Shown: positions 1 through 64,000 of the stretch, in pieces | How positions within the stretch are numbered: position 1 is the first letter of the stretch | Layout of the letters: each line of letters begins with the position of its first letter | Origin: a phage | Direction: 5' to 3' (one strand) | NCBI GenBank assembly: GCA_037431425.1 | Contig: GCA_037431425.1_4129.1 | DNA length: 64,000 nucleotides | Program-made: the position numbers and the translations under genes | Notes under the pieces: model-generated | Seen by the model: only the letters and a program-made list of their open reading frames with translations | What the model was told of the DNA's origin: nothing | The model's database searches: none

Positions 1-31
1 TTATGTATTATATGCATATTGAGGACTGATT

Positions 32-862
32 ATGTCATTGGAAAAATTAATCATTTCCGAATTCCGAAAGTACATCATGGATTGTGATAGAGATATCCAG
101 CGTAAATTCAATGAGTATCTTGACAAATATCCATATTTGATGTTTAATCCATTTGAAACTCAAACCGATGTCAAACTTGGATTTTACATTGGGTTTACTC
201 AACGAATTCTACAACAATATGAGATGAAACAAGCAGAGGTTTGGGTAGAAACTGATTCGAATGAGACGAATGTTTTTTACCTGTACTCTTATTATGCGGA
301 AATTGTTAGTTCAATGACACTAGAAGGGTATCTATTCGTCAAAACATCTGATATTGAAAAAATATACATAGAACCTGTATCTTTGGATATGGTTGCCCAG
401 CTTCCAACTATCCAGCAAATGGATGCGAATGAATTAACATATTCAGTATTTGAGTACCTTAATAGAGATGATTTAACTCAAGAAATTGAGAATATGGTTG
501 CATCATATACTTCAACTCTTATATCTAATGGTTCACTTAGAATAGAACTGATTTACGACGATACTAGTACTAATGCAGTACGAGGTACTCGAATTGGAAA
601 AGTTACTATACGTGTTGTCCACAATGATGTAGTACTTGGTTATATTTCGAAACGTGGTCATGACTTGTGTATGATTAACGCATATGTTATTGACCGAAAA
701 GAATGGAACGATTTAATGCAAAAAATCGTAGACGGAAGTGGAATTCGTGATATAATGAGTAATGAAACAGTGATAATTAATCCTGATATTGACTGTGATG
801 TATATTTTCCAGTTCCTGGATTTACACTACGTAATTTTGGTAAATTAAAGGATACAAAATGA
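32..862 (+). CDS. hypothetical protein, 276 aa
   Basis: ATG preceded by GAGGA; long ORF in AT-rich DNA; stop overlaps next start (ATGA). Confidence 0.8.
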   Translation: MSLEKLIISEFRKYIMDCDRDIQRKFNEYLDKYPYLMFNPFETQTDVKLGFYIGFTQRILQQYEMKQAEVWVETDSNETNVFYLYSYYAEIVSSMTLEGYLFVKTSDIEKIYIEPVSLDMVAQLPTIQQMDANELTYSVFEYLNRDDLTQEIENMVASYTSTLISNGSLRIELIYDDTSTNAVRGTRIGKVTIRVVHNDVVLGYISKRGHDLCMINAYVIDRKEWNDLMQKIVDGSGIRDIMSNETVIINPDIDCDVYFPVPGFTLRNFGKLKDTK

Positions 863-1149
863 AAATTTTAGAAGTTTTACTTGAAAAAGATGCATCTGGT
901 ACTCTTTATGTTGGTAATGATTTCAGTCCTGATCCAATTGATATGATGCAGCGTATTCAATCACTGACCCAATCAATTTCAGTTAAACAACCTTTCCTAA
1001 AAGAATTGGAAATTCATTGCGATAAAGACATGGAGCAGCATGATAATGTTATTTCTGATATCAAAAATCTGTTGACAAAGAACGGATATGTGGAGTATAA
1101 TCCTCCTATCGTAATCGTTATCCCTGGCTTCATGAGAGGAACATTGTAA
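859..1149 (+). CDS. hypothetical protein, 96 aa
   Basis: ATGA start/stop overlap with upstream gene. Confidence 0.7.
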   Translation: MKILEVLLEKDASGTLYVGNDFSPDPIDMMQRIQSLTQSISVKQPFLKELEIHCDKDMEQHDNVISDIKNLLTKNGYVEYNPPIVIVIPGFMRGTL

Positions 1150-1418
1150 TGACGAAAGAAGAAATGAAATCTCGCTTAAGCGAACTGAAGAAAGAACGCA
1201 AACTAGTCCGTTTGGACTGGGACATTCTTAACAAAAAAGATGAGCAATCATATGCTAATTGGAGTTCTGATAAAGTTCGCAATGAACGTAGTAAAGAAGA
1301 CAACAAACAGTTTATGGCACTGTCCAAGCGTTTATCTGCATTAAATAGTGAAATTACAGGTCTACAGAAAGAAATTATTTCGATTTTACGAGATGAGATT
1401 AAATCACTATATGAATAA
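1149..1418 (+). CDS. K/E-rich coiled-coil-like protein, 89 aa
   Basis: TAATG overlap with upstream stop; highly charged heptad-like sequence. Confidence 0.7.
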   Translation: MTKEEMKSRLSELKKERKLVRLDWDILNKKDEQSYANWSSDKVRNERSKEDNKQFMALSKRLSALNSEITGLQKEIISILRDEIKSLYE

Positions 1419-1707
1419 ACATGAAGTATTAGTATTAGATAATAAATTCTATGTACCAAATAATGATAGTACTGAAACATATTATCTAATTAATAAAATT
1501 ATGACTGAAACTAATACTTGTTGTCGTCAAATCCCAGGAAAATATGAGTTCAGTCAGTCTATTGGCTATTATCGTTATAATCCATTGGAATCATTTACAA
1601 TTGACGTGTTGAAAGTTATTGACATTCTTGTACAGAATGGGTATAATGAAAAACATGTAAATAACTCAGAATTACCAGTTTCAAAAATCGTTATTTCTAA
1701 TAATTAG
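1411..1707 (+). CDS. hypothetical protein, 98 aa
   Basis: track ORF 1348 trimmed to ATG 1411, which overlaps the upstream stop (ATGAATAA). Confidence 0.65.
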   Translation: MNKHEVLVLDNKFYVPNNDSTETYYLINKIMTETNTCCRQIPGKYEFSQSIGYYRYNPLESFTIDVLKVIDILVQNGYNEKHVNNSELPVSKIVISNN

Positions 1708-1710
1708 AGT

Positions 1711-1738
1711 TGGATAATAACAGATGATGTGATATAAT
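1711..1738 (+). promoter_or_regulatory. sigma70-like promoter TGGATA-N16-TATAAT
   Basis: hexamers read directly; followed by weak hairpin CCTCA/TGAGG plus T-run at 1773-1792, then gene 1821. Confidence 0.4.
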
Positions 1739-1820
1739 GTTTTTATCGGCAGATGTTAAAATGCAAACCATTCCTCAATGATGAGGGTTTTTCATTAAAA
1801 AGAAATAAAAGGGTATTAAA

Positions 1821-2030
1821 ATGGCTAAAGAAATTCACGCACAAGTACTAGATATCACCGACTTCGACCGCACTGTGAACTACATTCAATTCCAGATTCA
1901 TCAAGCTGAAGAAGCTCTTGCTGCATTCCATGGTACTGGTGCAAGGCCAATCCGTTTTGCTCACCTAGTTGCATGGAAGAAAAGTCTACAAGAAGAACTG
2001 TCTGAAATGCGTAAAGCAAATCGTAAGTAA
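1821..2030 (+). CDS. hypothetical protein, 69 aa
   Basis: AAGGG SD; followed by clear terminator. Confidence 0.7.
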   Translation: MAKEIHAQVLDITDFDRTVNYIQFQIHQAEEALAAFHGTGARPIRFAHLVAWKKSLQEELSEMRKANRK

Positions 2031-2039
2031 TCTGTTTTC

Positions 2040-2066
2040 GCCCCATCAATTCTGGTGGGGCATTTT
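2040..2066 (+). terminator. rho-independent terminator
   Basis: GCCCCA...TGGGGC stem followed by ATTTT. Confidence 0.7.
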
Positions 2067-2093
2067 AATCACATAAATCAAGAGGATTAACAC

Positions 2094-2600
2094 ATGAGTA
2101 TCGAGTATTGGTTTTTGTTTGTGTGTATTGGAACACTTGCATTAATTACAATTGGATTAATTTTTAATACAATGATTACTGGAAGTAAGTACTTTAAAAC
2201 ATTCCAGCTTTTAATGTCAGCTATGCCATATAGTGCAGAAGCCGAAAAAACAATTTCTCTAATTTTAGATAAGTTCGATGCAAATCTGTTAGTTGCGAAA
2301 ATTTCGGATTGTGATACAAATATGGTATTTTATTCTACCGTCGATGAATCAGGTTCAAAATATGACAAATGTACATCTCCTATAGTTGCTGAAATTTTTA
2401 TTGGTTCAAAATATTATGCTTACGGGTATGTAAGAAAATATTATTCCGAAGCAAAAGCTGAGTTGACGAAGAAACGCCCATCGGTAAAAACATTAAAACG
2501 TATCATTGCGTTGGAAAATAAACTTCGTGGAGAAATTAATACAAATGAACCACCATCAGTAATTAAATCAAAAAATAATATTGTCGTGGAGTTAGAATGA
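2094..2600 (+). CDS. membrane-anchored protein, 168 aa
   Basis: AGAGGA SD; N-terminal hydrophobic helix (YWFLFVCIGTLALITIGLIF). Confidence 0.75.
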   Translation: MSIEYWFLFVCIGTLALITIGLIFNTMITGSKYFKTFQLLMSAMPYSAEAEKTISLILDKFDANLLVAKISDCDTNMVFYSTVDESGSKYDKCTSPIVAEIFIGSKYYAYGYVRKYYSEAKAELTKKRPSVKTLKRIIALENKLRGEINTNEPPSVIKSKNNIVVELE

Positions 2601-2601
2601 G

Positions 2602-2889
2602 ATGCAGCCTGAAAAATCAAAACAGATCCTTATTGATGTACAAGCTAAATTATTAGATGTTATGAAAATCATCGATGAGTTACCACAGGGTTATAAGTTC
2701 AAAGTTCGTGAGATGTTATCGTGTGCCGAAACTGTTGTTTCTATGTATGATGATGTGCAGAACGGAGTTATTCCTGATATTTTAAACGATGATGTAAATA
2801 ATACCGAAGTGGAAGAGACGATCTCAGAAACAGAAAATGTATCTAATAAAAAAGTACTTGATATTAGTGGTATAAAAATTAATATCTAA
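2602..2889 (+). CDS. acidic hypothetical protein, 95 aa
   Basis: starts 2 nt after upstream stop. Confidence 0.7.
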   Translation: MQPEKSKQILIDVQAKLLDVMKIIDELPQGYKFKVREMLSCAETVVSMYDDVQNGVIPDILNDDVNNTEVEETISETENVSNKKVLDISGIKINI

Positions 2890-2977
2890 AATATTCAATA
2901 AGAGAATTAATGAGTTATTAAATAGTTAGAGATCAAAACACATACATTCGCAGTTACGTCAAAAATCACTTTATATT

Positions 2978-3004
2978 ACCCAGTACTAGTACTGGGTATT
3001 TTTA
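2978..3004 (+). terminator. rho-independent terminator built from two AGTACT copies
   Basis: ACCCAGTACT/AGTACTGGGT perfect palindrome followed by ATTTTT. Confidence 0.75.
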
Positions 3005-3016
3005 TAAGGATATAAA

Positions 3017-3409
3017 ATGACTAAATCTGAACTATATGAAATGATAGATTTCATTTATGAAATGGTACAGGATGAAAAACACATCAATACTATTGGATCA
3101 GGTCCAAGACAAATTGGTAACCAAATGACATATTCTTTGTCCTTATGGTTACACCAACAATTCAATGTTGATTGTTTGTATTTCCGTCCTGATATTGGTG
3201 CATATTATTTTGTCAATTATGATGCACTAATGAAACAAAGCAAGCGACCAGTTGATGAATCATTTGTTACATACCCATTTTACCTTGCTGAATCAGAGGA
3301 AGATGAATTTCAAAAAGAAACCGTTTTAAGCAAAGGCGAAATTTGTATCCCTTACGCACTTAAAGATAAAATGATTTACATCACAGAAGTTATGAAAACA
3401 TGCTGGTAA
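3017..3409 (+). CDS. EE-x-FQ-x-ST motif family protein, 130 aa
   Basis: AAGGA SD; C-terminal SEEDEFQKETV motif shared with paralogues. Confidence 0.75.
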   Translation: MTKSELYEMIDFIYEMVQDEKHINTIGSGPRQIGNQMTYSLSLWLHQQFNVDCLYFRPDIGAYYFVNYDALMKQSKRPVDESFVTYPFYLAESEEDEFQKETVLSKGEICIPYALKDKMIYITEVMKTCW

Positions 3410-3456
3410 GTGCAATGAAACTCAGATATAATACTATGACTTACTAAGGAGAACAT

Positions 3457-4026
3457 ATGAACTTTATTAAATTCAACACATCTGAGTCAGAAGCATACTT
3501 TAATACAAATAATAAATTTAATATTATTCTTAAAGACGGAACGGTTGTTATCGGAGTATCATTGCTTTCATTTGATGGCGAAAAACTCGAAACTGTTTAT
3601 AAATTCACCAATCTTGATGGTGATTATTGGGATACATCAGATGTATCTAAAATTTGCACACATTATGTATTTGAATCTATTGAAGTTGGTGATGGCTGGG
3701 CATTGACCTGCAATGGTAATAAAGTATTTTCTGGTAACATATTTGGGGTAATTTCCAGTAAAGAAATAGTAGACCATCATCTTCATGTTCTCAATAATAA
3801 CGCCAACACTTATACACCTGATAATATCAAAATTCACGATATTGTAACATATATTGATTATAATGGTTTCAGACATAAAGCAATTGTAACTGAAATTAAA
3901 AAACCAAAAAATTATTTCGATCACGGTTTGATTGAAGTATATATGGTAGGTGGCGAAAAACAATACTTTGAACATTTCACTTATACTGGTTGGGATAGAT
4001 TCCTAACCGTTATTGAGGAATACTAA
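3457..4026 (+). CDS. hypothetical protein, 189 aa
   Basis: AAGGAGA SD; long ORF. Confidence 0.8.
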   Translation: MNFIKFNTSESEAYFNTNNKFNIILKDGTVVIGVSLLSFDGEKLETVYKFTNLDGDYWDTSDVSKICTHYVFESIEVGDGWALTCNGNKVFSGNIFGVISSKEIVDHHLHVLNNNANTYTPDNIKIHDIVTYIDYNGFRHKAIVTEIKKPKNYFDHGLIEVYMVGGEKQYFEHFTYTGWDRFLTVIEEY

Positions 4027-4027
4027 C

Positions 4028-4516
4028 ATGCCGATTCGTGGTGTACCAGACCCAATACGTGAAATTCTTAAGCACATTCGCATTGAAACACTAGAAGTTA
4101 ACATGCGTCGTTATAATATATATTACTTTAAAACTTCCGAAATGAGTTCTGTACAGATTGTCATTGGTACATCTATTAAGATTACTCGTGTACTTGATGG
4201 CAGTACTGACTTTGTTGAATACAACGTACTTACTAATAAAGTAACACATACATATAAATGGAGTGGATATAAAACTATTAAATATGAGTTTGACTTAGCT
4301 AGAACCGAAGAAGAACGATTCATGTTGAGTACTATAAATCCAGAAAACTATCCTGACATTGATACATTTTTGCTAATTTTAAAATTGTATAATAAAGCAA
4401 ATGAGAAAGCTAAAGAGTACAATAGAATCATGTATGAACGCAAAAAAGAACGTGTACAAAAAAGTTATGATCTGTATGATAACCCATACGTGAAATATAG
4501 TAAGGGAAAGAAATGA
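4028..4516 (+). CDS. EE-x-F-x-ST motif family protein, 162 aa
   Basis: track ORF trimmed to ATG 4028 after upstream stop, GAGGA SD; motif TEEERFMLSTI. Confidence 0.7.
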   Translation: MPIRGVPDPIREILKHIRIETLEVNMRRYNIYYFKTSEMSSVQIVIGTSIKITRVLDGSTDFVEYNVLTNKVTHTYKWSGYKTIKYEFDLARTEEERFMLSTINPENYPDIDTFLLILKLYNKANEKAKEYNRIMYERKKERVQKSYDLYDNPYVKYSKGKK

Positions 4517-4917
4517 ATAATGAAGTTCAAATTATCATTACTCCACCTATACAAAGTCTGGATGTAACCATTAGTGATTTTTTGGAAAAATACTATGAAT
4601 GGTTTAATGAAGATTCAGTCATTTATAACCATTCATTACCTGATGGTTTCGTTGAGCTTATTGAATTAAATGCCAAATCACTATACTTCTGTGTTGAATA
4701 CAATGATTATATGACAGATGAAGCATATCGTTTTCGTTGTACATTGTATCCTAACCATTTTTCCATTGGTTATAAAGACTATCAGTACTGCACCACAAAC
4801 TATAGTGTAGAGGAAGAATTTCAGTACAATTTACTTTATCCTGATTTAGATTATACGATTGCAGTACTGTTGACTAAAATCATGGATTTTTATAAAGATA
4901 AATATAATGCAGCCTAA
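4513..4917 (+). CDS. EE-x-FQ motif family protein, 134 aa
   Basis: ATGA overlap; motif VEEEFQYNLL. Confidence 0.7.
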   Translation: MNNEVQIIITPPIQSLDVTISDFLEKYYEWFNEDSVIYNHSLPDGFVELIELNAKSLYFCVEYNDYMTDEAYRFRCTLYPNHFSIGYKDYQYCTTNYSVEEEFQYNLLYPDLDYTIAVLLTKIMDFYKDKYNAA

Positions 4918-5092
4918 GACATTCGATGAGTGGTATCAAATACATTACAATATAAATGCAGCAGATATATACTATTTTAAGCTTGAATTGTATATATCAT
5001 TGCGTGACCCAGTTGAGTACTATAACAACATTATCAATTGTGATGATTTTGGTACATATTTTAGTATTGCAGTTATGGATAAAATAAGATGA
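4907..5092 (+). CDS. hypothetical protein, 61 aa
   Basis: overlaps upstream end; coupled to next gene (ATGA). Confidence 0.55.
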   Translation: MQPKTFDEWYQIHYNINAADIYYFKLELYISLRDPVEYYNNIINCDDFGTYFSIAVMDKIR

Positions 5093-5259
5093 CACACAAA
5101 GAATGGTTAGATGAACTAAAGTTCAAACATGATCATTTTGGCCTTGGTATACGCCAGAGTCATTATGATGTGTTAAAAGATAAACAACTTTTCAAATCAT
5201 TAGTACTTGATGAGGATAGTAATCACTGGTACATCTATGAGCTTGCGGTTAGAGATTAG
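5089..5259 (+). CDS. MTHxEW mini-protein family member, 56 aa
   Basis: translated by hand (MTHKEWLDELKF...); below track cut-off; N-terminus matches three paralogues at 6345-6831. Confidence 0.55.
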   Translation: MTHKEWLDELKFKHDHFGLGIRQSHYDVLKDKQLFKSLVLDEDSNHWYIYELAVRD

Positions 5260-5269
5260 AAGATATAGT

Positions 5270-5562
<293 letters not shown>

Positions 5563-5569
5563 TTTTTCA

Positions 5570-5597
5570 TTGACAACCTCAGTATATTTGCTATAAT
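5570..5597 (+). promoter_or_regulatory. sigma70-like promoter TTGACA-N16-TATAAT
   Basis: consensus hexamers read directly upstream of gene 5632. Confidence 0.6.
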
Positions 5598-5631
5598 CAC
5601 TTCAGATGAATAAATCCACGAGGTATCCAAA

Positions 5632-5832
5632 ATGACAAAAGCAGAACTTGTTGCATTATTGGAATCATACCCTGATGATGCATGTATTGAAATTGTACAT
5701 ACTACACGACATTTTGACATTGAAGATGTAGTACGTTATAATGATAAAGGTGTACTAATCATGGAACTGTGTATTGGTGAAGTGAAAACTGTACCTGAAT
5801 CAGAAAAACGTAAAAAAATTAATCAGGAGTAA
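5632..5832 (+). CDS. hypothetical protein, 66 aa
   Basis: GAGGT SD. Confidence 0.65.
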   Translation: MTKAELVALLESYPDDACIEIVHTTRHFDIEDVVRYNDKGVLIMELCIGEVKTVPESEKRKKINQE

Positions 5833-5836
5833 TATT

Positions 5837-6109
5837 ATGCATTTTGAAAAATTCAACACAAGTCGTGACACACGCATTGATGCTCTTTATGAAACCCAAG
5901 ACTCAATTAGTATTCGTACACGTAGTGGTGATGTATATCATGACTGTACTATTGGTTGGGAACAGGGAAGAACACGTAGTGCAGAATTCGATAACTATCG
6001 CTTCTACCAAGGGGACATCACAATCTGGCCTGAAGACGTAGAAGATATTGCAATTGAAGATGAACATAAAGATGAATTTATCAAATTTAATCCCGAAACC
6101 GAATCATAA
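5837..6109 (+). CDS. hypothetical protein, 90 aa
   Basis: AGGAG SD. Confidence 0.7.
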   Translation: MHFEKFNTSRDTRIDALYETQDSISIRTRSGDVYHDCTIGWEQGRTRSAEFDNYRFYQGDITIWPEDVEDIAIEDEHKDEFIKFNPETES

Positions 6110-6114
6110 ATAAC

Positions 6115-6239
<125 letters not shown>

Positions 6240-6246
6240 CAAAAGA

Positions 6247-6320
6247 CGGGGTATAGCACAATTGGATAGTGCAAGAGAATTCTAATCTCTAGGTTGGGGG
6301 TTCAAGTCCCTCTACCTCGG
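6247..6320 (+). tRNA. tRNA-Arg(UCU)
   Basis: hand-folded: acceptor CGGGGTA/TACCTCG (one G-U), D-stem GCAC/GTGC, anticodon loop ATTCTAA, T-loop TTCAAGT. Confidence 0.9.
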
Positions 6321-6344
6321 CCTACTTCAATTAAAGGTTAAACC

Positions 6345-6509
6345 ATGACGCATGAAGAATGGATGAATGACATTAATTTTAGATATGCAGGTATCGGTAA
6401 CTGGAGAAAGTATCATTGGGAAATCATATCAGACCCAGCAGAATACGATAAACTTATGAATCATGAAGTGTATCCGTGGTTCTTTATTGAAATAATGGTA
6501 CGATTATGA
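6345..6509 (+). CDS. MTHEEWM mini-protein, 54 aa
   Basis: translated by hand; ATGA coupling to next paralogue. Confidence 0.6.
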   Translation: MTHEEWMNDINFRYAGIGNWRKYHWEIISDPAEYDKLMNHEVYPWFFIEIMVRL

Positions 6510-6666
6510 CACATGAAGAATGGATGAATGACATTAATTTTAGATATTCGGGTATCGGTAAATGGCTAAAGTATCATTGGGAATTCATTTCAGAGCCACA
6601 TCTGTATGATAAACTTATCAACGATTCTGCATATAAAATGTACTTAATTGAACTACTGGTACGAAC

Positions 6667-6670
<4 letters not shown>
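6506..6670 (+). CDS. MTHEEWM mini-protein, 54 aa
   Basis: near-identical N-terminal half to 6345 copy; ATGA coupling. Confidence 0.6.
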
Positions 6671-6839
<169 letters not shown>

Positions 6840-6843
6840 AATC

Positions 6844-7284
<441 letters not shown>

Positions 7285-7312
7285 GTATCTTAACAACAGA
7301 AGGTATATTGAA

Positions 7313-7552
7313 ATGGGTAAGTATTTTGTGAGTTATAGTTATAATGTATCACGAAAGATTCCACGCGGTGACGGAATGGGATGGTCTTATGATGCATATA
7401 CTTTAAATGAGTCATGTATCATCGAATTACAAGAAAAAGACCTTGACATTTTAAAAATCAAACAATATATTCTTGATGTTGAATTGGCACATCGTACTGA
7501 TACCTATCCAGATGTAAACAACATCAGCATCTTAGTACTAACCAAAGTATAA
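7313..7552 (+). CDS. hypothetical protein, 79 aa
   Basis: track ORF trimmed to ATG 7313 with AGAAGG SD. Confidence 0.6.
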   Translation: MGKYFVSYSYNVSRKIPRGDGMGWSYDAYTLNESCIIELQEKDLDILKIKQYILDVELAHRTDTYPDVNNISILVLTKV

Positions 7553-7622
7553 GATAAAAAGAACTTTACTAAATAATTCCACTGGAGATTAATATGTTTA
7601 AAGATGAACGTCCAGATTTGTA

Positions 7623-7661
<39 letters not shown>

Positions 7662-7667
7662 GAATTC

Positions 7668-8006
7668 CACAATCAGACGTATATGGTGTAAGTTACGTCG
7701 ATGCTATCCAGAACAAGATCTCTGGTACTCTAGGAAGTGGTGAATGTTAACCTAGACGGGTTTGATAATTGGACGATAGGCAATTATTACTTGACTAGCA
7801 GGTTGAAACTAGAGGTGACAGTCCTTCACCAAACTGGAAAGCCGGATGGACTTTTATTTAAAAGGGTAAGGCGTGGAAATATGTTTACTGTAGTTGCTTT
7901 TAGTAGCCTGTACGCCCCACGTCAAGGTAGTCGAAAGGCAAGTTAAAACGGGTGGTTATAAAGCTGAATTAACAGCGGCGTTTAAAAGCGTCACCATCCA
8001 TTTTTT
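7668..8006 (+). ncRNA. candidate structured RNA of about 340 nt, class unknown
   Basis: strong promoter, no SD-led ORF, visibly higher GC than flanks, local hairpins (GGTGA-CAGTCCT-TCACC; CTAG..CTAG), ends in weak hairpin plus T7 run. Confidence 0.4.
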
Positions 8007-8023
8007 TAATTAAAGTTGGCTAT

Positions 8024-8391
<368 letters not shown>

Positions 8392-8401
<10 letters not shown>

Positions 8402-8420
8402 TATTCAGTACTGATATAAT
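8392..8420 (+). promoter_or_regulatory. promoter TGGACA-N17-TATAAT with AGTACT in spacer
   Basis: -10 ends 6 nt before tRNA-Ser(GCU) 5' end. Confidence 0.55.
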
Positions 8421-8426
8421 TAATTT

Positions 8427-8513
<87 letters not shown>

Positions 8514-8525
8514 TAAATTGTTCCA

Positions 8526-8612
<87 letters not shown>

Positions 8613-8662
8613 CTGATATTGTTATTATATGAGTTCTAACGATAATGAAACACTAGGAACAT

Positions 8663-8833
<171 letters not shown>

Positions 8834-8857
8834 ACGAAATTACAATAGGAAATTAAA

Positions 8858-9043
8858 ATGCAACTTTTAATTCTTTCAATATTGTATATTATTATAATGG
8901 TTCCGATATCAATACGTTTAATTACAGTTGAACGATTTTTATCGAAACATGGAAATAGATCTATGATATTTGTACCAATCGGGTTGATATTGTTTGGTAT
9001 ATTTTCATTTATAATGGGAATTAACGCTACATTCATTTCATAG
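8858..9043 (+). CDS. small membrane protein, 61 aa (2 TM)
   Basis: two hydrophobic helices; the antisense track ORF overlaps the tRNA and is rejected. Confidence 0.6.
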   Translation: MQLLILSILYIIIMVPISIRLITVERFLSKHGNRSMIFVPIGLILFGIFSFIMGINATFIS

Positions 9044-9052
9044 GAAACAAAT

Positions 9053-9310
<258 letters not shown>

Positions 9311-9324
9311 ATAAAAAGAACGAA

Positions 9325-9647
<323 letters not shown>

Positions 9648-9649
9648 TA

Positions 9650-9833
<184 letters not shown>

Positions 9834-9913
9834 TAAATAATACAGTAAGATGGCCTCCCCTCCATATCATGAGAGTATAGAGACTTGTTGGTTATCTTAC
9901 TTTTAAACAAACT

Positions 9914-9987
9914 GCCTCAATAGCAAAATTGGTAATGCACACGTTTTGTAAGCGTGAGATTTTTCCGTTCGAGTCGGAATTGGGGCA
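9914..9987 (+). tRNA. tRNA-Thr(UGU)
   Basis: acceptor GCCTCAA/TTGGGGC (one U-G), anticodon stem CACGT/GCGTG, loop TTTGTAA, T-arm TTCCG-TTCGAGT-CGGAA. Confidence 0.88.
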
Positions 9988-10004
9988 CAAAATAAAGGCA
10001 CACT

Positions 10005-10421
10005 ATGACATACAATATTGTTAAAATGGTGAACTATGTATTAAAAAACAACTCATGGTCACTGCATGATGTACAATTAGAAGATATTGGTGAAGTTAGA
10101 GTATTTTGCTATGATGACGATTTGAACGAAACCACTGATTTGAGTAAATGTTTTAATATTTTTCTTGGTTATGAAATCAATAATCATTTTTATTCATTTG
10201 ATGTGTATTTTGAACGAGTTAAAATCAGAATTGCTAATGTAAATAGTGATTATTATGACACTAGAATTGAATTGAATTTTGATGATATAGATACTGAAGA
10301 AAAATTCTTTCAGTACTGTCTCGTAAACGATCTAAATGGATTGACATTTGAGGACATTAAAGCTATACTTAAAGTTCAAAGATTGATACCAGAAGAGGTT
10401 CTAAATCCCTTTAATGACTAG
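10005..10421 (+). CDS. EE-x-FQ-x-ST motif family protein, 138 aa
   Basis: motif TEEKFFQYCLVNDLNGLTFEDI. Confidence 0.75.
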   Translation: MTYNIVKMVNYVLKNNSWSLHDVQLEDIGEVRVFCYDDDLNETTDLSKCFNIFLGYEINNHFYSFDVYFERVKIRIANVNSDYYDTRIELNFDDIDTEEKFFQYCLVNDLNGLTFEDIKAILKVQRLIPEEVLNPFND

Positions 10422-10779
10422 TTTAATAACTCGTATAATGCAAGATGTTCGTAAGAATCTTTATACTGGTAATTTTGATGATCCTAACATAAAAATATTA
10501 TGTTATGATGGATTCACACTGGTACATCCATCAGAATCTAATAATATATACATAGCATATACTTCTCCTAATCTTTTGTATCAATTTGATTTATATAGTA
10601 CATTAGCGAAAGTAATCTTAGATGTTTCAAAGGAGCCAATTTTTATAGCAGTACGTGATATTGAGTACACAGAAGAATCATTATTCCAGTACTCAACGAT
10701 AAATGACATTGGTGGGTTGACATTGGATGAGGTTAATGCTATAATAGCAGTCTCACGTTTGATTGATACTCACAATTAG
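10414..10779 (+). CDS. EE-x-FQ-x-ST motif family protein, 121 aa
   Basis: motif TEESLFQYSTINDIGGLTLDEV; overlaps upstream gene by 8 nt. Confidence 0.75.
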   Translation: MTSLITRIMQDVRKNLYTGNFDDPNIKILCYDGFTLVHPSESNNIYIAYTSPNLLYQFDLYSTLAKVILDVSKEPIFIAVRDIEYTEESLFQYSTINDIGGLTLDEVNAIIAVSRLIDTHN

Positions 10780-10788
10780 GAGATTCAT

Positions 10789-10980
10789 ATGTTCTGGAAT
10801 TTATTATGCTTGTTTGGTCGTACATTAGTTCTTGCAATTATTCATACACCTGGCATTCGTAATTATGTTTCTTATGAATTTAAGAAAAATTATCACAACA
10901 ATACTGAAGATCGTGCAACTAAGATGTGCAAAGACTTCAATGTAGATGTTCCACCATTCAAGAAGTACGAGGATGAATAA
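10789..10980 (+). CDS. hypothetical protein, 63 aa
   Basis: AGGAG SD; hydrophobic N-terminus. Confidence 0.6.
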   Translation: MFWNLLCLFGRTLVLAIIHTPGIRNYVSYEFKKNYHNNTEDRATKMCKDFNVDVPPFKKYEDE

Positions 10981-11264
10981 TGGAATTTATTGTTGCACCT
11001 GATGAACTAAAAACATTCACGTTCCGAGACAATAACAATTATCCTTATACAAATCATTCATTGAATTCATTACATGTTATTTCAATCATTGCATCTGAAT
11101 ACAGAGACAATCCATGTATTGATTTTAAAACCACTGATGGTGAATATACATGGGTGATCCCAAAAGATAAATATAGTTATCAAGGGGCAGTAGAAATTCG
11201 CGACTCGATTCTACAGCAAATTGAAGATGGACATACTCATCCTAAACTAAACATTCAGTACTGA
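10980..11264 (+). CDS. hypothetical protein, 94 aa
   Basis: TAATG coupling. Confidence 0.7.
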   Translation: MEFIVAPDELKTFTFRDNNNYPYTNHSLNSLHVISIIASEYRDNPCIDFKTTDGEYTWVIPKDKYSYQGAVEIRDSILQQIEDGHTHPKLNIQY

Positions 11265-11381
11265 AATCGCTTATCAGAATAACTTCTAATAATAATTATT
11301 TTTCTCTACTATCTAACAGTATTTTACAAGAATTCTGTATTTTTGAAGTTGATTTTTGAACTTCTTATATGTTATACTTAC

Positions 11382-11411
11382 GGCTGATTCAATTATGAAT
11401 CAGCCTTTTTT
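11382..11411 (+). terminator. rho-independent terminator
   Basis: GGCTGATTC..GAATCAGCC stem plus T6. Confidence 0.75.
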
Positions 11412-11429
11412 CTTATGAGGATTAATATA

Positions 11430-11846
11430 ATGAACAGAGAAGTTATTAGTTTAATGGATGAGTATATAAACCAAACGCATCGTTTGATATTTTTAAATGA
11501 ATTCGAGTCCAGAACAACGTATCATTCTGGAGAATATGAGATAACGACTGGATCATTTCTGAACGGATATATGGAGTTTTTTGAACAAAGCGATAATGTT
11601 TTTATTTCCATATCTGAAAAACATGGTGATGGTTGTGTTATTGATGTATGGCCCAATAAAGTAGAGATTGATACTTCACACAAAATTGTAATTGATGTAG
11701 ACGAATCATTATATGATTTAACTGAAGATATGTATATGCAGCTAAATTTTGTATATGACCTAACTAATATAAGTTATTGTAATTTAAGTAAATTATTTTA
11801 TATTTGTGGTGTATTACATAATAATACACAACAAAATAAAGGATAA
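11430..11846 (+). CDS. divergent member of EE-x-FQ family, 138 aa
   Basis: GAGGA SD favours ATG 11430; motif TEDMYMQLNFVYDLTNISY. Confidence 0.65.
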   Translation: MNREVISLMDEYINQTHRLIFLNEFESRTTYHSGEYEITTGSFLNGYMEFFEQSDNVFISISEKHGDGCVIDVWPNKVEIDTSHKIVIDVDESLYDLTEDMYMQLNFVYDLTNISYCNLSKLFYICGVLHNNTQQNKG

Positions 11847-11854
11847 ACATTTAA

Positions 11855-12259
11855 ATGTTGAAAATTCCACAACAGGCATTATCTATACTAATTGAAAATG
11901 GTGTAATATTTTCTGAAGGATGTAGTTCATTCTATACATGTGATGTGGACCAGTACACATTTGAATACCGTTCATTTAAAAATACATTGAGTGTTTCGTG
12001 TGAAGCTTCTGACAACATTGTACTTGTTGTTTCTTTCTATGGTGTACCAAAATTCTTCATTGATATATATTATGATTCTTTTAAGATACAAACATACGAC
12101 CATTTTCTTGGTGAAGTGCTCTTGCAAATGCCAATTGAACATGTTACTATAAATGAAGATATGTTCTTTCAGCTATCTACGGTATATGATATGTGTGGTT
12201 TGACATTTGACAACATTAATGGTATTTTTGAAATTGCCAGAACCCTACGAGGAAGATGA
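11855..12259 (+). CDS. EE-x-FQ-x-ST motif family protein, 134 aa
   Basis: motif NEDMFFQLSTVYDMCGLTFDNI. Confidence 0.75.
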   Translation: MLKIPQQALSILIENGVIFSEGCSSFYTCDVDQYTFEYRSFKNTLSVSCEASDNIVLVVSFYGVPKFFIDIYYDSFKIQTYDHFLGEVLLQMPIEHVTINEDMFFQLSTVYDMCGLTFDNINGIFEIARTLRGR

Positions 12260-12260
12260 T

Positions 12261-12668
12261 ATGGTCAAAATTTTAAGTGACAATACAGTTGATATTGTTA
12301 TTGATGTACTTGAAAACAGTAATACATTTGAGAAGAAACACAGTACTGTATACTTCGGTAAAGATTGTTGGCTGAACTATACATCTGATAGTTCATTTAT
12401 AATTCATGTTGAAAAGGGTGATATTGGATTAACGATACATGCTTCCTATAATAAAACAATCACTGTTATTGCCAACAAGCCAAGTTCTTCTGATTTCTGG
12501 GATATTATTGATGATTGTGATCATTTCATGTCAACATTCTATAAAACAGAAGAAGAACATTTCATGGATAGTACTGTTCGAGAATTACAAATTCCATTTA
12601 AATTAATGAAAGCGGCAAGGGATTTTATTTCAAAATACAAAAAAACAGGAGTATGTGATGCAATTTAA
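12261..12668 (+). CDS. EE-x-F-x-ST motif family protein, 135 aa
   Basis: track ORF trimmed to ATG 12261, 1 nt after upstream stop; motif TEEEHFMDSTV. Confidence 0.7.
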   Translation: MVKILSDNTVDIVIDVLENSNTFEKKHSTVYFGKDCWLNYTSDSSFIIHVEKGDIGLTIHASYNKTITVIANKPSSSDFWDIIDDCDHFMSTFYKTEEEHFMDSTVRELQIPFKLMKAARDFISKYKKTGVCDAI

Positions 12669-13119
12669 TGGTAATGTTTCTAAAGTTGCTTTAGTATTTG
12701 AAAATTGTGAGTGTGTGTATATTGATGTAAAGGATGTTTTATGGATGCATATTGGTGATGAGAAGACACTTTGTAGTCGTTTTTCGAATGGACTGACAAT
12801 TAGTACTGGTATTGGTGAGTTTGGAATTGCGTTACGTAGTAATACTCCAGCGGATTTTATGGACAATACCACACTGTTGGAACGTTTAAAAATGCGTGAC
12901 GTTACACATGTTTATCTATATGATAATCAAGACGTAGAACGTCATTATGTTGTTGAATGGGCTGATTATAACATGAATGGGCAATATTCCGTAAACCAGC
13001 GTGTACAAATTACACCAGGTGGTAATATTGTATTTGTTAGTACAACAGGTAAATTAATCAACGTAGATGATAAAAATATCGATCTATTTACGTCATACGA
13101 TAGTTATAATTTGAGGTGA
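12658..13119 (+). CDS. hypothetical protein, 153 aa
   Basis: AGGAG SD 6 nt upstream of ATG 12658 (track used GTG 12655). Confidence 0.75.
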   Translation: MQFNGNVSKVALVFENCECVYIDVKDVLWMHIGDEKTLCSRFSNGLTISTGIGEFGIALRSNTPADFMDNTTLLERLKMRDVTHVYLYDNQDVERHYVVEWADYNMNGQYSVNQRVQITPGGNIVFVSTTGKLINVDDKNIDLFTSYDSYNLR

Positions 13120-13123
13120 TATT

Positions 13124-13486
13124 ATGAACTTGTGGATATTTACACTTATTTGTTGTATTACTATTGTACTTTGTCGTCTAATTCATGTATACTCATATCA
13201 TAAAGCGTTACGTATTGAGCAAGAGACTTACTTAAAAAAACAGCCACCGAAGAAGTTACCATCACCGTATGGGTTGAAACGTGAAATGCACTCCAAAAGC
13301 AAAGAGTGGGGATATGCAATCACAAAAAATGGGTATATTTACACAGCGAGTAATGGTTATTTTCAAATTCACCACAAATTAGAGGTAGCAGTTAAGATTT
13401 TGTGGGAAATGGAGGATATTGGTGGTTATGAGCGTACTAAGTTTGAATACATATCAGATGATCCAGGAACTTCGCGAGAAACATGA
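13124..13486 (+). CDS. membrane-anchored protein, 120 aa
   Basis: GAGGTGA SD; N-terminal TM (LWIFTLICCITIVLC). Confidence 0.75.
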   Translation: MNLWIFTLICCITIVLCRLIHVYSYHKALRIEQETYLKKQPPKKLPSPYGLKREMHSKSKEWGYAITKNGYIYTASNGYFQIHHKLEVAVKILWEMEDIGGYERTKFEYISDDPGTSRET

Positions 13487-13520
13487 TATAATTATCGATG
13501 TTGAGAAGAAGGAAGTTGTT

Positions 13521-13631
13521 ATGAAAAAGCAAGAATATCGCATATTAGATAACTTCCGTCTAAAATCATTTATAATGAAGTTCTGTACAGATGAACATCT
13601 TACTGGACGAGCAATACGTAAGGAGTTGTAA
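13521..13631 (+). CDS. possible small protein, 36 aa
   Basis: AAGGAAG SD before ATG 13521; the longer track ORF overlaps the previous gene. Confidence 0.35.
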   Translation: MKKQEYRILDNFRLKSFIMKFCTDEHLTGRAIRKEL

Positions 13632-13632
13632 A

Positions 13633-13974
13633 ATGAACTTAAGTTCAACAATTCAGTTTTTGAGCAATAACTTTGATAGGATCATATCTCGCGGTGGGAT
13701 GATTGTACATCCAGATACAGACGAAATGTATATCATTGGATTTGATAAAAATTCTTATGATCAAGTGCTTGTAATTTCAAAGTTAGAAAGTTATAATGAA
13801 GTCGTTCAGTTTTGTTGTACCGAATTTGGTATATACATTAAAGATGCTGAAACAAATACGATTTCACATTATTTTTATCACACACTGATGGGTACTAAAG
13901 ACTTCGGATTAAAGTTTGATGATTTAGTACAATGTCATTATATGTTTAAAACCTTCCCTGTTAGTGGACACTAA
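13633..13974 (+). CDS. hypothetical protein, 113 aa (distant EE-FQ family?)
   Basis: AAGGAG SD before ATG 13633; C-terminal GLKFDDL resembles the family tail. Confidence 0.65.
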   Translation: MNLSSTIQFLSNNFDRIISRGGMIVHPDTDEMYIIGFDKNSYDQVLVISKLESYNEVVQFCCTEFGIYIKDAETNTISHYFYHTLMGTKDFGLKFDDLVQCHYMFKTFPVSGH

Positions 13975-13988
13975 GGAGTGTATCAAAT

Positions 13989-14774
13989 ATGAACAACATT
14001 TTCTTCAAAACTATTTCTTTCAAAAAAGAATCTTACTCATATTCCTATGTTGATGGTAATGTGCTTAATATTGTTCTGAATGGGGTAGATGTTCCTGTGA
14101 AATTCGACTCACATGAAGAAGCAGTCGATGGGGCAAAAGAATTGAATTCAATTCTCAATGGTGAAGATAGTCAAAAACAAAAGGTAAAATCCGATTTAGA
14201 TGCACTTTTGGAAAAAATCAAAAGTGGTGAAGTTCTTGAAATTTTAGAAAACTGTAATGAAAAACTACGTAAAGTAGTCAATGATGTTCATGACCAGATT
14301 CAAGAAAAAGCACTAGACCAAGCCTTTAAACATGTATCTAAAAAAGCTGAATCACGTATTGATAATATGGTCAAAAACATTGATGATGTACTTTCACATC
14401 TCTTTACCAAAGAATACGAATGTAACACAGACGAGCCAGTTACTGAATCTAAAAAAGAAAAACGCAACTTTGGTTCAAGTGATGATGTATTTGGTTTTTC
14501 TAATGTACGAACAAGTGCAGATGAACCAAAGGAAATCAGTGAGATGCTCATTGGTGACATGACAACAAAACAACTTCGTAATGAAATTGACAAGTTTGTT
14601 ACTACATCTATCAAATCTGAACGTGCACAAAATATGTTCAAAAGTATCAGTGCTAATTTTGGTACTGAAGCCACCGAACAAGCACTAAATGCATTTAAAG
14701 AATTGATTTATAATGTTGCCATTCGCAATCCAGAAAAAACACTCGAAGAAGTCCTACGAGAAAATTTCAAATAA
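13989..14774 (+). CDS. charged helical protein, 261 aa
   Basis: AAGGAG SD; K/E/D-rich; followed by bidirectional terminator. Confidence 0.8.
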   Translation: MNNIFFKTISFKKESYSYSYVDGNVLNIVLNGVDVPVKFDSHEEAVDGAKELNSILNGEDSQKQKVKSDLDALLEKIKSGEVLEILENCNEKLRKVVNDVHDQIQEKALDQAFKHVSKKAESRIDNMVKNIDDVLSHLFTKEYECNTDEPVTESKKEKRNFGSSDDVFGFSNVRTSADEPKEISEMLIGDMTTKQLRNEIDKFVTTSIKSERAQNMFKSISANFGTEATEQALNAFKELIYNVAIRNPEKTLEEVLRENFK

Positions 14775-14787
14775 TTAGATAAAAGTA

Positions 14788-14816
14788 AAGCCACTACTTT
14801 CGTAGTGGCTTTTTTA
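14788..14816. terminator. bidirectional rho-independent terminator between convergent genes
   Basis: AAAGCCACTAC-TTTC-GTAGTGGCTTT flanked by an A-run and a T-run. Confidence 0.8.
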
Positions 14817-15971
14817 TTATGCGTTATAACCAACAATAACGACAGTACAATCAATTGGATTTACTACTTTAACAGTTACGTTATCATCTTCATCAAACTG
14901 TATTTCGCTATGAACTACCTGTTTGGTTGAAGAATACAATTGAACTTGTGGTAATACTTTACCATGTTCAGTAACTGGAATAGATAGTGAATACATAGAG
15001 TCTTCATCTTCTACCCAATCACTCTCCACATATTCCTTATGGAATGGGGTGGTGTGTAGTGTTTTGCCCATAATACGCAAAGACACAGGCGAATTATCGC
15101 TTTGGTTCACTGTAATATCACCTTTATCATCAACAGACATATCAACACCTATTTGGTGTAAATCATCGCTATATGCTTGGAGAACTAATTTATTACCACG
15201 TTTATGAACATCATATGGTACGACCGCAGAAAAAACTCCATCACCTGATGGTTGGAATTGCGTCAATTGAACCGGAGTAACATAATCAACATCCTCGCCG
15301 TGTTCTTGAACATCAAATTCAACAACTTTAGTGTTATAATATGGGGAAGTTAATGTGGCAGTACCTTTGCCTTTTTGTTGAATAGCATCTACTTGAATCG
15401 TAAACTCATCATCAACAATTTGTTTAGTGACGTATTCTTTCCCTTCTGGTAATACAAATTTAATTTCCATGCCATTGGTATCAATTTCAGAACCAGCATT
15501 GAATAGTTTACCACTAATTGATTTATCACCAACAAATACTGGTGAAATAATAATATTATCAATATCCCTATCAATAATACTACATTCTGGGGTATACATA
15601 TTATAAAGAGATTTTGAATTTCCTAAAATAGTTTTGTGTAGTAGGAATTTATAAACAAATCCAGTATCTGCCTCTTGCTGCTCATTAGTGTGTCCACGAA
15701 CAAAGAAACTGTTTCTATTAATTTCACTTAATAGTTCATCATTAGATTTACTATAATTTAGCAGATAACCTTTATTATCTTTAGTTGTTAGTTGGACTTT
15801 ACGGTAAATTATATTAGTTCTTGGGTCAACCAAATCATATAATTTGTGACTTCTCTGACGATAGATTCTAATATTTTTAAGTTTAGTTCCGTCATTAAGT
15901 ATCGCTCCATCAACGACATAACCACATTCGCCAAACTTGTATCTACCTGCTGACGCTATAGACCTTGACAT
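14817..15971 (-). CDS. hypothetical protein, 384 aa (beta-rich, possibly structural)
   Basis: lone minus-strand gene in a plus-strand block; AAGGAAGG SD; own upstream TATAAT. Confidence 0.8.
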   Translation of the reverse strand: MSRSIASAGRYKFGECGYVVDGAILNDGTKLKNIRIYRQRSHKLYDLVDPRTNIIYRKVQLTTKDNKGYLLNYSKSNDELLSEINRNSFFVRGHTNEQQEADTGFVYKFLLHKTILGNSKSLYNMYTPECSIIDRDIDNIIISPVFVGDKSISGKLFNAGSEIDTNGMEIKFVLPEGKEYVTKQIVDDEFTIQVDAIQQKGKGTATLTSPYYNTKVVEFDVQEHGEDVDYVTPVQLTQFQPSGDGVFSAVVPYDVHKRGNKLVLQAYSDDLHQIGVDMSVDDKGDITVNQSDNSPVSLRIMGKTLHTTPFHKEYVESDWVEDEDSMYSLSIPVTEHGKVLPQVQLYSSTKQVVHSEIQFDEDDNVTVKVVNPIDCTVVIVGYNA

Positions 15972-16029
15972 TTATCCTTCCTTTGTTATAATTATTATAA
16001 CATATTTATTGTATAGATTAAAAAAATGA

Positions 16030-16058
16030 TTGACACGTGTAAGAAAAACTGATACTAT
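16030..16058 (+). promoter_or_regulatory. promoter TTGACA-N17-TACTAT
   Basis: read directly in divergent intergenic region. Confidence 0.55.
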
Positions 16059-16088
16059 AACATTTAATTATTAAGTGAGGATTTTTGT

Positions 16089-16673
16089 ATGAATGTTATT
16101 GAAGATAGATTAGTACTGAAAAATGGAAAAATGACTGTTAAGTTATATAAAGACGAAGCTGATTCATTCATGGCAAAAGCTATTGAAAAATCAGAACGAT
16201 ATAAATTATTAGCACCTGCTAGTAAATCACCGTATGGTTTTAATCATGCCCATAGTCATTTTGTAGGAATGGTTTGTGAACATGCATCTTTAGTTCTTTT
16301 TAATGAAATTGAAAATAATACTGGTATTAAACTTAATATTGATCCTGCATTTCAAAATGATGCACGCGATGGGGAGTGTGATATTAAGGTAAACAACCTT
16401 CGTATAGAAGTAAAAGGTATTAAGTATAAATCATGGACCGACTTTGGACCGTGTGTCAGCACTCGACAGTTGAAAAATATCCAAAAAAAAGCTGACGTAA
16501 TACTATGGGTATTGTATAATGAGAAAAAACAAGAGTTCACGTTTGAGGGTTTCAACTATGTGAAAGATATTAGTTCTATCCCAGTTGTGCTCACGGGTGT
16601 CCCAGGGCGACCAATGATTGAAAATCATCCAGTACTGAGTATTATCAAACCACTTCAGGAGTTACCGTTATGA
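16089..16673 (+). CDS. PD-(D/E)XK-type nuclease-like protein, 194 aa
   Basis: GECDIKVNNLRIEVKG matches the D..(D/E)xK restriction-endonuclease-fold signature; motif level only. Confidence 0.55.
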   Translation: MNVIEDRLVLKNGKMTVKLYKDEADSFMAKAIEKSERYKLLAPASKSPYGFNHAHSHFVGMVCEHASLVLFNEIENNTGIKLNIDPAFQNDARDGECDIKVNNLRIEVKGIKYKSWTDFGPCVSTRQLKNIQKKADVILWVLYNEKKQEFTFEGFNYVKDISSIPVVLTGVPGRPMIENHPVLSIIKPLQELPL

Positions 16674-16897
16674 TTACAGCCACTGTATACCAAGATATCA
16701 ATGAAGAGTTTAATTCCAAAATTGCATTTTTACAATTCCCAGTTATCCCACCAGTTGGGGCAACATTAAATCTAACCATTTGTGGGTTTGAAAAATATTA
16801 CGAAATTCTAGATATTGAGTACTGTGCTGATGTGTATTCATGTAATAGTGAATTTGCCATTCCGGTATCAATCGATATTATCGTTAAAGAGGTTTAA
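16670..16897 (+). CDS. hypothetical protein, 75 aa
   Basis: ATGA coupling. Confidence 0.65.
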   Translation: MITATVYQDINEEFNSKIAFLQFPVIPPVGATLNLTICGFEKYYEILDIEYCADVYSCNSEFAIPVSIDIIVKEV

Positions 16898-16900
16898 AAT

Positions 16901-17356
16901 ATGTTTAAAAATTTTATTGTTATTGTAGCAGTACTGTTTGGTGCATCATGTTTTATTACACCAGTACATGCAGAAGAACAACGTCAAACTATTAAAACTA
17001 TTGGTACTGGTAAAACACCACCTAAACGTACTGCGGAAGAATACATGCCGGAAATCCGTGAGCGTTATCGCCAGACATACAGGGAAAAACATGCAAATGA
17101 CAAACCAATCAAAAAGCACAAATGGGAAGTAGTTAAATCCCCTTCATTTTGTGCTGGTTATGCGAAGGTAAAGGTTGAACAACACAACAACCAGTACTAT
17201 AAGGATATGTATTACTTCTATGACTCCAGAATTTCTGACACTGATTTGATGGCAGGGAAGGTTGATAAAGAAGAATTTCTTCAAGGTTATGATATGATGG
17301 ACGATGCTAAGATCATGGAGTGTGTAGATGTGTATGAAAAATATAGAGGGTTCTAA
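16901..17356 (+). CDS. secreted protein, 151 aa
   Basis: signal-peptide-like N-terminus (FIVIVAVLFGASCFITPVHA/EE). Confidence 0.75.
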   Translation: MFKNFIVIVAVLFGASCFITPVHAEEQRQTIKTIGTGKTPPKRTAEEYMPEIRERYRQTYREKHANDKPIKKHKWEVVKSPSFCAGYAKVKVEQHNNQYYKDMYYFYDSRISDTDLMAGKVDKEEFLQGYDMMDDAKIMECVDVYEKYRGF

Positions 17357-17817
17357 TGATACTACTAGTATTATTATCAAGCCCGTTTGCTTATTTTATT
17401 CTGTATAATATTTTTAGTAATGCTCATCATTTTAAATACGCACAAACAATTGCAAAACATGAAGGATGGTGGCATTTTTTTCCAGCACTACTGTGTTCAT
17501 ATATGTTCAATGAACGCTATTTTATTTTTCCAGAATATACAAAGTACTATTATGATACTAAAATAAATGGCATAATTGAGTACTGTCTACGTAATTATCT
17601 GAACAATACAGATAATGTTAAAGTGAATTTATTAAATGGAAATTCACCAAGAATAGTCTTTACATCTTACATAGAAGACCCCATTTACTTATATCTATAT
17701 GATTATAGTATTTCGGTTCGTTGTTCTATGCGTAGTAGTTGTGAGTACTTTATCTTACTACCTACACAAATAAGATTAATAGAAAAATACTTGAAATTGA
17801 TTGACAAAAAAGATTAG
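17356..17817 (+). CDS. membrane-anchored protein, 153 aa
   Basis: TAATG coupling; N-terminal TM. Confidence 0.7.
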   Translation: MILLVLLSSPFAYFILYNIFSNAHHFKYAQTIAKHEGWWHFFPALLCSYMFNERYFIFPEYTKYYYDTKINGIIEYCLRNYLNNTDNVKVNLLNGNSPRIVFTSYIEDPIYLYLYDYSISVRCSMRSSCEYFILLPTQIRLIEKYLKLIDKKD

Positions 17818-17829
17818 TAGGGTTATAAT
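17801..17829 (+). promoter_or_regulatory. promoter TTGACA-N17-TATAAT
   Basis: consensus hexamers overlapping the end of the upstream CDS. Confidence 0.6.
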
Positions 17830-17861
17830 CATAAGACTAACCGACAAAAGAGGAACTGAAA

Positions 17862-18320
17862 ATGGACGTATTGGCTACCAATTTCAAACGTAACACAGAA
17901 GAGCGTGAAGGATACCTTAGTATTAGCGATGTAGTTGATGATAACTTCAAACAATACATTTTTAATAGTGCGATTAAGTTAAAATGCACAAAGGATGCAC
18001 CAGACCGTAGTTTTACTAAATGGATTGCATATTGGGAAGATTCACCAATTGCAATTGAAATGACAGTTATTACAACAGTTCTGGAAACGGGATATATCAA
18101 AGCTATTGTAGTTGATAAGAAAGTCAGATCTCTTGATGAAATTAACCCATATCCAGCCCGAAATTCTAAAGTTTTTGGGTTTTTGGTTGAAGGTAAGTTT
18201 ATGATTGAAAAAGATGCAAAAGAATATGTAATTAATATGCTACAAACACCAACCGAGAAAAAAAAGGTCGTTGACCAGAATGCTATTGATTCCATCAAGA
18301 AAGCATGGGGACTTAAGTAA
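17862..18320 (+). CDS. hypothetical protein, 152 aa
   Basis: AGAGGA SD; the mirror ORF on the minus strand is rejected. Confidence 0.75.
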   Translation: MDVLATNFKRNTEEREGYLSISDVVDDNFKQYIFNSAIKLKCTKDAPDRSFTKWIAYWEDSPIAIEMTVITTVLETGYIKAIVVDKKVRSLDEINPYPARNSKVFGFLVEGKFMIEKDAKEYVINMLQTPTEKKKVVDQNAIDSIKKAWGLK

Positions 18321-18321
18321 C

Positions 18322-18744
18322 ATGTTCACACTAAGTAATACAAAATATCTTTTTCTTATTAGTATTATTGGTTGGGTTATGGCTCCAGTGCTTAATGCAC
18401 TGGGGATTCCAGAGGAACACAAACTTGTCAATATTTCAGGTTTAATCCAAGCTATTTCGTGGTATTCATTAATCATATTTTTTGTGTGTATTAACACATT
18501 TGCACGCGAGTATCGACGCTTACTTTATTTTAAAGTTTTCGGAACCACATACTATAGTTTTCTTTATACATTTATTTTAGTTCCATGTGTAGTATATGCC
18601 TTTGTTTTTGATTACTATACATATATGTGGGTGTGTAGTACAATGTTTGTTATGTTAGAATATACAAGAACTATTCAAAACTCATATGCAGAAGAGTTTC
18701 ATGATCAAGAAGTCAAACGCAAATTAACGGAGCTAAACAAATGA
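18322..18744 (+). CDS. polytopic membrane protein, 140 aa
   Basis: track ORF trimmed to ATG 18322; several hydrophobic helices. Confidence 0.7.
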   Translation: MFTLSNTKYLFLISIIGWVMAPVLNALGIPEEHKLVNISGLIQAISWYSLIIFFVCINTFAREYRRLLYFKVFGTTYYSFLYTFILVPCVVYAFVFDYYTYMWVCSTMFVMLEYTRTIQNSYAEEFHDQEVKRKLTELNK

Positions 18745-19166
18745 GAGTATATAATAAAATTTGTATTTTTGTATTTTTAGTTTGTGCGTTCAATTCCTTT
18801 GGCTACTACTGCAACGAAAACAATATTTCATATGGATTAAATCCTTTGTGGTTTTCAATTTCAAATGTAGCTCAAACTGGTATTGCTATTATGTCTGCCC
18901 TTATGTTCTTTCCAATAGTTACGATGGATACTGATTATGAAAGGCTTGGATTTATCCGTGATACTGGTGACGAACCTTACAGTAGATTGATTGTGTTGTA
19001 TCCATTTATTGTTATATTAGGTACTAATATCCAACTTGGGTCTTTATCTAATAGTCTTACTTCAGCAGTCATTACCATCTTTGCATTCATATTTTTTATG
19101 GTACACAAATCAGTACTTAAATGGCACATCACTCAATTGGCAGAGAAGGGTACAGAAATCAGTTGA
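18741..19166 (+). CDS. polytopic membrane protein, 141 aa
   Basis: ATGA coupling; hydrophobic helices. Confidence 0.7.
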   Translation: MRVYNKICIFVFLVCAFNSFGYYCNENNISYGLNPLWFSISNVAQTGIAIMSALMFFPIVTMDTDYERLGFIRDTGDEPYSRLIVLYPFIVILGTNIQLGSLSNSLTSAVITIFAFIFFMVHKSVLKWHITQLAEKGTEIS

Positions 19167-19191
19167 CGTGATGTATCGAGTCATATATAAT
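19163..19191 (+). promoter_or_regulatory. promoter TTGACG-N17-TATAAT
   Basis: upstream stop TGA sits inside the -35. Confidence 0.6.
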
Positions 19192-19225
19192 TATTACATC
19201 AAAACGATCAAATGGTAAGGAACTT

Positions 19226-19477
19226 ATGAACATTGATAAGGTCAAAGAACTTAGTGCAGCACTAATTAAGAACGAAGAAGTATGTGAAGAACTTCGCAGT
19301 ACTATCAAAGTGGAGTATGCACGTCTTCAAGCTATGCTTCAGGAGTCAGAATGGGTTGTAACGAAATCTATCGAATCCATCTATAAGGATATCGAATCTC
19401 TTTTTAACAAGAAAAGTAAAATCGAATCTGATTCATATAACAAACGCAAAGAATTAAATTCAGTACTTGGAATCTAA
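19226..19477 (+). CDS. coiled-coil-like protein, 83 aa
   Basis: AAGGA SD. Confidence 0.7.
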   Translation: MNIDKVKELSAALIKNEEVCEELRSTIKVEYARLQAMLQESEWVVTKSIESIYKDIESLFNKKSKIESDSYNKRKELNSVLGI

Positions 19478-19487
19478 AAAAAAGTAT

Positions 19488-19516
19488 TTGACATAAAACA
19501 AAATATGGAGTACAGT
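19488..19516 (+). promoter_or_regulatory. promoter TTGACA-N17-TACAGT
   Basis: overlaps hairpin ATATGGAG..CTCCATAT. Confidence 0.4.
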
Positions 19517-19554
19517 GTGCTCCATATTTAATTATAAGATAAAAGGAAACCGTT

Positions 19555-19824
19555 ATGAAATCTATTCTCGTTGCAGTTAACCAGATTGCTTCTCCATCTT
19601 TCAACTTCAAACAAGCTGTTGCTGATAAATTGAAGAAAATCTGCCCCAACGCTGAATTAACGTTCTGTGTGTTTGATTCTGAAAAAGTATCAACGGTTGA
19701 TCTAAACTATATCATCAACGACATTAAAAGCATTTCAGGCGAAAGTAATTTAAACTTACTAAATGAGATTGCTGATGATTATGATCATACACTAGTAATT
19801 TCGGAGAAATATTCAATCAAATGA
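19555..19824 (+). CDS. hypothetical protein, 89 aa
   Basis: AAGGA SD. Confidence 0.7.
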   Translation: MKSILVAVNQIASPSFNFKQAVADKLKKICPNAELTFCVFDSEKVSTVDLNYIINDIKSISGESNLNLLNEIADDYDHTLVISEKYSIK

Positions 19825-20240
19825 TTAGATTACTTCAGTACTTAATCATTAAATTTTTTGGCTGTCATACAATTGAAGGAAAAGCTACACTTGCACATAA
19901 AATTTTTGTAGCATTGTGTACAGGTGATTATGACGTATTGAATAAGTACTGTAAATCTCAAGCATGTATTGATATAATGGCACTTCGTATCTATGAGTGT
20001 CAATTCAATAGATATAATTTTTACCAGTACAGATATGATAAACAAGAATTTGATAGTTTTGGAATGTTAAAAAATTTATGCAACAATAAAAAGAATATGC
20101 ATATATCTGAATTTATTGCTTTGTATTTTTATTTAAAAAGTTCATTGTTCATGAACACGAGTCAACTTTTTGATACTAGATTTAATGCATTCAAAGGTGA
20201 AGAATTTTACATATATAATAAATTCTTAGATAAGGTTTAA
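19821..20240 (+). CDS. hypothetical protein, 139 aa
   Basis: ATGA coupling. Confidence 0.7.
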   Translation: MIRLLQYLIIKFFGCHTIEGKATLAHKIFVALCTGDYDVLNKYCKSQACIDIMALRIYECQFNRYNFYQYRYDKQEFDSFGMLKNLCNNKKNMHISEFIALYFYLKSSLFMNTSQLFDTRFNAFKGEEFYIYNKFLDKV

Positions 20241-20241
20241 T

Positions 20242-20739
20242 ATGACAACAGTTTACATTGATAAACGATTAAATTTATTGATTACTGATTCTAGAGTTAC
20301 ATTAACCATACCACGAAACTTATTTGGTATTTTCCCACTAAAACCAAAATATCAATATGAAGTTGTTAATCAAAAAACTTTATATGTACATGACCGTTTA
20401 TTCAGTGCTAGTGGGACAATAAGTGAAATTGATAAAGTACTGAATTGGTTAATTAACAAAGAACCTGTTATACCGCACAAAAAACTAGGTTGTCATTGTG
20501 TTCTACTATCCAAAGATTATATCATTCACATGAATATATCTAATGGTAAGTTCACTAAGAAACTTCAATATCTTCATGAAGACTATACATTCTTTATGGG
20601 AAGTGGTGGAGAGTATATGGTAGATGCAGCAATACATGAAGACACTACGACTTTATGTAATAAAGTTTTTAGTACATTCATGGACGTTCATAACCATGAT
20701 TCTTTTACAGATAGTAATATTAATGTGTATAAATTTTAA
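20242..20739 (+). CDS. HslV/proteasome-beta-like Ntn-hydrolase (Thr protease), 165 aa
   Basis: MTT N-terminus (Thr nucleophile after Met removal); KTLYVHDRLFSASGT aligns with HslV KVRRLYNDKVIAGFAGGT; FMGSGGEYMVDAA aligns with IGSGGPYAQAAA. Confidence 0.6.
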   Translation: MTTVYIDKRLNLLITDSRVTLTIPRNLFGIFPLKPKYQYEVVNQKTLYVHDRLFSASGTISEIDKVLNWLINKEPVIPHKKLGCHCVLLSKDYIIHMNISNGKFTKKLQYLHEDYTFFMGSGGEYMVDAAIHEDTTTLCNKVFSTFMDVHNHDSFTDSNINVYKF

Positions 20740-20760
20740 TTTCGTCAATAGGAGAAGTAG

Positions 20761-21726
20761 GTGAAAAAACTTGATTTGAATACAATTGCAGATGAAGTTC
20801 TGGATGAATGCTTTGGTAATGAAGAAGTGAATACGCTGGATGCGTTAGAACCAGTTCAAGAAAAAGATAACATTGACGAGAAAAATAATGGTAATTTCAA
20901 GTTTAATATTAGTCTTAAGCGACCAGCAAATGTAACAAATGAAGATATTATTCGTGATATTCAAGCAGGTATTAACGTAAAGAAAAATACTGAACTATTA
21001 GTTCGTTATAATTACGGTTTGATTATTGATGTTGCAAGTAAATGCACGTGTTATATTCCATTTGAAGATAAGATTTCATATGGCATTGAGGGATTCATGC
21101 GAGCATTAAAAACATTTGACCTTAGTAAGAATGTAAAGTTCGCTACGTATGCATCGTCAAGTATCTATATGACTGTATACAATGAAAGCTCAGATGCTAA
21201 TCATCTGGTCCACTTCCCTCGTTACATGAGTGTTAATAAGATACAAGTGAAACGCTTCTGTCATAATTATGAGCGTCAGCATGGTTGTCGTCCTACACCT
21301 GAAATTATTTCTGAAGAGACTGGTATTGAAATCCAGCACGTTAAGAATTGTTTATTATTCCAAAGTGAATATACTTCACTGGATGCACCATTGGATGGTG
21401 TTTCTGATGGGACGATGAGTGATATTCTGCATTCATCTGAAGGTGATTATAATCTTAATGTTGACAGTATTCGTGCACCGTTGCGTTATACCATCAACGA
21501 ACTAACTAATGAGTTGAGTGCTAAGGAATGTGAGATTATTCAACGTGTTCATGGATTAGGTGAATTTAATCCTGAAACACTACGTGAAATTGCTGATAGT
21601 GGTTTTATTGATGACAATGGTAAGTGTGTAAAATCCAGATCTTCGGTTCATCGTAAATACAGTGATGCTCTTAAGAAACTCAAGAAATTAGTGCTCGCTA
21701 AAGGGTACGAATACGAAGATTTCTAA
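20761..21726 (+). CDS. sigma-70 family RNA polymerase sigma factor, 321 aa
   Basis: GTG start with GGAGA SD; region 2 (YGIEGFMRALKTFDLSKNVKFATYASSSIYMTV), region 3 and region 4 (TLREIAD..VHRKYSDALKKLK) recognisable. Confidence 0.8.
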   Translation: MKKLDLNTIADEVLDECFGNEEVNTLDALEPVQEKDNIDEKNNGNFKFNISLKRPANVTNEDIIRDIQAGINVKKNTELLVRYNYGLIIDVASKCTCYIPFEDKISYGIEGFMRALKTFDLSKNVKFATYASSSIYMTVYNESSDANHLVHFPRYMSVNKIQVKRFCHNYERQHGCRPTPEIISEETGIEIQHVKNCLLFQSEYTSLDAPLDGVSDGTMSDILHSSEGDYNLNVDSIRAPLRYTINELTNELSAKECEIIQRVHGLGEFNPETLREIADSGFIDDNGKCVKSRSSVHRKYSDALKKLKKLVLAKGYEYEDF

Positions 21727-21731
21727 ATTGT

Positions 21732-21758
21732 AAAGGTTGGCATATGCCAACCTTTTTT
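21732..21758 (+). terminator. rho-independent terminator
   Basis: GGTTGGCA-TA-TGCCAACC plus T6. Confidence 0.8.
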
Positions 21759-21761
21759 ATT

Positions 21762-21789
21762 GGGACACAGAATAAATATATGATATAAT
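21762..21789 (+). promoter_or_regulatory. promoter GGGACA-N16-TATAAT (same architecture as tRNA promoter at 6115)
   Basis: read directly; ..TGATATAAT as at 6131-6142. Confidence 0.5.
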
Positions 21790-21795
21790 AATTAT

Positions 21796-22248
21796 GTACA
21801 ATCCTGTTGAATGCAGAAATGCATATAAATTAGAACCTGATCCTATCGAAAACGTAGATGGCAGATGAGCAGTTCAGCAGTGCGATGAGCAGAAGAAACC
21901 CGTCAGAAGTGGGCATAGTTTGAACCCCTCACGGCAATGCGGCTCAATAAAGAACTCCGATAAGCATACAGAGAGTTCCTAGATAGACATATAAGGAATC
22001 ACACCTTACCAGATTTGCTAAGGGAGTCTTGAAATAAGACAGCTTGAGCTTTGATTGTATAGAGTTTCAAGTGAGTGCTGGGATGAAAAGACCAGTGACC
22101 GTTGCATATGACCGTGATAGGGAGAAACAGAGCAACCCGCTTCCGTTTGTGATTGATCATTTTAACAATATAGATCCGTCCAAAATTCACGATACAATAA
22201 TATCCGATGCCATCAGCGTCAAGAAGAGACTTAATTGTCTCTTTTTTA
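21796..22248 (+). ncRNA. candidate large structured RNA of about 450 nt, class unknown
   Basis: promoter-to-terminator unit (AGAGAC-TTAATT-GTCTCT plus T6 at 22225-22248); higher GC than flanks; only two mutually antisense, alt-start, SD-less ORFs. Confidence 0.4.
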
Positions 22249-22314
22249 TTACTTTCATTCCCCTGTGGGGGGATGAAATAGTCCTCAACAAATCCCGTCA
22301 AGTATTAAAAGTCC

Positions 22315-22343
22315 TAGACAGTTATGAAACATTCGCGTATAAT
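22315..22343 (+). promoter_or_regulatory. promoter TAGACA-N17-TATAAT
   Basis: read directly upstream of gene 22408. Confidence 0.5.
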
Positions 22344-22407
22344 ACGTAGTATTAGAAGCGAACAGACATCTCGAAGAGATGGATGATTAACTATTAAGGA
22401 ATATCCA

Positions 22408-22617
22408 ATGAATTCAATCATATTTTTAGTAGTAGCTTTCTCTGTTAATTCCGGTGTACAAATAACCCCAATGAATTCCATGAATCAATGTATAGCAGTT
22501 CGTGATAGTACATACGAACAAGTAAACAAAAATATTAGAATGACAGTTAGTAAAGAACAAATGTGGTGTTACAATAGTAATACTAACGCAAAGCTTATTG
22601 TAGGACAAACTCAATGA
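22408..22617 (+). CDS. small secreted protein, 69 aa
   Basis: AAGGA SD; signal-like N-terminus. Confidence 0.6.
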   Translation: MNSIIFLVVAFSVNSGVQITPMNSMNQCIAVRDSTYEQVNKNIRMTVSKEQMWCYNSNTNAKLIVGQTQ

Positions 22618-22844
22618 GTTATGGTGTTCGTTTTGAGATTCGCTCTATTGTTATTAATGATGATAAGAAAGCATCGTTAGATAGTGATATACGTGAAATT
22701 TATCTATCATGTATCCGTGCAAAATCTGAAGCAGATGCATTAGCACAAATGTATAGTTTTAACTTTTCAAACGGATTTAATTTGGAACGAGTTATTGAAG
22801 TGAAAAAAGTACTTATAGGTTGTAGCATAGAAGGAATCATGTAA
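22614..22844 (+). CDS. hypothetical protein, 76 aa
   Basis: ATGA coupling. Confidence 0.65.
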   Translation: MSYGVRFEIRSIVINDDKKASLDSDIREIYLSCIRAKSEADALAQMYSFNFSNGFNLERVIEVKKVLIGCSIEGIM

Positions 22845-22845
22845 A

Positions 22846-23634
22846 ATGTGCACTATAGATGAACTGATTCGACGGAATTCAAAATATTACAAACCATCAG
22901 AAATTGTAGATAACATTACTAAATCAGAGTTCGGACCAAATACACGAAAACTAATTCATGTAATGTTACGTGATGGCTTTAAATGTGATTGTTGTGGTGA
23001 ATCCAATGTGGTATTCACTTTACATAAGCACAGTACTAAAGAACGTTATAAATTCAGACCTTATGTACTTAAAGGGAAACGCCTTGTACGCATGACGTTA
23101 GACCATAATGTACTGGACTGTCTTCAGGGCGGTAATGATAAAGAAAACATGACTGCACTGTGTGAGGATTGCAATGCATTACGCCAGCATAAATTTGCTG
23201 AGTACAGCGAGTTTAAGTTCTGGTATCATAATGCAGATCGTTCTATTGAACCTGACGTTAACTACTGCTTTATCGAGTACATTAAGAATGCAAAAGATAC
23301 ATACATTCTTAAATCTATGGAACCAATTACCGTGTTTCCAATGAACCTATACACTACATTAAAGAATAGTTTTATGGTAGGTGATATTGATGCATTCAAG
23401 TATTTTGACAAAGGTGCAAAACATTTTGAAGTTCAATGTCTTAGTACTGCACTATGTGAACTTATTAAAATTTACATAAAAGATTATTTGGGTATTGACA
23501 ATGTACGCGTACCAGAGTATACTTTTTCTATTGATTTCGATTGTGAATCAATCAAAGAGTTTGGGATTCTTTTCAATAAACAAATAGAACTTGCAATTCA
23601 AAACGAAATCAAGTACTATAATACTAACATTTAA
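22846..23634 (+). CDS. HNH endonuclease domain protein, 262 aa
   Basis: CDCCGES..LDHNVLDCLQGGNDKENMTALCEDCNALRQHKF is an HNH/His-Me finger with Cys pairs. Confidence 0.7.
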   Translation: MCTIDELIRRNSKYYKPSEIVDNITKSEFGPNTRKLIHVMLRDGFKCDCCGESNVVFTLHKHSTKERYKFRPYVLKGKRLVRMTLDHNVLDCLQGGNDKENMTALCEDCNALRQHKFAEYSEFKFWYHNADRSIEPDVNYCFIEYIKNAKDTYILKSMEPITVFPMNLYTTLKNSFMVGDIDAFKYFDKGAKHFEVQCLSTALCELIKIYIKDYLGIDNVRVPEYTFSIDFDCESIKEFGILFNKQIELAIQNEIKYYNTNI

Positions 23635-23649
23635 TCAGAGGAAATTATT

Positions 23650-23832
23650 ATGCAAATCATCATTCTTATCGTAGGTATCATTCTTGGTGTATATGGTCAC
23701 TCCTGGATGAACGAGAAGTTCCCTAATACCCGTCCTGAGTATTGCAGTACGAATGTATACCAGAATGGTGAGAAACCAAAGGAAAGTATTGGTAAAAAGC
23801 TGGACAAAGTACTTGACGTTATCAACGAATAA
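23650..23832 (+). CDS. membrane-anchored small protein, 60 aa
   Basis: AGAGGA SD; N-terminal TM. Confidence 0.6.
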   Translation: MQIIILIVGIILGVYGHSWMNEKFPNTRPEYCSTNVYQNGEKPKESIGKKLDKVLDVINE

Positions 23833-23841
23833 GGGTAAAGT

Positions 23842-24042
23842 ATGTTTAAATCAAATACAAATGTTGGTAAGAAGGTTAAATTACTTGAGGATGTATCCAC
23901 CTTGAGTGGAATTTTCCCAAGAGGTCACATCATGACTATTATTGCAGAAACATCCCGTGGGTGGGATTTGGAAGATGCTGATGGTAATCGCATCCTTGAG
24001 GCTGGATTCTATGGTCATCGTGAATATAAAATCATTGATTAA
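23842..24042 (+). CDS. hypothetical protein, 66 aa
   Basis: AAGGG SD. Confidence 0.6.
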   Translation: MFKSNTNVGKKVKLLEDVSTLSGIFPRGHIMTIIAETSRGWDLEDADGNRILEAGFYGHREYKIID

Positions 24043-24051
24043 GGATGTAAC

Positions 24052-24135
24052 ATGACTTTAGAGATTGTCTTTGGTATTGTTAGCTTAGTCGTCTGTGTGG
24101 GTTGGTTTGGGTATCTGATGATTTTTGGTGATTAA
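24052..24135 (+). CDS. possible 27-aa single-TM peptide
   Basis: hand-translated MTLEIVFGIVSLVVCVGWFGYLMIFGD; AAGGA SD. Confidence 0.4.
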   Translation: MTLEIVFGIVSLVVCVGWFGYLMIFGD

Positions 24136-24138
24136 TAC

Positions 24139-24166
24139 TTGACATAAGATATCAGTACTGTATAAT
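24139..24166 (+). promoter_or_regulatory. promoter TTGACA-N16-TATAAT with AGTACT in spacer
   Basis: read directly; followed by a structured 90-nt leader. Confidence 0.7.
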
Positions 24167-24259
24167 GTTTATATCAAAGGGAATGCAGTGAAAGGAAAGA
24201 CAGCATAATCGTACTCGTCACTGTGTTCCTTTACTTTTAAATTAAATGAGGAATTAACT

Positions 24260-24568
24260 ATGTTTCAAACTAACACTCAAGGTTTTGTAATCATTGATTT
24301 GAATCAAAACAGCGGTAATTGGATGAAACCTACTGACGCATGTATGCAGTTTGATTTCTTAGGTTACAGAATTAGTGTAAGCACTGGTGCTTCTGTACTG
24401 AGGGGTGGTTGTATTGTTGAACATCTGGTAACTGATCCAGAAGGTCGTGAGTATGAAATCGCAGGTTCAGTACAAGATGCCATTATGTTTGTATGTCAGC
24501 GTGAAATGAATGGTTCGAATTCAAATGCACTGACTCATGCTCTTTCTCAAGAAGTGGAGATTCGTTAA
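24260..24568 (+). CDS. hypothetical protein, 102 aa
   Basis: GAGGA SD. Confidence 0.75.
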   Translation: MFQTNTQGFVIIDLNQNSGNWMKPTDACMQFDFLGYRISVSTGASVLRGGCIVEHLVTDPEGREYEIAGSVQDAIMFVCQREMNGSNSNALTHALSQEVEIR

Positions 24569-24819
24569 TGAAATACATTGTAGCAGTACTCGTCGCATTT
24601 TTACTCACTGCATGTGATGCTTCAACCAAAGAACGCACAAGTGATTTTATTCTCCCGACTGAATTAAAAGAAGCCGGATGTAAGATTTATCGTATGCAAA
24701 AGGACGGTGCTGATGTAACCTTGTATACAGTTTATTGCCCTAATGCAAATACCAGTACTGGATACACTAGCGGTAAAACACGAGTCAATACTTCAGTGAT
24801 TAATGGAGTACAACAATGA
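24568..24819 (+). CDS. lipoprotein, 83 aa
   Basis: signal plus lipobox LLTAC. Confidence 0.75.
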   Translation: MKYIVAVLVAFLLTACDASTKERTSDFILPTELKEAGCKIYRMQKDGADVTLYTVYCPNANTSTGYTSGKTRVNTSVINGVQQ

Positions 24820-25184
24820 GCCTTGATACAACCCGTGCAACAGATTTATTAACTCGTCTGAATGATGAAGAATATCTTGCTGAAATAAAGTACAAGCTTG
24901 ACAAACTGGTTCGAAGTGCTGAAGTAATTGAAGTTGAAGGTCACTTACCAATGGATCAATTCCATACGTTCAACGAAGAGATGGTTTATTATCCTAATGA
25001 AATTTGGATTGAGTGGCAACATTGGACTGGTAAAACACTACGTATTGAAGGGTATTGTGTGAAGTATGAACGTGATCCTGGTTATGTGACAAAAACTTTG
25101 TCAATTTGGTGTACAAAAACACATGAACTCGTTGAGGTGAATTTGAATTATATGAATGGCTTCCGTTGGGGTGATGTTAAATGA
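24816..25184 (+). CDS. hypothetical protein, 122 aa
   Basis: ATGA coupling. Confidence 0.75.
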   Translation: MSLDTTRATDLLTRLNDEEYLAEIKYKLDKLVRSAEVIEVEGHLPMDQFHTFNEEMVYYPNEIWIEWQHWTGKTLRIEGYCVKYERDPGYVTKTLSIWCTKTHELVEVNLNYMNGFRWGDVK

Positions 25185-25456
25185 TTAAAAAACTCTTGAC
25201 GGTGTTCTTTGTATTCAGTACAATGTTTCTTACAGCATGTAACGATGACGGCAGGTTAAGTGCAAAAGACTTAGCTCGATTAGATTGTGCATACACAGGT
25301 AAGTCTTTTATTAACGAGTATGAGGTATGCACACAATCAGGTCGTATCTGTGGTGGTTGGGAGAAACGTCAGGAGCGATTGTATGTATATGAATGTCCTG
25401 GACAACTCAACAAAGTACTAAGCACACAAAAACTTGTTTATGATAAGGTTGAATAA
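25181..25456 (+). CDS. lipoprotein, 91 aa
   Basis: signal plus lipobox FLTAC. Confidence 0.75.
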   Translation: MIKKLLTVFFVFSTMFLTACNDDGRLSAKDLARLDCAYTGKSFINEYEVCTQSGRICGGWEKRQERLYVYECPGQLNKVLSTQKLVYDKVE

Positions 25457-25671
25457 TGACTACTAATGAAATGATGCAGGTTATTTGGGATAAAGGTTGT
25501 GATATTAAAATCACTAGTACTGATGTTCGTGTATTCAAAACTGAATACCTGGAGTACTTGGACCTTGATACTTATAATAATATTGTATCAATTGAACATA
25601 AAGGTGCAGTACTTGAAACTATTGATGTGGTTCTGAAGAAAGCAACAGACCTATTAGGTGCGTCAGTGTGA
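25456..25671 (+). CDS. hypothetical protein, 71 aa
   Basis: TAATG coupling. Confidence 0.65.
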   Translation: MTTNEMMQVIWDKGCDIKITSTDVRVFKTEYLEYLDLDTYNNIVSIEHKGAVLETIDVVLKKATDLLGASV

Positions 25672-25814
25672 ATAATAAAGAGTGGGAAGAATACCGAAAA
25701 AAATGCCGAGAGTTTGATAAAGAACTAACTGGTACTATTAATGCAGTAATGGGTGTATCTGTTTTTATTGCAGTTGTGTCATTATTTGCTGTTATTATTA
25801 ATAAATTTTTATAG
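25668..25814 (+). CDS. possible tail-anchored membrane peptide, 48 aa
   Basis: GTG overlapping upstream stop (GTGTGA); C-terminal TM; hand-translated. Confidence 0.4.
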   Translation: MNNKEWEEYRKKCREFDKELTGTINAVMGVSVFIAVVSLFAVIINKFL

Positions 25815-25822
25815 GAACTCCC

Positions 25823-26020
25823 ATGTTTACTTTATATCTCGCAGTGGTTCTTACTAATGGTGAAATCACTCGTACTATTGGTGAAGGTGTATATAAAACG
25901 CCTGAGCAATGTTACTCTGCTACACATTGGCCTCGTGATAGTGATGATACTCGTACCGAATTTAAATGCATGAAAGTAAAAGGTGATTTTGTTAACCTTA
26001 AAGTTATTGAGGATAAATGA
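25823..26020 (+). CDS. hypothetical protein, 65 aa
   Basis: AGGAA SD. Confidence 0.6.
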   Translation: MFTLYLAVVLTNGEITRTIGEGVYKTPEQCYSATHWPRDSDDTRTEFKCMKVKGDFVNLKVIEDK

Positions 26021-26535
26021 TGAATATTAATGAGTTGTTAATATTATTGTTTAATCGTGGAAATGATGTAAGACGTACTATCTATCAAGACAAAATACAC
26101 ATTGAAACTGATAAATGTTATGGTAAAACAACTCATGAGATTTTAAAACCGAACGGTAAACGATATGCCGACGTATGTTTTCATGAAAGAAGTGATGGTA
26201 GTGACATAATCAGTACTGATATTGTGTTTTATGCTAGATCATCGGCAGAATCGTATGAAATCGAACTTGTATATTGCCCTAGTTCAAAAGCACACAATAA
26301 GCGTCAGATATTGTATGATGTTTATTCACCACCAGGTGTAGCTGAACATTTTGTTATCGATTACAGTACTGAAGAAAGTGTGTTTCAACAGAGTTTGATT
26401 CATAACTTCCAGTTGAACGATCCAAATGTACCAAAGATGTTCAAACTACTCGATGTAATTGATGTTGATTTTGAATTTGTTATGTGCATCAGAACTTCTT
26501 TAATCGATGAATTTATGGAATTACTTAATATATGA
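26017..26535 (+). CDS. EE-x-FQ motif family protein, 172 aa
   Basis: ATGA coupling; motif TEESVFQQSLI. Confidence 0.7.
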   Translation: MMNINELLILLFNRGNDVRRTIYQDKIHIETDKCYGKTTHEILKPNGKRYADVCFHERSDGSDIISTDIVFYARSSAESYEIELVYCPSSKAHNKRQILYDVYSPPGVAEHFVIDYSTEESVFQQSLIHNFQLNDPNVPKMFKLLDVIDVDFEFVMCIRTSLIDEFMELLNI

Positions 26536-26753
26536 ATCGTTACTACATTGTTTATGAGCATGTATCTGAGTTTAATAATATACGTGGATATAAGAAAGAA
26601 GTTCAGAAGATTGATGTATTTGTACATGCTTTTAATCCTACTCATGCACTAATGAAACTGTTTGATGAAGTAACTAAGTACAACACACCAAAAACACAAC
26701 GCTATGTTGGAACTGTACATAGTGTAATGCTTACTGAATATGATGGAGAATGA
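26532..26753 (+). CDS. hypothetical protein, 73 aa
   Basis: ATGA coupling. Confidence 0.65.
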   Translation: MNRYYIVYEHVSEFNNIRGYKKEVQKIDVFVHAFNPTHALMKLFDEVTKYNTPKTQRYVGTVHSVMLTEYDGE

Positions 26754-26756
26754 CAA

Positions 26757-26975
26757 ATGAATTTATATCTTGTTGAAGGGTCAGTGCAAGTGTGCACCGT
26801 AGATGGTGAAGGTTATCGCTTTTCACATGTAGAAGATTTTAAGTACGTTGTACATGCGGAAGGTCAGTATGACGCAGAAATTCAGGTTAAAGAATCATTC
26901 CGTAATAAGAATGCCATTGGAAAATTCAAATACCAGAACTTACAATTCATTGTATGGCCCAGCATTAATGACTAA
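26757..26975 (+). CDS. hypothetical protein, 72 aa
   Basis: starts 4 nt after upstream stop. Confidence 0.65.
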   Translation: MNLYLVEGSVQVCTVDGEGYRFSHVEDFKYVVHAEGQYDAEIQVKESFRNKNAIGKFKYQNLQFIVWPSIND

Positions 26976-27183
26976 GATGTGGTGGTGTCATGGTGTCTAC
27001 AATGTCTATGAATATGGTAGATTCAAAATGAGCAGTACATATGCCAGACGTGTAAATGCGAAAAACCAAGTTGATGCTGCTTGTGAGATTGTAGAGTGGT
27101 ATGCAGAGTTCAATGCAATTGAATATATGTACGAAATAGTCACAATAAATGTTGTACAAATTGACACTTCTTTGATACAATAA
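26968..27183 (+). CDS. hypothetical protein, 71 aa
   Basis: track ORF 26848 trimmed to ATG 26968, which overlaps the upstream stop. Confidence 0.55.
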   Translation: MTKMWWCHGVYNVYEYGRFKMSSTYARRVNAKNQVDAACEIVEWYAEFNAIEYMYEIVTINVVQIDTSLIQ

Positions 27184-27214
27184 CTTTATCAAAACAACTT
27201 CATCTGAGGATTTT

Positions 27215-27877
27215 ATGTTAGTAAATCTCAACTTTATCACTTCTCCTGATTGGGCATTGCGTGGTGTTTCTTTGAACTTTAAAGAAACTCATTTTGAACA
27301 CATTGGTGATTGTACTTTAGTTAATGCTACATTTGATCCACATCATCCTTTTTGGGCTAAAATTCACGATCCAAATGTAAACAATAGTACATCAGTCATG
27401 ACTATTGTTCAAACGAAACATCCTGGTATTCTTGCAGGCTACCGTCCTGAACATGCAATTGAACACTTCACTGATTACGATGTGGTTGATGAATATCCAA
27501 TGATCCATAAAGATGGAAGTTTATACACATCTGAAGACGTTCGTGCTATCTTTAATAGTACTGATGATATTCTACCAAGTGGACGAGCACGTCCTAAGTC
27601 TTATCTTATGCATTCATCTTATGGTGTAGCAGACACACTTGAGCAGATTATGAAGAAGTTCAAGAACCTAATTGAAGGTCCAGAAGAAATTGTTTTATGC
27701 TATCATCCAGTACTGAAATCTGACCAACCAGAGAGTGGTGGGTGGCGTTGGCATAAGAATGGTGAGTACATCGGAACTAAGCGTAGTAAAGAACGCTTTG
27801 AGTACTTGTATGATGAGCCAGATGTTGATGTTGTTTTGTGTTATAATTTTCTTAAGGTGAAAAAGAAATGTATCTAG
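27215..27877 (+). CDS. hypothetical protein, 220 aa
   Basis: GAGGA SD; long ORF. Confidence 0.8.
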   Translation: MLVNLNFITSPDWALRGVSLNFKETHFEHIGDCTLVNATFDPHHPFWAKIHDPNVNNSTSVMTIVQTKHPGILAGYRPEHAIEHFTDYDVVDEYPMIHKDGSLYTSEDVRAIFNSTDDILPSGRARPKSYLMHSSYGVADTLEQIMKKFKNLIEGPEEIVLCYHPVLKSDQPESGGWRWHKNGEYIGTKRSKERFEYLYDEPDVDVVLCYNFLKVKKKCI

Positions 27878-28110
27878 TATTGAATTTTGTAGTTGTGTTT
27901 TTGTTTATGTTATATCCTACACTTGTAGCATTAGCCACTAAACGAACATGGACACACATTATTACTGTTTTCTTTCTTAACGTTGTTCTTGTATTTGTGT
28001 CTATTATTATTCCAATAAGCTTTACATATACTGACATTGTATTTGTATTACTCTTTGTGTTCAGTTATCTTATGCTCATTGATGAAAATAATATTGACAA
28101 ACGTTCTTAG
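27868..28110 (+). CDS. membrane protein, 80 aa
   Basis: hydrophobic throughout. Confidence 0.65.
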   Translation: MYLVLNFVVVFLFMLYPTLVALATKRTWTHIITVFFLNVVLVFVSIIIPISFTYTDIVFVLLFVFSYLMLIDENNIDKRS

Positions 28111-28121
28111 AACTGTATAAT
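28094..28121 (+). promoter_or_regulatory. promoter TTGACA-N16-TATAAT (spacer AGAACT variant)
   Basis: read directly. Confidence 0.6.
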
Positions 28122-28164
28122 AGTTACTGTAGTTTAAAAACACTTTATTTTGAGGATATGAAAT

Positions 28165-28485
28165 ATGTTATCAGTATTGTTTTCGATTCCATCCCTAGTT
28201 CTGATTTGGCTTATTGTTTACGAATTCTTTATCACTGATGTTAATGATAAAAAAGAGTTTGTACAGTTGTTTCTGCTAGATTCACCGATTGTCCGAATTT
28301 ATTATACTATCGTTTGTGTTTCAGTACTTGTATGGATTGTGAGTTTTATTTTTCCATTGGGATCATTAGTATATACATTGAATTTTATGGAAAATGTAGT
28401 GGCTATTCTATGGCTAATTGCAGCATGGTATGCAGGTAATGTTAGTATTTGGATTGATATTTTAAAATCTAAATTCACAAAATAA
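28165..28485 (+). CDS. polytopic membrane protein, 106 aa
   Basis: GAGGA SD; 3 hydrophobic helices. Confidence 0.7.
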   Translation: MLSVLFSIPSLVLIWLIVYEFFITDVNDKKEFVQLFLLDSPIVRIYYTIVCVSVLVWIVSFIFPLGSLVYTLNFMENVVAILWLIAAWYAGNVSIWIDILKSKFTK

Positions 28486-28568
28486 TATTTAATAGTAAAA
28501 AAATACCCCTATGATATTAAATACTTGTATACTATATGTACAAATGTATTTTTCTATAGGGGTTTGTT

Positions 28569-28928
28569 ATGGGTAGATATATAAAATTAATAGCATTTGC
28601 TTGCTTATTATTTTCATGTTTTAGTTATGGTTCGTCATCTGTAACACAATGTCGTAGTTCGAATGGAACTATATATTCATTGACAAACGATCCGAATAAT
28701 GGTAAAAACATTGTTATCAATGGTGTAACTTATCGTGTTAAAGCTCAGAGTACCATCGGTAATAAAAAGATAACGACTTATGTAAATGATTCTGGAACAA
28801 TTGCGAATGTTATATTAATCGTTAACCCAATAACAGGTAATGGTGATATCTATATTGTGATTTATTTGGATACAGCATTACAACGAGAACTAAATTTGGA
28901 TGAATTAAATCTGCACTGCAAAATATAG
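28569..28928 (+). CDS. lipoprotein/secreted protein, 119 aa
   Basis: signal plus LFSC lipobox-like; paralogue of 29319. Confidence 0.7.
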   Translation: MGRYIKLIAFACLLFSCFSYGSSSVTQCRSSNGTIYSLTNDPNNGKNIVINGVTYRVKAQSTIGNKKITTYVNDSGTIANVILIVNPITGNGDIYIVIYLDTALQRELNLDELNLHCKI

Positions 28929-28938
28929 GATATAATAT

Positions 28939-29316
28939 ATGCTCAATTCTATTGTGATTTGGTTTTTAAGTATTCCAATTATTTTATCTTTTGTAATTTC
29001 TATTTGTATGATTTTATATTTTATTTTTGCTGGGGTGTATTTTATTTTTACAAACAAAGATATTTTTATTTCTAAACTTGATTCTATATTTGCTTGTGAG
29101 TCGTTAGCTTATAATTTGTGGATAATTTGTTCTTGTATCATGGGTATGGCATTCCTACTACACGAATTTAATGTCATTGATGATAATGTTGTATATATTA
29201 GTACTGGGTTAGCATTATATCCAGCTACATGGTACTTGATTTATGTTGTCGATATATGGTATAGTACTTACAAAGAATACCAGTGTAAAAAGTCATCAAA
29301 AGTTGAGAGGAAATGA
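28939..29316 (+). CDS. polytopic membrane protein, 125 aa
   Basis: hydrophobic helices. Confidence 0.7.
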   Translation: MLNSIVIWFLSIPIILSFVISICMILYFIFAGVYFIFTNKDIFISKLDSIFACESLAYNLWIICSCIMGMAFLLHEFNVIDDNVVYISTGLALYPATWYLIYVVDIWYSTYKEYQCKKSSKVERK

Positions 29317-29318
29317 TT

Positions 29319-29669
29319 ATGAAAATTATCTTGTTTTTTGTATCTATGTTAGTTTGTGGTTTAGTGTCAGCAGAACCGTTGGAAGGTGTTGTTTGTACAG
29401 ATGGAAATACCAAACACACATATCAAGGTGATAGCTATGACCGCGATATCGTTTATATTGATGGTCAACAATACAGCTTTGTTAAAGAACATACCATTGG
29501 TGACATTAGTTTTACTGAGTTCGCGAAAGATGAGAATCCGAAGGAATTGGCATTTATTGAAGTTGATTTGTATGAAGACAGTAATGGCTCTCAATATGCT
29601 AAACTTGTATTGATGCGTCGTGGTGCAAAAGAAACAAGTTTTGGTGGTTTATGTAAATACAAGGACTAA
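29319..29669 (+). CDS. lipoprotein/secreted protein, 116 aa
   Basis: signal MKIILFFVSMLVCG; shares ..(I/V)DG..Y..K..TIG.. pattern with 28569. Confidence 0.7.
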   Translation: MKIILFFVSMLVCGLVSAEPLEGVVCTDGNTKHTYQGDSYDRDIVYIDGQQYSFVKEHTIGDISFTEFAKDENPKELAFIEVDLYEDSNGSQYAKLVLMRRGAKETSFGGLCKYKD

Positions 29670-29674
29670 ATTTT

Positions 29675-29866
29675 ATGTTGATTTATCAATGTGACGGTAT
29701 TCGTGTTCTACAACATCCTTATCTTCAAATCTTTCATGTTCAGATGTTTATGGAAGGTGATAATCCGAGAACTTATGAACGCACATATGATTATTTCACG
29801 GTCAAAGAGTGCGACAACATCGATGAAGTACGACGATTAGTACATGAACTCCAAAACAAAGGTTGA
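29675..29866 (+). CDS. hypothetical protein, 63 aa
   Basis: stop TGA lies inside cassette -35. Confidence 0.6.
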   Translation: MLIYQCDGIRVLQHPYLQIFHVQMFMEGDNPRTYERTYDYFTVKECDNIDEVRRLVHELQNKG

Positions 29867-29892
29867 CTTCGGTCAGCCTTTTTTGTTATAAT
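29861..29892 (+). promoter_or_regulatory. terminator-promoter cassette copy 1
   Basis: GGTTGAC-TTCG-GTCAGCC hairpin plus T6; TTGACT in the stem acts as -35, TATAAT 18 nt downstream. Confidence 0.75.
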
Positions 29893-29920
29893 TATTTTAT
29901 ATTCTAATGGAGTTTAAATT

Positions 29921-30361
29921 ATGTTAGTATATCGTTTTGAACTTAAATTTAGTTACATTGAACCTGATTTGAAACCAGCAACAAATGTTGGTCCATTTGC
30001 ACGGTATTCTTCAAAATATAGTACTAAAAATGGTTTTGACCGTTTGTATATGTCTACGCCTACGCAGTTCCAACCTGAACCAACTGATGATGGGATCTAT
30101 TCAATCAAATATGGATGGGCATTTGGCTGTCAAAGTTTGAATGATTTGTTTCGGTTCTTTACTATGGACTTGGGTAAATTACATCGTGCTGGGTTTGCTA
30201 TTTCCGTATATGACGTACCTGATAATCACGTTGATATTGGACGAAACCAGGTTCAGTTCCATTATAGGAGTGCAACTTTGGTTCGTATTATGTCTATTAA
30301 GGAAGCAAAGGATGAGTACCGCCATAGTAAAAGAATAATACATGAGGCTGTATATGGATAA
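29921..30361 (+). CDS. hypothetical protein, 146 aa
   Basis: GGAG SD. Confidence 0.75.
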   Translation: MLVYRFELKFSYIEPDLKPATNVGPFARYSSKYSTKNGFDRLYMSTPTQFQPEPTDDGIYSIKYGWAFGCQSLNDLFRFFTMDLGKLHRAGFAISVYDVPDNHVDIGRNQVQFHYRSATLVRIMSIKEAKDEYRHSKRIIHEAVYG

Positions 30362-30698
30362 GACTCAAATAGAATTAAAAAAATTTGTATCGTTCTATCT
30401 ACCAAATGATCCACGTAATTCACAAAAAGATTTTGAATATTATAATATCCTAAGTAAACAGTTAATGAGAAAGTTTCAACAGTGTTTAAGTATATTCAAT
30501 ACTGATGGTAGACGTAGATACCGAATCATTTCAATGAATGATGAAAACGCAAACTACTTTGATTATGATGTTGTTTTTAGAGCATATAATGATGACCGAA
30601 TTAAATTAAATTATGATCAAATAATATTTGATCTAAGTGCTATATCTGTTATAATTACTCACATCGCCGAGATTAATGGTTTTAAAGAGTGGTATTGA
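30354..30698 (+). CDS. hypothetical protein, 114 aa
   Basis: trimmed to ATG 30354, which overlaps the upstream stop (ATGGATAA). Confidence 0.65.
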   Translation: MDKTQIELKKFVSFYLPNDPRNSQKDFEYYNILSKQLMRKFQQCLSIFNTDGRRRYRIISMNDENANYFDYDVVFRAYNDDRIKLNYDQIIFDLSAISVIITHIAEINGFKEWY

Positions 30699-30712
30699 AT
30701 AGAGGACAATAT

Positions 30713-30979
30713 ATGAAGCTTAAATTGCAATATAATGGATTTACTTTACGTAATGATACTGAGTTTGTCAATCGTTCACCTGGTGCTGAACTTTTTTTGC
30801 GAGAGATGAACATTCCTTTCATCATCACTACTGTAGGAGATCGTGAAGTTTTACAATACGCAGAGCATCCTATTATTGATGTTCCTTGGTACTCTGAACA
30901 TATGTACATGGATATGGCACGTCGCTACAACTGTAAGTTCATAGTAGAAGGTGATAAAATTACAGTACAATTTAAATGA
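30713..30979 (+). CDS. hypothetical protein, 88 aa
   Basis: trimmed to ATG 30713 with AGAGGA SD. Confidence 0.65.
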   Translation: MKLKLQYNGFTLRNDTEFVNRSPGAELFLREMNIPFIITTVGDREVLQYAEHPIIDVPWYSEHMYMDMARRYNCKFIVEGDKITVQFK

Positions 30980-31046
30980 TGTGAATTGAAATGATCATTT
31001 AAGCATCATTGTAAATGTAGAAATGGTGTACATGAAGTATAATATA

Positions 31047-31080
31047 AAAAGGGAAATCATATATGGTTTCCCCTTTTTCT
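31047..31080 (+). terminator. rho-independent terminator
   Basis: AAAGGGAAA..TTTCCCCTTT plus T-run. Confidence 0.75.
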
Positions 31081-31120
31081 TATTACGTACAATTAAGGAC
31101 ATATATTAATTGAGGAAATT

Positions 31121-31693
31121 ATGAATCGTAAAGGTCGTTTTAAGGTATCAAAGAAGAACAAAAGTTCTAGATTTAAGCCTATAGTTTTAACCGTTAAAGC
31201 CAAAGCGGAATTAACTGCACTTAGTAAAAAGATCATTTCATCTAAGATTAAAGTATCATACGTAAATTCGGTAAAATATCGAAAGGTTAAACCACAAGAC
31301 CTACTCATTTCACTTATATTTGAACGTAATGATTTTGAGATATCAGTGGATGATTATAGAGCCTATAATGCTGGTTTCATTAATGTTACTTGTACTACAG
31401 AACTAACTGAATTAGAACATTTGTCATGTATAGTAAATCTCGATAAAGGTGTAGTGAAATACCACTTTGTACATTTTACTAATATTAATGATGGAAAGGG
31501 TGTACAATCCAGAACTATAGTACCTACATGTGATGTGACTAAATTATCAAAGCTCAATGACGAAGAATATTTTCAAGAAAGTACTGTAACTGAATATATA
31601 GATGAAATTATAGCAACTTACAAAGAATGTATATGGGTTTTAAATGCAATGAAGCCTAAATTATGTTTGATGAATATTGTACGTGATTTATGA
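31121..31693 (+). CDS. long-form EE-x-FQ-x-ST family protein, 190 aa
   Basis: basic N-terminus; motif NDEEYFQESTV. Confidence 0.75.
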   Translation: MNRKGRFKVSKKNKSSRFKPIVLTVKAKAELTALSKKIISSKIKVSYVNSVKYRKVKPQDLLISLIFERNDFEISVDDYRAYNAGFINVTCTTELTELEHLSCIVNLDKGVVKYHFVHFTNINDGKGVQSRTIVPTCDVTKLSKLNDEEYFQESTVTEYIDEIIATYKECIWVLNAMKPKLCLMNIVRDL

Positions 31694-31706
31694 ATAAGGA
31701 ATTGAA

Positions 31707-32150
31707 ATGTGTTGGGTAAATGTAAACAGTATTGAGCTTAATGAAAAAGATATTTTTGCATTTGTAAATTTAACAAATAATACAGTTCTAAAAGGTCGAT
31801 TGTTCAGTTCCAGCACTGGTGAAAAATGGATTTCATTGATGAATGATTGTGGTGAGATTTATAATGTGATGTCGTTACCACAATGGGTCTATAGTAACAC
31901 TGCGGATGATGTTCTTGCAGCAGTTATGCGTGAGTTTGAAAAACTTCCCGGTGGTGATATCAAAAACAAAGTTTTTAATGCCGAGCGTAAAAATTATACA
32001 GCACAGCAATTAGAATCACTCGCTATTGCTGCATATCAAGCTGCTATTAAGAAGCCAGAATGTGTTATTCTTAAGTATATTCCAGACTTAAAACTCACAT
32101 TGGAAGATATGGATGCATTCATTTTTACATCTGAACTTGAACAGTACTGA
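31707..32150 (+). CDS. hypothetical protein, 147 aa
   Basis: AAGGA SD. Confidence 0.75.
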   Translation: MCWVNVNSIELNEKDIFAFVNLTNNTVLKGRLFSSSTGEKWISLMNDCGEIYNVMSLPQWVYSNTADDVLAAVMREFEKLPGGDIKNKVFNAERKNYTAQQLESLAIAAYQAAIKKPECVILKYIPDLKLTLEDMDAFIFTSELEQY

Positions 32151-32263
32151 TTTAACTTTGGGACAAACCTTCCTATAATGATATAATTTTTTTGTCAGTT
32201 TATTTAAATGACATATGAAATATAAATATTATTGTAAAGTTTATCTCTTATAGGAGTTATAAA

Positions 32264-32647
32264 ATGGTTGATAAATGGAATAAGAAAGAACCATCTCATG
32301 ATGTGGATATTTCTGACCTAGATAATGAACATAAACACAAGTACCTAGATTCACTAGGACTACTAAAGCCGGACCAAAGTATTGCACATGATCGTCCTTC
32401 ACGTGAAAAAGCATTCAGTCTGGAATCTCTAGGTCATGAGCTAAATCGTGTGTTTGAAGAACACCCAATCTATGTACGTGATATTATTGAGAAACTTAAA
32501 GTAACTCCTAAAGAGCACTTTAAAGCAACTGTACACTCTGCATTCAATGCATTACATGAAGCACTTAAGAAAACTCACAACCTTCGTAAGATTCATGATG
32601 ATATTGTAAATGCAATTGAAAGTGAAAAGCATAAGTTCAAAAAGTAA
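32264..32647 (+). CDS. charged helical protein, 127 aa
   Basis: AGGAG SD; shares YLDSLGLL and VPKE modules with 32736 gene. Confidence 0.75.
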   Translation: MVDKWNKKEPSHDVDISDLDNEHKHKYLDSLGLLKPDQSIAHDRPSREKAFSLESLGHELNRVFEEHPIYVRDIIEKLKVTPKEHFKATVHSAFNALHEALKKTHNLRKIHDDIVNAIESEKHKFKK

Positions 32648-32654
32648 TAGAAAG

Positions 32655-32698
32655 GGTTGACTTCGGTCAGCCTTTTTTTATATACTATAAATATAATC
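32655..32698 (+). promoter_or_regulatory. terminator-promoter cassette copy 2
   Basis: GGTTGAC-TTCG-GTCAGCC plus T7; TATACT/TATAAT downstream. Confidence 0.7.
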
Positions 32699-32735
32699 AT
32701 AGAGAAAAAACATGAAATCTATGGAGAGAAATCAA

Positions 32736-33983
32736 ATGCCAAGTAATTTTACTGATAAAAATGGTGGTAACATGGCAGGTCACTCGGATAAATGGAGTGA
32801 ACGCAACCGCCGCCCAAATAGTTACCAAGCAGGCCAAGGTTCCCGTGGCTCCAGAAACCAAGGAACGGGACTTGCTGGCAAGGCAAACGCAGAAGCAGGT
32901 GAAGTTAAGAGTACTGAGAACATGACTGAGCTAGAAAAGCTACGTTATGTTAATTCATTAGGACTTCTTAATGCTACACAAAAACAACGTCTAGCTGATA
33001 TGGAACGCGAAGAAAAAGAAAAAACAACTACTAAAGAAGAATCAAAACAGGAAGCACCGAAGCCGTCTAACCCTGTCAAAGAACTGTCTGATAAGTTAGG
33101 TAAGATCTTTGCAAATAAACCCCAACTTATTCAAGGTATTGTCAAAGAATTACAATCTGTACCTAAAGAAGAATTAAAAGTCAAAGCACAAGCTGTTCTG
33201 GATGCAATGAAAGGAAATACCAGTACTGAACCAACTGAAGTGTTCAGTACTATTATGCGTGCACTGGAAGGTAAACAACAAGGTGAAGAACGTGGTGATG
33301 AAGTAAGTCTTGAACGTATTCTTAAAACATTTGATAGTATTGGGAAAGAAGATCGTGTTAATGCACAACAGGTTAAAAATGTTCTAGCAAAATTGGAAAA
33401 CCGTCTAGAAGGTAAAGATGATAAGATTAAATTGGTATCTGATGTAGTTGACAATGCACTTAAATCTTATGTACAAGGTGAAAAGAGTCGTTTTGTGACC
33501 GCGATGGATGCAGCATTCAATACTATGAAAAAGTACGAAGCTGACCATGGTGAGAAGGTTACACCTGATGGTTATCTGATGCGTGATGATGAAGAAGGTG
33601 CAGTAGAACAGAATGATGTTCATTCTGACGAAGATATTGATGACATGGAAGCTGAACTGTCACAAGATCGCCAAATGACTGAAAAATCACACAACGAACT
33701 AAAGAAATTAATGCAGTGGGTCGCTGATGTTGGAGAAAAAGCGGGTGCTGATAAGAAAAGTATAAACCGAAATCTTAGTTGGATTAAAGATAAAGTAGGT
33801 AACAACGCTCGCAAACTACAAAAAGCATGGACTGATGTAGTGAATGGTGCAGTAGATATTGACGTTGAATCTGGTGAAGCATATGATTATGCATTGACTA
33901 CACTTGATGATTCTTTTCGTGACTACGAAAAAGGAAACGTGACTCCTTGGGAAAAGGACATAATGAGCAAATACGGCAAATGA
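32736..33983 (+). CDS. large charged, low-complexity protein, about 415 aa
   Basis: GGAGA SD favours ATG 32736 over the track start 32712; paralogous modules with 32264. Confidence 0.75.
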   Translation: MPSNFTDKNGGNMAGHSDKWSERNRRPNSYQAGQGSRGSRNQGTGLAGKANAEAGEVKSTENMTELEKLRYVNSLGLLNATQKQRLADMEREEKEKTTTKEESKQEAPKPSNPVKELSDKLGKIFANKPQLIQGIVKELQSVPKEELKVKAQAVLDAMKGNTSTEPTEVFSTIMRALEGKQQGEERGDEVSLERILKTFDSIGKEDRVNAQQVKNVLAKLENRLEGKDDKIKLVSDVVDNALKSYVQGEKSRFVTAMDAAFNTMKKYEADHGEKVTPDGYLMRDDEEGAVEQNDVHSDEDIDDMEAELSQDRQMTEKSHNELKKLMQWVADVGEKAGADKKSINRNLSWIKDKVGNNARKLQKAWTDVVNGAVDIDVESGEAYDYALTTLDDSFRDYEKGNVTPWEKDIMSKYGK

Positions 33984-33992
33984 TAACAAAAA

Positions 33993-34024
33993 GGTTGACT
34001 TCGGTCAGCCTTTTTTGTTATGAT
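33993..34024 (+). promoter_or_regulatory. terminator-promoter cassette copy 3
   Basis: GGTTGAC-TTCG-GTCAGCC plus T6; -10 TATGAT. Confidence 0.7.
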
Positions 34025-34052
34025 AGTGCTATCCACTATTGAGGCCAGAGAG

Positions 34053-34694
34053 ATGACAAAGCAAGAAATATTCAAAACTTTAATTGACATATTACGTCCA
34101 TCTAAATTACGGTGTGCAATGGAGTTTGATATTCCTTATGCTGAACAGGTAATCTTTCCACAAGTGAAATCGGCAGGACTTACGTTACTTGGTATGGGAA
34201 TGTACTCTGTAGTAGTTGAACATAAAAACTATCCAGGTCGTGCATTTAAAGTAACCACGTCACGATGGGATGGTTTTCGTGCTTATGCAAAGTACTGCAT
34301 TGAAAACGCAGGAACTAAATTTCTTCCTGTTATATACAGTGCAAATGAGCAAGGAAACTTCGGCTGGTATGAGATGGATAAGTATTACCCTATAATTAAA
34401 CAAAAAAATAATTACGATGATTTTGTGAGTACTAAAATTGGTGATTTATATTCGTATGCACATGCTGGACAATATGCTTCATCAATATCTAATATGCGTG
34501 GTAGTCCAGAAGAAATTGCTATTGCAACAGTTGTTGCGAACATAATGAAAGAGTTTCATGGTCGTTTTGTACCAGACATTCATTCCAGAAATGTAATGAT
34601 GGACAAAGATGGTAACGTATATATCACAGATCCTATTTCATGTGATGTACGGAGAGAAATACCAATCACACAAGAAGACCCAGTTTTTTATTGA
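34053..34694 (+). CDS. protein-kinase-like (PKL fold) protein, 213 aa
   Basis: GMGMYSVV (Gly loop), RAFKV (AxK), PDIHSRNVMMDKDGNVYITDP (HxD/N catalytic loop plus metal-binding D); start moved off the cassette -10. Confidence 0.6.
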   Translation: MTKQEIFKTLIDILRPSKLRCAMEFDIPYAEQVIFPQVKSAGLTLLGMGMYSVVVEHKNYPGRAFKVTTSRWDGFRAYAKYCIENAGTKFLPVIYSANEQGNFGWYEMDKYYPIIKQKNNYDDFVSTKIGDLYSYAHAGQYASSISNMRGSPEEIAIATVVANIMKEFHGRFVPDIHSRNVMMDKDGNVYITDPISCDVRREIPITQEDPVFY

Positions 34695-34719
34695 CAGAAC
34701 TTTAATACTGTTATATTAT
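34691..34719 (+). promoter_or_regulatory. possible promoter TTGACA..TATATT
   Basis: -35 overlaps upstream stop; spacer 15-17 depending on -10 choice. Confidence 0.4.
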
Positions 34720-34757
34720 TTAAAAATGATAAACGAATTGCATCTAAGGGTAAAATC

Positions 34758-35039
34758 ATGCGTTCATTTGAAAACTTAATCGGAAAAAACCGTTTAGCAG
34801 AAATTGAAGCAGATGTAAAAGAATTGTCACAATCAAAAAGTTATATCCACTTAGATGAACTTTTTATTAAGTACGGTGAAATTGGATTTAAGACACTATT
34901 TGTTTTTACTTTGAAAGTACACAGTTTAAAGTACTTCGATTTAAGTTATAAAAATGGTCAACCGAATCTATATCATATGTATTATCTCAAGAATATAGAA
35001 GAAGCTCATTCCTTATTTTCTGAATATCTGAAGGTATAA
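34758..35039 (+). CDS. hypothetical protein, 93 aa
   Basis: AAGGG SD. Confidence 0.7.
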   Translation: MRSFENLIGKNRLAEIEADVKELSQSKSYIHLDELFIKYGEIGFKTLFVFTLKVHSLKYFDLSYKNGQPNLYHMYYLKNIEEAHSLFSEYLKV

Positions 35040-35040
35040 A

Positions 35041-35379
35041 ATGGAACAATATTTTGAATTAATTAATAAAGTGTCATTCTATGTAGTGTCATTGACGTGG
35101 GTTTATTTCATGTTTTGCTACATTATTGCATTCTTCCGATATACTACTTTATATGAACGTATCTATTATGATGCACCAATTTCATTCTTGGTGTTCTGTG
35201 CATGTACGTGGGGAATATTAGAAGTACTGATATGTGGATATAGAACTGATGAATTAAATCTGGTATCGGTATTGACTGGGTTATCACTTGGTGTTATGAT
35301 ATCTTTCTTTCCAGTATGGTTGTTCTTTGAACTGATCCATCGCATTGATGTATGGCGTTCTAATATCCCTGAAAAATAA
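35041..35379 (+). CDS. small polytopic membrane protein family, 112 aa
   Basis: 3 TM; C-terminal RSNIPEK tail shared with paralogues. Confidence 0.75.
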   Translation: MEQYFELINKVSFYVVSLTWVYFMFCYIIAFFRYTTLYERIYYDAPISFLVFCACTWGILEVLICGYRTDELNLVSVLTGLSLGVMISFFPVWLFFELIHRIDVWRSNIPEK

Positions 35380-35388
35380 GGATTGATA

Positions 35389-35730
35389 ATGATTTTCTAT
35401 ACTAATGCGTTTGCTTATGCTATTGCATCAATCTACATTGTGTACTTCTTATTTGGTGGAGTACTGTACTTCTTTAAGTACAAAACATTGTTTAACCGAA
35501 TGTATCCAAATCACCCAATTGTAGTAGTACTTTTGATAATTTCTGTTGCTCATATCATTGTAGAAACAATAATGGGTATCAGTGCAGTACATTACAGTCT
35601 AGGTACTATTGTAATTATTACTATGATCATAGCATACATTTTAGTAATGGGTTCTGGTTTATTTGGGAATGTAGCAATGAAAATGTATAATCGAATCAAA
35701 ACATTACGTGATAATCTACCGGAGCGTTGA
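35389..35730 (+). CDS. small polytopic membrane protein family, 113 aa
   Basis: ATG 35389 with AAGGA SD (track used TTG 35383); tail RDNLPER. Confidence 0.75.
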   Translation: MIFYTNAFAYAIASIYIVYFLFGGVLYFFKYKTLFNRMYPNHPIVVVLLIISVAHIIVETIMGISAVHYSLGTIVIITMIIAYILVMGSGLFGNVAMKMYNRIKTLRDNLPER

Positions 35731-35731
35731 G

Positions 35732-36076
35732 TTGTATAATTTAAATTTAATATCATATATCATAACAACAATGTTTACTTTCTATGCCTTTGTTGGTATA
35801 ATCCTACTGTACTTTAAATTTTATAAAGTCTTTGACCGTTTATTTCCATCATTGGAACATGAATTCTTAGTGGTGATGTACATATGTTTAACGTGTATGT
35901 CTACATTTTTCACTGTATTTGATGGTATCATCGGTATTAAAGCTGAAGATCCAAATGGAAGTACACTTGTTGCCTTTATCCTGGTAGGATTCTTCGGCAC
36001 TTATATCACTTTCATTTCAACATGGTCTGTGGTTGATTATCTCATTAGATTACGAGATAAAATGCCAAATCGATAG
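35732..36076 (+). CDS. small polytopic membrane protein family, about 114 aa
   Basis: start uncertain (TTG 35732 after GGAG, or GTG 35708); tail RDKMPNR. Confidence 0.65.
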   Translation: MYNLNLISYIITTMFTFYAFVGIILLYFKFYKVFDRLFPSLEHEFLVVMYICLTCMSTFFTVFDGIIGIKAEDPNGSTLVAFILVGFFGTYITFISTWSVVDYLIRLRDKMPNR

Positions 36077-36085
36077 GGGATTGCT

Positions 36086-36343
36086 ATGTTTGCATTGCGT
36101 AATAAAAATACAAAAGAGATTCTATGTATCTCAGCAGTATGGGATTGTGCAGGAAGTGAAATGATCCTCGAAGAAGGTTCAGGTGATTGTGTTTATGTTG
36201 TTCAGGATCGTCGTGAACTTGAATCATTACTTGATGAATTTAATGCTGGTGGTAATCCTAAAAGTACTGAATTCCCTGTGATTATTAATCCAGCACCACC
36301 TGGTTCTTATGAAATTCTACAACTGTGGGAGATGGATAAGTAA
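36086..36343 (+). CDS. hypothetical protein, 85 aa
   Basis: paralogue of 38215 (MFALRNK/MYALYNK; ..LESLLDEF/..LQRLLEN). Confidence 0.7.
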   Translation: MFALRNKNTKEILCISAVWDCAGSEMILEEGSGDCVYVVQDRRELESLLDEFNAGGNPKSTEFPVIINPAPPGSYEILQLWEMDK

Positions 36344-36723
36344 TGCGTCAAATGTACAAAGTAACCGAGCTAAACAAGCGTCTGATTAAACAATCAATGT
36401 TCGAGGACAAAGAGTCTTATTATAACTTTAAACGTGCTGTAGAGGCTGCTATCCATATCCAGAAGCTTAAAGATAGTGGTTGTATTATTCTCGAAAATGG
36501 TTCTGATGTTGTAACGGATGACTTTAGTGTAGCGTTTGATGTTTCACCAGATGGTATACTATCAATGCCACGATTAGGAACTGGAAACATGACTGTTTGG
36601 GTCGGCTTCACTATGGGTAATGTACCAGACACGGTGTATGTAGATGATATTGAGTTGAAAGAAAGCTTCAAAAACTTATCTTATCTTGAACCACAATACG
36701 CACATGAAATGAATTTATTTTGA
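36343..36723 (+). CDS. hypothetical protein, 126 aa
   Basis: TAATG coupling. Confidence 0.75.
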   Translation: MRQMYKVTELNKRLIKQSMFEDKESYYNFKRAVEAAIHIQKLKDSGCIILENGSDVVTDDFSVAFDVSPDGILSMPRLGTGNMTVWVGFTMGNVPDTVYVDDIELKESFKNLSYLEPQYAHEMNLF

Positions 36724-36724
36724 G

Positions 36725-36752
36725 TTGACAAACAGATTTAGTACTGTATAAT
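36725..36752 (+). promoter_or_regulatory. promoter TTGACA-N16-TATAAT with AGTACT in spacer
   Basis: read directly; leader hairpin GGGATG..CATCCC. Confidence 0.7.
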
Positions 36753-36799
36753 GTTTACCAACGGGATGAATTTCCCATCCCTACTATCGAGGAATTACC

Positions 36800-37354
36800 A
36801 TGATTACTTTTAAGAAAACAGCTAACCATATCCATGAAATTTACATTAACGGTCATAAAGCTGGGCTTCTTCGCTTACTGGCACATCATCCTAATGTAGA
36901 CGTATCTGATAATGAACCTAAAGATTGGCGTGTCTTTTTCTTTGGAAAGTACAGTGATTTTCAAGTATCAAATCTGAAGAAGATTCGTTCAGTATGCACG
37001 TTAACTGAAATTAAAGAAAAGTTAGCAGAAGCACTGAAAACCAATCCAGATGGAATCCTTCCTCCTGATAACTTTGTAGATAAAGGTTATGCTTTAGCTC
37101 ATTTCAAAGATGGTACTATTCAATCTATTAGTACTGAATATGAATATCAATGGACTGAGTACTTCACTTATGGCTCACCTAATACATTGATGGCTTCACG
37201 TAGTAAATTGGAAGAAGTACTGACACGTATTAATGAACGCGAGCGTCAGTTCTATGACAAACCAGAAATGTGGAGTTCAACTCACATTGACCGTATTGAC
37301 TATGTTATTATGACTCCAATCTTTAACACTGCTTACTATGATTCTTTGAAATAA
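36800..37354 (+). CDS. hypothetical protein, 184 aa
   Basis: GAGGA SD. Confidence 0.8.
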   Translation: MITFKKTANHIHEIYINGHKAGLLRLLAHHPNVDVSDNEPKDWRVFFFGKYSDFQVSNLKKIRSVCTLTEIKEKLAEALKTNPDGILPPDNFVDKGYALAHFKDGTIQSISTEYEYQWTEYFTYGSPNTLMASRSKLEEVLTRINERERQFYDKPEMWSSTHIDRIDYVIMTPIFNTAYYDSLK

Positions 37355-37365
37355 GGATAACTTAT

Positions 37366-37542
37366 ATGAAACTACGTACTCGTAATCGCCTGATGGATGC
37401 ACTGTACCATGAACAGTATTCATTAAATGAAGTAAAGAGACAGTTAATGTATACATATCAGTTACCTGCCCGTGCTGCGAAACAACGTGCTAAAGAATTA
37501 CTGAAAGAAGCTATCGAGTACTGGGAGTCTGATTCGTATTAA
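37366..37542 (+). CDS. small basic helical protein, 58 aa
   Basis: hand-translated MKLRTRNRLMDALYHEQ...; AAGGA SD; below track cut-off. Confidence 0.55.
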   Translation: MKLRTRNRLMDALYHEQYSLNEVKRQLMYTYQLPARAAKQRAKELLKEAIEYWESDSY

Positions 37543-37581
37543 TATTACGTGATATGTCACATTAATTAAGTGAGACGATAA

Positions 37582-37833
37582 ATGAAAATTTTATTAGTTC
37601 TAATACTACTAATTGTTTTACCATTTACTTTAGTATCTCCTGAACTTGCATGGAATGTGTTTGTGTACTTGGTATGTACTATTGCGGTAAATGGTATCTT
37701 GTTCTTAGTTCTATTCATAAATGGAATAGGACACGGTGGTGGATGGACCAGTACTGCTAATATTGTACATAAAACCACTATGTCTTTATTTGTAGTGTGG
37801 AATTTATTCTGGACTTGGTTTGTGTTCTTCTAA
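37582..37833 (+). CDS. membrane protein, 83 aa
   Basis: 3 hydrophobic helices. Confidence 0.7.
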   Translation: MKILLVLILLIVLPFTLVSPELAWNVFVYLVCTIAVNGILFLVLFINGIGHGGGWTSTANIVHKTTMSLFVVWNLFWTWFVFF

Positions 37834-37841
37834 TTAAAAAT

Positions 37842-38213
37842 ATGAATATAGATTTGAAAGGTTCAACACGAACTGTTATCCTTATTGGTGATTATGCTAT
37901 TAAGATTCCAACCTTTAAAAGTTGGAAGTTATTCCTAACTGGAATGATAGCGAACCTCAATGAACGTTCATGGATGCAGTACTCCAATCGTAGTGATAGT
38001 GGAATATCCCCTACGCTGTGGTCCTCTCGTACTGGTTTAATAACAATACAGAAACGTTGTAAACCTGTACAACATAGGGGTTTATTTTGGGTTGAGTTGT
38101 GTGCGTTGGCATCAAAATCAGAGTTGAATACTGACTTCTTCTATTCAGATGCGAAGCCAGAAAACTTTGGGTATCTGTGTGGTAAGTTGGTTAAACTTGA
38201 TTATGGAGATTAA
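37842..38213 (+). CDS. minimal protein-kinase-like protein, 123 aa
   Basis: YAIKIP (VAIK-like), SDAKPENFG (catalytic-loop-like), KLDYG (DFG-like); unusually short. Confidence 0.5.
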   Translation: MNIDLKGSTRTVILIGDYAIKIPTFKSWKLFLTGMIANLNERSWMQYSNRSDSGISPTLWSSRTGLITIQKRCKPVQHRGLFWVELCALASKSELNTDFFYSDAKPENFGYLCGKLVKLDYGD

Positions 38214-38214
38214 T

Positions 38215-38484
38215 ATGTACGCATTGTATAATAAAGAAAAGAAACGATTTGCTAAGGTTGAAATTTCGATTGATACATTTGACATGTTGGAGTACTGTAT
38301 TGTAACGGATTTATATGCTAACTTGTATTACGTTCTTGATGACGTATCAGTACTGCAACGATTGCTTGAGAATTCCAAAAGTCAATGCCAGGGCATCTAT
38401 GATGGTTCATCTTATGAAACACCTGAGTGTTCCTACGGCTATCTGGACGGGTATGAGATTGTGAAGTTGGGGATTGTTGAATAA
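38215..38484 (+). CDS. hypothetical protein, 89 aa
   Basis: trimmed to ATG 38215 with GGAGA SD. Confidence 0.65.
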   Translation: MYALYNKEKKRFAKVEISIDTFDMLEYCIVTDLYANLYYVLDDVSVLQRLLENSKSQCQGIYDGSSYETPECSYGYLDGYEIVKLGIVE

Positions 38485-38496
38485 ATGGATTAAACA

Positions 38497-38910
38497 ATGA
38501 AGAAGTGTATCACGTGTAATATTGAAAAAGACATTAGTGAATTTGGTATAAGAAAAGATACTGGGAAACATAGAAATACATGCAAAGGTTGTAGTAATAT
38601 TACCAGTAAGAAAACCAGAAATAAAAAAACTGATGTCAAAAAACTTGAAGAAATCAAAAGAAAAAATAAAGATTTCATGTCCAGAGTTAAATCATTTTAT
38701 GGTTGTAGTATTTGTATGATGAAGTATCCAGAATGTTTAGACTTTCATCATCTTGATCCGAATATCAAAGAACATACACCAAGTTCTATGTTCAGTAAAA
38801 GTCGAGATGCTATCAAAGATGAAATTCGAAAGTGTATGATTCTTTGTTCTAATCATCATCGCATGGTCCATTCTGGAAGACTATGCTTAATTGAAAGAAA
38901 AAAGGGTTGA
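38497..38910 (+). CDS. HNH homing-type endonuclease, 137 aa
   Basis: CxxC..CxxC zinc motifs; CLDFHHLDP...LCSNHHRMVH. Confidence 0.75.
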   Translation: MKKCITCNIEKDISEFGIRKDTGKHRNTCKGCSNITSKKTRNKKTDVKKLEEIKRKNKDFMSRVKSFYGCSICMMKYPECLDFHHLDPNIKEHTPSSMFSKSRDAIKDEIRKCMILCSNHHRMVHSGRLCLIERKKG

Positions 38911-38936
38911 CTTCTGTCAGCCCTTTTTGCTATAAT
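38904..38936 (+). promoter_or_regulatory. terminator-promoter cassette copy 4
   Basis: GGGTTGAC-TTCT-GTCAGCCC plus T-run; TATAAT 18 nt after -35. Confidence 0.75.
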
Positions 38937-38966
38937 CATTTCATCGAAGCTTGAGGATATTAAAAA

Positions 38967-39449
38967 ATGAACTACTTAGATTTGATTAACTCATATGTAA
39001 TTAGCCCATATATTAACGATGAAAGTATTAAATGTGTAGTATCAGTTGAGGATCACCCAACTGGTGCATTAAAACTATTTGGTGCAGGTCAAATTAACAA
39101 CCGCAACGGGTATACATTTGAATATTTACCATCAAGTGATAAGTTTGGATGTTATGACCACGAAACAAATAAGGGATATATTTGGGGAACACACTTAAGT
39201 ATTGCACAATCTTCGCTTTTCGAAGACCATAATGGGTATATGTGGCGATATTTAGGTGCAGTACTGCTTGATATCGCCCGTAGGTATAAGAAGTGTATAA
39301 CATTAACTTATACTCATACAAATGAATATAAAAACGAAGTTCAAGTTATTGATGAGGATTTTTTTAAAAATATTCCTTATATTGATTTTAACTGTCAAAA
39401 TGGTTATGCTACATACCCAGCAAGTTTTGAAGGTGAAAGATACTTTTAA
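38967..39449 (+). CDS. hypothetical protein, 160 aa
   Basis: GAGGA SD. Confidence 0.75.
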   Translation: MNYLDLINSYVISPYINDESIKCVVSVEDHPTGALKLFGAGQINNRNGYTFEYLPSSDKFGCYDHETNKGYIWGTHLSIAQSSLFEDHNGYMWRYLGAVLLDIARRYKKCITLTYTHTNEYKNEVQVIDEDFFKNIPYIDFNCQNGYATYPASFEGERYF

Positions 39450-39455
39450 AAAGAG

Positions 39456-39483
39456 TTGATTTAAAATGTATAAGTGATATACT
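39456..39483 (+). promoter_or_regulatory. possible promoter TTGATT-N16-TATACT
   Basis: read directly. Confidence 0.4.
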
Positions 39484-39541
39484 TATCATATCAAGACGAA
39501 ACAACAACCAACATGTAAACGCTACTAATTAGGAGACACAC

Positions 39542-39952
39542 ATGATCAACAAACATTTCGCAGTTTCCAAAACTGTAACCATCGATAATGAATGGGAAAT
39601 TACCATTCTAAATGATACGGCTCGTGGACTACTGGCAGAGAATATTCTCCAGAAGTATATTGACTGTGAATCTGAGTTGATCATTCATGAACGCACTAAA
39701 TTTCTTCTAATTGGTGGAAAGAAATGTAAAGTTCTGGTATTCACCGACAAAATGACTCGTGCAGATATCATTACTAAATTGGTTAGTTCTTCACGTCATC
39801 GTCCGGGTGTTAATAGATCAATTGATGAGATTAAAGAAATGAAGCCAGGTGATTTATTCATTGTTGCAGGGTTTGATTCAAAAACAAGAAAAATGAGTAT
39901 TTCAGAAATGTATACTAATGCTGAAATGCGTAACAAATTCTTTTCTAACTAA
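39542..39952 (+). CDS. hypothetical protein, 136 aa
   Basis: AGGAG SD. Confidence 0.75.
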   Translation: MINKHFAVSKTVTIDNEWEITILNDTARGLLAENILQKYIDCESELIIHERTKFLLIGGKKCKVLVFTDKMTRADIITKLVSSSRHRPGVNRSIDEIKEMKPGDLFIVAGFDSKTRKMSISEMYTNAEMRNKFFSN

Positions 39953-39987
39953 TCAACCCATGTAGTGTAATCTTATACACATTTTAG

Positions 39988-41205
39988 ATGGATAAAAATA
40001 TGATCTTCGAAACTGAAAAAACATTACTTGAAACTTACACTTTGGATAATCTAGTTAAACTTAACCTTGAACGACCAGATATCCAACGCAATTGGCAATG
40101 GAAAAATAATAACCAAAACAATCTTATTATTTCCATTCTAAAGAATTCTCCAATTGGTCAATTTTTAGTATGGAATGAAACTAGTTCAAATACGATGTAC
40201 ATCACTGATGGTCGTCATCGCTATACAGTAATTTCAAACTTCATGAACAATAAATTCCCAGTCACTGTTAGAACTGAAGATGGGACTAAGGATTATTATT
40301 ATGGTTCTGATGATCCAGTAGAAGAAGAAAGCATTTCACTGAAACTTGGTGGAAAGCGTAAAACATGGGATTTTTTATCTAAAGAAGAGCGTGATGCTTT
40401 TCGTGCAAAGGAAGTATCAGTAACATTCGTTCATACAGACGATGCTGAAAAGATTTCAGATATGTTTATTGCAATTAATACTGCATCATCTAATCTATGT
40501 AAAGTTGATTTGTTAGTATGTAAGCACCACACAAATACATATATGAAACGTATTGATAAGCTATTTTCAATTGAGTTTGGCAAAGATGAACCCATGGCAG
40601 CATTAGTGAGTGATTTTTACCGTGCAATCGGTCATTGTTGTGTTAATGGTAATCATGAGAAACACTTATCGAAGCTTAAAGCTAACCCTAAAGTACAGAA
40701 GCGTGAATTTTTTGAAATGTTCTTTATGGTCAAAGCGTTCGCGAAATTATGTGCTAGTGCACTAGATGGTAAGCTAAACTCATACCGTATGCCAAAGATG
40801 AACCAACAAATTGAAGAAGCAATTATTAGTACTGAATCTCTTAGTGAGAAACATGCTGATGCTGATTTTGTTCAGTTTGTTAATGCAGTTCGTGAGATGA
40901 ATTTGGTATCACCTGTAAAATCTGCACAAAAATTTCAATTTATCCATGAAGATATGAAGAATACCTTTAATAAGAGACTCTTTTGTATTTTGATGGGATT
41001 GTTTTATGCTTATGGTACAAGATTGCCATTACATTTTCGTGATGTATGGGGTGACATTTATAATGAAATGTCAGAAAAAAGTTCAGAACTACCTACTAAT
41101 GGAACCGATAGTCCTTCCGCAATTTTAGCTGGCATTGAAATGATTGAACCATACTTTAGTTCAGCATTTAATAATATTCCATTGAGTGCTTACGTGGGAA
41201 AGTGA
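39988..41205 (+). CDS. DUF262 / ParB-like nuclease superfamily protein (GmrS-like), 405 aa
   Basis: N-terminal DIQRNWQW...ITDGRHRYTVIS matches the DUF262 (F/Y)QRxYxW ... DGQQR signature. Confidence 0.65.
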   Translation: MDKNMIFETEKTLLETYTLDNLVKLNLERPDIQRNWQWKNNNQNNLIISILKNSPIGQFLVWNETSSNTMYITDGRHRYTVISNFMNNKFPVTVRTEDGTKDYYYGSDDPVEEESISLKLGGKRKTWDFLSKEERDAFRAKEVSVTFVHTDDAEKISDMFIAINTASSNLCKVDLLVCKHHTNTYMKRIDKLFSIEFGKDEPMAALVSDFYRAIGHCCVNGNHEKHLSKLKANPKVQKREFFEMFFMVKAFAKLCASALDGKLNSYRMPKMNQQIEEAIISTESLSEKHADADFVQFVNAVREMNLVSPVKSAQKFQFIHEDMKNTFNKRLFCILMGLFYAYGTRLPLHFRDVWGDIYNEMSEKSSELPTNGTDSPSAILAGIEMIEPYFSSAFNNIPLSAYVGK

Positions 41206-41414
41206 AAAAACGTGGTGTACTAAATACACCACAAAAACAATATCTTTTGAAAAGATATTCTTTGTGTTATCTTTGTGGACAGAAGATATCGGATTCAGAT
41301 ATACTACATTTTGACCATGTTCAATCATTAAAAGATGGTGGTAGTAATGAATTAAGTAATATACGACCAACGCACTCCATTTGTAATTTACGTAAAGGTG
41401 CTAAGAGTATGTAA
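41202..41414 (+). CDS. small HNH endonuclease (GmrD-like partner), 70 aa
   Basis: GTGA overlap with DUF262 stop; HFDHVQSLKDGGSNELSNIRPTHSICNLRKG is a classic H-N-H. Confidence 0.7.
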   Translation: MKKRGVLNTPQKQYLLKRYSLCYLCGQKISDSDILHFDHVQSLKDGGSNELSNIRPTHSICNLRKGAKSM

Positions 41415-41463
41415 AGCTAATACTCCCCAAAGATGGGGAGTATATATAATTAAAGGGATTTAT

Positions 41464-42300
41464 ATGAGTATTAAAAATAAATTAGATCAGTATTATACAA
41501 ATCCAGAGTATGCTAAAAAATGTTATACTAAATCATTAGAGTTTATTTCGTCTCGAATGGACATTAATTCATCTTATTATATGGAGCCTTGTGTTGGGAC
41601 TGGTTCGTTTTATCTACAGTTTCCTGAATCCCGTCGATTTGGGTGTGACATTGATCCGGTACATCTTGATGAAAATGTTATCCATTCCGATTTTTTACTT
41701 GAATTTGGTATCAATGCAAGAAGTAAAGGTGAACCAATACTTGTTATAAGTAATCCACCTTTTGGGAAAATTTCTTCTTTAGCCATTAAGTTTTTTAATA
41801 AATGTGCATCAATGCCTGAAGTGAAATATATTTGTTTTATTGTCCCTATGACATTTCGAAAAGCAGCAACACAAAATAAACTCAATGAGATGTTTCACCT
41901 GGTATTAGATGAAGATTCACCAAATGACGCTTTTATACTGCACGGAGAACCACATCATGTACCATGCGTATTTCAGATATGGGAACGTAGGGATACAGTT
42001 CGTGAGAAACATGAGATTAAGAACAAATCAGACTATTTCGACTATTGTACTAAGGAAGAGGCTGATGTTTTTATAAAACGTGTAGGAACCAAAGCAGGTG
42101 AGTATGCCGAGCCAGGGAAAGAACACAAAGATGCAAGTATGTACTACATTAAAACTAAGTATGTTGATGAAATCATTAAGGTTTTGAAAAGTAAAGATTA
42201 CCTTGATGAGATAAAACGTATACGTAAAACCACAGCAGGGGTATACTGTGTGTCCAAATCTGAAATCGTTCTTAATATTGAAAAACGTTTGAATCTTTGA
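41464..42300 (+). CDS. DNA methyltransferase, NPPF (N6-A or N4-C) gamma-type, 278 aa
   Basis: motif I EPCVGTGSF, then motif IV SNPPFGK; start moved to ATG 41464 after hairpin ACTCCCC..GGGGAGT and AAGGGA SD. Confidence 0.75.
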   Translation: MSIKNKLDQYYTNPEYAKKCYTKSLEFISSRMDINSSYYMEPCVGTGSFYLQFPESRRFGCDIDPVHLDENVIHSDFLLEFGINARSKGEPILVISNPPFGKISSLAIKFFNKCASMPEVKYICFIVPMTFRKAATQNKLNEMFHLVLDEDSPNDAFILHGEPHHVPCVFQIWERRDTVREKHEIKNKSDYFDYCTKEEADVFIKRVGTKAGEYAEPGKEHKDASMYYIKTKYVDEIIKVLKSKDYLDEIKRIRKTTAGVYCVSKSEIVLNIEKRLNL

Positions 42301-42308
42301 AAATTATA

Positions 42309-42340
42309 GGTTGACTTCGGTCAGCCTTTATTGTTATAAT
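42309..42340 (+). promoter_or_regulatory. terminator-promoter cassette copy 5
   Basis: GGTTGAC-TTCG-GTCAGCC; TATAAT 18 nt after -35. Confidence 0.75.
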
Positions 42341-42368
42341 CATTTTATATAACCAAGAGGATGATTAC

Positions 42369-42872
42369 ATGACACGCATTAATTTAGTACACGTTAAAGA
42401 ACTTGCTGACCAACATTTGATGGCTGAATATCGTGAACTTCCACGGGTGTTCGGTGCTGTACAAAAACACGTTCAAGCACGTAAGCGTGTCCGTGATTTT
42501 AAAATTAACAGTACTTATCTGTTAGGTTCAGGCCATGTGACATTCTTCTACGACAAGTTACTGTACTTACAAAAGCGTCATGTTGAGATTGTTAACGAAT
42601 GTTTGCGTCGTGGTATGAAGATTCAAAACACGGAAGTAAACGACATCAGCGGCTTCCCTGATGAGTTTTGTAATGACTACGTACCATCGGAGTCAGAGAT
42701 TAAAATGTCTCGTGACCGTTTGATTGAGAAGCTCCAGATGAAGCCTAAGTGGTATAAGTTTACTGCTGTTGAAATTCCACAGTACGTTAAAGATATGCAG
42801 AACGTAAAATCTAGTACTGATATGTTCGAAGAAATTGAAGAGCAAATCAAAGATGAAATGAATAATTATTAA
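42369..42872 (+). CDS. denV: pyrimidine-dimer DNA glycosylase (T4 endonuclease V family), 167 aa
   Basis: [41 protein letters not shown] is near-identical in pattern to T4 EndoV; C-terminal extension of about 30 aa. Confidence 0.9.
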
Positions 42873-42878
42873 AGGTAA

Positions 42879-42911
42879 GGGTTGACTTCGGTCAACCCTT
42901 TTTGCTATAAT
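42879..42911 (+). promoter_or_regulatory. terminator-promoter cassette copy 6
   Basis: GGGTTGAC-TTCG-GTCAACCC plus T-run; TATAAT 18 nt after -35. Confidence 0.75.
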
Positions 42912-42939
42912 CATTTCATCAACTACAGAGGGTAACGAA

Positions 42940-43713
42940 ATGAACCGTACAGAAAAAGCACTTCAAATCGAAAAAAACTTCAACTCCATGATGGCAGCAC
43001 TGGAATGTCTTCTGGATACGCAAACTAACTCCATCAATTCTTTGATTGTATCAGGAAAAGGTGGTGTTGGTAAAACTTACAACGTTGACCAGCGTTTACG
43101 GAAAGCGGATGATAACTTTGAAATTGACTACAAAAAAATCAGTGGTAAAGTAACTACTGTGGGTCTGTACGAAGCACTGTATCGTTCACGTCATGCTGCT
43201 TCTGTACTGTTGCTGGATGATGTTGATATCTTCTCTGATGAGACTAACATTGACTTACTCAAAGCTGTATTGGATACATCTGAAAAGCGTGTAGTATCAT
43301 ATGCAACATCTGCTAAGTACCTTGAACAGCAGGGTATTCCTAAGCAGTTTGAATTCCGTGGTAAGGTTATTTTCCTGACGAACAAAAACCTGTCACAGAT
43401 TGCTAAAGGTAAAAGTAGTTTAGCACCACACATCGATGCACTGATTACTCGTAGCATCTTTGTTGATCTGCAACTGTTTACAAATGAAGAAGTAATGATT
43501 CACATTGAAAATATTATGAACAAAACAAACATCCTTGAAAACAATGGTGTTAACAAAAATGGTTGCAAAGCAATTCTGAATTGGATGCTGAACAATGAAG
43601 ATCGTCTGCGTAGCCCATCACTGCGTATGCCAGTACTGATCGCTGGTTTGTATAATAAATTTCCATACGACTGGGAGTCTATGGCAGAGAATATGTTCCT
43701 TGAGAAAATTTAA
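42940..43713 (+). CDS. P-loop (AAA-like) ATPase, 257 aa
   Basis: Walker A SGKGGVGKT; Walker B VLLLDDVD. Confidence 0.7.
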   Translation: MNRTEKALQIEKNFNSMMAALECLLDTQTNSINSLIVSGKGGVGKTYNVDQRLRKADDNFEIDYKKISGKVTTVGLYEALYRSRHAASVLLLDDVDIFSDETNIDLLKAVLDTSEKRVVSYATSAKYLEQQGIPKQFEFRGKVIFLTNKNLSQIAKGKSSLAPHIDALITRSIFVDLQLFTNEEVMIHIENIMNKTNILENNGVNKNGCKAILNWMLNNEDRLRSPSLRMPVLIAGLYNKFPYDWESMAENMFLEKI

Positions 43714-43775
43714 TTATATGTGTTGACGATTCTACTATAGTGTAGTTCTATAATACTTCATACTGGAGATACGAT

Positions 43776-44117
43776 ATGCTTGAGTTTTTTAATTCAAATA
43801 CAATGCTTGGTATTACTTTAATTTACATGTTTGTATTTTTGTTTTATCATTCAATTGTAATTAGTCTGTGGTATTTTAAAAGGAAAGTTGTTTTTAAATT
43901 GTATTCGTATGATAATGTATTCTTAGTTGTATATAGTATTGTACAAGGTGGGTTTATTTTATTTGGTATTATGACTTATTTCATTTATCGATTGGAAATT
44001 GATAATACACCACACATTACACAATATGTTGTGTTTTCGGGACTAATCGTGTGGTTGTTGACATGTGTCGTGTACTTTATTATTAAAGCTCGTGACAAAA
44101 TTAAAGGGGAATTCTAA
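43776..44117 (+). CDS. small polytopic membrane protein family, 113 aa
   Basis: GGAGA SD; 3 TM; tail RDKIKGEF. Confidence 0.75.
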   Translation: MLEFFNSNTMLGITLIYMFVFLFYHSIVISLWYFKRKVVFKLYSYDNVFLVVYSIVQGGFILFGIMTYFIYRLEIDNTPHITQYVVFSGLIVWLLTCVVYFIIKARDKIKGEF

Positions 44118-44455
44118 TGTTAACATTTTTTCAGTCAGATACAATGATTAGTATTACGTTGATTTATCTGTTTGGATTTTTCTTTTATCATGCACTAGTT
44201 GTAGTACTATGGTATTTTAAAAAGAATATAGTTTTCAAACTGTATCCTAAAGGAAACGTTTCATTACTTCTTTTCACTATTATCCAAGGTATCTTTGCAA
44301 TTTTTGGTATTACTGCACATTTAATTTATTGTGCTAATCCACATTTGAACTCAATATCACAATACATTGTATTTTTTGGATTACTAATTTGGGTACTAAT
44401 ATACGTAACTAATCTCATCATTAATGGTAGAGCTAAAATTCACGGGGACTTTTAA
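44117..44455 (+). CDS. small polytopic membrane protein family, 112 aa
   Basis: TAATG coupling; close paralogue of 43776. Confidence 0.75.
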   Translation: MLTFFQSDTMISITLIYLFGFFFYHALVVVLWYFKKNIVFKLYPKGNVSLLLFTIIQGIFAIFGITAHLIYCANPHLNSISQYIVFFGLLIWVLIYVTNLIINGRAKIHGDF

Positions 44456-44802
44456 TGTTTGAATCTTATCTTGACTTTTTAAGGAATAGTCCAGTAGCAC
44501 ACTCACTTGCTGGGATTGTTCTATCAGGCTATATCACATTTTGGGTAGTTATGTTTCTAGGATGGTATTTTAAACGACAATTCTATAAGCGTAACGGTGA
44601 AGATTTTATGAATTCTGCTATTAATCAATCGTTGTTTGCATCAACATTGATAGCATCAATTGTAGCAACACTCACTGGTGCAGTTCTACCAGCATTCGCC
44701 GCAGTTTACGGCACACTTGGAGTGGTATGTTTATCTTTTATATTGATCATTAAACTTTGTTGTGTTATGATTGAACTTCGAAATAAGATACCGGAGGAAT
44801 GA
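44455..44802 (+). CDS. small polytopic membrane protein family, 115 aa
   Basis: TAATG coupling; tail RNKIPEE. Confidence 0.75.
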   Translation: MFESYLDFLRNSPVAHSLAGIVLSGYITFWVVMFLGWYFKRQFYKRNGEDFMNSAINQSLFASTLIASIVATLTGAVLPAFAAVYGTLGVVCLSFILIIKLCCVMIELRNKIPEE

Positions 44803-45137
44803 TGGAGTATTTTATTGATTTACTGCCGTGGTATATGAAAGTGAGTATTTTATACTATATTATTAGTACTGGATTCTACTTCCTGATGTGGTTTTTTAAA
44901 CGACCAATTTCAGTGTACATCGCTGATAACATGCTGCAATTAAAATTACAAGCATGGTTTTATATGGCGATGTTTATGCCTATTATTCACTACTCAATGA
45001 TTAGTCTAGGTTTACGTTCTAATGGTGAACCAATTGTATTAGTATTCTATTGGGCTTCAACTCTAGTATATGTCGGTTTGTTGTTATACCCAATCGTTCA
45101 TATATTACGTGCTAAAGTTCCTGATGCGAGGTACTAA
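44799..45137 (+). CDS. small polytopic membrane protein family, 112 aa
   Basis: ATGA coupling; tail RAKVPDARY. Confidence 0.75.
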   Translation: MMEYFIDLLPWYMKVSILYYIISTGFYFLMWFFKRPISVYIADNMLQLKLQAWFYMAMFMPIIHYSMISLGLRSNGEPIVLVFYWASTLVYVGLLLYPIVHILRAKVPDARY

Positions 45138-45451
45138 TGGATATAGTAACATTGATTTACACGTTGTATTCATTCTATTTTATTATGTGTTGGATTGGAT
45201 TTTTATTTGTACTGAAGACGTTTGATTATGTTGAAAGACAGATAAAAGAATTTTGTATTCCTTTTATTGGGTCAACCATAATTAGTATTACTTGTTTGTA
45301 TTATTTGGTATGTGATCCACCAGATAACACTGCAATGATTGACTTTATGTTAGCACCAACTACTGTTATTTTTTTATGTAGTCTGCTGCCACCTATTAGT
45401 CGTGGGTTAGCAGAATTTAGACGCAAACAAAAGCTTAAACGAGGGATGTAA
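45137..45451 (+). CDS. small polytopic membrane protein family, 104 aa
   Basis: TAATG coupling. Confidence 0.7.
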   Translation: MDIVTLIYTLYSFYFIMCWIGFLFVLKTFDYVERQIKEFCIPFIGSTIISITCLYYLVCDPPDNTAMIDFMLAPTTVIFLCSLLPPISRGLAEFRRKQKLKRGM

Positions 45452-45819
45452 TGGAAATCACACTTATTATATTAACTTCTATGTTGTTTATTAGTACAGT
45501 TGTTATTATTGGCAAGTTCTTCTGTGTATCCTTCTTGGAAACCGTATATGATGAAATTGCAGATGATTATGAATTAGAAGCAGGATTTTTTATTACGTAT
45601 TGGGTTAGTTTATTACTGCTTATCACAGTATGGGTTTTGCATATATTCCAATGGGGTATGGTTGGTGATGATCCATTACTGGGAATTATTTGTGCGACAT
45701 TTGGGCTACTGACTGGTGCTGCCCACAATCTGATAGTAATTGTGCAAACTATAAAATGCGTATTAGTTCCACATTTTCAGAGAATGCACCAAAACATTAA
45801 ACGCCGCAAACGAGGTTAA
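45451..45819 (+). CDS. small polytopic membrane protein family, 122 aa
   Basis: TAATG coupling. Confidence 0.7.
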   Translation: MEITLIILTSMLFISTVVIIGKFFCVSFLETVYDEIADDYELEAGFFITYWVSLLLLITVWVLHIFQWGMVGDDPLLGIICATFGLLTGAAHNLIVIVQTIKCVLVPHFQRMHQNIKRRKRG

Positions 45820-45820
45820 T

Positions 45821-46183
45821 ATGAACGGGATAGAGTTATCTGTGTTTGGTCAATCGCTAATAATTATTAATACTTTCTTTTTCTCACTTAATGCATTTAT
45901 GTGTATTGGGAAGTATTTTCATAAACGACCATTATCAAATATATATGATGTAATTCAAACGAGATATAGTCCAGCATATACTATAGTTATTAGCAGTTTC
46001 AATTTTGGTTTTGTTTTATTAGTAATTGGAATGTTAACATCAACGTTGAATATCATCACATTCGGTCTTATGATATGTTCATTGGCATTAACATTAGTTA
46101 TATGTTGTTTAGTACTACACCTTATGGTTCTATTATATTTAAAGATATATGCAATTCACCACCGCTTAGGTACGAGGAAATGA
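45821..46183 (+). CDS. small polytopic membrane protein family, 120 aa
   Basis: adjacent start; 3 TM; basic tail. Confidence 0.7.
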   Translation: MNGIELSVFGQSLIIINTFFFSLNAFMCIGKYFHKRPLSNIYDVIQTRYSPAYTIVISSFNFGFVLLVIGMLTSTLNIITFGLMICSLALTLVICCLVLHLMVLLYLKIYAIHHRLGTRK

Positions 46184-46184
46184 T

Positions 46185-46556
46185 ATGAGTTATCGTGAAG
46201 TATTTTCTATAATTTCAATTATTATGTTCAGTGCTGGGACATTGATTTGGTTATTATACTTTTTCTGTATTAATCCAGTGTATAATATGTTATGCAATAT
46301 TAAATCAAGTACTGGCTATATGACCTTTATGATCTTTATGGGATATTATTGTCTAAGCATTTTAGGTGTTTTTTTGGTTGTTATATTTGATCTAGGACCA
46401 AACAGGGACGGTCTGCAAATGTATGAGTTAATAACTATGTTTGGGTGTATGATACCAACTGCACTAATGTTTGTAGCTATTGGTGCTGGATGTATAAAGT
46501 TATACAATTATTTAAAATCCATTCATCATTACATTCATAATAAACGTATGTCCTAA
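46185..46556 (+). CDS. small polytopic membrane protein family, 123 aa
   Basis: adjacent start; 3 TM; basic tail. Confidence 0.7.
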   Translation: MSYREVFSIISIIMFSAGTLIWLLYFFCINPVYNMLCNIKSSTGYMTFMIFMGYYCLSILGVFLVVIFDLGPNRDGLQMYELITMFGCMIPTALMFVAIGAGCIKLYNYLKSIHHYIHNKRMS

Positions 46557-46560
46557 TAAA

Positions 46561-46590
46561 AATCCAGTACTATTAAGTACTGGATTATTT
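46561..46590 (+). terminator. terminator hairpin built from two AGTACT copies
   Basis: AATCCAGTACT-ATTA-AGTACTGGATT then ATTT. Confidence 0.6.
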
Positions 46591-46601
46591 GAGGTAGAGC
46601 A

Positions 46602-47249
46602 ATGAAATCGAAATTAGGTTTGTTTTACAGTAATTATTTTGTTAAGCAGCGTAAATTTATAAAGAAATACTTCTCTACAGAGAAGTCCGGTCCTATAATT
46701 TTTAAAAGATCAAAATATTATACTTACTTAGCTGGTGTTAAACAGTCTAAAAAATTTATTGCTCTATTAAATAAAAATAAAGTGAAAGCTTCTTATGTTG
46801 AAACCAGAAAAAATTCCCCTATAACTCCTAGTGATTTTATTGAGTACGGGTGTTTTTATATTGAGAATAATGGTAACACCTATTTTATGGATATTGATTG
46901 TAATACATCGAATCTTTTTAACATTGTAATAAAACCATCAAAACAATATAATGTTTATGGTGATGCTAATATAAAATTGATCAAAAACAAAGATTGGTTT
47001 GATTTTGAAATAAATGTTTTAGATGAAAATTTTGATGAAGTGCCCAGTAAACCTGAAATATGTGATATTCTAAATAGTTTAAAAGGTAGTAGCTACAATA
47101 TACCATCTGATTTAATGTTTCAGTACTCTTTAATAGATAAAGATATTGAAGATTATATTGCGTGTGCTAAAATCTTGAATTATCTGTATGATGAATTTAA
47201 AAAGAGTTCTAAAATCACAGCATTCACACTTTATAATATTTCTATATAA
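46602..47249 (+). CDS. long-form EE-x-FQ family protein, 215 aa
   Basis: basic N-terminus; motif SDLMFQYSLIDKDIEDY. Confidence 0.7.
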   Translation: MKSKLGLFYSNYFVKQRKFIKKYFSTEKSGPIIFKRSKYYTYLAGVKQSKKFIALLNKNKVKASYVETRKNSPITPSDFIEYGCFYIENNGNTYFMDIDCNTSNLFNIVIKPSKQYNVYGDANIKLIKNKDWFDFEINVLDENFDEVPSKPEICDILNSLKGSSYNIPSDLMFQYSLIDKDIEDYIACAKILNYLYDEFKKSSKITAFTLYNISI

Positions 47250-47260
47250 TTTAAAATATT

Positions 47261-47287
47261 AAAGCCAGTTCTCTCGTACTGGCTTTA
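47261..47287. terminator. bidirectional terminator between convergent genes
   Basis: AAAGCCAGT..TACTGGCTTT. Confidence 0.7.
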
Positions 47288-47290
47288 ATA

Positions 47291-48436
47291 TTATTTTTTC
47301 CAAGGAAGTAACGAAGTTGGTATTTTGATAGGTATATTTGATGAAACAACATCAGGAAAATTTGCATCCCCACAAACATACAAATTATCGTCTTCGTCTA
47401 TCAATAATATATAGTTGTAACTTCTACAAAACCCATTTAAACCTCTTCCCTCTAATGCAGATAAATTTATTTCAGTGAATTGTGTTATATATGTTTCATT
47501 TGAACCAACACCACATTGACCATTAGCATTTATACCACAAGTAAGCAATTTATTATTGTTTTGAATTATACATGATGGTCCAGCAAGGTTTGTACCTAGT
47601 TCACCTACAACGTTGACCTCACCTTGTAATGATAAATTTGGAATCACTGTACTCATTGGGACACGAGATGTATTTCCAACACCTGCTTGTCCTGAACCAT
47701 TAGTGGATGCTACTTTAACAGTACCGTCATTAAGAAAAATATAAGATGTTTCGATTGTATTAACTGCTTGAGTAGCTGATGTTATTGACGTATCCTGTTT
47801 GAATTTGAGTACATTTGTTGTTGTCGAACCAGAGATATATGTAGCACCTGCGTACCAATATGTTCCATCCTGGAGTACTAAACCAGTACTTCTAATTGAA
47901 CACCCAGCACTTCGAACATTTTCTATATGACTATATGTAAAGGTTGATACAATTGAAGATTCACCATTACCAAATACCCCACCAGTACCTGCACCACAGA
48001 AAAACCATTTACCGTTTTTCAAAAATACACGCATACAAGCAGAAATAACCACACTATCAATATCACTTGCAGTTACACCAAAATCGGTAAAGAAATGAGT
48101 TATATCAATCCAATTGCCACCAGTATTTGATGGGAGATGTGGAATTACAACTCTAGTCCCTGTGTACCAGATTGTATCATCATCTTTAATAACAAGCGTA
48201 CCTTGAACACCCCCCCAATACCTGGTTACATTAGTATTAACAAGTGTCCACTCATTAGATGATTCCGTTGAGCCATTACCACCTTGACCATATGATGATG
48301 AACCGCACCAGTATAAATTGCCATTTTTATTTAAATAAAATTTTGCATCAGCCGAACATTGTAATCTGTATTTGAATACAGTTTTTGGTGCTGGTGCAAT
48401 ATTTGCATACTTAATCATTCTTCCAAAAGGTAACAT
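47291..48436 (-). CDS. RCC1-like repeat beta-propeller protein, 381 aa
   Basis: MLPFGRMIKYANIAP N-terminus; repeats such as LYWCGSSSYGQGGNG, LLTCGINANGQCGVG. Confidence 0.8.
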   Translation of the reverse strand: MLPFGRMIKYANIAPAPKTVFKYRLQCSADAKFYLNKNGNLYWCGSSSYGQGGNGSTESSNEWTLVNTNVTRYWGGVQGTLVIKDDDTIWYTGTRVVIPHLPSNTGGNWIDITHFFTDFGVTASDIDSVVISACMRVFLKNGKWFFCGAGTGGVFGNGESSIVSTFTYSHIENVRSAGCSIRSTGLVLQDGTYWYAGATYISGSTTTNVLKFKQDTSITSATQAVNTIETSYIFLNDGTVKVASTNGSGQAGVGNTSRVPMSTVIPNLSLQGEVNVVGELGTNLAGPSCIIQNNNKLLTCGINANGQCGVGSNETYITQFTEINLSALEGRGLNGFCRSYNYILLIDEDDNLYVCGDANFPDVVSSNIPIKIPTSLLPWKK

Positions 48437-48478
48437 AATTTCTCTCCCTCATTCATTATACTGTATTTAACCCAATTA
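48437..48478 (-). promoter_or_regulatory. conserved leader/promoter box of RCC1-like genes
   Basis: minus strand reads ..AAATACAGTATAATGAATGAGGGAGAGAAATTATG. Confidence 0.5.
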
Positions 48479-48480
48479 AG

Positions 48481-48503
48481 AAAAGCCAGTATCAAGTACT
48501 GGT
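48481..48503 (-). terminator. rho-independent terminator
   Basis: minus strand ACCAGTACTTGATACTGGC plus TTTT. Confidence 0.7.
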
Positions 48504-48509
48504 ATTTTA

Positions 48510-49859
48510 TTATTGTAATGGAATTTCAGTGAGTGTTTTATATGTACTTCCGTTATACACCCCTCTCCAATATACTTTACCATCAGTACTAACCACTAAT
48601 AATCCATATGTTGTAAACCCAAGAGTACCACCAACATACATAGCATCTTTGATTCTAATACCAATGTCTTCATATGTAAATGACGCGACTGCACCCGCTT
48701 GCCATGAAGGACTAGCGTAGTAATCACTATAAACACCATGTGCTTTATATATTGATGTTGTTCCTGGTTCAAAAATGACAGTTCCACAGTAGTTCATTCG
48801 TATTTTAGTACTGGATGAAGTTGGTACATTTATACCTACATCATCTTTTATCCCTGTGGTTAGGACGTTAAAACCACCCGCCACACGGTTGACGTCATTC
48901 GCACCGATTAAATACATACCAACGTTGTAGCCCATATAAAACACACTAGAGCTTCCATTCCAGAAAGAAAAACCACCACCATTCCCACAGCGATATAGTT
49001 GTGAATTTGAGCAGTACATCATACCTTCGTTTGTCGCATCAAATTCATCTGCTTTTCCTATTGTAGCTACAGTAGTCCAAGTTTTAATTACTTGGTTTGT
49101 ACTAGCTGGTGTTTGTATACCATATCGTATATTATACCCTTTACCGACTATTGTACCATCTTCTAATTTGGCATAAAGTACAGGTCTATTACCAACAAAA
49201 TACATATTATTGTGTGACATGTCTATTGTGCATCTTAATGAAACTACTTTTTGTTTCAATTGATTATCTTTAGTAAAAGAAGTAAAGTAGTAATCTGATG
49301 TTGAGTTGTTTATTAAACCTTGTATTGACAACCCCATATACCAGATTTCTCCCTTACTATTCAAAGCTGCCAAAATACAACTATATTTTGAAGTGTATGT
49401 TGGGTTTACTGAAGTTGCTGGTCCTTTGTCATATCCACCACAGAATACCATCTCCACAACTTCACCTACGTTAGCAAAATAAGAAGATACATTGATAAAA
49501 CCATTTGTTATAAAAGGTGCTGTATTTATACTTGAATGTGTGAATATCCCATTTGCATATACACCACAAAAATGATATGAACCATCATTATCTTGGACTA
49601 TTATTCCATTTGATAGTAACCAAAAATTGTTTACATTTTTTCTTACTAATTCGATTCCTGCCCCATTAGTTGGCGTTATACCAAAAGAAACATATTTTGT
49701 TTGACCAATTCCATATAAATTTCCATTTGATGCTAATATTGCACCAAACCAATTACCACCACCATTCTTGTTATGACCCATACCTATAGAATCAAATTTC
49801 TTAACAGTAGGAGCTTGTACTTTGTTCCCATAATTCACCATTCTTCCAAAAGGTAACAT
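48510..49859 (-). CDS. divergent RCC1-like repeat protein, 449 aa
   Basis: same MLPFGRMVNYGN N-terminus; degenerate G-rich blade repeats. Confidence 0.75.
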   Translation of the reverse strand: MLPFGRMVNYGNKVQAPTVKKFDSIGMGHNKNGGGNWFGAILASNGNLYGIGQTKYVSFGITPTNGAGIELVRKNVNNFWLLSNGIIVQDNDGSYHFCGVYANGIFTHSSINTAPFITNGFINVSSYFANVGEVVEMVFCGGYDKGPATSVNPTYTSKYSCILAALNSKGEIWYMGLSIQGLINNSTSDYYFTSFTKDNQLKQKVVSLRCTIDMSHNNMYFVGNRPVLYAKLEDGTIVGKGYNIRYGIQTPASTNQVIKTWTTVATIGKADEFDATNEGMMYCSNSQLYRCGNGGGFSFWNGSSSVFYMGYNVGMYLIGANDVNRVAGGFNVLTTGIKDDVGINVPTSSSTKIRMNYCGTVIFEPGTTSIYKAHGVYSDYYASPSWQAGAVASFTYEDIGIRIKDAMYVGGTLGFTTYGLLVVSTDGKVYWRGVYNGSTYKTLTEIPLQ

Positions 49860-49900
49860 ATTTCCCTCCTTTATTCATTATACTATATTTAATACTAAAA
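49860..49900 (-). promoter_or_regulatory. conserved leader/promoter box
   Basis: minus strand GTATTAAATATAGTATAATGAATAAAGGAGGGAAATATG; TATAAT at 49877-49882; no -35. Confidence 0.55.
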
Positions 49901-49925
49901 GAAAAAGCCAGTACAGAGTACTGGC
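49901..49925 (-). terminator. rho-independent terminator
   Basis: GCCAGTAC..AGTACTGGC plus T-run on minus strand. Confidence 0.75.
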
Positions 49926-49931
49926 ATTATT

Positions 49932-51083
49932 TTAAATTGGTGAATCTTCAACAAATATAGTACTAGCAGTACCACCTGATACTGGGTTAGTACCACTTGA
50001 ATATATTTTGTTTCCATCTGTCATATATGTTTTACCATAGCAACTTTGGATTTTAACATCTTTGAAATTCAAATCAGGAGTAATAGATTTAGTGTAAGTT
50101 AATACGTTAGTAGTTGAACCTGTACTTAATTGTCCATAGTATGAAGTTGCAGAGTTATTACCAGCAACGTATACGCCAGTATCAGTAATAACAAAGTTCG
50201 AGTAATATCCGTACCCATATCCTATATCTAATATATTTCCTTGTGGTTGATTTACCACTGCTGTTGTCAATATTTGGGTTGTAGCCCCAGTACCAGTCGC
50301 TGCCTGACCATATGTTTGGTCACCACCTGTGTACACTGAAACAACTGACGTGCTTTTGTTTCTTGCAATACCTTGCACCATTCCATTAATTGTACTTATA
50401 AATGCAATAGTGTTAACAGTTGCTGGTAATCTGGATGACAATGTGAAGAATTTATAAGAAGTAGGACCGTCAGTGTTCCCATAAACTTCACCTGTGTAAT
50501 ATAATCTACCACTTTCAGCAATAAATGAACACATGTTTATACCTGCAATAATCCTTTTCGGTATCGCACCAGTTGGTATAATTGATTGTACTAAAGTAGA
50601 AAAACTACTAGTATAAGAATAATTACCAAGCTGTCCTCTTGTGTTATAACCACCACACCAAATGGTCCCATTACTCATAAGTATTGAAATGAAGTTATTT
50701 CCTAGTGATATTTCTGTAATTGTTCCTTGTGATTTGACTTGGTTAATAACGGTTTGCATAGAAGTCCATGCATTAACAGATGACGTACCCATACACACAT
50801 TGTATTGTTGTCCTGTGTATTGATATGTCCCATCTGACTTGTGAATCATTGTAGCATACTGACCACACCATACATCAGTGACATCAGATGCAGTTACAGT
50901 CCATGATGATCTGGCTATATTGTCACCTAAACCCAACTGACCATTTGAATTGTTACCACGGGTGTATAACTTACCATTACTACCCAATACCATAACCCAG
51001 TTATACCCTGCAACTAATTTTTTAATGGCAGCAGGGGATGGTGCAACATTCCCATAATCAAACATTCTAACAAAAGGTAACAT
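49932..51083 (-). CDS. RCC1-like repeat beta-propeller protein, 383 aa
   Basis: LYTRGNNSNGQLGLGDN and IWCGGYNTRGQLGN are canonical RCC1 blade motifs. Confidence 0.85.
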   Translation of the reverse strand: MLPFVRMFDYGNVAPSPAAIKKLVAGYNWVMVLGSNGKLYTRGNNSNGQLGLGDNIARSSWTVTASDVTDVWCGQYATMIHKSDGTYQYTGQQYNVCMGTSSVNAWTSMQTVINQVKSQGTITEISLGNNFISILMSNGTIWCGGYNTRGQLGNYSYTSSFSTLVQSIIPTGAIPKRIIAGINMCSFIAESGRLYYTGEVYGNTDGPTSYKFFTLSSRLPATVNTIAFISTINGMVQGIARNKSTSVVSVYTGGDQTYGQAATGTGATTQILTTAVVNQPQGNILDIGYGYGYYSNFVITDTGVYVAGNNSATSYYGQLSTGSTTNVLTYTKSITPDLNFKDVKIQSCYGKTYMTDGNKIYSSGTNPVSGGTASTIFVEDSPI

Positions 51084-51124
51084 ATTTCCCTCCTTTATTC
51101 ATTATACTATATTTAATACTAAAA
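51084..51124 (-). promoter_or_regulatory. conserved leader/promoter box
   Basis: identical to the 49860 copy. Confidence 0.55.
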
Positions 51125-51125
51125 G

Positions 51126-51150
51126 AAAAAGCCAGTACTTGAGTACTGGC
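51126..51150 (-). terminator. rho-independent terminator
   Basis: GCCAGTACTTGAGTACTGGC (two AGTACT) with flanking A and T runs. Confidence 0.75.
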
Positions 51151-51157
51151 TTTCTTA

Positions 51158-52348
51158 TTACAATTTTCTAGGTGTATCCAGAACATATCTATTTGTTTTA
51201 GGGCCACCATCATCATAAGTTCCGGTTGAATATATATTTTTCATATCAGCAGTTAGGAAAGTACGCAACGAACCGCGATATATTTTTATTTTATCATACA
51301 TAGAATATGTTATTTCTGACGGCAATGGACATGCAGTAAATTTACCAATGGTAGCATCATAACCAACACCCAATGTACCAGCATAACTACTCGCATTTAA
51401 ACCAGTTGCATATACACCTGCACTCGTAACTAGTATACTAGATTGTGCTGGGTATCCAGTATGGATTGAATAATAAGTACCAGGTGGCAATGTGGCACTA
51501 TTATTTCCTAAAACTCCATTAACATTGCTAGATGTAGTTTTATTTCCCCATGCTCCATTATTAGCTAATCCACCAACTAGAAACTGACGTGCTCCTGTAC
51601 TTGGATTCTCTACTAAAGCACTGACAGCACCAAATGAACAAACAGTATATTGTAATGTTTTTGTATATGTGGTACTTGGCTGATATAAAGTATATTCATT
51701 AAATGGTGTCCATGTGGTACTAGTACTTATGCCAGATGTAATACCACCAATATATAAATTATTTTGTTTATCAAACAACATTACACAGTTATATGTTGAC
51801 ATTATTTGTGCAATATCAACATCTGGTGTTACAGCTTTAACAAATGAGCCATCGGTTATTTGTTGAGTTTTTCCAGTACCATCTGCGAATTGTCTAGCAC
51901 TATTCCACCCTGTACTCCATATTGTATTATTATCCATTAAGAAAGTAAACCACGTAGTACCTGCATACATTTGTTTAATTGAAGTACTTGAACTTTGTTT
52001 GTACAAATTTTCAATATATTGGTTATAACTTAAAAACGTAGTAGTACTAGTTTCTAAACCAATATGACTACCATATCCACAATAAAAATAATTTAAGTCA
52101 TTATCTTGAACTAACAAAGTTCCTTGTGTCATCCAGCAATCTTTGATATTTTCTCTAATTAATGTCCACGACCTTACTGCATTATTATTTCCTCTACCAA
52201 ACTTCCCCCAACTATTACTGCCTCGTGCGTATAGTTGACCGTCGGTATAAAGTACAACAACCTCAGTATCAGTTGGTATTATTTTCTTAATTTGAAGTGG
52301 GACGGGTACAATATTCCCGTACTTAACTATTCTTCCAAAAGGTAACAT
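51158..52348 (-). CDS. RCC1-like repeat beta-propeller protein, 396 aa
   Basis: MLPFGRIVKYGNIVP; LYARGSNSWGKFGRGNN. Confidence 0.8.
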   Translation of the reverse strand: MLPFGRIVKYGNIVPVPLQIKKIIPTDTEVVVLYTDGQLYARGSNSWGKFGRGNNNAVRSWTLIRENIKDCWMTQGTLLVQDNDLNYFYCGYGSHIGLETSTTTFLSYNQYIENLYKQSSSTSIKQMYAGTTWFTFLMDNNTIWSTGWNSARQFADGTGKTQQITDGSFVKAVTPDVDIAQIMSTYNCVMLFDKQNNLYIGGITSGISTSTTWTPFNEYTLYQPSTTYTKTLQYTVCSFGAVSALVENPSTGARQFLVGGLANNGAWGNKTTSSNVNGVLGNNSATLPPGTYYSIHTGYPAQSSILVTSAGVYATGLNASSYAGTLGVGYDATIGKFTACPLPSEITYSMYDKIKIYRGSLRTFLTADMKNIYSTGTYDDGGPKTNRYVLDTPRKL

Positions 52349-52386
52349 ATCCCCTCCTTATTCATTATACTATATTTAATCAAAAA
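52349..52386 (-). promoter_or_regulatory. conserved leader/promoter box
   Basis: minus strand ..AAATATAGTATAATGAATAAGGAGGGGATATG. Confidence 0.55.
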
Positions 52387-52387
52387 T

Positions 52388-52410
52388 AAAAGCCAGTATC
52401 AAGTACTGGC
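52388..52410 (-). terminator. rho-independent terminator
   Basis: GCCAGTATCAAGTACTGGC. Confidence 0.7.
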
Positions 52411-52424
52411 ATAGTTTTATAATA

Positions 52425-53531
52425 TTATTTCGGCATCGTAATTGCAGACCATGAATTTGTAGTAATTGGACCTGGTATGTACACTAAAGAACCACATGCA
52501 TAAATTTGTCTATTCCCATCATACACAACACTAAAGTTAGTACAAGTAAACAATGACGAATTTAATGGATTGTAAGTATCTAATGTTAGTGTATTCACCC
52601 ACTTATTTGAACCTAGACCACCTGACCTACCAAATGCACCAGTACTGTATATCTTACCTTCAGTTGTTGCATATATATTAACATATGAAGTTGAACTGGA
52701 TTTAGCTATTTTATGTATCTTACTATCAATAGCACTGGAGTTAAATGTAAAAGGATATATTTCTACGTTAGTTGATGAACCATTACCGAGTTGACCAGAA
52801 TACTGCAAGCCAGCGACGTATGTACCACCACCTGAATATGCTATAGTACTAGTACTGTTACCTCCCATTATTTTAACACTAGTTAAACGACTTACTAAAG
52901 TAGTGTACTGACCTTTACTAACACCTAGTGAACCATAACTACTAGTACCACATCCAATAAGGTTACCGTTGGATGTTAAGATTAATGTGTTGTTTTGTGT
53001 ACCATATATATCAGCAACTTCATTTGTACCAGTATTCAGTACTAACACAAAAGCACTCTGTGAATTAGGATATCCACCACCGAGTGAATAGTTACTGTTC
53101 ATGCCTCTTCCATAAACCTTTGTACCACTAGCATCTACGTAGTGCATCGTATCTGAACCAATTGATATCATTTTAATATTAGATATGTGTGGAAATGAAG
53201 AAGTAACATCTAAACCACCCAAGGGGATTGCAGTATTACCCGTACCTAACTGAGAAGTAACTCCGTGCATTCTGAACTCTTCTCCTTTGAGATACAGAAG
53301 ATTGTACCCACCAGCCCATGCATCAGAAACACCCTCTGCAACTAATATCCAATTATTTTTTTCCGCTGTACCAACGGCATTCAACTGCCAATATGAATTA
53401 TCTCCACATCCATATAATGTACCATCACTATATAGTACGTACAAATTATTGGTTCCACAAAATACTTTCTTGATCGTTATACCTTCTGGAGCTATATTTC
53501 CATAGGTCATTATTCTTGCAAAAGGTAACAT
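52425..53531 (-). CDS. RCC1-like repeat beta-propeller protein, 368 aa
   Basis: MLPFARIMTYGNIAP; LYGCGDNSYWQLN, LIGCGTSSYGSLGV. Confidence 0.8.
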   Translation of the reverse strand: MLPFARIMTYGNIAPEGITIKKVFCGTNNLYVLYSDGTLYGCGDNSYWQLNAVGTAEKNNWILVAEGVSDAWAGGYNLLYLKGEEFRMHGVTSQLGTGNTAIPLGGLDVTSSFPHISNIKMISIGSDTMHYVDASGTKVYGRGMNSNYSLGGGYPNSQSAFVLVLNTGTNEVADIYGTQNNTLILTSNGNLIGCGTSSYGSLGVSKGQYTTLVSRLTSVKIMGGNSTSTIAYSGGGTYVAGLQYSGQLGNGSSTNVEIYPFTFNSSAIDSKIHKIAKSSSTSYVNIYATTEGKIYSTGAFGRSGGLGSNKWVNTLTLDTYNPLNSSLFTCTNFSVVYDGNRQIYACGSLVYIPGPITTNSWSAITMPK

Positions 53532-53570
53532 ATCCCCTCCTTATTCATTATACTATATTTAATACAAATA
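53532..53570 (-). promoter_or_regulatory. conserved leader/promoter box
   Basis: same box as other copies. Confidence 0.55.
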
Positions 53571-53572
53571 AG

Positions 53573-53595
53573 AAAAGCCAGTATCAAGTACTGGC
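53573..53595 (-). terminator. rho-independent terminator
   Basis: GCCAGTATCAAGTACTGGC. Confidence 0.7.
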
Positions 53596-53601
53596 CTATA
53601 T

Positions 53602-54771
53602 TTAAACTGGCGAATCTAATATAAATTCTAAACTACTAATGCCACCATATGTGACATCTGTTCCCGTGCTATATACAAAATTACCATCAGTTATATAAGT
53701 TCGGTTATAACTACCTGCCATCTGTGACTTACTATAATCAAACCCATCAGGTACGATTGCTTTGGTATATACTAATGCATTAGTAGATGTACCAATACCT
53801 AACATACCAGCTTGTGTAGATTGATTGTAGCCGCAACAATATATACCATCTGTTGTAGCAATAACTTGGTTATAATATGAAGTATTGTTAGCAATGCTTA
53901 CTACATCACCAGGTGGCATTAGTGATGCTGTTTGTACCTCAAATGCTCTATAATCTTTGAGAGAACCATCTTTCCCATCTGCTTGTGCACCAAATATTCT
54001 TGAACCACCATTTGCGATGATAGTTTTACCAGTAGGATCAGTGCCTATTGCCATTGCCATTGAAGTACCATTATTCACATAGTACTTTATATTAATTGTA
54101 TTACTTAAGCTGGTAGGAGCACCATAATATATATTATATAACTTACTTCCTGAACTTGTAACTGCATTGACTCTTCCTGTATAAAATAACCATCCTTGGT
54201 TTGTAACATAACCGTGCATTAAATTACTTGCAAACAATTTAACAGGTAATTGATTTGCTACGGTAGGAACAGTACTTTTGACGAATCTACCAGAAACATA
54301 GTTAATTGTTGTTCCATCACCCAACTGACCATCCGACCCTACTCCAGTACTCCATATTGTTTGGTCTGATAGTAACACACTTGTAGTCTGATAACTAATG
54401 GCTATATCTAATATTGGTAATGTTAATGTATTGAATATAGGCATAGCAGATGTCCATATTGATACTCCTGACCCTTTCATACCAACAGTTGTTGAACTTC
54501 CACTGTACCATATTTCATTATTGCTTTTCTTAACAACTATCGACGTGGCTCCCATCCAAAAATCTTCAACACCAGAAGTACTAAAAGTCCATGTAGTAAC
54601 AGTATTTTTGTGACCTAAACCCAAAATACCATATGCATTATCACCACGCACATATAAATCACCACTGTTTGTTAAAACAGCAACATTATCGTTGTTAGCA
54701 AGTATTTTTTTAATATTTGGTTTAGCAGGTGCAATATTCCCGTACTTAACCATCCTCGCAAAAGGTAACAA
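53602..54771 (-). CDS. RCC1-like repeat beta-propeller protein, 389 aa
   Basis: TTG start with GGAGA SD and non-conserved leader; LYVRGDNAYGILGLGHK, IWSTGVGSDGQLGDG. Confidence 0.8.
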   Translation of the reverse strand: MLPFARMVKYGNIAPAKPNIKKILANNDNVAVLTNSGDLYVRGDNAYGILGLGHKNTVTTWTFSTSGVEDFWMGATSIVVKKSNNEIWYSGSSTTVGMKGSGVSIWTSAMPIFNTLTLPILDIAISYQTTSVLLSDQTIWSTGVGSDGQLGDGTTINYVSGRFVKSTVPTVANQLPVKLFASNLMHGYVTNQGWLFYTGRVNAVTSSGSKLYNIYYGAPTSLSNTINIKYYVNNGTSMAMAIGTDPTGKTIIANGGSRIFGAQADGKDGSLKDYRAFEVQTASLMPPGDVVSIANNTSYYNQVIATTDGIYCCGYNQSTQAGMLGIGTSTNALVYTKAIVPDGFDYSKSQMAGSYNRTYITDGNFVYSTGTDVTYGGISSLEFILDSPV

Positions 54772-54810
54772 AATTAAATCTCCAAAATTAAAATAATTAT
54801 ATAGTATTTA

Positions 54811-54843
54811 CAAAAATACCAGTACATATTTCAGTACTGGTAT
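54811..54843 (-). terminator. rho-independent terminator
   Basis: ACCAGTAC-ATATTTCA-GTACTGGT. Confidence 0.65.
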
Positions 54844-54847
54844 ATTA

Positions 54848-55969
54848 TTAAAAGGGCAACGGTAACTCAGTAAAAGAACTTACGTCCGGTAAACCATACA
54901 TTGAATTAGCATCACCACAGTAATACCACTTCGTAGAATCATGTACCACCGATAAACGCAGTGCACATAACACTTCCTGTATGTCATTAAACACCATCGG
55001 GACTAACTCATATGTATCTGCAAATGAAGATACACCACCACTCGCATGAAAAGTATTTGTCCCAGCATAAAATAACTGATTAGTGTTCTTACCCACAGCA
55101 AATGTAATCAAATTCCCATCATTCTCCCATAAAGAAGAAAACTTATCAACACTACCAGAAAGCTCTGTGTAAGTACTCGTAATGGCATTAACCGCCGCCG
55201 CATTACCCATCTGTTTATTCAAGTTCTGCCCAGCAATAAAATATCTCGTTCGTGCACTAGAATCAGTATATAATAACCCAGTGTTCGTGGTCATCATTCC
55301 AATGTCCTTAATCGTCATACCAGGCTGTGAATAACTTAGATACGAAGTTAAATTAACATTATTACCCAACGAACCGTTAGAACTCATGCCACAACGATGT
55401 AATATACCACTTGTATCAACGTAGATAGTACTAACACCACTCGTATACAACTCTTGTACATTATTCGCAATAAACACAGCAGTCGCCTTATTACTAACCC
55501 CACCAAATGATAGGTTATTATCAAATCCCTTAGCGTATAATTGATTATTAGTAGTCAATAATCCAATCGTGTAATAAGACATTTTCATATCCCTTACTGT
55601 ACTCAAATCTACTGCCCCAAATTGATACGTAACATCTGTCCATTTGAAAATCTGTGCACTACCAACACCACCCGTTTCAAACCATTTGTCACCACAGTAC
55701 AATATGCGATTATCCTTAGTAAAGATAACTGTTAACGCTCCACTACCACACGCAAACTTTACATCACTTCTAACCTTCGTCCAATCACGTACATAGGTAG
55801 TGGTGTTATTACCTATACCTAACTTGCCATAACGGTTATAACCACGCACCCATAAATCACCACTCTTAGTAATTAATAGTAATGCGTCTCCTGTACTTAT
55901 TATTCGAAATCCCGATCTAGGATCAGGTACAATATTCCCGTACTTAACCATTCTCCCAAAAGGTAACAT
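54848..55969 (-). CDS. RCC1-like repeat beta-propeller protein, 373 aa
   Basis: MLPFGRMVKYGNIVP; LWVRGYNRYGKLGIGNN. Confidence 0.8.
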   Translation of the reverse strand: MLPFGRMVKYGNIVPDPRSGFRIISTGDALLLITKSGDLWVRGYNRYGKLGIGNNTTTYVRDWTKVRSDVKFACGSGALTVIFTKDNRILYCGDKWFETGGVGSAQIFKWTDVTYQFGAVDLSTVRDMKMSYYTIGLLTTNNQLYAKGFDNNLSFGGVSNKATAVFIANNVQELYTSGVSTIYVDTSGILHRCGMSSNGSLGNNVNLTSYLSYSQPGMTIKDIGMMTTNTGLLYTDSSARTRYFIAGQNLNKQMGNAAAVNAITSTYTELSGSVDKFSSLWENDGNLITFAVGKNTNQLFYAGTNTFHASGGVSSFADTYELVPMVFNDIQEVLCALRLSVVHDSTKWYYCGDANSMYGLPDVSSFTELPLPF

Positions 55970-56008
55970 AATTCCCTCCTTTATTCATTATATCATATTT
56001 ACCCAAAA
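55970..56008 (-). promoter_or_regulatory. conserved leader/promoter box (first gene of array)
   Basis: minus strand ..AAATATGATATAATGAATAAAGGAGGGAATTATG. Confidence 0.55.
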
Positions 56009-56013
56009 AACAC

Positions 56014-56042
56014 TTGACACCCTTTCAGTACTGTTGTACGAT
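56014..56042 (+). promoter_or_regulatory. promoter TTGACA-N17-TACGAT with AGTACT in spacer
   Basis: divergent from the RCC1 array; drives the small-gene array. Confidence 0.6.
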
Positions 56043-56067
56043 AGAAGGAATATTAGGAGAACTACAC

Positions 56068-56295
56068 ATGACAAATACCCTTAAGTACTACCTCAATACT
56101 CTGCCCGACCTAGAGTACGGGAAGTTTCTCGCAGATAGTTCGTGGCTGATTGAGCTAAAAACACATAACAGCCCTGGATGCACCCTTATGATGAACAATG
56201 CTATTGATACCCTTATAGTGAGTATTTTACATAGCAATATCTACAAGGATAACAATAAACAATTAACAAAAATATTAGTACTGCTATCTCTATGA
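56068..56295 (+). CDS. small tandem-array protein, 75 aa
   Basis: trimmed to ATG 56068 with AGGAGA SD; KYYLNTLP N-terminal pattern. Confidence 0.65.
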   Translation: MTNTLKYYLNTLPDLEYGKFLADSSWLIELKTHNSPGCTLMMNNAIDTLIVSILHSNIYKDNNKQLTKILVLLSL

Positions 56296-56495
56296 ATATC
56301 GAACAGTTCTACATCAATGCACTACCAACTAAAAGTCTTCAAGAAAGCCTACTGTATACACAAAAGAATTTTAAAAACTTCAAACGTTGCCCTAAACTAC
56401 TGAACTCGTACATGAATAATATCATAAGAAATGTTTTACAAGGAGAAGAAAGTATGCAATACTATCACATCATTATCCTTATATTGGAGTACTAA
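56292..56495 (+). CDS. small tandem-array protein, 67 aa
   Basis: ATGA coupling; EQFYINALP; ends ..ILILEY. Confidence 0.65.
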   Translation: MNIEQFYINALPTKSLQESLLYTQKNFKNFKRCPKLLNSYMNNIIRNVLQGEESMQYYHIIILILEY

Positions 56496-56496
56496 T

Positions 56497-56706
56497 ATGA
56501 ATACCGAACATAAAGAATTCTACACCAAATACCTCAGCAACGAAGAACAATTGTTTCTAAGAAGTGTATCACCTTTACGTATAGATACACCACACGCCAG
56601 AGAATGCTTTAATAATTGTATACGTAGTACCCTAGAAGCAATCGAATATAATAACAAAAATATTATGTACTCCAGTTTAATCGGACTAATATACTTCTAT
56701 GAATAA
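56497..56706 (+). CDS. small tandem-array protein, 69 aa
   Basis: GTACTAATATG junction; HKEFYTKYLS; paralogue of 59716. Confidence 0.65.
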   Translation: MNTEHKEFYTKYLSNEEQLFLRSVSPLRIDTPHARECFNNCIRSTLEAIEYNNKNIMYSSLIGLIYFYE

Positions 56707-56890
56707 TCATAAAGATTTCTATTGCAGTAAACTACACAAACAATACAGAGATTCATTTCCCAATGAACCTATGGATATGAATAGTCCCTTTTATAACTTT
56801 GACTTCAGACTGGAGACACGTTATGCAATAGAACATCAATTTCCTGAAACTAAGTACTTATCTATCATGAACCTCATCTTTAAGTTCTAA
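56699..56890 (+). CDS. small tandem-array protein, 63 aa
   Basis: HKDFYCSKL; paralogue of 59918. Confidence 0.6.
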   Translation: MNNHKDFYCSKLHKQYRDSFPNEPMDMNSPFYNFDFRLETRYAIEHQFPETKYLSIMNLIFKF

Positions 56891-56942
56891 AAGGTGCACC
56901 AAGGACAGAGTATTTTAATATAGTAAGGCTAATTACACTACC

Positions 56943-57128
56943 ATGAATCACATAAGCTACTACTACCAACAACTATCCGACAGAGACAAGTACAGTCACA
57001 ACTCCCATGTGTGGTACTACAAACGCGGCAGTATAAGAGACAAACATCATTACTTCAGTGCTGCTATAACAGAAGTACTAACAACTAAGTACACGTACAG
57101 AGCAGTACTGAAACTTATCTCTATATAA
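56943..57128 (+). CDS. small tandem-array protein (LKLISI subtype), 61 aa
   Basis: ends AVLKLISI. Confidence 0.65.
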   Translation: MNHISYYYQQLSDRDKYSHNSHVWYYKRGSIRDKHHYFSAAITEVLTTKYTYRAVLKLISI

Positions 57129-57136
57129 GGTACTAT

Positions 57137-57322
57137 ATGAATACATTTGAGTACTATACCAATAAACTATCTATGCCTGAAAGATCTCATCTCTATGTGT
57201 GGAGAAATGCGTATAAAAACGGAAATAAACTTATACAAAGAAATTCCCTTACAGTGTGTACCAATTTAATTAACGCAGAGTACCGCACATATATTGAAGT
57301 ACTGAAACTCATCTCTATCTAA
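57137..57322 (+). CDS. small tandem-array protein (LKLISI subtype), 61 aa
   Basis: MNTFEYYTNKL..EVLKLISI. Confidence 0.65.
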   Translation: MNTFEYYTNKLSMPERSHLYVWRNAYKNGNKLIQRNSLTVCTNLINAEYRTYIEVLKLISI

Positions 57323-57330
57323 GGTACTCT

Positions 57331-57510
57331 ATGCAAGAATTCTATATCTATAATCTCCAGCACAAAGATAGATACAACTATAATCAATTCCAAAGGTACT
57401 ACACCGTCGGGAACATCAAAGATAAAAAACGATACCTACTATCATGTACTGTAGATGCACAAAACAAAAAGTACACGTACAGAGAAGTACTGAAACTAAT
57501 TTCTATTTGA
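57331..57510 (+). CDS. small tandem-array protein (LKLISI subtype), 59 aa
   Basis: hand-translated MQEFYIYNLQ..EVLKLISI; below track cut-off. Confidence 0.6.
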   Translation: MQEFYIYNLQHKDRYNYNQFQRYYTVGNIKDKKRYLLSCTVDAQNKKYTYREVLKLISI

Positions 57511-57518
57511 GGTAATAT

Positions 57519-57707
57519 ATGAATACTTTTGAGTACTACTTCAATAAACTAAATTCCATAGAACAAAATATGTACAATTCATATATTAAGTACTATCAAT
57601 CATCTGCACCTGGAATTAAAAATATATCAATAAAGATTATCACTAACCGTGTACTGACATCTGAACGTTATATGTATATGGATGCACTGAAACTCATCTC
57701 TATGTAA
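57519..57707 (+). CDS. small tandem-array protein (LKLISI subtype), 62 aa
   Basis: MNTFEYYFNKL..DALKLISM. Confidence 0.65.
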   Translation: MNTFEYYFNKLNSIEQNMYNSYIKYYQSSAPGIKNISIKIITNRVLTSERYMYMDALKLISM

Positions 57708-57717
57708 GGAATAAACT

Positions 57718-57897
57718 ATGAACAATTTCTATATAGAACACATAACCATAAAAGACCGTTTCATGTACGACACCTTCGTGAAGTACTACAACCTCGCAAC
57801 TAACAGTACTAAAAATATCAATCTCAATAGCTGCATACACCAAGCACTAACAAAAGAAAATCCCTTCAGGGAAATCCTTGCACTTGCATCTGTATAA
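57718..57897 (+). CDS. small tandem-array protein (LKLISI subtype), 59 aa
   Basis: hand-translated MNNFYIEHIT..EILALASV; below track cut-off. Confidence 0.55.
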   Translation: MNNFYIEHITIKDRFMYDTFVKYYNLATNSTKNINLNSCIHQALTKENPFREILALASV

Positions 57898-57907
57898 AGG
57901 AATTCAA

Positions 57908-58573
57908 ATGAAACTTAATCCACAAAGTAAACAATACCTTAAGCACTTTAAGTACCTCAACAGTATTCAAGCAGAATCTATTACATCTTCTTATACTTAT
58001 CACCCGAATATACTAAAGAAACGAAATAAAAAGAATAAATCCAGTACAGATCTAGTATCAAAGAACCTCAAATCGTACTTGAAGAAAAATAATATCTCTA
58101 TTCATTGTGCGAATATCTATAATACTGATTTAAAAGCATTGAGTACTAATACCAGCACAAAAACACTAAAGAATACATCTATCTATATCTATATGCACCT
58201 GGATAATATCCCGTGCACTATAATTCTATCTTTCGGGAATGTATACTTCTTCGGGAATTGTAATACCACCCATGATATCCGTACAGCACAATTCCAAATC
58301 GGAGATATGTACTGCATGGGTTCAGAAAAAATACACGATAACATGCATTTCTTCCAACAGCAACGTACAGAAGAAACTAATACAGTACTAGAATTCCTCA
58401 AAGAACTTCAAAACAAAGAATTATCTCAAGAAGAACTATTCATGTACAGCACCGTAATCAATAATCCAGAACTCTACAAAAACGCGTACAATCTAACAAA
58501 ACATGTGCAGGAACTTATTAGTACTAATAAGAAAATTCATCACCTCATGACATATATTGCAAACTATGCATAA
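57908..58573 (+). CDS. long-form EE-x-F-x-ST family protein, 221 aa
   Basis: trimmed to ATG 57908 with AAGGA SD; basic N-terminus; motif SQEELFMYSTV. Confidence 0.7.
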   Translation: MKLNPQSKQYLKHFKYLNSIQAESITSSYTYHPNILKKRNKKNKSSTDLVSKNLKSYLKKNNISIHCANIYNTDLKALSTNTSTKTLKNTSIYIYMHLDNIPCTIILSFGNVYFFGNCNTTHDIRTAQFQIGDMYCMGSEKIHDNMHFFQQQRTEETNTVLEFLKELQNKELSQEELFMYSTVINNPELYKNAYNLTKHVQELISTNKKIHHLMTYIANYA

Positions 58574-58751
58574 AGAATACTACCAAAATAAACTCCCAAT
58601 GCATCTACAACACCTTGTACCAACAGAACCATTGGGTATAGAAAAAGACTACGAAAAAGACTACTTCATTAAGTGCACCAAATCCTCAATAGATATTGAG
58701 GACTATAATCGAGTACTGTATCACATCCTTTTACTAATATATAAGTACTAA
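58566..58751 (+). CDS. small tandem-array protein (IYRY subtype), 61 aa
   Basis: MHKEYYQNKLPMHLQHL..LLLIYKY. Confidence 0.65.
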   Translation: MHKEYYQNKLPMHLQHLVPTEPLGIEKDYEKDYFIKCTKSSIDIEDYNRVLYHILLLIYKY

Positions 58752-58752
58752 T

Positions 58753-58947
58753 ATGAATAATGAATACTATAAAGAATACTACCAAAATAAACTCCCTATG
58801 TATCTACAACACCTTATACCAACAAAACCTATTGGCATAAAAGATCATGAAAAAATAATGTTCCAACAATGTTCTAAGTACATCCTAATAGACGATCACA
58901 ATCCATATATGCTGTACTATATAATAATGCTAACATTCAGGTACTAA
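58753..58947 (+). CDS. small tandem-array protein (IYRY subtype), 64 aa
   Basis: KEYYQNKLPMYLQHL..IMLTFRY. Confidence 0.65.
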   Translation: MNNEYYKEYYQNKLPMYLQHLIPTKPIGIKDHEKIMFQQCSKYILIDDHNPYMLYYIIMLTFRY

Positions 58948-58948
58948 T

Positions 58949-59131
58949 ATGCACAAAGAATACTACACACAATTTCTCCCCAGTATATTTGAACACTACG
59001 CCAGATATAAAGTCCCACTGGATAACGATTTGGCAGTACTCGGATTCAATAACTGCATAGAACGCAGTATAGAAAATAGTAGTTCATATGACCAACTATA
59101 TAACACTATCCTACTTATATTCAGGTACTAA
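58949..59131 (+). CDS. small tandem-array protein (IYRY subtype), 60 aa
   Basis: MHKEYYTQFLP..ILLIFRY. Confidence 0.65.
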   Translation: MHKEYYTQFLPSIFEHYARYKVPLDNDLAVLGFNNCIERSIENSSSYDQLYNTILLIFRY

Positions 59132-59132
59132 T

Positions 59133-59321
59133 ATGTTTAAAGAATACTACGCAAAATATTTCCCAATGTATCTCAGAACTAATCTATTAGATAAACCTCG
59201 CGATATCAATGCTCAAAACGATAAAGTGTACTTTATTATGTGCACTAAAGCATGTATACTAGATCATGACAGCTACCATCGAGTACTCTATCATACACTG
59301 TACCTAACATTCGTGTACTAA
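59133..59321 (+). CDS. small tandem-array protein (IYRY subtype), 62 aa
   Basis: trimmed to ATG 59133; MFKEYYAKYFPMYL..LYLTFVY. Confidence 0.65.
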   Translation: MFKEYYAKYFPMYLRTNLLDKPRDINAQNDKVYFIMCTKACILDHDSYHRVLYHTLYLTFVY

Positions 59322-59331
59322 AGAGAACATT

Positions 59332-59526
59332 ATGCAACACAAGTTCAAAGAATTCTACTTAAGCCGCCTGGAACTAAACTCCCAAATGCTTATACCACTA
59401 AAACCAATAGATATCAAGGATAAGAAAAATACCCAACAATTCATCTACCATACACAGTGTGCTATCTCCCCAGATTATAATACATATAAATTGTACTATA
59501 TCATCGCCCTAATACTCAGGTACTAA
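59332..59526 (+). CDS. small tandem-array protein (IYRY subtype), 64 aa
   Basis: FKEFYLSRL..IALILRY. Confidence 0.65.
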   Translation: MQHKFKEFYLSRLELNSQMLIPLKPIDIKDKKNTQQFIYHTQCAISPDYNTYKLYYIIALILRY

Positions 59527-59528
59527 TC

Positions 59529-59714
59529 ATGTATAAAGAATACTACACACAATTTGTTAAAGAAAACTACAAATATGCCGTCCCCATAAAACCCTTAAAT
59601 GCTAATGACCCAAATACTATATTCCTGTTTAATGACGCAATACGTACAGTACTCAATACTAAAGATGAACAAGTGCAGTACGTATTCTTACTTTTACTTA
59701 TATACAGACACTAA
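59529..59714 (+). CDS. small tandem-array protein (IYRY subtype), 61 aa
   Basis: MYKEYYTQFV..LLLLIYRH. Confidence 0.65.
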   Translation: MYKEYYTQFVKENYKYAVPIKPLNANDPNTIFLFNDAIRTVLNTKDEQVQYVFLLLLIYRH

Positions 59715-59715
59715 T

Positions 59716-59925
59716 ATGAATAAAGTACATAAAGAATTCTATTCCAGATACCTCAGCCTATCAGAACAAATGTTTATAAGATCTACACCACCATTAAGTA
59801 CTGATACTTACTTCGGTAGAGTATGCTACAATAAATGTGTACAAATGACTTTAAACGCAAACGACAATAATAACAGTACTAACCTGTACTCAGGCATCAT
59901 AGGTATACTATTTCTATATGATTAA
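59716..59925 (+). CDS. small tandem-array protein, 69 aa
   Basis: trimmed to ATG 59716; HKEFYSRYLS; paralogue of 56497. Confidence 0.65.
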   Translation: MNKVHKEFYSRYLSLSEQMFIRSTPPLSTDTYFGRVCYNKCVQMTLNANDNNNSTNLYSGIIGILFLYD

Positions 59926-60100
59926 AGAATATAAAGACTTCTACATAAGAAAACTAACATTCGTCCCCGTAAGAATATACAAAGAATGCGACCCAAGATT
60001 ATACCTATGGCACTTCAATGAGTGCATAAAAGATTCTATATACCCTAAGAACTATAAAGAACAATTGTGCTCAGTACTAACACTAGTACTATCATATTAA
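59918..60100 (+). CDS. small tandem-array protein, 60 aa
   Basis: YKDFYIRKL; paralogue of 56699. Confidence 0.6.
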   Translation: MIKEYKDFYIRKLTFVPVRIYKECDPRLYLWHFNECIKDSIYPKNYKEQLCSVLTLVLSY

Positions 60101-60113
60101 TAGAGATAATACT

Positions 60114-60326
60114 ATGAATAAAGAACATAAAAACTTCTATATAAGTAAACTAAAAGAAAATGAACAAGTATGGATTAGATCTATAATAGAACTGGCATTT
60201 AATAGATACGCACTGAATAGATGTACACAGATTGCTATAGACCCTTATCCCATTGAAGAGGATGAAAAGGATGTACAGTACAATCAGTACTACTATATCT
60301 TAATGCTTATATATAGACCTATATAG
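60114..60326 (+). CDS. small tandem-array protein, 70 aa
   Basis: HKNFYISKL..LMLIYRPI; last gene before the noncoding region. Confidence 0.65.
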   Translation: MNKEHKNFYISKLKENEQVWIRSIIELAFNRYALNRCTQIAIDPYPIEEDEKDVQYNQYYYILMLIYRPI

Positions 60327-60340
60327 GAAACTACACAGGC

Positions 60341-60423
60341 GAATTGCTAAAATTCAGCCTGCTATACGTCTGAATTGTTAAAATTCAGCCTGCTATACGT
60401 CTGAATTGTTAAAATTCAGCCTG
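60341..60423. repeat. 31-bp direct tandem repeat, 2.7 copies
   Basis: GAATTG(C/T)TAAAATTCAGCCTGCTATACGTCT at 60341, 60372, and partial at 60403; each unit contains the inverted repeat TGAATT..AATTCA. Confidence 0.9.
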
Positions 60424-60467
60424 GACAAATGCGATCACCAGGATTCTCTCCAGGCTAAACACCGTAG

Positions 60468-60534
60468 TCATAAGTAATCATAAGTAATCATATATAAACA
60501 TTTATATGAGCATTTATAAGCATTTATAAGCACC
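60468..60534. repeat. short tandem decamers
   Basis: CATAAGTAAT x2.5, then GCATTTATAA x2, each block flanked by ACCGTAG. Confidence 0.75.
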
Positions 60535-61027
60535 GTAGAATCACAGAATGATTATATATGATTCAGTACTGCCCCAAAAGTATTCAGTACTGAAGAATTA
60601 CCCCTGAATGATTCAGTACTGATATGCCACTAAGTAGGCAGAGGAAGTCTGCCGTACTTTGTAGTTTCCAAGCTCCTTTTCCATTTTGCAAATTACATCA
60701 AATGTAATCAAAAGTAATCACGTAATGATTAGTACTGAAATATTAGTTTCATCTTTTTTCAAATACCTTTTTACCCTTCGGGGTAAATGTATTTTTACCC
60801 ATTTACCTTTGGGGTAAAATCCCATTACCCCTTGAGGCTCCAGCAAAAAGTTGGAAAGTACTCCATCCTAAATCTCGATCCTAAAAATTTTGGAGTACCT
60901 ATGAAATAAAAGTTGGATCTTCGAAAGTTGAAATTTACGTTGGGACGTTTATGATTTGTGGGATATAATGATGTTTGTAGTCGGGTAGTTCTCAAGAATA
61001 TCAGTACTGAATGGTGAAAGAAAGTTA

Positions 61028-61055
61028 TTGACATTATGATTCAGTACTGTATAAT
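61028..61055 (+). promoter_or_regulatory. promoter TTGACA-N16-TATAAT with AGTACT in spacer, inside ORF-free region
   Basis: read directly; downstream has GNRA hairpin CTGTC-GTGA-GACAG and no ORF. Confidence 0.6.
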
Positions 61056-61435
61056 GTTCTACATAGAGAGATGAGTTGCTGCGAACAATTCATTTACTCT
61101 ACCTCCTGTCGTGAGACAGTACAGAAAAGATAGTTCCTCCTGTGGTGGTACATCTTTTTGAACCTCATATGAAAATCGTAATAACAGTACTGGTATTAAC
61201 AGAATGGTATCAGTACTGACTTTAATCTAATACATTATACCACCAGCTTGTGCTGGTGGATTCCCTCTAACAGTATTCAGTACTACATGATAGTCTTCAT
61301 CCTCCTAGGGTAACATAGTGAGGGCTATTGTGGGAGTACTGAATACTCCTTTCAAAAGATAGAATAATGGTATAGTACCGACGGATTTTGGGCGTAGTTA
61401 CCCTGGGTGTATTTTGGACGTAGATATGTCTAGCC

Positions 61436-61578
61436 CTCCAGAAGTCTGGAAGTAAAGATGGCTATCTATCTAGACGGCTAAACGGCTAGATTTCTAGATG
61501 GCTGTATGGCTAGACGTTTGGATGGCTAAACGGCTAAACGGCTAGATGGTTACACGTCTGGAAGTATAGACGGCTAAA
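61436..61578. repeat. iteron block: 8 GGCTA cores bracketed by direct repeats GTCTGGAAGTA
   Basis: GGCTA at 61460, 61476, 61484, 61508, 61524, 61532, 61540, 61572 (consensus ACGGCTAAA/ACGGCTAGA); GTCTGGAAGTA at 61444-61454 and 61556-61566. Confidence 0.85.
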
Positions 61579-61927
61579 TCAAAATTTTTATTTTGTTTTT
61601 CCAATAGTTCCCCTACCGCGTGAGGATATTTTTTCCCCGCAGTATCTGGAGTTAGATTTTTCTGAATCTGGAATCATTATCTAATAAACTGGGGGCAATG
61701 TCAACCGCCTGGATGAATATTTTTAAAAAATAATCTAGTACTAAATTTTGGGCGTAACTATGCACCCGGTGGGCTTGAGTCTTTCTCGACTTGATGAAAT
61801 AATTATATCAGTACTGAAAAAATAAAGCAATACCCTAAACGCAAAAAAAATTTAATTAATTTGCTTGCTATTCTGGGCCGTACTATGGTACTATTAATTC
61901 AGTACTGAGAAAGTGCTTTTACCTGCT

Positions 61928-61999
61928 AGGGTGCGGGAGTGTATCCTTTTTAAATTTTATGAATTTTGGGCAGATCTCCGCACCCTGTGGGTTAGTGCC
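61928..61999. repeat. GC-rich dyad element (long hairpin), copy A
   Basis: AGGGTGCGGGAG ... CTCCGCACCCT arms around an AT-rich 45-nt core; shares the 16-mer GGTGCGGGAGTGTATC with the 63898 copy. Confidence 0.7.
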
Positions 62000-62210
62000 T
62001 TGTGTCCGGCTTATGTAGTAATTATACGCTTTTTCAGTACTGAGTCAATACCTAAAAACAAAATAATTGAAAATAATTTAACGCGTTTAAACGGCCCGTA
62101 AAGCCCTGGAATGATTAGAATGGTGCAAATGTATAGCTTAGGTGTAATATCTCGTTAGAATGCGACTGAGGCCGTTTTACGGGGTATAGGGATGATTTAG
62201 TGGATTGATT

Positions 62211-62298
62211 CAGTACTGAATAATAGTACTCCTATATAGAAAGATAGTTCCCCTGGATGGTTGCAGTACTGAATAATAGTACTCCTATATAGAAAGAA
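62211..62298. repeat. 35-bp direct repeat x2
   Basis: CAGTACTGAATAATAGTACTCCTATATAGAAAGA at 62211 and 62264. Confidence 0.85.
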
Positions 62299-62329
62299 AA
62301 CTATTTTAAAAAGTATTTGTAGAAAGTAC

Positions 62330-62388
62330 TTGCACCGTACTGATAAAAGCGTATAATGTTTTACATCGAGAGCGGGAGCACTTCCCGC
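62330..62388 (+). promoter_or_regulatory. conserved promoter plus 5' hairpin cassette, copy 1
   Basis: TTGCAC-N16-TATAAT, then TTTTACATCGAGAGCGGGAGCACTTCCCGC (stem GCGGGA/TCCCGC). Confidence 0.7.
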
Positions 62389-62412
62389 TACACATTAAGA
62401 GAGATTAAAACG

Positions 62413-62775
62413 ATGGCGACTCAAATCAATAAAATTATTGCTAACCTGGTTAACTTCCGTGAAGAGATGAAAGGTCTTCCGGCTGAAACGGTAAAAATTC
62501 ACATTTCAGCTTATCGGGAACTTATTGCAATGTTACCGCTTAAGCGTGAACAATACGCCGCTACCGTGATGCTTGATGCGATGATCAATAAGATGATCGC
62601 CAGTGATTTAACGATGGTTTATCAGTACATGGGCGAAAATTTCGCGGTGTCTGGTAAGCCAGTACCAGGGATGGCAACTACTGAGGAATTGCACGGTTTA
62701 AATTTAAAACAAGATGCATGGGATAATATGCCTCGTTTCCTGGTATGGGCTGACAGTGGCAAAATTTACAAATAA
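62413..62775 (+). CDS. hypothetical protein, 120 aa
   Basis: trimmed to ATG 62413 (MATQINK) downstream of the cassette; higher GC than the rest of the window. Confidence 0.75.
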   Translation: MATQINKIIANLVNFREEMKGLPAETVKIHISAYRELIAMLPLKREQYAATVMLDAMINKMIASDLTMVYQYMGENFAVSGKPVPGMATTEELHGLNLKQDAWDNMPRFLVWADSGKIYK

Positions 62776-62789
62776 GTTTAATAAAGTAC

Positions 62790-62875
62790 TTGCCAACTAA
62801 GTTTAAAAGCGTATAATACTTTACATCAGGTGCAACGGGAAGTTTAAAAACTTCCCTATAGGGGAATAGTTCCCC
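62790..62875 (+). promoter_or_regulatory. promoter plus 5' hairpin cassette, copy 2 (variant)
   Basis: TTGCCA-N16-TATAAT; hairpins GGGAAG..CTTCCC and GGGGA-ATAGT-TCCCC. Confidence 0.65.
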
Positions 62876-62896
62876 ACTATATAAGAGGATTAAAAA

Positions 62897-63136
62897 ATGG
62901 CTAAATCAAAAATGTTCTTAGGTCACAAAAACAAAACTCATTGGAATGTAAGCCTTTGGATTAATAACGATGAATCATTATACCGGTTGGCCCTGGACTT
63001 TATTGCCGCTAATACTAATCGCAATGATGCGGCCCGTCATATGATGTTATTTTTAGAACAGACTGGACAAGATAAAACACCGGACGGATTCAAATATAGC
63101 ACTACTGCGATCCGTGCGGCGATGGTTGGAATGTAA
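62897..63136 (+). CDS. hypothetical protein, 79 aa
   Basis: AGAGGA SD. Confidence 0.75.
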   Translation: MAKSKMFLGHKNKTHWNVSLWINNDESLYRLALDFIAANTNRNDAARHMMLFLEQTGQDKTPDGFKYSTTAIRAAMVGM

Positions 63137-63149
63137 TAGAATTTATTTA

Positions 63150-63184
63150 AAGTACTATCGCAAAAAATGATAGTACTTTATAAT
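63150..63184 (+). promoter_or_regulatory. AGTACT-based hairpin abutting TATAAT
   Basis: AAGTACTATC..GATAGTACTT stem followed directly by TATAAT. Confidence 0.5.
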
Positions 63185-63221
63185 AGTGTTTTATTCATAC
63201 ACCAACGATAAGGGCAATAGC

Positions 63222-63488
63222 ATGAATATTAAGTATTTTGCGACGCGTGAACAAGCTCGGAAGGCGGCGAAAGTGGAAGGTGCAACGTTTAAAGATATGG
63301 GCATACAATCGGAACGTGGTAAACGTTGGGCCATTGTAAAGCGTAGTACAGCCAGATCATTACAGTACTGGTTAGCGGCTTTAAAAAGTCCTGCTAGTGT
63401 ATCGCGTCGAGTGGTAGAAATAAAGCTCGACCGTAAGGGGAATCGTGTTACCGTGTACCGTACTAAAAAGATAGCAGTACTTGAATAA
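63222..63488 (+). CDS. basic hypothetical protein, 88 aa
   Basis: trimmed to ATG 63222 with AAGGG SD. Confidence 0.7.
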   Translation: MNIKYFATREQARKAAKVEGATFKDMGIQSERGKRWAIVKRSTARSLQYWLAALKSPASVSRRVVEIKLDRKGNRVTVYRTKKIAVLE

Positions 63489-63495
63489 AAAGAAC

Positions 63496-63554
63496 TTGCA
63501 AACTATGTTTAATGGCGTATAATGTTTTACATCGAGAGCGGGAACACTTCCCGC
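63496..63554 (+). promoter_or_regulatory. conserved promoter plus 5' hairpin cassette, copy 3
   Basis: TTGCAA-N16-TATAAT, then TTTTACATCGAGAGCGGGAACACTTCCCGC; near-identical to copy 1. Confidence 0.7.
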
Positions 63555-63575
63555 CTATAAACTGGAGTAATAAAA

Positions 63576-63806
63576 ATGACTAATATGTATATGACTGAAG
63601 TTAAAACCGTAAAAGATACTACCACGAATAAAACTACTTACTTACAGCGGATCTGCGGTGTATGGCAACGTATCAGCAAATCAAAGTACTATAAATTAAC
63701 ATCATATGCCAATCGTTCGGATTCATTCAGTACTGAAATAAAAGGTAATAAAGTACACCAATACGGCACTTATTATTATTATAGCCTGGACGCGATTGCA
63801 GTATAA
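63576..63806 (+). CDS. hypothetical protein, 76 aa
   Basis: GGAG SD. Confidence 0.7.
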   Translation: MTNMYMTEVKTVKDTTTNKTTYLQRICGVWQRISKSKYYKLTSYANRSDSFSTEIKGNKVHQYGTYYYYSLDAIAV

Positions 63807-63836
63807 GTAGTTTACAAATCTTTACAATTGCCGGTA

Positions 63837-63865
63837 TTGACTTAAAATGTCAGTACTGGCATAAT
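63837..63865 (+). promoter_or_regulatory. promoter TTGACT-N17-CATAAT with AGTACT in spacer
   Basis: read directly; transcribes GC-rich dyad copy B. Confidence 0.55.
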
Positions 63866-63885
63866 GTATCTATTGAAACGAACAA

Positions 63886-63966
63886 TTTGGCCCACGGGGT
63901 GCGGGAGTGTATCTATAGCAAAATTAGTTTAGTATAATTACAATTGTGCACCCGGTGGGTTAGCTG
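63886..63966. repeat. GC-rich dyad element, copy B
   Basis: CCCACGGGGTGC (63891-63902) pairs with GCACCCGGTGGG (63948-63959), 11/12; same 16-mer as copy A. Confidence 0.7.
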
Positions 63967-64000
63967 TTGTCATGGGGTATATTATGCCAGTACTTGATAA

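Follow-up and report, generated by a model that had tools for sequence, protein, structure and literature searches.

AGTACT in the window

The window, the whole stretch of 64,000 bases analysed here, derives from a 121Q/ph0011-like Asteriusvirus jumbo phage (a giant E. coli phage) and holds a tRNA cluster, a series of RCC1-like paralogues, the gene for an NPPF methyltransferase (41,464) and the beginning of a long direct terminal repeat (Table 1). Exact counting at a GC content of 33.7% finds 184 copies of the palindrome AGTACT, for which an independent-base model predicts 21.8, an observed/expected ratio of 8.4; the preliminary description, which had put about 180 sites against 20-25 and claimed a roughly 8-fold excess, is confirmed, and the four contexts that it listed (promoters, terminators, the 60.3-62.3 kb stretch and coding DNA) all proved real.

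Table 1. Features of the window that contain or adjoin AGTACT.
Position	Strand	Feature	Basis
2979..2996	+	Perfect 18-bp palindrome CCCAGTACTAGTACTGGG followed by a T-run, terminator-like	
7253..7281	+	Sigma70-like promoter TTGACT-N9-AGTACT-G-TATAAT, motif beside the -10 box, in tRNA cluster	
7633-7662, 8392-8421, 24139-24167, 36725-36753, 61028-61056		Promoters of the same class, AGTACT beside the -10 box	
46561..46586	.	Terminator-like hairpin AATCCAGTACT-ATTA-AGTACTGGATT	
48485..54843	.	Bidirectional terminator-like hairpins with GCCAGTAC...GTACTGGC stems, between RCC1-like paralogues	
48485-48503, 49907-49925, 51126-51155, 52392-52410, 53575-53597, 54816-54843		Individual hairpins of the RCC1-like paralogue series	
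60564..60621		Three copies of TTCAGTACTG, starting at 60564, 60585 and 60614	
60633..64000	+	Start of ~21-kb direct terminal repeat, pre-early region	Aligned with fEgEco12 termini (PMC13070987)
60633-62355		Gene-free terminal leader, ~10 AGTACT per kb	
62325..62358	+	Terminal-repeat promoter AGTAC-TTGCAC...GCG-TATAAT, motif overlapping the -35 box	
62785-62818		Promoter of the same class, motif overlapping the -35 box	
63151..63184	+	Terminal-repeat promoter with two sites, AGTACT-N15-AGTACT-T-TATAAT, whose starts are 21 bp apart	

By z-score, none of the other 4096 possible hexamers is as over-represented in the window as AGTACT. Its expected count rises with the order of the Markov model, from 19.0 at order 1 (observed/expected 9.7) through 36.7 at order 2 (5.0) and 75.1 at order 3 (2.45) to 151.6 at the maximal order, 4 (1.21, Poisson p 0.006), the check that the preliminary description had proposed. 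This last ratio is low because the excess of AGTAC and GTACT itself stems from AGTACT, 66% of AGTAC being followed by T and 67% of GTACT being preceded by A, and it is therefore no refutation of the enrichment. The preferred context of the 184 sites is CAGTACTG / TTCAGTACTGAA, and CAGTACTG occurs 43 times as opposed to 0.72 +/- 0.85 times in dinucleotide-preserving shuffles. Beyond the hexamer plus one flanking base, information content and conservation drop to background; a repeated mobile or REP-like element was rejected as the source of the copies, which have no common extended flanks. Other 6-bp palindromes are strongly avoided, with GGTACC, CGTACG, AGCGCT, AGGCCT, CTGCAG and about 20 more having zero copies.

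Coding DNA carries 2.5 sites per kb and non-coding DNA 5.5; more than 85% of the copies lie outside promoters, dispersed through coding DNA, and about 6% have a promoter context. When synonymous codons are shuffled within genes, 41 +/- 5.6 copies remain, compared with the 131 that coding DNA has (z ~16), more than amino-acid sequence and codon usage account for. The enrichment is not a compositional effect. Coding copies fall in all three frames, as ST (56), x-V-L (39) and [KQE]-Y-x (36), the frame tally in genes being 62/39/44, and the preference for C at -1 and G at +6 holds at coding sites as well.

AGTACT is enriched across a clade and maintained by purifying constraint

Inspection of 350 kb of a relative reveals 913 copies of AGTACT where about 100-119 are expected (7.7-fold), with every 10-kb bin enriched, whereas hexamers one mismatch away lie at 0.5-2.0 times expectation. 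RaK2, GAP32 and CBB show the same enrichment, as do 121Q and EC22.5-2; it is present in Asteriusvirus, Alcyoneusvirus and Mimasvirus, and the hosts of the enriched phages are Escherichia, Klebsiella, Cronobacter and Pectobacterium. No enrichment was found in PA5oct, a related Pseudomonas phage, in T4 or in E. coli K-12, where a 50-kb sample holds 3 copies against 5-12 expected; the comparison with the host that the preliminary description had called for indicates that the excess is not a host effect. Phage DNA, at some 900 copies per genome, is about 40 times denser in AGTACT than host DNA. Outside the terminal repeat, gaps between sites have a coefficient of variation (CV) of 0.885, with a single additional peak at 20-22 bp that two-site promoters account for; the largest gap is 2.1 kb, compared with ~2.8 kb expected under exponential spacing, as calculated from the mean gap and n.

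Alignment at 86.4% nucleotide identity shows that 129 of 155 AGTACT sites (83%) are kept in place, as opposed to 48% for all hexamers, which ranks AGTACT first among 184 frequent hexamers (p 2e-19). Third codon positions are 93.4% identical inside the motif and 79.8% identical in flanks 7-30 nt away (Fisher p 3e-8), the level away from sites being about 76-80%; the constraint stops at the edges of AGTACT and is equal over its six positions. In comparisons between genera, at sites with conserved amino acids, the motif is kept at 26/41 sites in RaK2, 9/13 in GAP32 and 8/14 in CBB, compared with ~34% for hexamers generally. AGTACT is thus maintained by purifying constraint confined to its six core bases.

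AGTACT takes fixed positions in promoters and recurs in terminator stems

A fixed position in promoter spacers, as first described, is seen in a subset of promoters: AGTACT lies 1-2 nt upstream of the -10 box in 6 of 32 strong sigma70-like promoters in the window, but not in all. The 2 kb at 60.3-62.3 kb hold 19 copies, and the terminal repeat has 6.6 per kb. Three copies of TTCAGTACTG stand 68 to 13 nt ahead of the point to which the left genome end of fEgEco12 aligns, the ends of that genome having been mapped experimentally (PMC13070987). The tiny genes of the terminal repeat almost all have a sigma70-type promoter in which AGTACT adjoins the -35 box, the -10 box or, as two copies 20-22 bp apart, both of them; CBB shares this architecture. 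Distances from AGTACT to -10-like boxes peak at 7/8 and 27 nt in fEgEco12, on the transcribed strand only, and at 7 and 27/28 nt in CBB, and pairs spaced 20-22 bp are common to fEgEco12, the window and CBB. Among 2.9 million IMG/VR contigs, the pattern AGTACTTGCAA-N6-12-AGTACT-N-TATAAT matches only RaK2-like contigs and one 17-kb contig.

Paired copies also form terminator stems, as had been proposed: 15 terminator-like hairpins occur at 44-57 kb against 4.8 +/- 2.4 expected, almost all with GCCAGTAC...GTACTGGC stems. These are GC-containing hairpins followed by a T-run, of the intrinsic-terminator type, with CCAGTAC/GTACTGG stems, and they take up only ~10 of the 184 sites.

A symmetric DNA-binding factor as the possible reader

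The excess of AGTACT, the selection upon it and its fixed places in early promoters together argue that some factor probably reads it. From these data we infer a protein reader, encoded by the phage and acting in a particular regulatory direction: our best explanation, offered tentatively, is that AGTACT, optimally CAGTACTG, may be a maintained double-stranded recognition site for a two-fold symmetric factor specific to RaK2-like jumbo phages of Enterobacterales, likely a small phage-encoded dimer that would bind sequence-specifically. One or two copies flanking the -35 box of pre-early and early terminal-repeat promoters would act as operators, one overlapping the upstream edge of the -35 box and the other adjoining the -10 box, so that 20-22 bp would place both on one helix face. 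Such operators would more likely switch promoters off than activate them, because AGTACT overlaps contact points of RNA polymerase. The operator role does not explain the sites outside promoters, which are the large majority; the ~900 other copies per genome may hold the factor spread across phage DNA.

The proposal in the preliminary description that a regulatory protein binds AGTACT fits the two-position placement in early promoters and its conservation across genera, while packaging, recombination and compaction, likewise raised there, are further candidate roles. Searches by Pfam and tblastn found no reader. Pfam scans of 117 ORFs of the window detected no HTH, RHH or AbrB-type domain, the only DNA-binding domains being a sigma factor and HNH nucleases, and tblastn with HU, TF1, Arc, MetJ, YefM, Phd, PrlF, MazE and AbrB gave no match in the 350-kb relative. 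Six bases are also few for the site of a classical helix-turn-helix dimer. Nor does a symmetric reader of double-stranded DNA predict an 8.3-kb block, outside the window, in which AGTACA replaces AGTACT strand-specifically.

That block speaks for a polar reading, which we regard as distinctly unlikely, in which the unit would be AGTAC(W) on one strand, read as single-stranded DNA or RNA, with the palindrome supplying both strands; a primase start site, a nuclease or recombination control site and an RNA-level signal would be candidates. In EC22.5-2 and PBECO4 the block has 45 AGTACA on the coding strand, across three frames and non-coding DNA, with 0 TGTACT and 0-1 AGTACT, an adjoining 5-kb block has TGTACT only, and the spacing of AGTACT is slightly more regular than random. 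However, the full palindrome is strongly preferred in the rest of the genome (AGTACT 913, AGTACA 274, TGTACT 196 in the 350-kb relative), its six positions are equally constrained, and its copies take fixed promoter positions ahead of transcription starts; the TGTACT block seems to hold one site for each tandem paralogue, and its copies are therefore not independent. Function of any kind would be dispensable if the excess followed from biases in composition, codon usage or mutation, from the repetition of promoter and terminator modules or from gene duplication, as the maximal-order Markov ratio, the 2.5-fold enrichment of GTAC itself and the presence of some sites in duplicated terminators and paralogue leaders might suggest; the synonymous-shuffle z-score, conservation at synonymous positions confined to the hexamer, the small promoter share, the behaviour of one-mismatch neighbours and the enrichment of every bin and of four genera largely refute this reading, which is barely credible.

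Modification offers another route to abundance: an orphan methyltransferase present throughout the clade, or another modifying enzyme, could have AGTACT or a part of it as its target, with modification maintaining the motif as an epigenetic mark, a self-label or through repair bias. We consider this unlikely. The link first suggested, to the NPPF methyltransferase, fails, since that enzyme is lineage-restricted, and therefore cannot explain the enrichment, while 121Q, EC22.5-2, RaK2, GAP32 and CBB are equally enriched: among the matches listed it occurs in ph0011 only among Asteriusviruses, with two more records at 60-80% identity and other homologues (<=37% identity) in rV5-like, phAPEC8-like and Campylobacter phages. 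The surroundings of its gene form an island poor in AGTACT (1 site in 3.2 kb), a sign that the gene may have been acquired recently. A ScaI-like type II restriction-modification target was rejected, the enzyme being absent from most enriched genomes and AGTACT being enriched while other palindromes are avoided. Alternative candidate enzymes are present in the 350-kb relative, namely a 286-aa C5-methyltransferase conserved across Asteriusviruses and a 173-aa NPPY phage Dam-like enzyme, and methylation of RaK2 DNA has been reported (PMC3622015). The bisulfite data of that study nonetheless point to CpG methylation, AGTACT having neither CpG nor GATC, and digests of fEgEco12 DNA with 10 restriction enzymes match prediction (PMC13070987). 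The deamination neighbours AGTATT/AATACT stand at 1.07 times expectation; this lack of depletion means no very-short-patch repair signature, and modification alone leaves the fixed promoter geometry unexplained. Very unlikely, finally, is a host Enterobacterales protein, such as the nucleoid-occlusion factor SlmA, that the phage would recruit or titrate. Enrichment is confined to relatives on Escherichia, Klebsiella, Cronobacter and Pectobacterium, and the SlmA-binding sequence GTGAGTACTCAC has an identical core (PMC3020112); yet T4, on the same host, is not enriched, and SlmA was rejected as the reader on flanking bases. SlmA requires G1, T2, A4 and G5, the first two strongly, and accepts C at position 6 (PMC3020112), whereas position 6 is strictly T in the phage and AGCGCT has 0 copies. 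Moreover, GTRAGYRCTYAC has 0 matches in 350 kb, and GTR flanks are depleted, at 19 of 1826 half-sites against ~53 expected from a base-composition estimate, with G at -3 in 9%.

Likeness to known systems

The closest known phenomenon is HIP1 (GCGATCGC) of cyanobacteria, a hyper-abundant, selected palindrome tied to orphan methyltransferases (PMC4390886, PMC5861425). Both are short palindromes in many-fold genome-wide excess over Markov models, and both occur in coding DNA in all frames and are conserved above background. AGTACT differs as a viral hexamer/octamer rather than a feature of a cellular genome, in having no known cognate methyltransferase, in its fixed placement in promoters and terminator stems and in a spacing that departs only weakly from random. 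YefM, a small dimeric repressor, reads paired TGTACA palindromes with a GTAC core that cover the -10 box (PMC1802561), and AGTACT promoters likewise carry paired palindromic hexamers with this core at fixed spacing over the -35/-10 region. The outer bases are A/T rather than T/A, the spacing is 20-22 bp rather than 12 bp, and AGTACT, unlike the YefM-YoeB operator, is found in dozens of promoters besides the dispersed copies; tblastn gave no YefM/Phd homologue in the 350-kb relative. With SlmA sites the motif shares its centre and the character of a host-clade-specific palindrome scattered over a chromosome, but the required flanks (G1, T2, purine at 3) are absent.

TF1 of SPO1 and p6 of phi29, two abundant DNA-binding proteins of phages, cover the genome and repress early promoters, recognising modified DNA or bendability and no discrete palindrome. 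Early promoters clustered in the terminal redundancy and a genome-wide binding protein, putative here, would be shared with these systems; unlike in SPO1, no TF1/HU homologue was found by tblastn in the 350-kb relative. Chi, KOPS and DNA uptake sequences, like AGTACT, are present in hundreds to thousands of selected copies and bear on own versus foreign DNA. They are asymmetric and strand-skewed, in contrast to the self-complementary AGTACT, for which skew is confined to the AGTACA block outside the window. An improbable extension of the factor model is that AGTACT might serve as a genome-wide label of self, by which a phage factor would tell phage from host DNA while doubling as the pre-early promoter switch. 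Phage DNA could then be spared from phage-induced breakdown of host DNA, or transcription be directed or silenced; sequence would do what T4 does by base modification, and the strand-specific AGTACA block would mark a region that is handled differently.

AGTACT is written into the phage genome at the level of DNA

The preliminary description had reported over-representation of the palindrome AGTACT throughout the window, and an exact count bears this out: the hexamer occurs 184 times in 64,000 bases (GC 33.7%), against 21.8 expected from independent bases and 19.0, 36.7, 75.1 and 151.6 expected under Markov models of order 1, 2, 3 and 4, respectively. The ratio of 1.21 at the last, maximal order (p = 0.006) does not argue against the enrichment, because AGTAC/GTACT-type sub-words owe their own excess to AGTACT; T comes next after AGTAC in 66% of occurrences. 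AGTACT ranks first among all 4096 hexamers, the runners-up (CAGTAC and GTACTG) being its overlaps, and the octamer CAGTACTG, which is built on the same core, is found 43 times against 0.72 ± 0.85 in dinucleotide-preserving shuffles. C is favored at position -1 (41%) and G at +6 (50%), and further out TT...AA is preferred less strongly. By heuristic gene calls, the density of sites is 2.5 per kb in coding and 5.5 per kb in non-coding DNA, as compared with 0.34 per kb expected. Coding sites use all three reading frames (62/39/44) and number 131 against 41 ± 5.6 when synonymous codons are permuted within each gene, indicating that the excess is imposed on DNA, on top of protein sequence and codon usage. 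Roughly 25 other 6-bp palindromes, mostly GC-rich, have zero copies; ordinary restriction avoidance thus coexists with AGTACT enrichment, and the contrast initially drawn with the usual depletion of such palindromes holds. The two longest stretches free of AGTACT, of 3.3 and 2.4 kb, coincide with virion protein and sigma factor genes, respectively (see table).

The signature is a property of RaK2-like phages

Escherichia phage ph0011 shares 97.7% identity with the window, and 121Q, PBECO4, UE-S1, SP27 and other Asteriusvirus jumbo phages (~350 kb) share 87-90%. In 350 kb of the relative EC22.5-2, an 'unverified' record with which 121Q, PBECO4 and fEgEco12 agree, AGTACT occurs 913 times against ~100-119 expected, and every 10-kb bin is enriched (11-69 sites against 3.4). 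The hexamer likewise tops the ranking in samples of Klebsiella phage RaK2 (114 against 11-17 in 50 kb of replication genes), Cronobacter phage GAP32 (64 against 7-10 in 30 kb) and Pectobacterium phage CBB (65 against 8-10 in 30 kb). Enrichment is absent from two samples of the related Pseudomonas phage PA5oct (1 against 9 and 4 against 10-13), from T4 (3 against 8.5) and from a 50-kb sample of the E. coli K-12 chromosome (3 against 5-12). The signature is therefore a property of RaK2-like phages of Enterobacterales, and is not owed to the host genome, to low-GC DNA or to coliphages in general. CTGCAG was considered as a palindrome standing in for AGTACT in PA5oct, a role that is not supported: it reaches 14 against 2.3 in one 30-kb sample (100-130 kb, late genes), yet 5 against 4-10 across the terminal repeat (40 kb). 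CTGCAG has 0 copies in the window of the E. coli phage.

Individual sites are conserved in place

In an alignment of the window with EC22.5-2 (48.4 kb, 86.4% identity), AGTACT is intact in place at 129 of 155 sites, as compared with 48% for the average hexamer (p = 2e-19), the highest conservation of any of the 184 hexamers that have 40 or more copies. Identity runs at 0.93-0.97 across exactly the six core positions and at 0.81-0.85 at the adjacent bases. Third codon positions within sites are 93.4% identical; overall the figure is 75.8%, and at 7-30 nt in the flanks it is 79.8% (Fisher p = 3e-8). Non-coding positions within sites are 97% identical, against 85-87%. Between genera, where proteins share 58-66% amino-acid identity, 20-28% of sites coincide, against 12.5-16% for all hexamers; random placement predicts about 0.1-0.15 coincidences. 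When the encoded residues are conserved across genera, AGTACT is kept in 26/41, 9/13 and 8/14 cases, against ~34% for hexamers generally. This conservation in place, both within and between genera, indicates that individual sites are under moderate purifying constraint; they turn over slowly while density is held. Conservation cannot by itself separate selection from a repair bias that restores sites. Very-short-patch-like biased repair was rejected, as the deamination products AGTATT/AATACT stand at 1.07 times expectation, without depletion; the one-mismatch neighbors of AGTACT stand at 0.5-2.0 times expectation.

Paired sites mark promoters of the terminal repeat

The ends of fEgEco12, an Asteriusvirus with 20,993-bp direct terminal repeats, have been mapped by PhageTerm and restriction digests (PMC13070987). 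Position 1 of that genome falls on window 60,633, with the match continuing to 64,000 at 91.5% identity. The stretch at 60.3-62.3 kb that had been described as ORF-free is thus where the right unique end meets the terminal repeat's gene-free leader. Homology to this mapped end thus places the physical left genome end inside the window, at 60,633, such that the window spans a concatemer or collapsed-repeat junction. Three copies of TTCAGTACTG lie 13-68 nt ahead of the terminus. The fEgEco12 repeat holds 138 AGTACT sites (6.6 per kb; coding 4.5, non-coding 10.9), and the 4 kb beyond it hold none. Further on, as seen in EC22.5-2, a density of ~3 per kb sinks to 1.5-2 per kb across the half of the genome with the late genes.

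Nearly every tiny gene of the fEgEco12 repeat has its own sigma70-type promoter, with AGTACT in two set positions: a copy that overlaps the -35 box at its upstream edge (AGTAC-TTGCAA or AGTACT-A-TTGACA), and another that adjoins the -10 box (AGTACT-N1-2-TATAAT). Many of these promoters have both copies, 20-22 bp apart from start to start, which accounts for the sole excess in the histogram of distances between AGTACT pairs. On the transcribed strand, and on that strand only, the motif-to-hexamer distance for -10-like hexamers has peaks at 7/8 nt (26 cases) and 27 nt (20 cases); in the CBB terminal repeat, with 86 sites in 12 kb, the peaks are at 7 nt (15 cases) and 27/28 nt (17 cases). When 2.9 million IMG/VR contigs were scanned for exact matches to AGTACTTGCAA-N6-12-AGTACT-N-TATAAT, 16 stretches emerged in 10 contigs: RaK2, CBB, GAP32, 121Q, four more that are 357-371 kb long, and single contigs of 109 kb and 17 kb. 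AGTACT density around the match is 3-7.7 per kb in all but the 17-kb contig. The promoters described in the papers on CBB and RaK2 are only of a generic RpoD-like kind with an 'UP-like element'. Many terminal-repeat promoters are followed, directly past their start sites and shortly before the ribosome-binding site, by a conserved 5' leader hairpin, GGGGAGAA-NNNN-TTCTCCCC.

Within the window, the proposed fixed placement of AGTACT in promoter spacers stands for 6 of 32 strong promoter-like sites, which have the -10-proximal copy; others are of a different class with a conserved TCGGTCAGCC spacer. A second promoter class with a conserved spacer, TTGACT-TCGGTCAGCCCTTTTTGC-TATAAT, has no AGTACT, and its copies in the fEgEco12 repeat are followed by a conserved ...CCCACAGGGTGCA... 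segment without an ORF, possibly small RNAs. Paralogous small genes near 57 kb have AGTAC-TGAAAC-N13-TATAtAAGG leaders upstream; middle promoters of GAP32 and CBB are reported to have TGAAAC(G) as a divergent '-35', which may therefore overlap with AGTACT. The suggestion that AGTACT copies form terminator stems also proved sound, with 15 terminator-like hairpins at 44-57 kb against 4.8 ± 2.4 expected, their arms being GCCAGTAC/GTACTGGC.

Features of the window and of related genomes
Feature	Location	Strand	Remarks
Longest AGTACT-free stretch	window 12,802-16,112		3.3 kb; two virion protein genes
AGTACT-free stretch	window 20,436-22,808		2.4 kb; across phage sigma factor gene
TTGACT-TCGGTCAGCCCTTTTTGC-TATAAT promoters	window 29,863-29,892; 38,907-38,936; 42,311-42,340; 42,882-42,911
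TTGACT-TCGGTCAGCCCTTTTTGC-TATAAT promoters	fEgEco12 terminal repeat 9489, 13478, 16746, 19495
GmrSD_N/DUF262 (DndB-like) gene, then NPPF methyltransferase	window 39,988-42,300
Putative N6-adenine NPPF methyltransferase	window 41,398-42,300		likely start 41,464; motifs DQYYTNP, EPCVGTGSF, NPPF
RCC1-like paralogues, seven in tandem	window 47,291-55,969	minus	each followed by its own bidirectional CCAGTACTGG-type terminator
Small genes with AGTAC-TGAAAC leaders	window 57,074-57,540
Match to phAPEC8-like phages	window 62,863-63,808		in terminal repeat
Leader hairpin (examples)	fEgEco12 9025-9108, 10041-10139		probably also window after 62.3 kb
TGTACT block of tandem paralogues	fEgEco12 21000-25000 = EC22.5-2 50.9-55.9 kb		precedes AGTACA block
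AGTACA block	EC22.5-2 58,324-66,610; PBECO4 116,613-124,306		strand-specific motif variant

Dispersed sites and polar variants

Promoter and terminator contexts together cover only a minority of AGTACT sites. Internal promoters were rejected as an account of the dispersed copies: just ~6% of sites genome-wide have a -10- or -35-like neighbor at the right distance, a share that is 4-5% in the central 240 kb, where the two orientations do not differ. Some 25 kb past the window end, an 8.3-kb block of ~17 small same-strand genes carries 44-45 copies of AGTACA, all of them on the coding strand and spread over the three frames and non-coding DNA, with no TGTACT and 0-1 AGTACT; no tandem repeats were found in it. 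The 4-5 kb directly after the terminal repeat hold ~17 tandem genes of ~70 aa and zero AGTACT. Nearly every GTAC in this second block is TGTACT, about one per paralogue, at an A-V-L position with GCT instead of GCA, and the full palindrome seems to be avoided.

Candidate readers of the motif

The NPPF methyltransferase had been put forward as a possible source of the excess. Its motifs resemble those of a gamma-class N6-adenine enzyme, and Pfam gives no match for it. Among the Asteriusvirus matches listed it occurs in ph0011 only, with two more records at 60-80% identity, a distribution too restricted to explain a clade-wide signature, and the enzyme is thereby ruled out as the cause. Together with the preceding GmrSD_N/DUF262 gene it sits in an AGTACT-poor island (one site in 3.2 kb), and the pair is probably a recent acquisition. 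The relative of 350 kb has genes for a C5-methyltransferase and for a small NPPY Dam-like enzyme, for neither of which was a link to AGTACT found. Pfam searches of 117 window ORFs and tblastn searches with nine small DNA-binding proteins and SlmA yielded no candidate reader; the PrlF-like protein and the 'transcriptional regulator' that the CBB paper mentions for the early region serve as leads only.

We tentatively favor a symmetric, sequence-specific double-stranded-DNA protein, clade-specific and probably phage-encoded, as the most likely reader. Such a protein is suggested by the strict two-fold palindrome, by a constraint that spans exactly six bases, by pairs two helical turns apart across the -35 box, and by a geometry common to E. 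coli and Pectobacterium phages. Most of the remaining probability is shared by a HIP1-like modification, polar single-strand reading and a host factor. The AGTACA and TGTACT blocks are not predicted by a symmetric reader, so that AGTAC(W) may instead be read on one strand, and the restriction of AGTACA to one strand is seen in both EC22.5-2 and PBECO4. As to modification, RaK2 has been reported to have CpG methylation, and fEgEco12 DNA is cut normally by ten enzymes (PMC13070987). Among host factors, E. coli SlmA binds GTGAGTACTCAC, which has the AGTACT core in common with the phage motif; G1 and T2 are required by SlmA, which is less strict at position 6 (PMC3020112). It was rejected, since the phage has no match to GTRAGYRCTYAC, GTR flanks are depleted (19/1826 half-sites), and position 6 is strict.

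Were AGTACT read by a symmetric protein, the pairs at early promoters would act as operators of this putative clade-specific factor. Repression (early shut-off) would be more likely than activation, because the sites overlap RNA polymerase contact points. The arrangement is similar to that of yefM-yoeB, where paired TGTACA hexamers over the -10 box are read by a small dimer (PMC1802561). Phage DNA is ~40 times denser in AGTACT than host DNA, and the ~800 dispersed copies may keep the factor spread on phage DNA.

No mention of AGTACT or CAGTACTG enrichment in these phages was found in the literature searched. By analogy, the nearest described phenomenon is HIP1 of cyanobacteria, of which, as far as could be found, this would be the first phage counterpart; HIP1 is long unexplained, and infection time courses make function testable here. 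RaK2-like jumbo phages (121Q, PBECO4, phAPEC6, RaK2, GAP32, CBB) are candidates for phage therapy, although over 80% of the genes they carry, and all of their regulatory programme, are uncharacterized. Approximately 900 copies per genome, purifying selection in four genera and a presence at essentially every pre-early promoter point to a central, undescribed DNA-reading component, for which a TTCAGTACTGAA duplex offers a ready bait, with a TTCAGTGCTGAA duplex as comparison. The motif also supplies a consensus by which early promoters and the genome terminus can be annotated, and a diagnostic signature for spotting the clade in metagenomes.

Other features of the window

The annotated counterpart in 121Q consists mostly of small hypothetical genes, together with a phage sigma factor, tRNAs, a protein kinase, endonuclease V and a minus-strand array of RCC1-like paralogues, which that annotation calls 'DNA condensation' proteins on weak grounds. 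Within the terminal repeat, ~0.5-0.9 kb is 85-89% DNA-identical to phAPEC8-like phages (~146 kb) and to records labelled Campylobacter phage, indicating horizontal exchange between unrelated myoviruses.

What the first reader, a model, noticed from the sequence alone, without database searches (positions are those of the whole stretch)
20242..21726. HslV/proteasome-beta-like Thr protease encoded immediately upstream of a phage sigma-70 family factor
The 165-aa ORF starts MTT and aligns by eye with E. coli HslV at the key segments: TTV.. at the N-terminus, K..LY.D..F.A.GT, and GSGG.Y...AA. That would make it a self-compartmentalising Ntn-hydrolase. No HslU-like ATPase is adjacent. The only P-loop ATPase in the window is at 42940.

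The protease gene is followed 21 nt later by a 321-aa sigma factor with recognisable regions 2-4 and an acidic N-terminal extension. A phage-borne HslV-like protease could remodel the host proteome or process the sigma factor. The pairing is not a standard phage module.
Basis: partly seen in the sequence, partly recalled or inferred. Interest (0 to 1): 0.6.

Follow-up and report, generated by a model that had tools for sequence, protein, structure and literature searches.

The report
Phage proteasome-like protease beside sigma factor
A giant E. coli phage carries a small, very divergent relative of the bacterial HslV/proteasome protease with every catalytic residue intact, next to its own sigma factor; it is real, but it belongs to an already described and still uncharacterised class of phage proteasome homologues, and the link to the sigma factor looks like inherited gene order rather than an obligate partnership.

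Summary
ORF 20242-20739 (165 aa, MTT...) and ORF 20761-21726 (321 aa sigma-70 family) exist, 21 nt apart, in a 121Q/PBECO4-like (Rak2-like) jumbo phage.

The 165-aa protein is a proteasome-family Ntn hydrolase:
- In 23 homologues down to 19% identity, Thr1, Asp17, Gly47, Ser129, Asp166 and Ser169 equivalents are conserved in 23/23, and Lys33 in 22/23.

It is not a canonical HslV. Pfam and NCBIfam give no hit. Helix H2 is missing, as in the phage "PPH" proteasome homologues (Fuchs et al. 2021). A 12-24-residue insertion lies between Asp17 and Lys33. No HslU-like ATPase is in the window, and almost none in related phages.

The sigma pairing holds in 8 of 15 loci. Divergent family members lack a neighbouring sigma. 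About 17 related phages (GAP32, CBB, Yen9-04, XbC2 and others) keep the sigma orthologue, with its conserved N-terminal motif, but no detectable protease. The pair therefore looks like clade-specific synteny inside a likely early operon, not an obligate module.

Verdict: new member of a known kind, function untested, moderate interest.

The parts
19163..19191 (+). Sigma-70-type promoter-like site (TTGACG-17 nt-TATAAT) in the gap between ORFs 18741..19166 and 19226..19477; probable start of the operon
   Evidence: Scores 11/12 in the consensus scan. It is conserved exactly in fEgEco12, and RaK2 has a TTGACA-18-TAATAT equivalent at the same place. Promoter function is inferred, not shown; the total number of promoter-like sites in the region is not above shuffled expectation.
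19226..19477 (+). 83-aa ORF of unknown function, first gene of the putative operon
   Evidence: ORF list. Homologues lie upstream of the protease in 5 loci, including the distant L010. No PADLOC hit.
19555..19824 (+). 89-aa ORF of unknown function (phrog_26969)
19821..20240 (+). 139-aa ORF of unknown function (phrog_37211); its stop codon ends 1 nt before the protease start codon
   Evidence: It is conserved only in the closest relatives.
20242..20739 (+). 165-aa proteasome-family (T1) Ntn hydrolase, HslV/PPH-like. Putative nucleophile Thr2 (Thr1 after Met removal); Asp16, Lys45, Gly58, Ser121 (within GSG 120-122), Asp153 and Thr156
20750..20754 (+). Shine-Dalgarno AGGAG, 6 nt upstream of the GTG start of the sigma gene, inside the 21-nt intergenic gap; no terminator lies between the two genes
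   Evidence: Sequence; terminator scan.
20761..21726 (+). 321-aa sigma-70-family factor (RpoD/RpoS-like regions 2-4). It has a conserved N-terminal motif (residues 1-22), a variable acidic linker (about 23-58), and an insertion in region 4.2
   Evidence: Pfam r2 and r3 above cut-off, r4 below; phrog_351; NCBIfam; orthologue alignments A3 and A4.
21732..21762 (+). Intrinsic-terminator-like hairpin (10-bp stem, 5 GC pairs, loop of 4) plus T-run, 6 nt after the sigma stop codon; probable operon end
   Evidence: sequence.

Best explanation
ORF 20242-20739 encodes an active N-terminal-threonine hydrolase of the proteasome (T1) family. It belongs to a small, phage-restricted, highly divergent branch related to the phage 'HslV-family' peptidases (phrog_1040; the PPH-like, H2-less proteasome homologues of Fuchs et al. 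2021).

Proposed mechanism:
1. The gene is transcribed by host RNA polymerase from a sigma-70-type promoter at 19163-19191, as part of a five-gene early operon that ends with the phage sigma factor and a terminator at 21732 (inferred).
2. Host methionine aminopeptidase removes Met1, which is permitted because residue 2 is Thr, and exposes Thr as the nucleophile, as in E. coli HslV, which also starts MTT (inferred from established knowledge).
3. Catalysis uses the proteasome-type set Thr1/Asp17/Lys33, the oxyanion Gly47, and Ser129/Asp166/Ser169. The equivalents here are T2, D16, K45, G58, S121, D153 and T156 (conservation shown; activity inferred).
4. A family-specific 12-24-residue extension of the beta-hairpin between Asp17 and Lys33 probably shapes substrate access or specificity. 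Connectase carries its specificity lid in the same segment (inferred).
5. Helix H2 is missing and no HslU-type ATPase is encoded nearby. The enzyme therefore most likely does not work as a canonical HslUV machine. It more likely acts as a peptidase or specific endoprotease on host or phage proteins during early infection.

Its adjacency to the sigma gene reflects the conserved order of an early-gene block in part of the Rak2-like clade, not an obligate two-gene module.
For: Fold:
- The AF2 model built with the 23-sequence alignment has pLDDT 94.7 and pTM 0.85.
- Foldseek's six best PDB hits are all HslV, E 5e-6 to 3.5e-5.

Sequence:
- phrog_1040 'peptidase HslV family' is hit by the window protein (E 8.7e-5) and by 16/23 family members (best E 7.8e-18).
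- The family profile against PDB sequences returns about 40 proteasome beta or HslV chains among 43 hits (best E 0.011). The alignment is in register: TT/TT, DSR/DSR, GSG/GSG, D..Y[ST]/D166..S169.
- PF00227 is hit by 3/23 members, best E 0.0013.

Active site: T2, D16, G58, S121, D153 and S/T156 are conserved in 23/23; K45 in 22/23. All members start MTT with no propeptide.

Structural departures:
- The DSSP string shows H1 at 60-72, then a loop at 73-83 and no second helix before strand 84-89.
- G58-to-S121 spacing is 63, against 79 in E. coli HslV and 66 in pSal-SNUABM-04 ORF1. D-to-K spacing is 28-40 in the family (19 in P0027), against 16 in both references.
- PPH/RPC are the homologues that lack H2 (PMC8665760).

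No partner ATPase:
- The only Walker A in the window is ParA-type.
- HslU tblastn finds 153 phage records, of which only 4 are Escherichia, whereas 33 Escherichia records carry the protease.

Operon:
- Promoter-like site and terminator; promoter conserved in fEgEco12 and RaK2.
- The orthologous sigma region of phage CBB is described as an early, RpoD-promoter-driven host-takeover block (PMC5259590).

Not the head-maturation protease: a separate prohead protease gene is annotated in Sharanji and phAPEC6.

Synteny, not a module.
Against: - No biochemical or genetic data exist for this protein or for any phage proteasome homologue that I could find.
The Gly47 and Lys33 equivalences rest on topological position and conservation, not on a superposition I could inspect.
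- Pfam and NCBIfam give no hit for the window protein. Profile-to-single-sequence comparisons with E. coli HslV align only the GSGG region.
- The oligomeric state is unknown. Isolated proteasome-type subunits are usually inactive outside an assembled ring (PMC8665760), so activity may need an assembly or partner not identified here.
- Sigma is still the single most frequently shared neighbour (8/15 loci), which leaves room for a functional link.
- The promoter scan as a whole is not enriched over shuffles (34 found against 39.7 expected).
Confidence: 0.6

Rival explanations
1. Hybrid machine: the phage protein assembles into HslV-like rings that dock onto host HslU. This gives an ATP-dependent protease with phage-chosen cleavage properties, or titrates HslU away from host HslV, redirecting host proteolysis during infection.
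For: - HslV is the closest structural relative.
- The phage encodes the peptidase half only, and the E. coli host has hslVU.
- The same orphan-HslV situation was noted for phage pSal-SNUABM-04 (PMC7823757).
Against: - Helix H2 is missing. H2 is one of the two apical helices on the face where HslU docks in HslUV structures (my own knowledge of Sousa et al. 2000), and an extra hairpin is added.
- Sequence identity to HslV is only 12-19%.
- Family members occur in phages of several host genera and in metagenomic contigs, with no evidence of co-variation with host HslU.
- Docking was not modelled.
Confidence: 0.15
2. Sigma-linked protease: the enzyme acts on a sigma factor. Either it processes or turns over the phage sigma, for example by removing its conserved N-terminal motif and acidic linker, as SpoIIGA does for pro-sigma-E, which is encoded directly downstream of it in B. 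subtilis. Or it removes competing host sigma factors so that the phage sigma can capture RNA polymerase.
For: - The two genes are 21 nt apart with no terminator between them.
- Sigma is the most widely shared neighbour of the protease, in 8 of 15 loci down to 26-33% protease identity.
- The sigma has a roughly 58-residue N-terminal extension with an invariant motif, KKLNLxxIxDE(V/I)LDECF.
- Cellular HslVU is known to contribute to sigma-32 turnover (Kanemori et al. 1997, listed as ref 26 in PMC7730581).
Against: - Protease genes with no sigma within 2-6 kb: P0019, P0022, P0026, P0027, P0030, P0033; the downstream neighbours of three of these (P0022, P0026, P0027) were also checked by Pfam.
- About 17 phage records (GAP32, CBB, fHe-Yen9-03/04, Serratia BF, pEa_SNUABM_12/44/47/49/50, XbC2, XaC1) carry the sigma orthologue with the same N-terminal motif. 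None of five family or PPH-type tblastn queries finds a protease there. The ~180-aa ORFs upstream of their sigma genes are not family members.
- Munch has an annotated terminator between the two genes.
- Several other upstream genes are co-conserved over the same loci, as expected for plain block synteny.
Confidence: 0.1
3. Non-degradative Ntn enzyme: the protein uses the same Thr1 chemistry for something other than proteolysis. Candidates are a sequence-specific transpeptidase or ligase like connectase, or an amidase acting on a small molecule or a modified peptide.
For: - The family-specific insertion lies in the Asp17-Lys33 segment, where connectase has its specificity lid (PMC8665760).
- Fuchs et al. 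stress that several new proteasome homologues look incompatible with ring assemblies.
Against: - HslV and catalytic proteasome beta subunits score higher than connectase.
- The insertion is a beta-hairpin, not connectase's two-helix lid.
- Unlike connectase, the protein keeps H1.
Confidence: 0.1
4. Catalytically dead scaffold or decoy: the protein only mimics HslV, for example to poison host HslV rings or sequester HslU, and does not cleave anything.
For: - It is an orphan peptidase-like subunit with no ATPase.
- Inactive proteasome-fold subunits, such as alpha subunits and some beta subunits, are common (my own knowledge; for alpha subunits).
Against: Every active-site position is conserved in 22-23 of 23 homologues across identities as low as 19%, while the rest of the sequence has diverged (mean column identity 38%). 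That pattern indicates selection on catalysis.
Confidence: 0.03

Closest known systems
[quoted passage not shown] SPN3US, Erwinia phage Asesino, pSal-SNUABM-04 ORF1)
   Same: - Phage-borne.
- Starts MTT with no propeptide.
- Same catalytic residues.
- Compact group-I (HslV/BPH-like) core lacking helix H2: Gly-to-Ser spacing is 63-67 here and 66 in pSal ORF1, against 79 in HslV.
- 16/23 family members hit phrog_1040, best E 7.8e-18.
- Function is experimentally unknown in both.
   Different: - It is a separate sequence family: its own PHROG (phrog_24804, 'unknown function').
- An exhaustive profile search of 1.84 billion representatives found only 17 proteins at E<=1e-3.
- It is longer (165-183 aa against about 140-157).
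- It has a 12-24-residue insertion between the Asp17 and Lys33 equivalents.
- The chimallivirus-type phages that carry phrog_1040 often also encode an HslU-like ATPase. Rak2-like phages do not.
- I could not compare directly with the authors' PPH, RPC or DPH alignments.
Bacterial HslV (ClpQ), peptidase subunit of HslUV; MEROPS T1B
   Same: - MTT N-terminus that needs only Met removal.
- Thr1, Lys33 and GSGG motifs.
- Similar size.
   Different: - 12-19% identity.
- No Pfam PF00227 or NCBIfam HslV hit.
- H2 is absent and a hairpin insertion is present.
- No cognate hslU next to it or in the window.
- tblastn with E. coli HslV finds no genuine phage homologue.
Proteasome beta subunits, Anbu, BPH, connectase (other T1-family Ntn hydrolases)
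   Same: - Same catalytic set, including the Asp166/Ser169 equivalents: D153 and T/S156 are conserved in 23/23.
   Different: - No propeptide and no C-terminal H5.
- Much smaller than beta subunits or Anbu.
- Lacks connectase's helical lid and keeps H1.
spoIIGA-sigE (pro-sigma-E processing) operon of Bacillus subtilis (compared from my own knowledge)
   Same: A protease gene sits immediately upstream of, and is co-transcribed with, a sigma-factor gene whose product has an N-terminal extension.
   Different: - SpoIIGA is a membrane aspartic protease, unrelated in fold.
- There the coupling is obligate. Here protease and sigma occur without each other in related phages.
- No evidence of sigma cleavage.

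Membership tests
Proteasome (T1) family of Ntn hydrolases (superfamily level) | Four-layer alpha-beta-beta-alpha sandwich with proteasome-type topology | tested here: met
   [not shown]
Proteasome (T1) family of Ntn hydrolases (superfamily level) | N-terminal Thr nucleophile conserved and exposable | tested here: met
   M-T-T is invariant in 23/23 homologues with no propeptide. Exposure by methionine aminopeptidase is inferred from the small penultimate residue, not shown.
Proteasome (T1) family of Ntn hydrolases (superfamily level) | Asp17, Lys33, Gly47, Ser129, Asp166 and Ser169 equivalents | tested here: met
   D16 23/23, K45 22/23, G58 23/23, S121 23/23, D153 23/23, S/T156 23/23. Register is confirmed for the N-terminal, GSG and D..S segments by HMM alignment to beta5. 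The Lys and Gly equivalences rest on position relative to strands and H1 in the model. The 3D geometry was not measured.
Proteasome (T1) family of Ntn hydrolases (superfamily level) | Significant match to the curated family profile (Pfam PF00227) | tested here: not met
   No Pfam hit for the window protein at E<=1. Only 3/23 relatives hit PF00227, all below the gathering score, best E 0.0013.
HslV (ClpQ) proper | Membership of curated HslV models or clear sequence similarity to HslV | tested here: not met
   NCBIfam gives no family. hhalign and hmmsearch against E. coli HslV align only the GSGG region. tblastn with E. coli HslV does not find this gene.
HslV (ClpQ) proper | Two apical helices (H1 and H2) forming the HslU-facing surface | tested here: not met
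   The model has H1 (60-72) followed by a loop (73-83) and no H2. Gly-to-Ser spacing is 63 against 79 in E. coli HslV.
HslV (ClpQ) proper | Cognate HslU ATPase encoded with it | tested here: not met
   No AAA+ gene in the 64-kb window. HslU tblastn hits at most 4 Escherichia phage records, against 33 that carry the protease.
HslV (ClpQ) proper | Dodecamer of two stacked hexameric rings enclosing the active sites | not testable with these tools
No multimer prediction is available and coordinates are not exposed.
PPH-like phage proteasome homologues (Fuchs et al. 2021) / phrog_1040 | Phage-encoded group-I proteasome homologue lacking helix H2 | tested here: met
   52 phage records carry it. H2 is absent. 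The H2-less feature is defined in PMC8665760.
PPH-like phage proteasome homologues (Fuchs et al. 2021) / phrog_1040 | Compact, about 140 residues, without insertions | tested here: not met
   165-183 residues. The Asp-to-Lys segment is 28-40 residues, against 16 in pSal-SNUABM-04 ORF1 and HslV. One member, P0027, has 19.
PPH-like phage proteasome homologues (Fuchs et al. 2021) / phrog_1040 | Sequence clustering with the family | tested here: inconclusive
   The window protein hits phrog_1040 at E 8.7e-5; 16/23 relatives hit it, best E 7.8e-18. But the family has its own PHROG. The exhaustive A1-profile search returned only 17 proteins at E<=1e-3, with no link to other named families. hhalign to pSal ORF1 is full-length and in register but weak, E 0.014. 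The authors' PPH, RPC and DPH sequence sets were not available.
Sigma-70 family (downstream gene) | Regions 2, 3 and 4 | tested here: met
   Pfam r2 25.7 bits (cut-off 24) and r3 40.3 bits (cut-off 25.3). r4 scores 16.5 bits, below its 24.1 cut-off, with an insertion in region 4.2. RpoD_Cterm E 5.7e-24, below the equivalog cut-off.
Dedicated protease / pro-sigma module (SpoIIGA-SigE type) | Protease and sigma co-occur and stay linked wherever either is found | tested here: not met
   7 of 15 protease loci have no sigma within reach, though one contig (L013) is short. About 17 phage records have the sigma orthologue and no detectable protease.

The most novel reading that the evidence does not exclude
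The protease is a functional partner of the phage sigma factor in host takeover. Expressed from the same early transcript, it would use proteasome-type Thr1 chemistry without any ATPase to cut a sigma factor. One route is maturing the phage sigma by removing its conserved N-terminal motif and acidic linker. The other is destroying host sigma factors so that the phage sigma captures the host RNA polymerase. This would be the first assigned function for any viral proteasome homologue and a new way for a phage to reprogramme transcription. The relatives that lack the protease would then have to use another route.
Probability: 0.08. Interest if true: 0.75.

Novelty: new member of a known kind. Interest (0 to 1): 0.35.

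Why it matters
Phage-encoded proteasome homologues were catalogued bioinformatically in 2021, and none that I could find has a known substrate, partner or quaternary structure. This family is an experimentally convenient example. It comes from culturable E. coli, Klebsiella and Salmonella jumbo phages, is only 165 aa long, has a fully conserved active site, is probably expressed early, and sits next to the phage's takeover sigma factor.

Working out what it cleaves would give a first function for viral proteasome-like enzymes. So would learning whether it needs host HslU, forms rings despite lacking H2, or acts alone. Either result could reveal a new host-takeover or anti-defence step.

In practical terms, most of the roughly 50 deposited genomes label this gene 'hypothetical protein'. 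It can now be annotated as a proteasome/HslV-like Ntn peptidase (PPH-like).

Tried and rejected
1. Single-sequence phmmer and the shallow 11-sequence profile against PDB sequences gave only spurious hits: a phospholipase A2 homologue and an unrelated peptidase. Both were discarded.
3. hhalign and hmmsearch of the family profile against E. coli HslV as a single sequence aligned only the GSGG segment. This was not informative about homology.
4. The search for related loci with the family alignment failed because no stretch was conserved enough. I used the look-up of encoding contigs instead.
5. I tested whether ~180-aa ORFs upstream of the sigma genes in GAP32, XbC2 and fHe-Yen9-04 are diverged family members. 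They are not: no MTT start and HMM scores of 8 bits or less.
6. I looked for a conserved partner gene directly upstream or downstream across 15 loci. Nothing is shared more widely than sigma, and the translationally coupled upstream ORF is conserved only in close relatives. The distant branch pairs with DUF7325 instead.
7. The head-maturation protease idea was rejected, because a separate prohead protease is annotated in these phages.
8. A defence or anti-defence assignment found nothing: no PADLOC hit.
9. P0024, a 1360-aa lipocalin-repeat protein from the profile search, is a false positive caused by a repeated 'VTVHNRLFSA' peptide.
10. A 'proteasome' mention in the CBB phage paper turned out to be a reference title only.
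Full report
**1. What is there.**
The window is from a 121Q/PBECO4-like (Asteriusvirus, Rak2-like) jumbo coliphage. The 2.5 kb around the finding is 98.7% identical to Escherichia phage ph0011 and about 84% identical to 121Q, PBECO4, phAPEC6 and Sharanji.

ORF 20242..20739 (+, 165 aa, MTTVY...) and ORF 20761..21726 (+, 321 aa, GTG start, AGGAG 6 nt upstream) are exactly as described, 21 nt apart.

The downstream protein is a sigma-70-family factor:
- Pfam regions 2 and 3 are above cut-off; region 4 is below it.
- It hits phrog_351 at 3e-53.
- It is RpoD/RpoS-like by NCBIfam, but below every equivalog cut-off.

The protease start codon lies 1 nt after the stop of the preceding 139-aa ORF.

**2. 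Is the 165-aa protein HslV/proteasome-like?**
Sequence methods alone are weak for the window protein:
- Pfam and NCBIfam give nothing.
- PDB phmmer gives nothing real.
- Only phrog_1040 'peptidase HslV family' hits, at E 8.7e-5, alongside the protein's own family of unknown function, phrog_24804.

The family is small:
- The word-indexed search found 11 clusters.
- An exhaustive HMMER search of 1.84 billion representatives found 17 proteins at E<=1e-3.
- A second indexed search with the deeper profile added 5 more.

A 23-sequence alignment down to 19% identity changed the picture in three ways.
- Against PDB sequences, about 40 of 43 hits are proteasome beta5, beta6 or beta8, or HslV (best E 0.011). 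They align in register: TT/TT, DSR/DSR, GSG/GSG(128-130), D..Y[ST]/D166..S169.
- 16 of 23 members hit phrog_1040, best E 7.8e-18.
- AlphaFold2 went from pLDDT 68.6 to 94.7, with pTM 0.85.

With the confident model:
- Foldseek's six best PDB hits are HslV from five organisms, E 5e-6 to 3.5e-5.

The PP2C phosphatase hits obtained with the poor first model disappeared.

**3. Active site.**
Across the 23 homologues:

| Window residue | Proteasome equivalent | Conserved |
|---|---|---|
| T2 | Thr1 | 23/23 |
| D16 | Asp17 | 23/23 |
| K45 | Lys33 | 22/23 |
| G58 | Gly47 | 23/23 |
| S121 (in GSG) | Ser129 | 23/23 |
| D153 | Asp166 | 23/23 |
| S/T156 | Ser169 | 23/23 |

Mean column identity over the alignment is only 38%. 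All members begin M-T-T, like E. coli HslV. Removal of Met by methionine aminopeptidase would therefore expose the nucleophile. That step is inferred from established knowledge.

This pattern argues for a catalytically active enzyme.

**4. How it differs from HslV.**
- The model has H1 (60-72), then a loop (73-83), and no second helix before strand 84-89.
- The Gly-to-Ser spacing is 63-67 in the family (83 in the outlier P0028). It is 79 in E. coli HslV and 66 in pSal-SNUABM-04 ORF1, a phrog_1040-type phage protein annotated with CDD protease_HslV and PF00227.
- Fuchs et al. 2021 (PMC8665760) report that PPH/RPC are the proteasome homologues that lack H2. [quoted passage not shown]
- The Asp-to-Lys segment is 28-40 residues here, against 16 in HslV and pSal ORF1. 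In the model this forms an elongated hairpin, strands 18-27 and 31-41. One member, P0027, has 19 residues and looks like an intermediate.
- The same paper notes that connectase carries its specificity-determining lid in this segment.

The protein is therefore best described as a PPH-like, H2-less proteasome homologue with a family-specific hairpin insertion. It is not a bona fide HslV.

**5. ATPase partner.**
- The only convincing Walker A in the window is SGKGGVGKT in ORF 42940..43713. It is ParA/MinD-type, with a weak AAA_16 hit and a PHROG of unknown function.
- tblastn with E. coli HslU finds 153 phage records. These are mainly Erwinia and Salmonella chimallivirus-type jumbo phages plus host contamination. 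Only 4 are Escherichia records, against 33 Escherichia records that carry the protease.
- The chimallivirus-type phages that carry phrog_1040 proteins often do encode an HslU-like protein. Rak2-like phages do not.
- Orphan phage HslV genes were already noted for pSal-SNUABM-04 (PMC7823757).

**6. The pairing with sigma.**

Where the two are linked:
- The protease is immediately upstream of sigma in 121Q-like phages, fEgEco12, RaK2 and Munch. Munch has an annotated terminator between them.
- The same holds in two metagenomic contigs, P0020 and P0016.
- Two small ORFs intervene in Erwinia phage Hallingskeid, and three genes intervene in the P0021 contig.
- Sigma is the most widely shared neighbour, in 8 of 15 loci. 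Several other upstream genes are conserved over the same loci.

Protease without sigma:
- P0019, P0022, P0026, P0027, P0030 and P0033 have no sigma within 2-6 kb; the P0015 contig is too short to tell.
- The P0026/30/33 branch is always followed by a DUF7325 gene instead.

Sigma without protease:
- The sigma orthologue is found in 79 phage records. These include GAP32, CBB, fHe-Yen9-03/04, Serratia BF, five pEa_SNUABM Erwinia phages, XbC2 and XaC1.
- These sigmas keep the invariant N-terminal motif KKLNLxxIxDE(V/I)LDECF and the acidic linker.
- Five different tblastn queries (window protein, P0021, P0022, P0033, pSal ORF1) find no protease in those genomes.
- The ~180-aa ORFs upstream of their sigma genes are unrelated.

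The N-terminal extension of the sigma therefore does not depend on this protease. The adjacency is most simply inherited gene order in one part of the clade.

**7. Expression context.**
- A near-consensus sigma-70 promoter (TTGACG-17-TATAAT) lies in the gap at 19163-19191.
- A strong hairpin plus T-run lies at 21732-21762, just after sigma.
- The promoter is conserved exactly in fEgEco12, and RaK2 has an equivalent.
- In phage CBB the orthologous sigma lies in a block of short ORFs behind RpoD-like promoters, interpreted as early host-takeover genes (PMC5259590).

I therefore infer a five-gene early operon, 19226-21726. This is not shown experimentally.

**8. Mechanism and rivals.**
- **Best explanation (0.6).** An active Thr1 peptidase of the PPH-like phage branch, made early. 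It probably does not act as a canonical HslUV machine, and its hairpin insertion tunes substrate access.
- **Hybrid with host HslU (0.15).** It is the nearest structural relative and has no ATPase of its own, but H2 is missing.
- **Sigma-directed protease (0.1).** Adjacency, the sigma's N-terminal extension and the precedent of HslVU acting on sigma-32 (Kanemori 1997, ref 26 in PMC7730581) favour it. The two-way breakdown of co-occurrence argues against it.
- **Non-degradative Ntn enzyme such as a connectase-like ligase (0.1).**
- **Inactive decoy (0.03).** Active-site conservation contradicts this.

The protein is not the head-maturation protease, which is a separate gene. It has no PADLOC match.

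**9. Novelty and score.**
- Phage proteasome homologues are a described class (PMC8665760).
- PHROG-based pipelines already label this very gene 'ATP-dependent protease subunit HslV' in fEgEco12 and 'ATP-dependent protease' in Turkey3. Nearly all the other records with annotation shown in those searches call it hypothetical.
- No paper I could find discusses it.

It is a new, structurally distinct member of a known kind with an untested function. A specialist would find it a reasonable experimental lead rather than a surprise. Interest is 0.35.

Noticed in passing
window 20761-20826 and 20934-20945 (sigma residues 1-22 and 58-61); alignments A3/A4: All nine sigma orthologues, down to 31% identity, share an invariant N-terminal motif, KKLNLxxIxDE(V/I)LDECF (L6, E12 and F18 invariant). 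A variable acidic linker follows, and then region 1.2 begins at N60-E61. The motif is kept even in phages without the protease. Its function is unknown; candidates are a region-1.1-like autoinhibitory element, an RNAP contact or a partner-binding site.
   Followed up: partly
window 21601-21650 (sigma residues about 281-297): The sigma's region 4.2 helix-turn-helix appears interrupted by a roughly 10-residue insertion (GFIDDNGKCVKS; D284 and G287 invariant in all orthologues). This probably explains the sub-threshold Pfam region-4 score and suggests non-standard -35 recognition.
   Followed up: no
window 47291-55969, minus strand: Seven tandem paralogous genes (368-449 aa) sit on the minus strand. 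The three that were scanned match 'regulator of chromosome condensation' (RCC1-like) phrog_4219. The other four were not scanned.
   Followed up: partly
window 39988-43713: A 405-aa GmrSD_N/DndB-like protein (also PADLOC NsnA, E 2.6e-15) is followed by a DNA-methyltransferase-like ORF (41398-42300) and a ParA/MinD-type Walker-A ATPase (42940-43713, phrog_1250, unknown function). This may be a DNA-modification or anti-restriction cluster.
   Followed up: no
window 6153-9988: Cluster of six tRNA genes (Ser-TGA, Arg-TCT, Ser-GCT, Met-CAT, Asn-GTT, Thr-TGT), confirmed by both ARAGORN and Rfam.
   Followed up: yes
window 19226-19477; L001:4988-5239, L003:3465-3713, L004:3268-3522, L010:55-327: The 83-aa first ORF of the putative operon is co-conserved upstream of the protease in five loci. 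One is the distant P0021 contig, where protease identity is only 26%. Function unknown.
   Followed up: partly
L007:3430-3774, L015:6548-6892, L016:6003-6347, L017:640-984: In the divergent protease branch (P0026/P0030/P0033) the gene directly downstream, often overlapping, is always a 114-aa DUF7325 protein rather than a sigma factor. A weak-AAA (PF00004) gene lies 3-4 kb away in L015 and L016. This may be a different partner set for the same protease family.
   Followed up: partly
window 22846-23634: A 262-aa HNH endonuclease (phrog_35175) lies about 1.1 kb downstream of the sigma terminator. HNH genes also flank the sigma gene in fEgEco12 and GAP32.
   Followed up: no
window 17801-17829 and 22315-22343: Two further near-perfect sigma-70 promoter-like sites (12/12 and 11/12 matches) lie on the + strand, in front of short-ORF blocks. 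This is consistent with an early-gene region made of many small host-RNAP-driven transcription units.
   Followed up: no
phage records LC483177.1 (Klebsiella phage 05F01, 147 kb) and the 49-kb Klebsiella phages: Proteasome-like genes are not confined to jumbo phages. The P0033 branch reaches a 147-kb Klebsiella phage, and phrog_1040-type genes occur in roughly 49-kb Klebsiella phages.
   Followed up: no

What the first reader, a model, noticed from the sequence alone, without database searches (positions are those of the whole stretch)
21762..22248. ORF-poor, GC-elevated 450-nt promoter-to-terminator unit downstream of the sigma factor: candidate large structured RNA
This unit lies between the sigma-gene terminator and the next promoter. 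A GGGACA-N16-TATAAT promoter, of the same architecture as the tRNA promoter at 6115, is followed by about 450 nt. That stretch ends in a clean terminator (AGAGAC-TTAATT-GTCTCT plus T6).

The only ORFs are two mutually antisense 100-codon frames. The minus-strand one uses TTG, neither has a convincing SD, and the plus-strand one reads through the terminator. Composition is visibly GC-richer than the surrounding genes, as is typical for structured RNAs in AT-rich genomes. An internal duplicated GATGAGCAG motif and several local hairpins are present. I could not assign it to any RNA class by eye.
Basis: inference. Interest (0 to 1): 0.65.

Follow-up and report, generated by a model that had tools for sequence, protein, structure and literature searches.

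The report
New large structured RNA in jumbo phages
The flagged stretch encodes a roughly 450-nucleotide, intricately folded non-coding RNA of an undescribed family, present in 3-5 copies in every RaK2-like jumbo phage and singly in small mobile islands of enterobacterial chromosomes; its function is unknown.

Summary

**What is there.** Window 21762-22248 holds a GGGACA-N16-TATAAT promoter, about 450 nt with no credible ORF, and an intrinsic terminator. It belongs to a family found at about 300 places in 73 RaK2-like jumbo phage genomes, 3-5 copies each. Single copies also sit in small integrative islands of Enterobacterales.

**Evidence for structure.**
- I aligned 54 distinct members, with mean pairwise identity 66%.
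- My model has 112 pairs in 25 helices, including four pseudoknots, and 86.6% of cells are paired.
- Column shuffles give 71.8% paired, and sliding the partner columns gives 38-44%.
- 82 pairs show changes on both sides.
- There is no codon periodicity, and most indels are not multiples of three.

**Not a known family.** No Rfam 15 family matches, and my literature searches found no description.

**Extent.** The conserved unit runs past the terminator, which a third of members lack. It continues through a 3' hairpin with an invariant GGGGGAU, a tail, and a second structured module up to about 22383.

**Function.** This is not established. Most likely it is an abundant, stand-alone, trans-acting RNA. 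Origin-primer, cis-leader and decoy roles remain open.

The parts
21762..21789 (+). Promoter: -35-like GGGACA, 16-nt spacer, TG-extended -10 TATAAT. It is the same type as the tRNA-cluster promoter at 6115.
   Evidence: An equivalent TG(G/A)(G/A)AC(A/G)-N16-17-TATAAT precedes almost all phage copies. A promoter with a TGAAACG -35 was described for CBB and GAP32 (PMC5259590).
21796..22220 (+). Core of the structured RNA, from the predicted start to the last core hairpin GAUGC-CAUCA-GCGUC. It holds about 20 helices and many invariant unpaired blocks, such as GAAAAYGUAGA, CACGGCAAUGCGGC, GAUAGACAUAUAAGG, UAAGGGAG, GACCGUUGC and GAGAAACAGAGCAACCCGCUU.
   Evidence: Conservation starts at about 21798. 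Helices and covariation are, invariant columns. The 5' end is inferred, not mapped.
22054..22060 (+). Pseudoknot A, 5' strand AUUGUAU. It is the apical loop of the hairpin at about 22042-22072 and pairs with 22192-22198.
   Evidence: helix 17: 99.5% paired, and all 7 pairs change on both sides (for example CG 29/UA 25, GC 35/AU 19).
22192..22198 (+). Pseudoknot A, 3' strand AUACAAU.
   Evidence: helix 17.
22101..22105 (+). Pseudoknot B, 5' strand GUUGC. It pairs with GCAAC (22132-22136) inside the 15-nt loop of the GGGAG/CUUCC hairpin.
   Evidence: helix 19: 100% paired, 4 of 5 pairs change on both sides.
21963..21966 (+). Pseudoknot C, 5' strand AGCA. It lies in the loop of the GAACUC/GAGUUC hairpin and pairs with UGCU at 22016-22019.
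   Evidence: helix 11: 76.9% paired, 3 of 4 pairs change on both sides. This is weaker than A and B.
22221..22247 (+). Intrinsic terminator (stem AGAGAC/GUCUCU, loop UUAAUU, T run). It is an optional insertion, absent from 18 of 54 members.
   Evidence: The stem covaries (AGAGAC/GUCUCU, AGAUCC/GGGUCU, AGUACAC/GUGUACU): helix 24, 90.9% paired.
22256..22275 (+). Post-terminator 3' hairpin CAUUCCCC-UGUG-GGGGGAUG. The G5 run followed by U is invariant in all 54 members and the intervening A in 53. The C-rich strand varies on one side only.
   Evidence: helix 25: 87.9% paired, 6 of 8 pairs vary on one side only.
22276..22302 (+). Conserved tail AAAUAGUCCUCAACAAAUCCCGUCAAG. It could pair with the invariant GGGA of UAAGGGAG at about 22023-22026.
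   Evidence: The GGGA/UCYC pairing is 94% canonical but has no change on both sides, so it is inconclusive.
22332..22383 (+). Module 2: outer stem UUCGC/GCGAA, hairpin UAAUAC-GUA-GUAUUA, then hairpin ACAUCUC-GAAG-AGAUGG. It overlaps the predicted sigma-70 promoter TAGACA-N17-TATAAT (22315-22343) and ends 25 nt before the ATG at 22408.
   Evidence: Equivalent modules follow nearly all phage and bacterial copies, with visibly compensated stems (GACAUUC/GAAUGGC, GACAAUC/GAUUGGC, GGUUCGCUU/AGCGAGAC, GGAACAUC/GAUGUUCC). Promoter scan. I read the covariation from the alignment and did not test it formally.

Best explanation
This is a stand-alone gene for a large, compactly folded non-coding RNA of a previously undescribed family.

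**Shown**
- It belongs to an ancient multi-copy family: 3-5 paralogues per RaK2-like jumbo phage genome, and one copy per small integrative island in Enterobacterales.
- Selection acts on RNA base pairing on the plus strand, including at least two strongly supported pseudoknots.
- About 80 positions are invariant across 54 members, many of them unpaired.
- No protein is encoded.

**Inferred**
- Host RNA polymerase starts at about 21796 from a promoter of the type that also drives the phage tRNA cluster.
- Transcription either stops at the intrinsic terminator, giving an RNA of about 450 nt, or reads on. Where the terminator is absent it must read on. The longer isoform of about 590 nt in this window carries the 3' hairpin, the tail and module 2.
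- The RNA accumulates to high levels, because several strongly promoted gene copies contribute.
- It acts in trans as an RNA-only assembly, a ribonucleoprotein or a ribozyme. Its target would be a component shared by all hosts or supplied by the host, because phages and islands share no neighbouring protein.

I rate a trans-acting stable RNA as the most likely mode, at about 0.55-0.6. Its biochemical activity is unknown.
For: - **Distribution:** 73 phage records, 302 places, 3-5 per genome. TH47 has four dispersed copies in one orientation.
- **Structure:** 54 distinct members at 66% mean identity. My 112-pair model is 86.6% paired, against 71.8% shuffled and 38-44% slid. 82 pairs change on both sides. 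The covariation score is 0.397, against 0.151.
- **Pseudoknots:** A is 99.5% paired with 7 of 7 pairs changing on both sides. B is 100% paired with 4 of 5 pairs changing on both sides.
- **Strand:** G-U cells 7.6%, A-C cells 3.1%.
- **Not coding:** no period-3 signal, and indels are mostly not multiples of three.
- **Stand-alone status:** the copy next to Endonuclease VII is syntenic across at least five phage groups. Genes on both sides of it lie on the opposite strand.
- **Ancient paralogues:** four positional classes are each conserved across GAP32, CBB, Serratia BF and Yersinia Yen9-04.
- **Island copies:** they are full length and have their own extended -10 promoter.
- **No shared protein neighbour** between islands and phage.
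- **Shared promoter type** with the tRNA genes.
- **No Rfam family**, and PGAP annotates nothing there in E. coli.
- **Precedents:** large abundant ncRNAs of unknown function are reported in PA5oct (PMC7318152) and in ICP1 (PMC7567579).
Against: - I could consult no expression data for any member, so the transcript, its ends and its abundance are all inferred.
- The conserved unit continues past the terminator and abuts the next ORF in the co-directional copies. That is also what a cis-acting leader would look like.
- Several helices score poorly on the unfitted alignment: the 5' hairpin 59%, the outer stem of the 22042-22072 hairpin 53%, and the last core hairpin 36%. I attribute this to register shifts in variable regions, but did not prove it.
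- The sequences are related, so the shuffle control overstates significance. The slid-partner control is the fairer one.
Confidence: 0.85

Rival explanations
1. It is a replication-origin or primer RNA. Each copy would be an origin where a promoter-driven, folded transcript forms an R-loop and primes leading-strand synthesis, as at T4 oriF/oriG or with ColE1 RNA II. Island copies would let the island be replicated by the host or a helper replisome.
For: - T4 uses at least five dispersed origins. oriF and oriG are a middle promoter plus an A+T-rich unwinding element, and the transcript serves as the primer (PMC3016281).
- Here there are 4-5 dispersed copies per genome.
- An invariant G run is followed by an A+T-rich stretch after the core.
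- One paralogue sits at a switch of transcription direction and near the minimum of cumulative GC skew.
- One paralogue lies next to an rI.-1 homologue in Asteriusvirus and RaK2. T4 oriC is near rI.-1.
- Two ParB/RepB-like genes flank the Serratia fonticola island copy.
Against: - T4 origin R-loops need no specific sequence, and T4 origins share no motif. That does not explain about 20 covarying helices, pseudoknots and about 80 invariant positions.
- In two thirds of members a terminator lies upstream of the G run.
- GC skew shows no inflection at copies A, C or D.
- The rI.-1 neighbour is absent from the GAP32-type loci.
Confidence: 0.12
2. It is a cis-acting leader: a giant 5' untranslated region that controls the downstream genes by attenuation at the terminator, or that makes RNA polymerase terminator-resistant, as HK022 put or EAR elements do.
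For: - Promoter, structured RNA, a terminator (where present) and further conserved hairpins run up to the next ORF's ribosome-binding site in the co-directional copies A, C and D and in the 30k and 335k classes.
- The terminator is optional, as expected for a tunable attenuator.
Against: - The copy next to Endonuclease VII has no co-directional downstream gene in any genus examined except XaC1. It runs into a bidirectional terminator and convergent late genes.
- Downstream genes are unrelated between paralogues and between islands.
- Known antitermination RNAs are about 70-120 nt, not 450 nt or more with pseudoknots (my own knowledge).
Confidence: 0.1
3. It is a conflict RNA: a decoy, sponge, antidote or helper-satellite signal. 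Either the phage copies neutralise a host or island defence, or the island copy mimics a phage RNA to interfere with, or respond to, jumbo phage infection.
For: - The same RNA occurs in virulent jumbo phages and in integrative islands of their host clade.
- The islands have an integrase, a CI-like S24 repressor and a Ner-like regulator. At least one carries a Kiwa defence system (KwaA E = 3.6e-74, KwaB E = 2.4e-100).
- High gene dosage in the phages fits a stoichiometric role.
- Precedent: phages escape ToxIN by encoding pseudo-ToxI RNA (my own knowledge).
Against: - No toxin or partner gene is conserved next to the RNA.
- There are no tandem repeats of the type III antitoxin kind.
- PADLOC found nothing for the proteins closest to the RNA.
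- The four paralogue classes are anciently diverged, which a simple decoy does not require.
Confidence: 0.15
4. It is a DNA-level repeat (recombination, packaging or protein-binding site, or a non-autonomous mobile element), or a real or decayed protein gene.
For: - It is multi-copy with about 84% identity between Asteriusvirus copies A and B, which suggests gene conversion.
- One record annotates part of it as a repeat_region.
- A CGUCA(A)G motif is repeated directly either side of the terminator and 3' hairpin.
- Two ORFs of about 100 codons exist.
Against: - Compensatory changes preserve RNA pairing, including G-U pairs that are strand-specific.
- The positional classes are stable across genera, so the element is not recently mobile.
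- There are no terminal inverted repeats or tandem repeats.
- There is no period-3 conservation, and frameshifting indels are common.
Confidence: 0.03

Closest known systems
GOLLD and ROOL RNAs (large 'ornate' non-coding RNAs of phages and prophages)
   Same: - The RNA is large, at 450 nt or more and possibly about 600-700 nt with the 3' modules.
- It has many helices and pseudoknots, and highly conserved unpaired nucleotides.
- It is carried by phages and mobile elements.
- It is linked to tRNA genes. Here that link is a shared promoter type. For GOLLD and ROOL it is physical adjacency (PMC7567579).
- Its function is unknown.
- A loop-to-single-strand pairing (pseudoknot A) could in principle form between molecules, as in the GOLLD/ROOL homo-oligomers (PMC12286853, listed).
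   Different: - cmscan finds no match to either family.
- The hosts differ: enterobacterial and Xanthomonas jumbo myoviruses and enterobacterial islands.
- There are 3-5 diverged paralogues per genome.
- Oligomerisation is untested.
PA5oct 'putative lncRNA' ncRNA001-004 (Pseudomonas jumbo phage related to the RaK2 group)
   Same: - Four ORF-less, actively transcribed regions lie in a related jumbo phage.
- One is 451 nt long.
- Two each account for up to about 5% of phage reads (PMC7318152; annotated in MK797984).
   Different: nhmmer with filters off finds no sequence similarity between ncRNA002 and this family, and none of the six hallmark motifs I checked is present. I did not test structural homology. 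ncRNA001, 003 and 004 were not examined.
ICP1 ~800-nt ncRNA and the PLE satellite IIR transcript
   Same: A lytic phage and its satellite each produce abundant non-coding transcripts of unknown function (PMC7567579). That parallels the phage-plus-island distribution seen here.
   Different: The ICP1 and PLE RNAs are not reported to be homologous to each other. Here the phage and island RNAs are clear homologues (E = 1e-72 to 1e-101). I made no sequence comparison with ICP1 or PLE.
ColE1 RNA II and T4 origin transcripts
   Same: - A promoter-driven non-coding transcript of about 500 nt precedes a G-rich then A+T-rich segment.
- There are several dispersed copies, like T4's five origins.
   Different: - No antisense regulator, RNase H site or origin activity is shown.
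- Structural conservation far exceeds what T4 R-loop origins need.
HK022 put and EAR processive-antitermination RNAs
   Same: A structured RNA sits just downstream of a promoter, followed by a terminator and long co-directional gene arrays.
   Different: - It is five to six times larger.
- One paralogue and the island copies have no operon downstream.
- No put or EAR match was found in Rfam.

Membership tests
Any Rfam 15 family (including GOLLD, ROOL, HEARO, OLE, raiA, group I/II introns, RNase P, tmRNA, 6S, small ribozymes) | A covariance-model score at or above the family's gathering threshold | tested here: not met
   No hit in the region at gathering threshold. At E <= 10 on 21650-22420 the best hits are terminator-like sRNA models on the sigma-gene terminator and the rest are chance-level, with no known large-RNA, intron or ribozyme family. 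Six other loci at gathering threshold and four at E <= 1 gave nothing for the element. ARAGORN found no tmRNA or tRNA there.
Structured non-coding RNA (generic) | Base pairs maintained by compensatory substitutions across homologues | tested here: met
   86.6% paired against 71.8% shuffled (0 of 500 reach it) and 38-44% slid. 82 of 112 pairs change on both sides. The alignment was not fitted to the structure.
Structured non-coding RNA (generic) | Absence of coding signal (period-3 conservation, frame-preserving indels) | tested here: met
   variability is flat across codon positions, with 121 non-triplet and 57 triplet deletions.
Structured non-coding RNA (generic) | A stable transcript with defined ends | not testable with these tools
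   Only promoter and terminator predictions are available. I found no RNA-seq study of a RaK2-like enterobacterial phage.
Type III toxin-antitoxin (ToxIN-like) antitoxin RNA | Tandem repeats of the antitoxin unit, followed by a terminator and a toxin gene | tested here: not met
   There are no tandem repeats. No conserved downstream ORF exists in phage paralogues or islands.
Riboswitch or cis-regulatory leader | A conserved association with a downstream gene or gene class | tested here: not met
   Downstream genes differ between paralogues and islands. The copy next to Endonuclease VII faces convergent genes in every genus examined except XaC1.
T4-type R-loop origin or ColE1-type primer RNA | Replication initiates at the locus, with an RNA-DNA hybrid and RNase H processing | not testable with these tools
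   Only circumstantial features are available: copy number, a G run followed by an A+T-rich stretch, and position.
Group I or group II intron | Interrupts a host gene whose exons can be joined, and has the canonical core (P3-P8/P7, or domain V) | tested here: not met
   The element is intergenic with its own promoter in all copies. There is no Rfam intron hit.

The most novel reading that the evidence does not exclude
This may be a new class of large catalytic or self-assembling RNA, either a ribozyme or an RNA-only or ribonucleoprotein machine. It would be shared by virulent jumbo phages, at four sub-functionalised paralogues per genome, and by integrative islands that carry defence systems in the same hosts. 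In that reading it mediates a phage-host or helper-satellite interaction through RNA rather than protein.
Probability: 0.3. Interest if true: 0.9.

Novelty: new variant of a known kind. Interest (0 to 1): 0.8.

Why it matters
Only about a dozen classes of large, complex-folded bacterial or phage RNAs are known. Each has either turned out to be a ribozyme or ribonucleoprotein core, or remains a prominent open problem (OLE, GOLLD, ROOL, raiA).

- **Tractability.** This family infects E. coli, Salmonella, Klebsiella and Erwinia, all hosts with good genetics. That makes it easier to study than most of the others.
- **Scale of conservation.** It is kept in 3-5 copies in every RaK2-like jumbo phage examined. 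These phages are being developed for therapy and biocontrol, yet their annotations leave these loci blank or fill them with spurious small ORFs.
- **Shared between enemies.** Homologues occur in a virulent phage lineage and in defence-carrying chromosomal islands. That hints at an RNA-level link between phages and mobile islands that has not been described.
- **Practical gain.** Even with function unknown, a covariance model for this family would correct the annotation of several hundred loci.

Tried and rejected
- **Known RNA families.** Four Rfam scans (gathering and E-value modes, on the window and ten other loci) gave no relevant hit.
- **Protein-coding or decayed gene.** Rejected on the lack of period-3 signal and on indel lengths.
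- **Second copy in the window.** None found by blastn or nhmmer.
- **Homology to PA5oct ncRNA002.** nhmmer --max and motif searches were negative.
- **Shared protein partner between islands and phage.** tblastn of all island ORFs against the TH47 genome and the window found only a DUF4326 protein from one island.
- **GC-skew evidence for origins.** Uninformative, because skew follows gene orientation.
- **Plasmid carriage.** No match in PLSDB.
- **Tandem repeats.** None.
- **Pairing of the 3' tail with the invariant GGGA.** Compatible but not covarying, so left open.
- **Hammerhead-like reading of CAGAUGAG...CGAA.** Rejected. The position equivalent to U4 is A, some members have GUUGAG, and no Rfam hammerhead hit appears.
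- **CsrA-sponge idea.** Rejected, because the GGA-containing loops are not conserved between genera.
- **'Concerted evolution' of all paralogues.** Only partly true. It holds for Asteriusvirus copies A-C, but Mimasvirus and Eneladusvirus keep four old positional classes.
- **Prior description.** None found in five targeted literature searches. A bulk catalogue of viral RNA motifs (PMC10690425) was not inspected and could list it anonymously.
Full report
**1.

The window is from an Asteriusvirus jumbo phage. It is 99.3% identical to Escherichia phage ph0011 across the region. The sigma-factor gene (20761-21726) ends in a terminator at 21732-21755.

- **Promoter.** GGGACA-N16-TATAAT lies at 21762-21789, with TG before the -10.
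- **Terminator.** A hairpin plus T run lies at 22221-22247.
- **ORFs.** The only ORFs between them are two mutually antisense TTG ORFs of 100 and 101 codons and a 34-codon TTG ORF nested in the minus-strand one. The plus-strand ORF reads through the terminator.
- **Composition.** G+C rises to 0.41-0.435, from about 0.30-0.39 in the flanks.
- **Folding energy.** The predicted fold of 21796-22247 beats all 100 dinucleotide shuffles, z = -3.0.
- **Promoter type.** GGGAC[A/G]-N16-GATATAAT occurs four times in 64 kb. The CBB genome paper described a related promoter class with a TGAAACG -35 in CBB and GAP32 (PMC5259590).

**2. It is a multi-copy family**

- **Phage records.** blastn against 50,697 phage records finds the element in 73 records at 302 places, 3-5 per genome. 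All are RaK2-like jumbo phages: Asteriusvirus, Mimasvirus, Eneladusvirus, Alcyoneusvirus, Salmonella 7t3/Munch and Xanthomonas XbC2/XaC1.
- **Annotation.** Most records annotate nothing there, or only very short hypothetical ORFs.
- **This window.** It contains one copy.
- **A whole genome.** I reassembled phage TH47 from eight fetched pieces. It has four copies, at 49 kb, 146 kb (the orthologue of the window copy), 262 kb and 346 kb. All lie in one orientation.
- **Syntenic paralogue.** One copy lies between the Endonuclease VII gene and a baseplate-hub gene, both on the opposite strand. This arrangement holds in Asteriusvirus, 7t3, CBB, Serratia BF and XaC1, though XaC1 has two plus-strand ORFs between the RNA and the hub gene. 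The unit therefore does not depend on neighbouring genes for its orientation.
- **Paralogue classes.** In Mimasvirus and Eneladusvirus four positional classes (about 30 kb, 174 kb, 260 kb and 335 kb) each cluster across genera. The duplications are therefore old. In Asteriusvirus, copies A to C are partly homogenised and D is distinct.

**3. It also lives in bacterial chromosomes**

A degenerate 20-mer from the most conserved block retrieved full-length homologues from eight bacterial assemblies, with nhmmer E-values of 1e-72 to 1e-101:

- Citrobacter amalonaticus
- Silvania hatchlandensis
- the complete Serratia fonticola chromosome
- Serratia sp. 2723
- Enterobacteriaceae RIT714
- three MAGs (Buttiauxella, an uncultured Enterobacteriaceae, and a small contig binned as Clostridium)

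The context is consistent across them.

- **Neighbours.** The RNA sits beside a large serine recombinase or a tyrosine integrase at the edge of a small island, usually with a CI-like HTH/S24 repressor nearby.
- **E. coli.** Only 2 of 5,426 complete genomes carry it. In strain LR-29-1 it lies in an island of about 10 kb inserted next to ffs, and PGAP annotates nothing at the RNA.
- **Metagenomes.** A stricter pattern returned 53 metagenome loci, all true members. About 40 are in jumbo-phage contexts and about 10 in island contexts.
- **Cargo.** One island also carries a Ner-like regulator and a Kiwa defence system.
- **Absences.** The RNA is absent from PLSDB plasmids. In the phage collection, an island copy matches the same set of RaK2-like jumbo phage genera and nothing else.
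- **No shared protein.** Islands and phage share no protein neighbour, apart from a DUF4326 protein in one island.

**4. It is an RNA, and a complicated one**

I collected 54 distinct full-length members with mean pairwise identity 66%. An APC-corrected mutual-information screen, followed by helix extension, defined the pairs. I then counted them on an independent MAFFT alignment that was not fitted to any structure (A1).

| Measure | Observed | Column shuffles | Partners slid 1-3 columns |
|---|---|---|---|
| Cells paired | 86.6% | 71.8% (0 of 500 reach observed) | 38-44% |
| Pairs changing on both sides | 82 of 112 | mean 62 | 36-44 |
| Covariation score | 0.397 | 0.151 | 0.06-0.12 |

Individual elements in the same count:

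- **Strong helices.** Thirteen of the 25 helices are at least 94% paired.
- **Pseudoknot A** (22054-22060 with 22192-22198): 99.5% paired, and all seven pairs change on both sides.
- **Pseudoknot B** (22101-22105 with 22132-22136): 100% paired.
- **A three-pair tertiary helix** (21937-21939 with 21988-21990): 98.8% paired.
- **Pseudoknot C and a 5'-end-to-loop pairing:** weaker, at 77% and 85%.
- **Poor scorers.** Helices in variable-length regions score poorly on this alignment. I put that down to register shifts but did not prove it.

Other evidence agrees.

- About 80 columns are invariant and about 70 more are at least 90% conserved. Many lie in unpaired segments.
- G-U cells (7.6%) outnumber A-C cells (3.1%), which points to the plus strand.
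- There is no codon periodicity, and deletions are mostly not multiples of three.

**5. The unit is longer than the finding**

Eighteen of the 54 members lack the intrinsic terminator. Where present, it is an insertion between the last core hairpin and a further hairpin. The conserved sequence then continues:

- **3' hairpin.** In the GGGGGAU of its 3' strand, the G5 run and the U are invariant in all members and the A in 53 of 54. In the window it lies at 22256-22275.
- **Tail.** CAAAUCYCGUCA(A)G, running to 22302.
- **Small hairpin.** Many members then have a short hairpin with a UGUUAAA loop.
- **Module 2.** An outer stem, a hairpin with a GAAC-GNAGUGA-like apex, and a final hairpin with a GNRA-like loop.

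The stems of module 2 differ between members in a visibly compensated way, and bacterial copies have the module too. In the window it lies at 22332-22383. Two isoforms are therefore plausible, one of about 450 nt and one of about 590 nt in this window. A pairing between the tail and the invariant GGGA of UAAGGGAG is compatible with the data (94% canonical) but does not covary.

**6. What it is not**

- **Known RNA families.** No Rfam 15 family reaches threshold in the window or in ten other loci. Permissive scans give only terminator-like sRNA hits.
- **tRNA or tmRNA.** ARAGORN finds none at the locus.
- **Type III antitoxin.** There are no tandem repeats.
- **PA5oct lncRNA.** The 451-nt RNA of the related jumbo phage PA5oct was detected by RNA-seq at up to about 5% of phage reads (PMC7318152). 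It shows no sequence similarity to this family.
- **Prior description.** Five targeted literature searches found none.

**7. How it most likely works**

What is shown: selection acts on a complex plus-strand RNA fold. The family is old, multi-copy, independently promoted, and shared by phages and islands with no common protein neighbour.

What is inferred: the RNA is transcribed from the tRNA-type promoter, reaches high levels through gene dosage, and acts in trans. It could work as an RNA-only assembly, a ribonucleoprotein or a ribozyme, on something that all hosts provide. I put about 0.85 on 'functional structured RNA gene' and about 0.55-0.6 on the trans-acting mode.

The rivals:

- **Origin or primer RNA, about 0.12.**
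  - For: T4 has at least five dispersed R-loop origins built from a promoter plus an unwinding element (PMC3016281).
  - For: here a G run is followed by an A+T-rich stretch, one paralogue sits at a strand switch, and one lies beside an rI.-1 homologue.
  - Against: T4 R-loops need no specific sequence, and most copies have a terminator before the G run.
- **Cis leader or antiterminator, about 0.10.** The convergent Endonuclease VII paralogue and the unrelated downstream genes argue against it.
- **Conflict RNA (decoy, antidote or helper-satellite signal), about 0.15.** The shared distribution and the defence cargo of the islands make this attractive, but no partner gene is conserved.
- **DNA repeat or coding gene, about 0.03.** The covariation, the G-U excess over A-C and the frameshifting indels largely exclude it.

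**8. Novelty and verdict**

This is a new family within a known and rare kind: large ornate non-coding RNAs of phages and mobile elements, such as GOLLD and ROOL. Three features set it apart. It has four old paralogue classes per genome, it occurs in virulent jumbo phages and in integrative islands of their hosts, and it is found in experimentally easy enterobacterial systems. Function is the open question, and infection transcriptomics, structure probing and multi-copy deletion can address it directly.

Noticed in passing
window 60942-62350: A fourth promoter of the same type (GGGACG-N16-GATATAAT, 60942-60969) precedes about 1.4 kb with no ORF of 50 aa or more on either strand, apart from a 62-aa GTG ORF. 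The stretch also holds a TTGACA-N17-TATAAT promoter and repeated CAGTACTG palindromes. It is 84-93% conserved and mostly unannotated in Asteriusviruses. Short pieces match the first kilobase or so of several related phage records, so it may be a genome-end, packaging or regulatory region, or another non-coding RNA.
   Followed up: partly
window 6345-6831: Three consecutive 54-codon ORFs lie directly after the tRNA-Ser/tRNA-Arg pair. All begin MTHEEWM, and the first two share MTHEEWMNDINFRY. They look like a tandem triplication of a small gene.
   Followed up: no
TH47 (MT446416) about 146.6-147.2 kb, upstream of the orthologous RNA copy; also downstream of TH47 copy C: In TH47 a 210-aa ORF (MKLVYGFGINDVKGD...) is inserted between the sigma gene and the RNA, replacing the promoter seen in the window. 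A similar 213-aa ORF lies downstream of copy C. They look like homing-endonuclease-type insertions that target the intergenic space around these RNA genes. I ran no domain search on them.
   Followed up: no
L198 (metagenome contig ERZ773156.17-NODE-17), locus 13083-14625 when oriented with the RNA on the plus strand: An RNA-bearing island carries a complete Kiwa defence system (KwaB E = 2.4e-100, KwaA E = 3.6e-74), together with a serine recombinase, a CI-like repressor, a Ner-like regulator and an invertase.
   Followed up: partly
L192 (E. coli LR-29-1, NZ_AP027515) locus about 9800-20400: An island of about 10 kb is inserted next to the 4.5S RNA gene ffs. It contains the RNA homologue, an IS3-disrupted tyrosine recombinase, and DUF4326, DUF488 and dual-OB genes. 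The DUF4326 protein is 40% identical to a TH47 phage protein.
   Followed up: partly
L031 6876-7811 (Serratia phage BF); also L020 and the annotated XbC2_348 in L036: In several genera the '260 kb' paralogue of the RNA is followed directly, or one ORF further on, by an ADP-ribosylglycohydrolase gene.
   Followed up: no
window 21703-21764: The sigma-gene terminator gives a sub-threshold Rfam hit to Salmonella sRNA STnc390 (28.6 bits against a gathering score of 50). This is a generic terminator resemblance, not a gene.
   Followed up: yes
within the family: the variable hairpins at window 22150-22186 and, in other members, inside the stem at window about 22026-22041: A sub-domain of about 35-45 nt, containing GUACAAUAUAGAUCCGUC, appears as an optional insertion at two different positions of the RNA in different paralogues. 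This suggests modular evolution of the fold.
   Followed up: no
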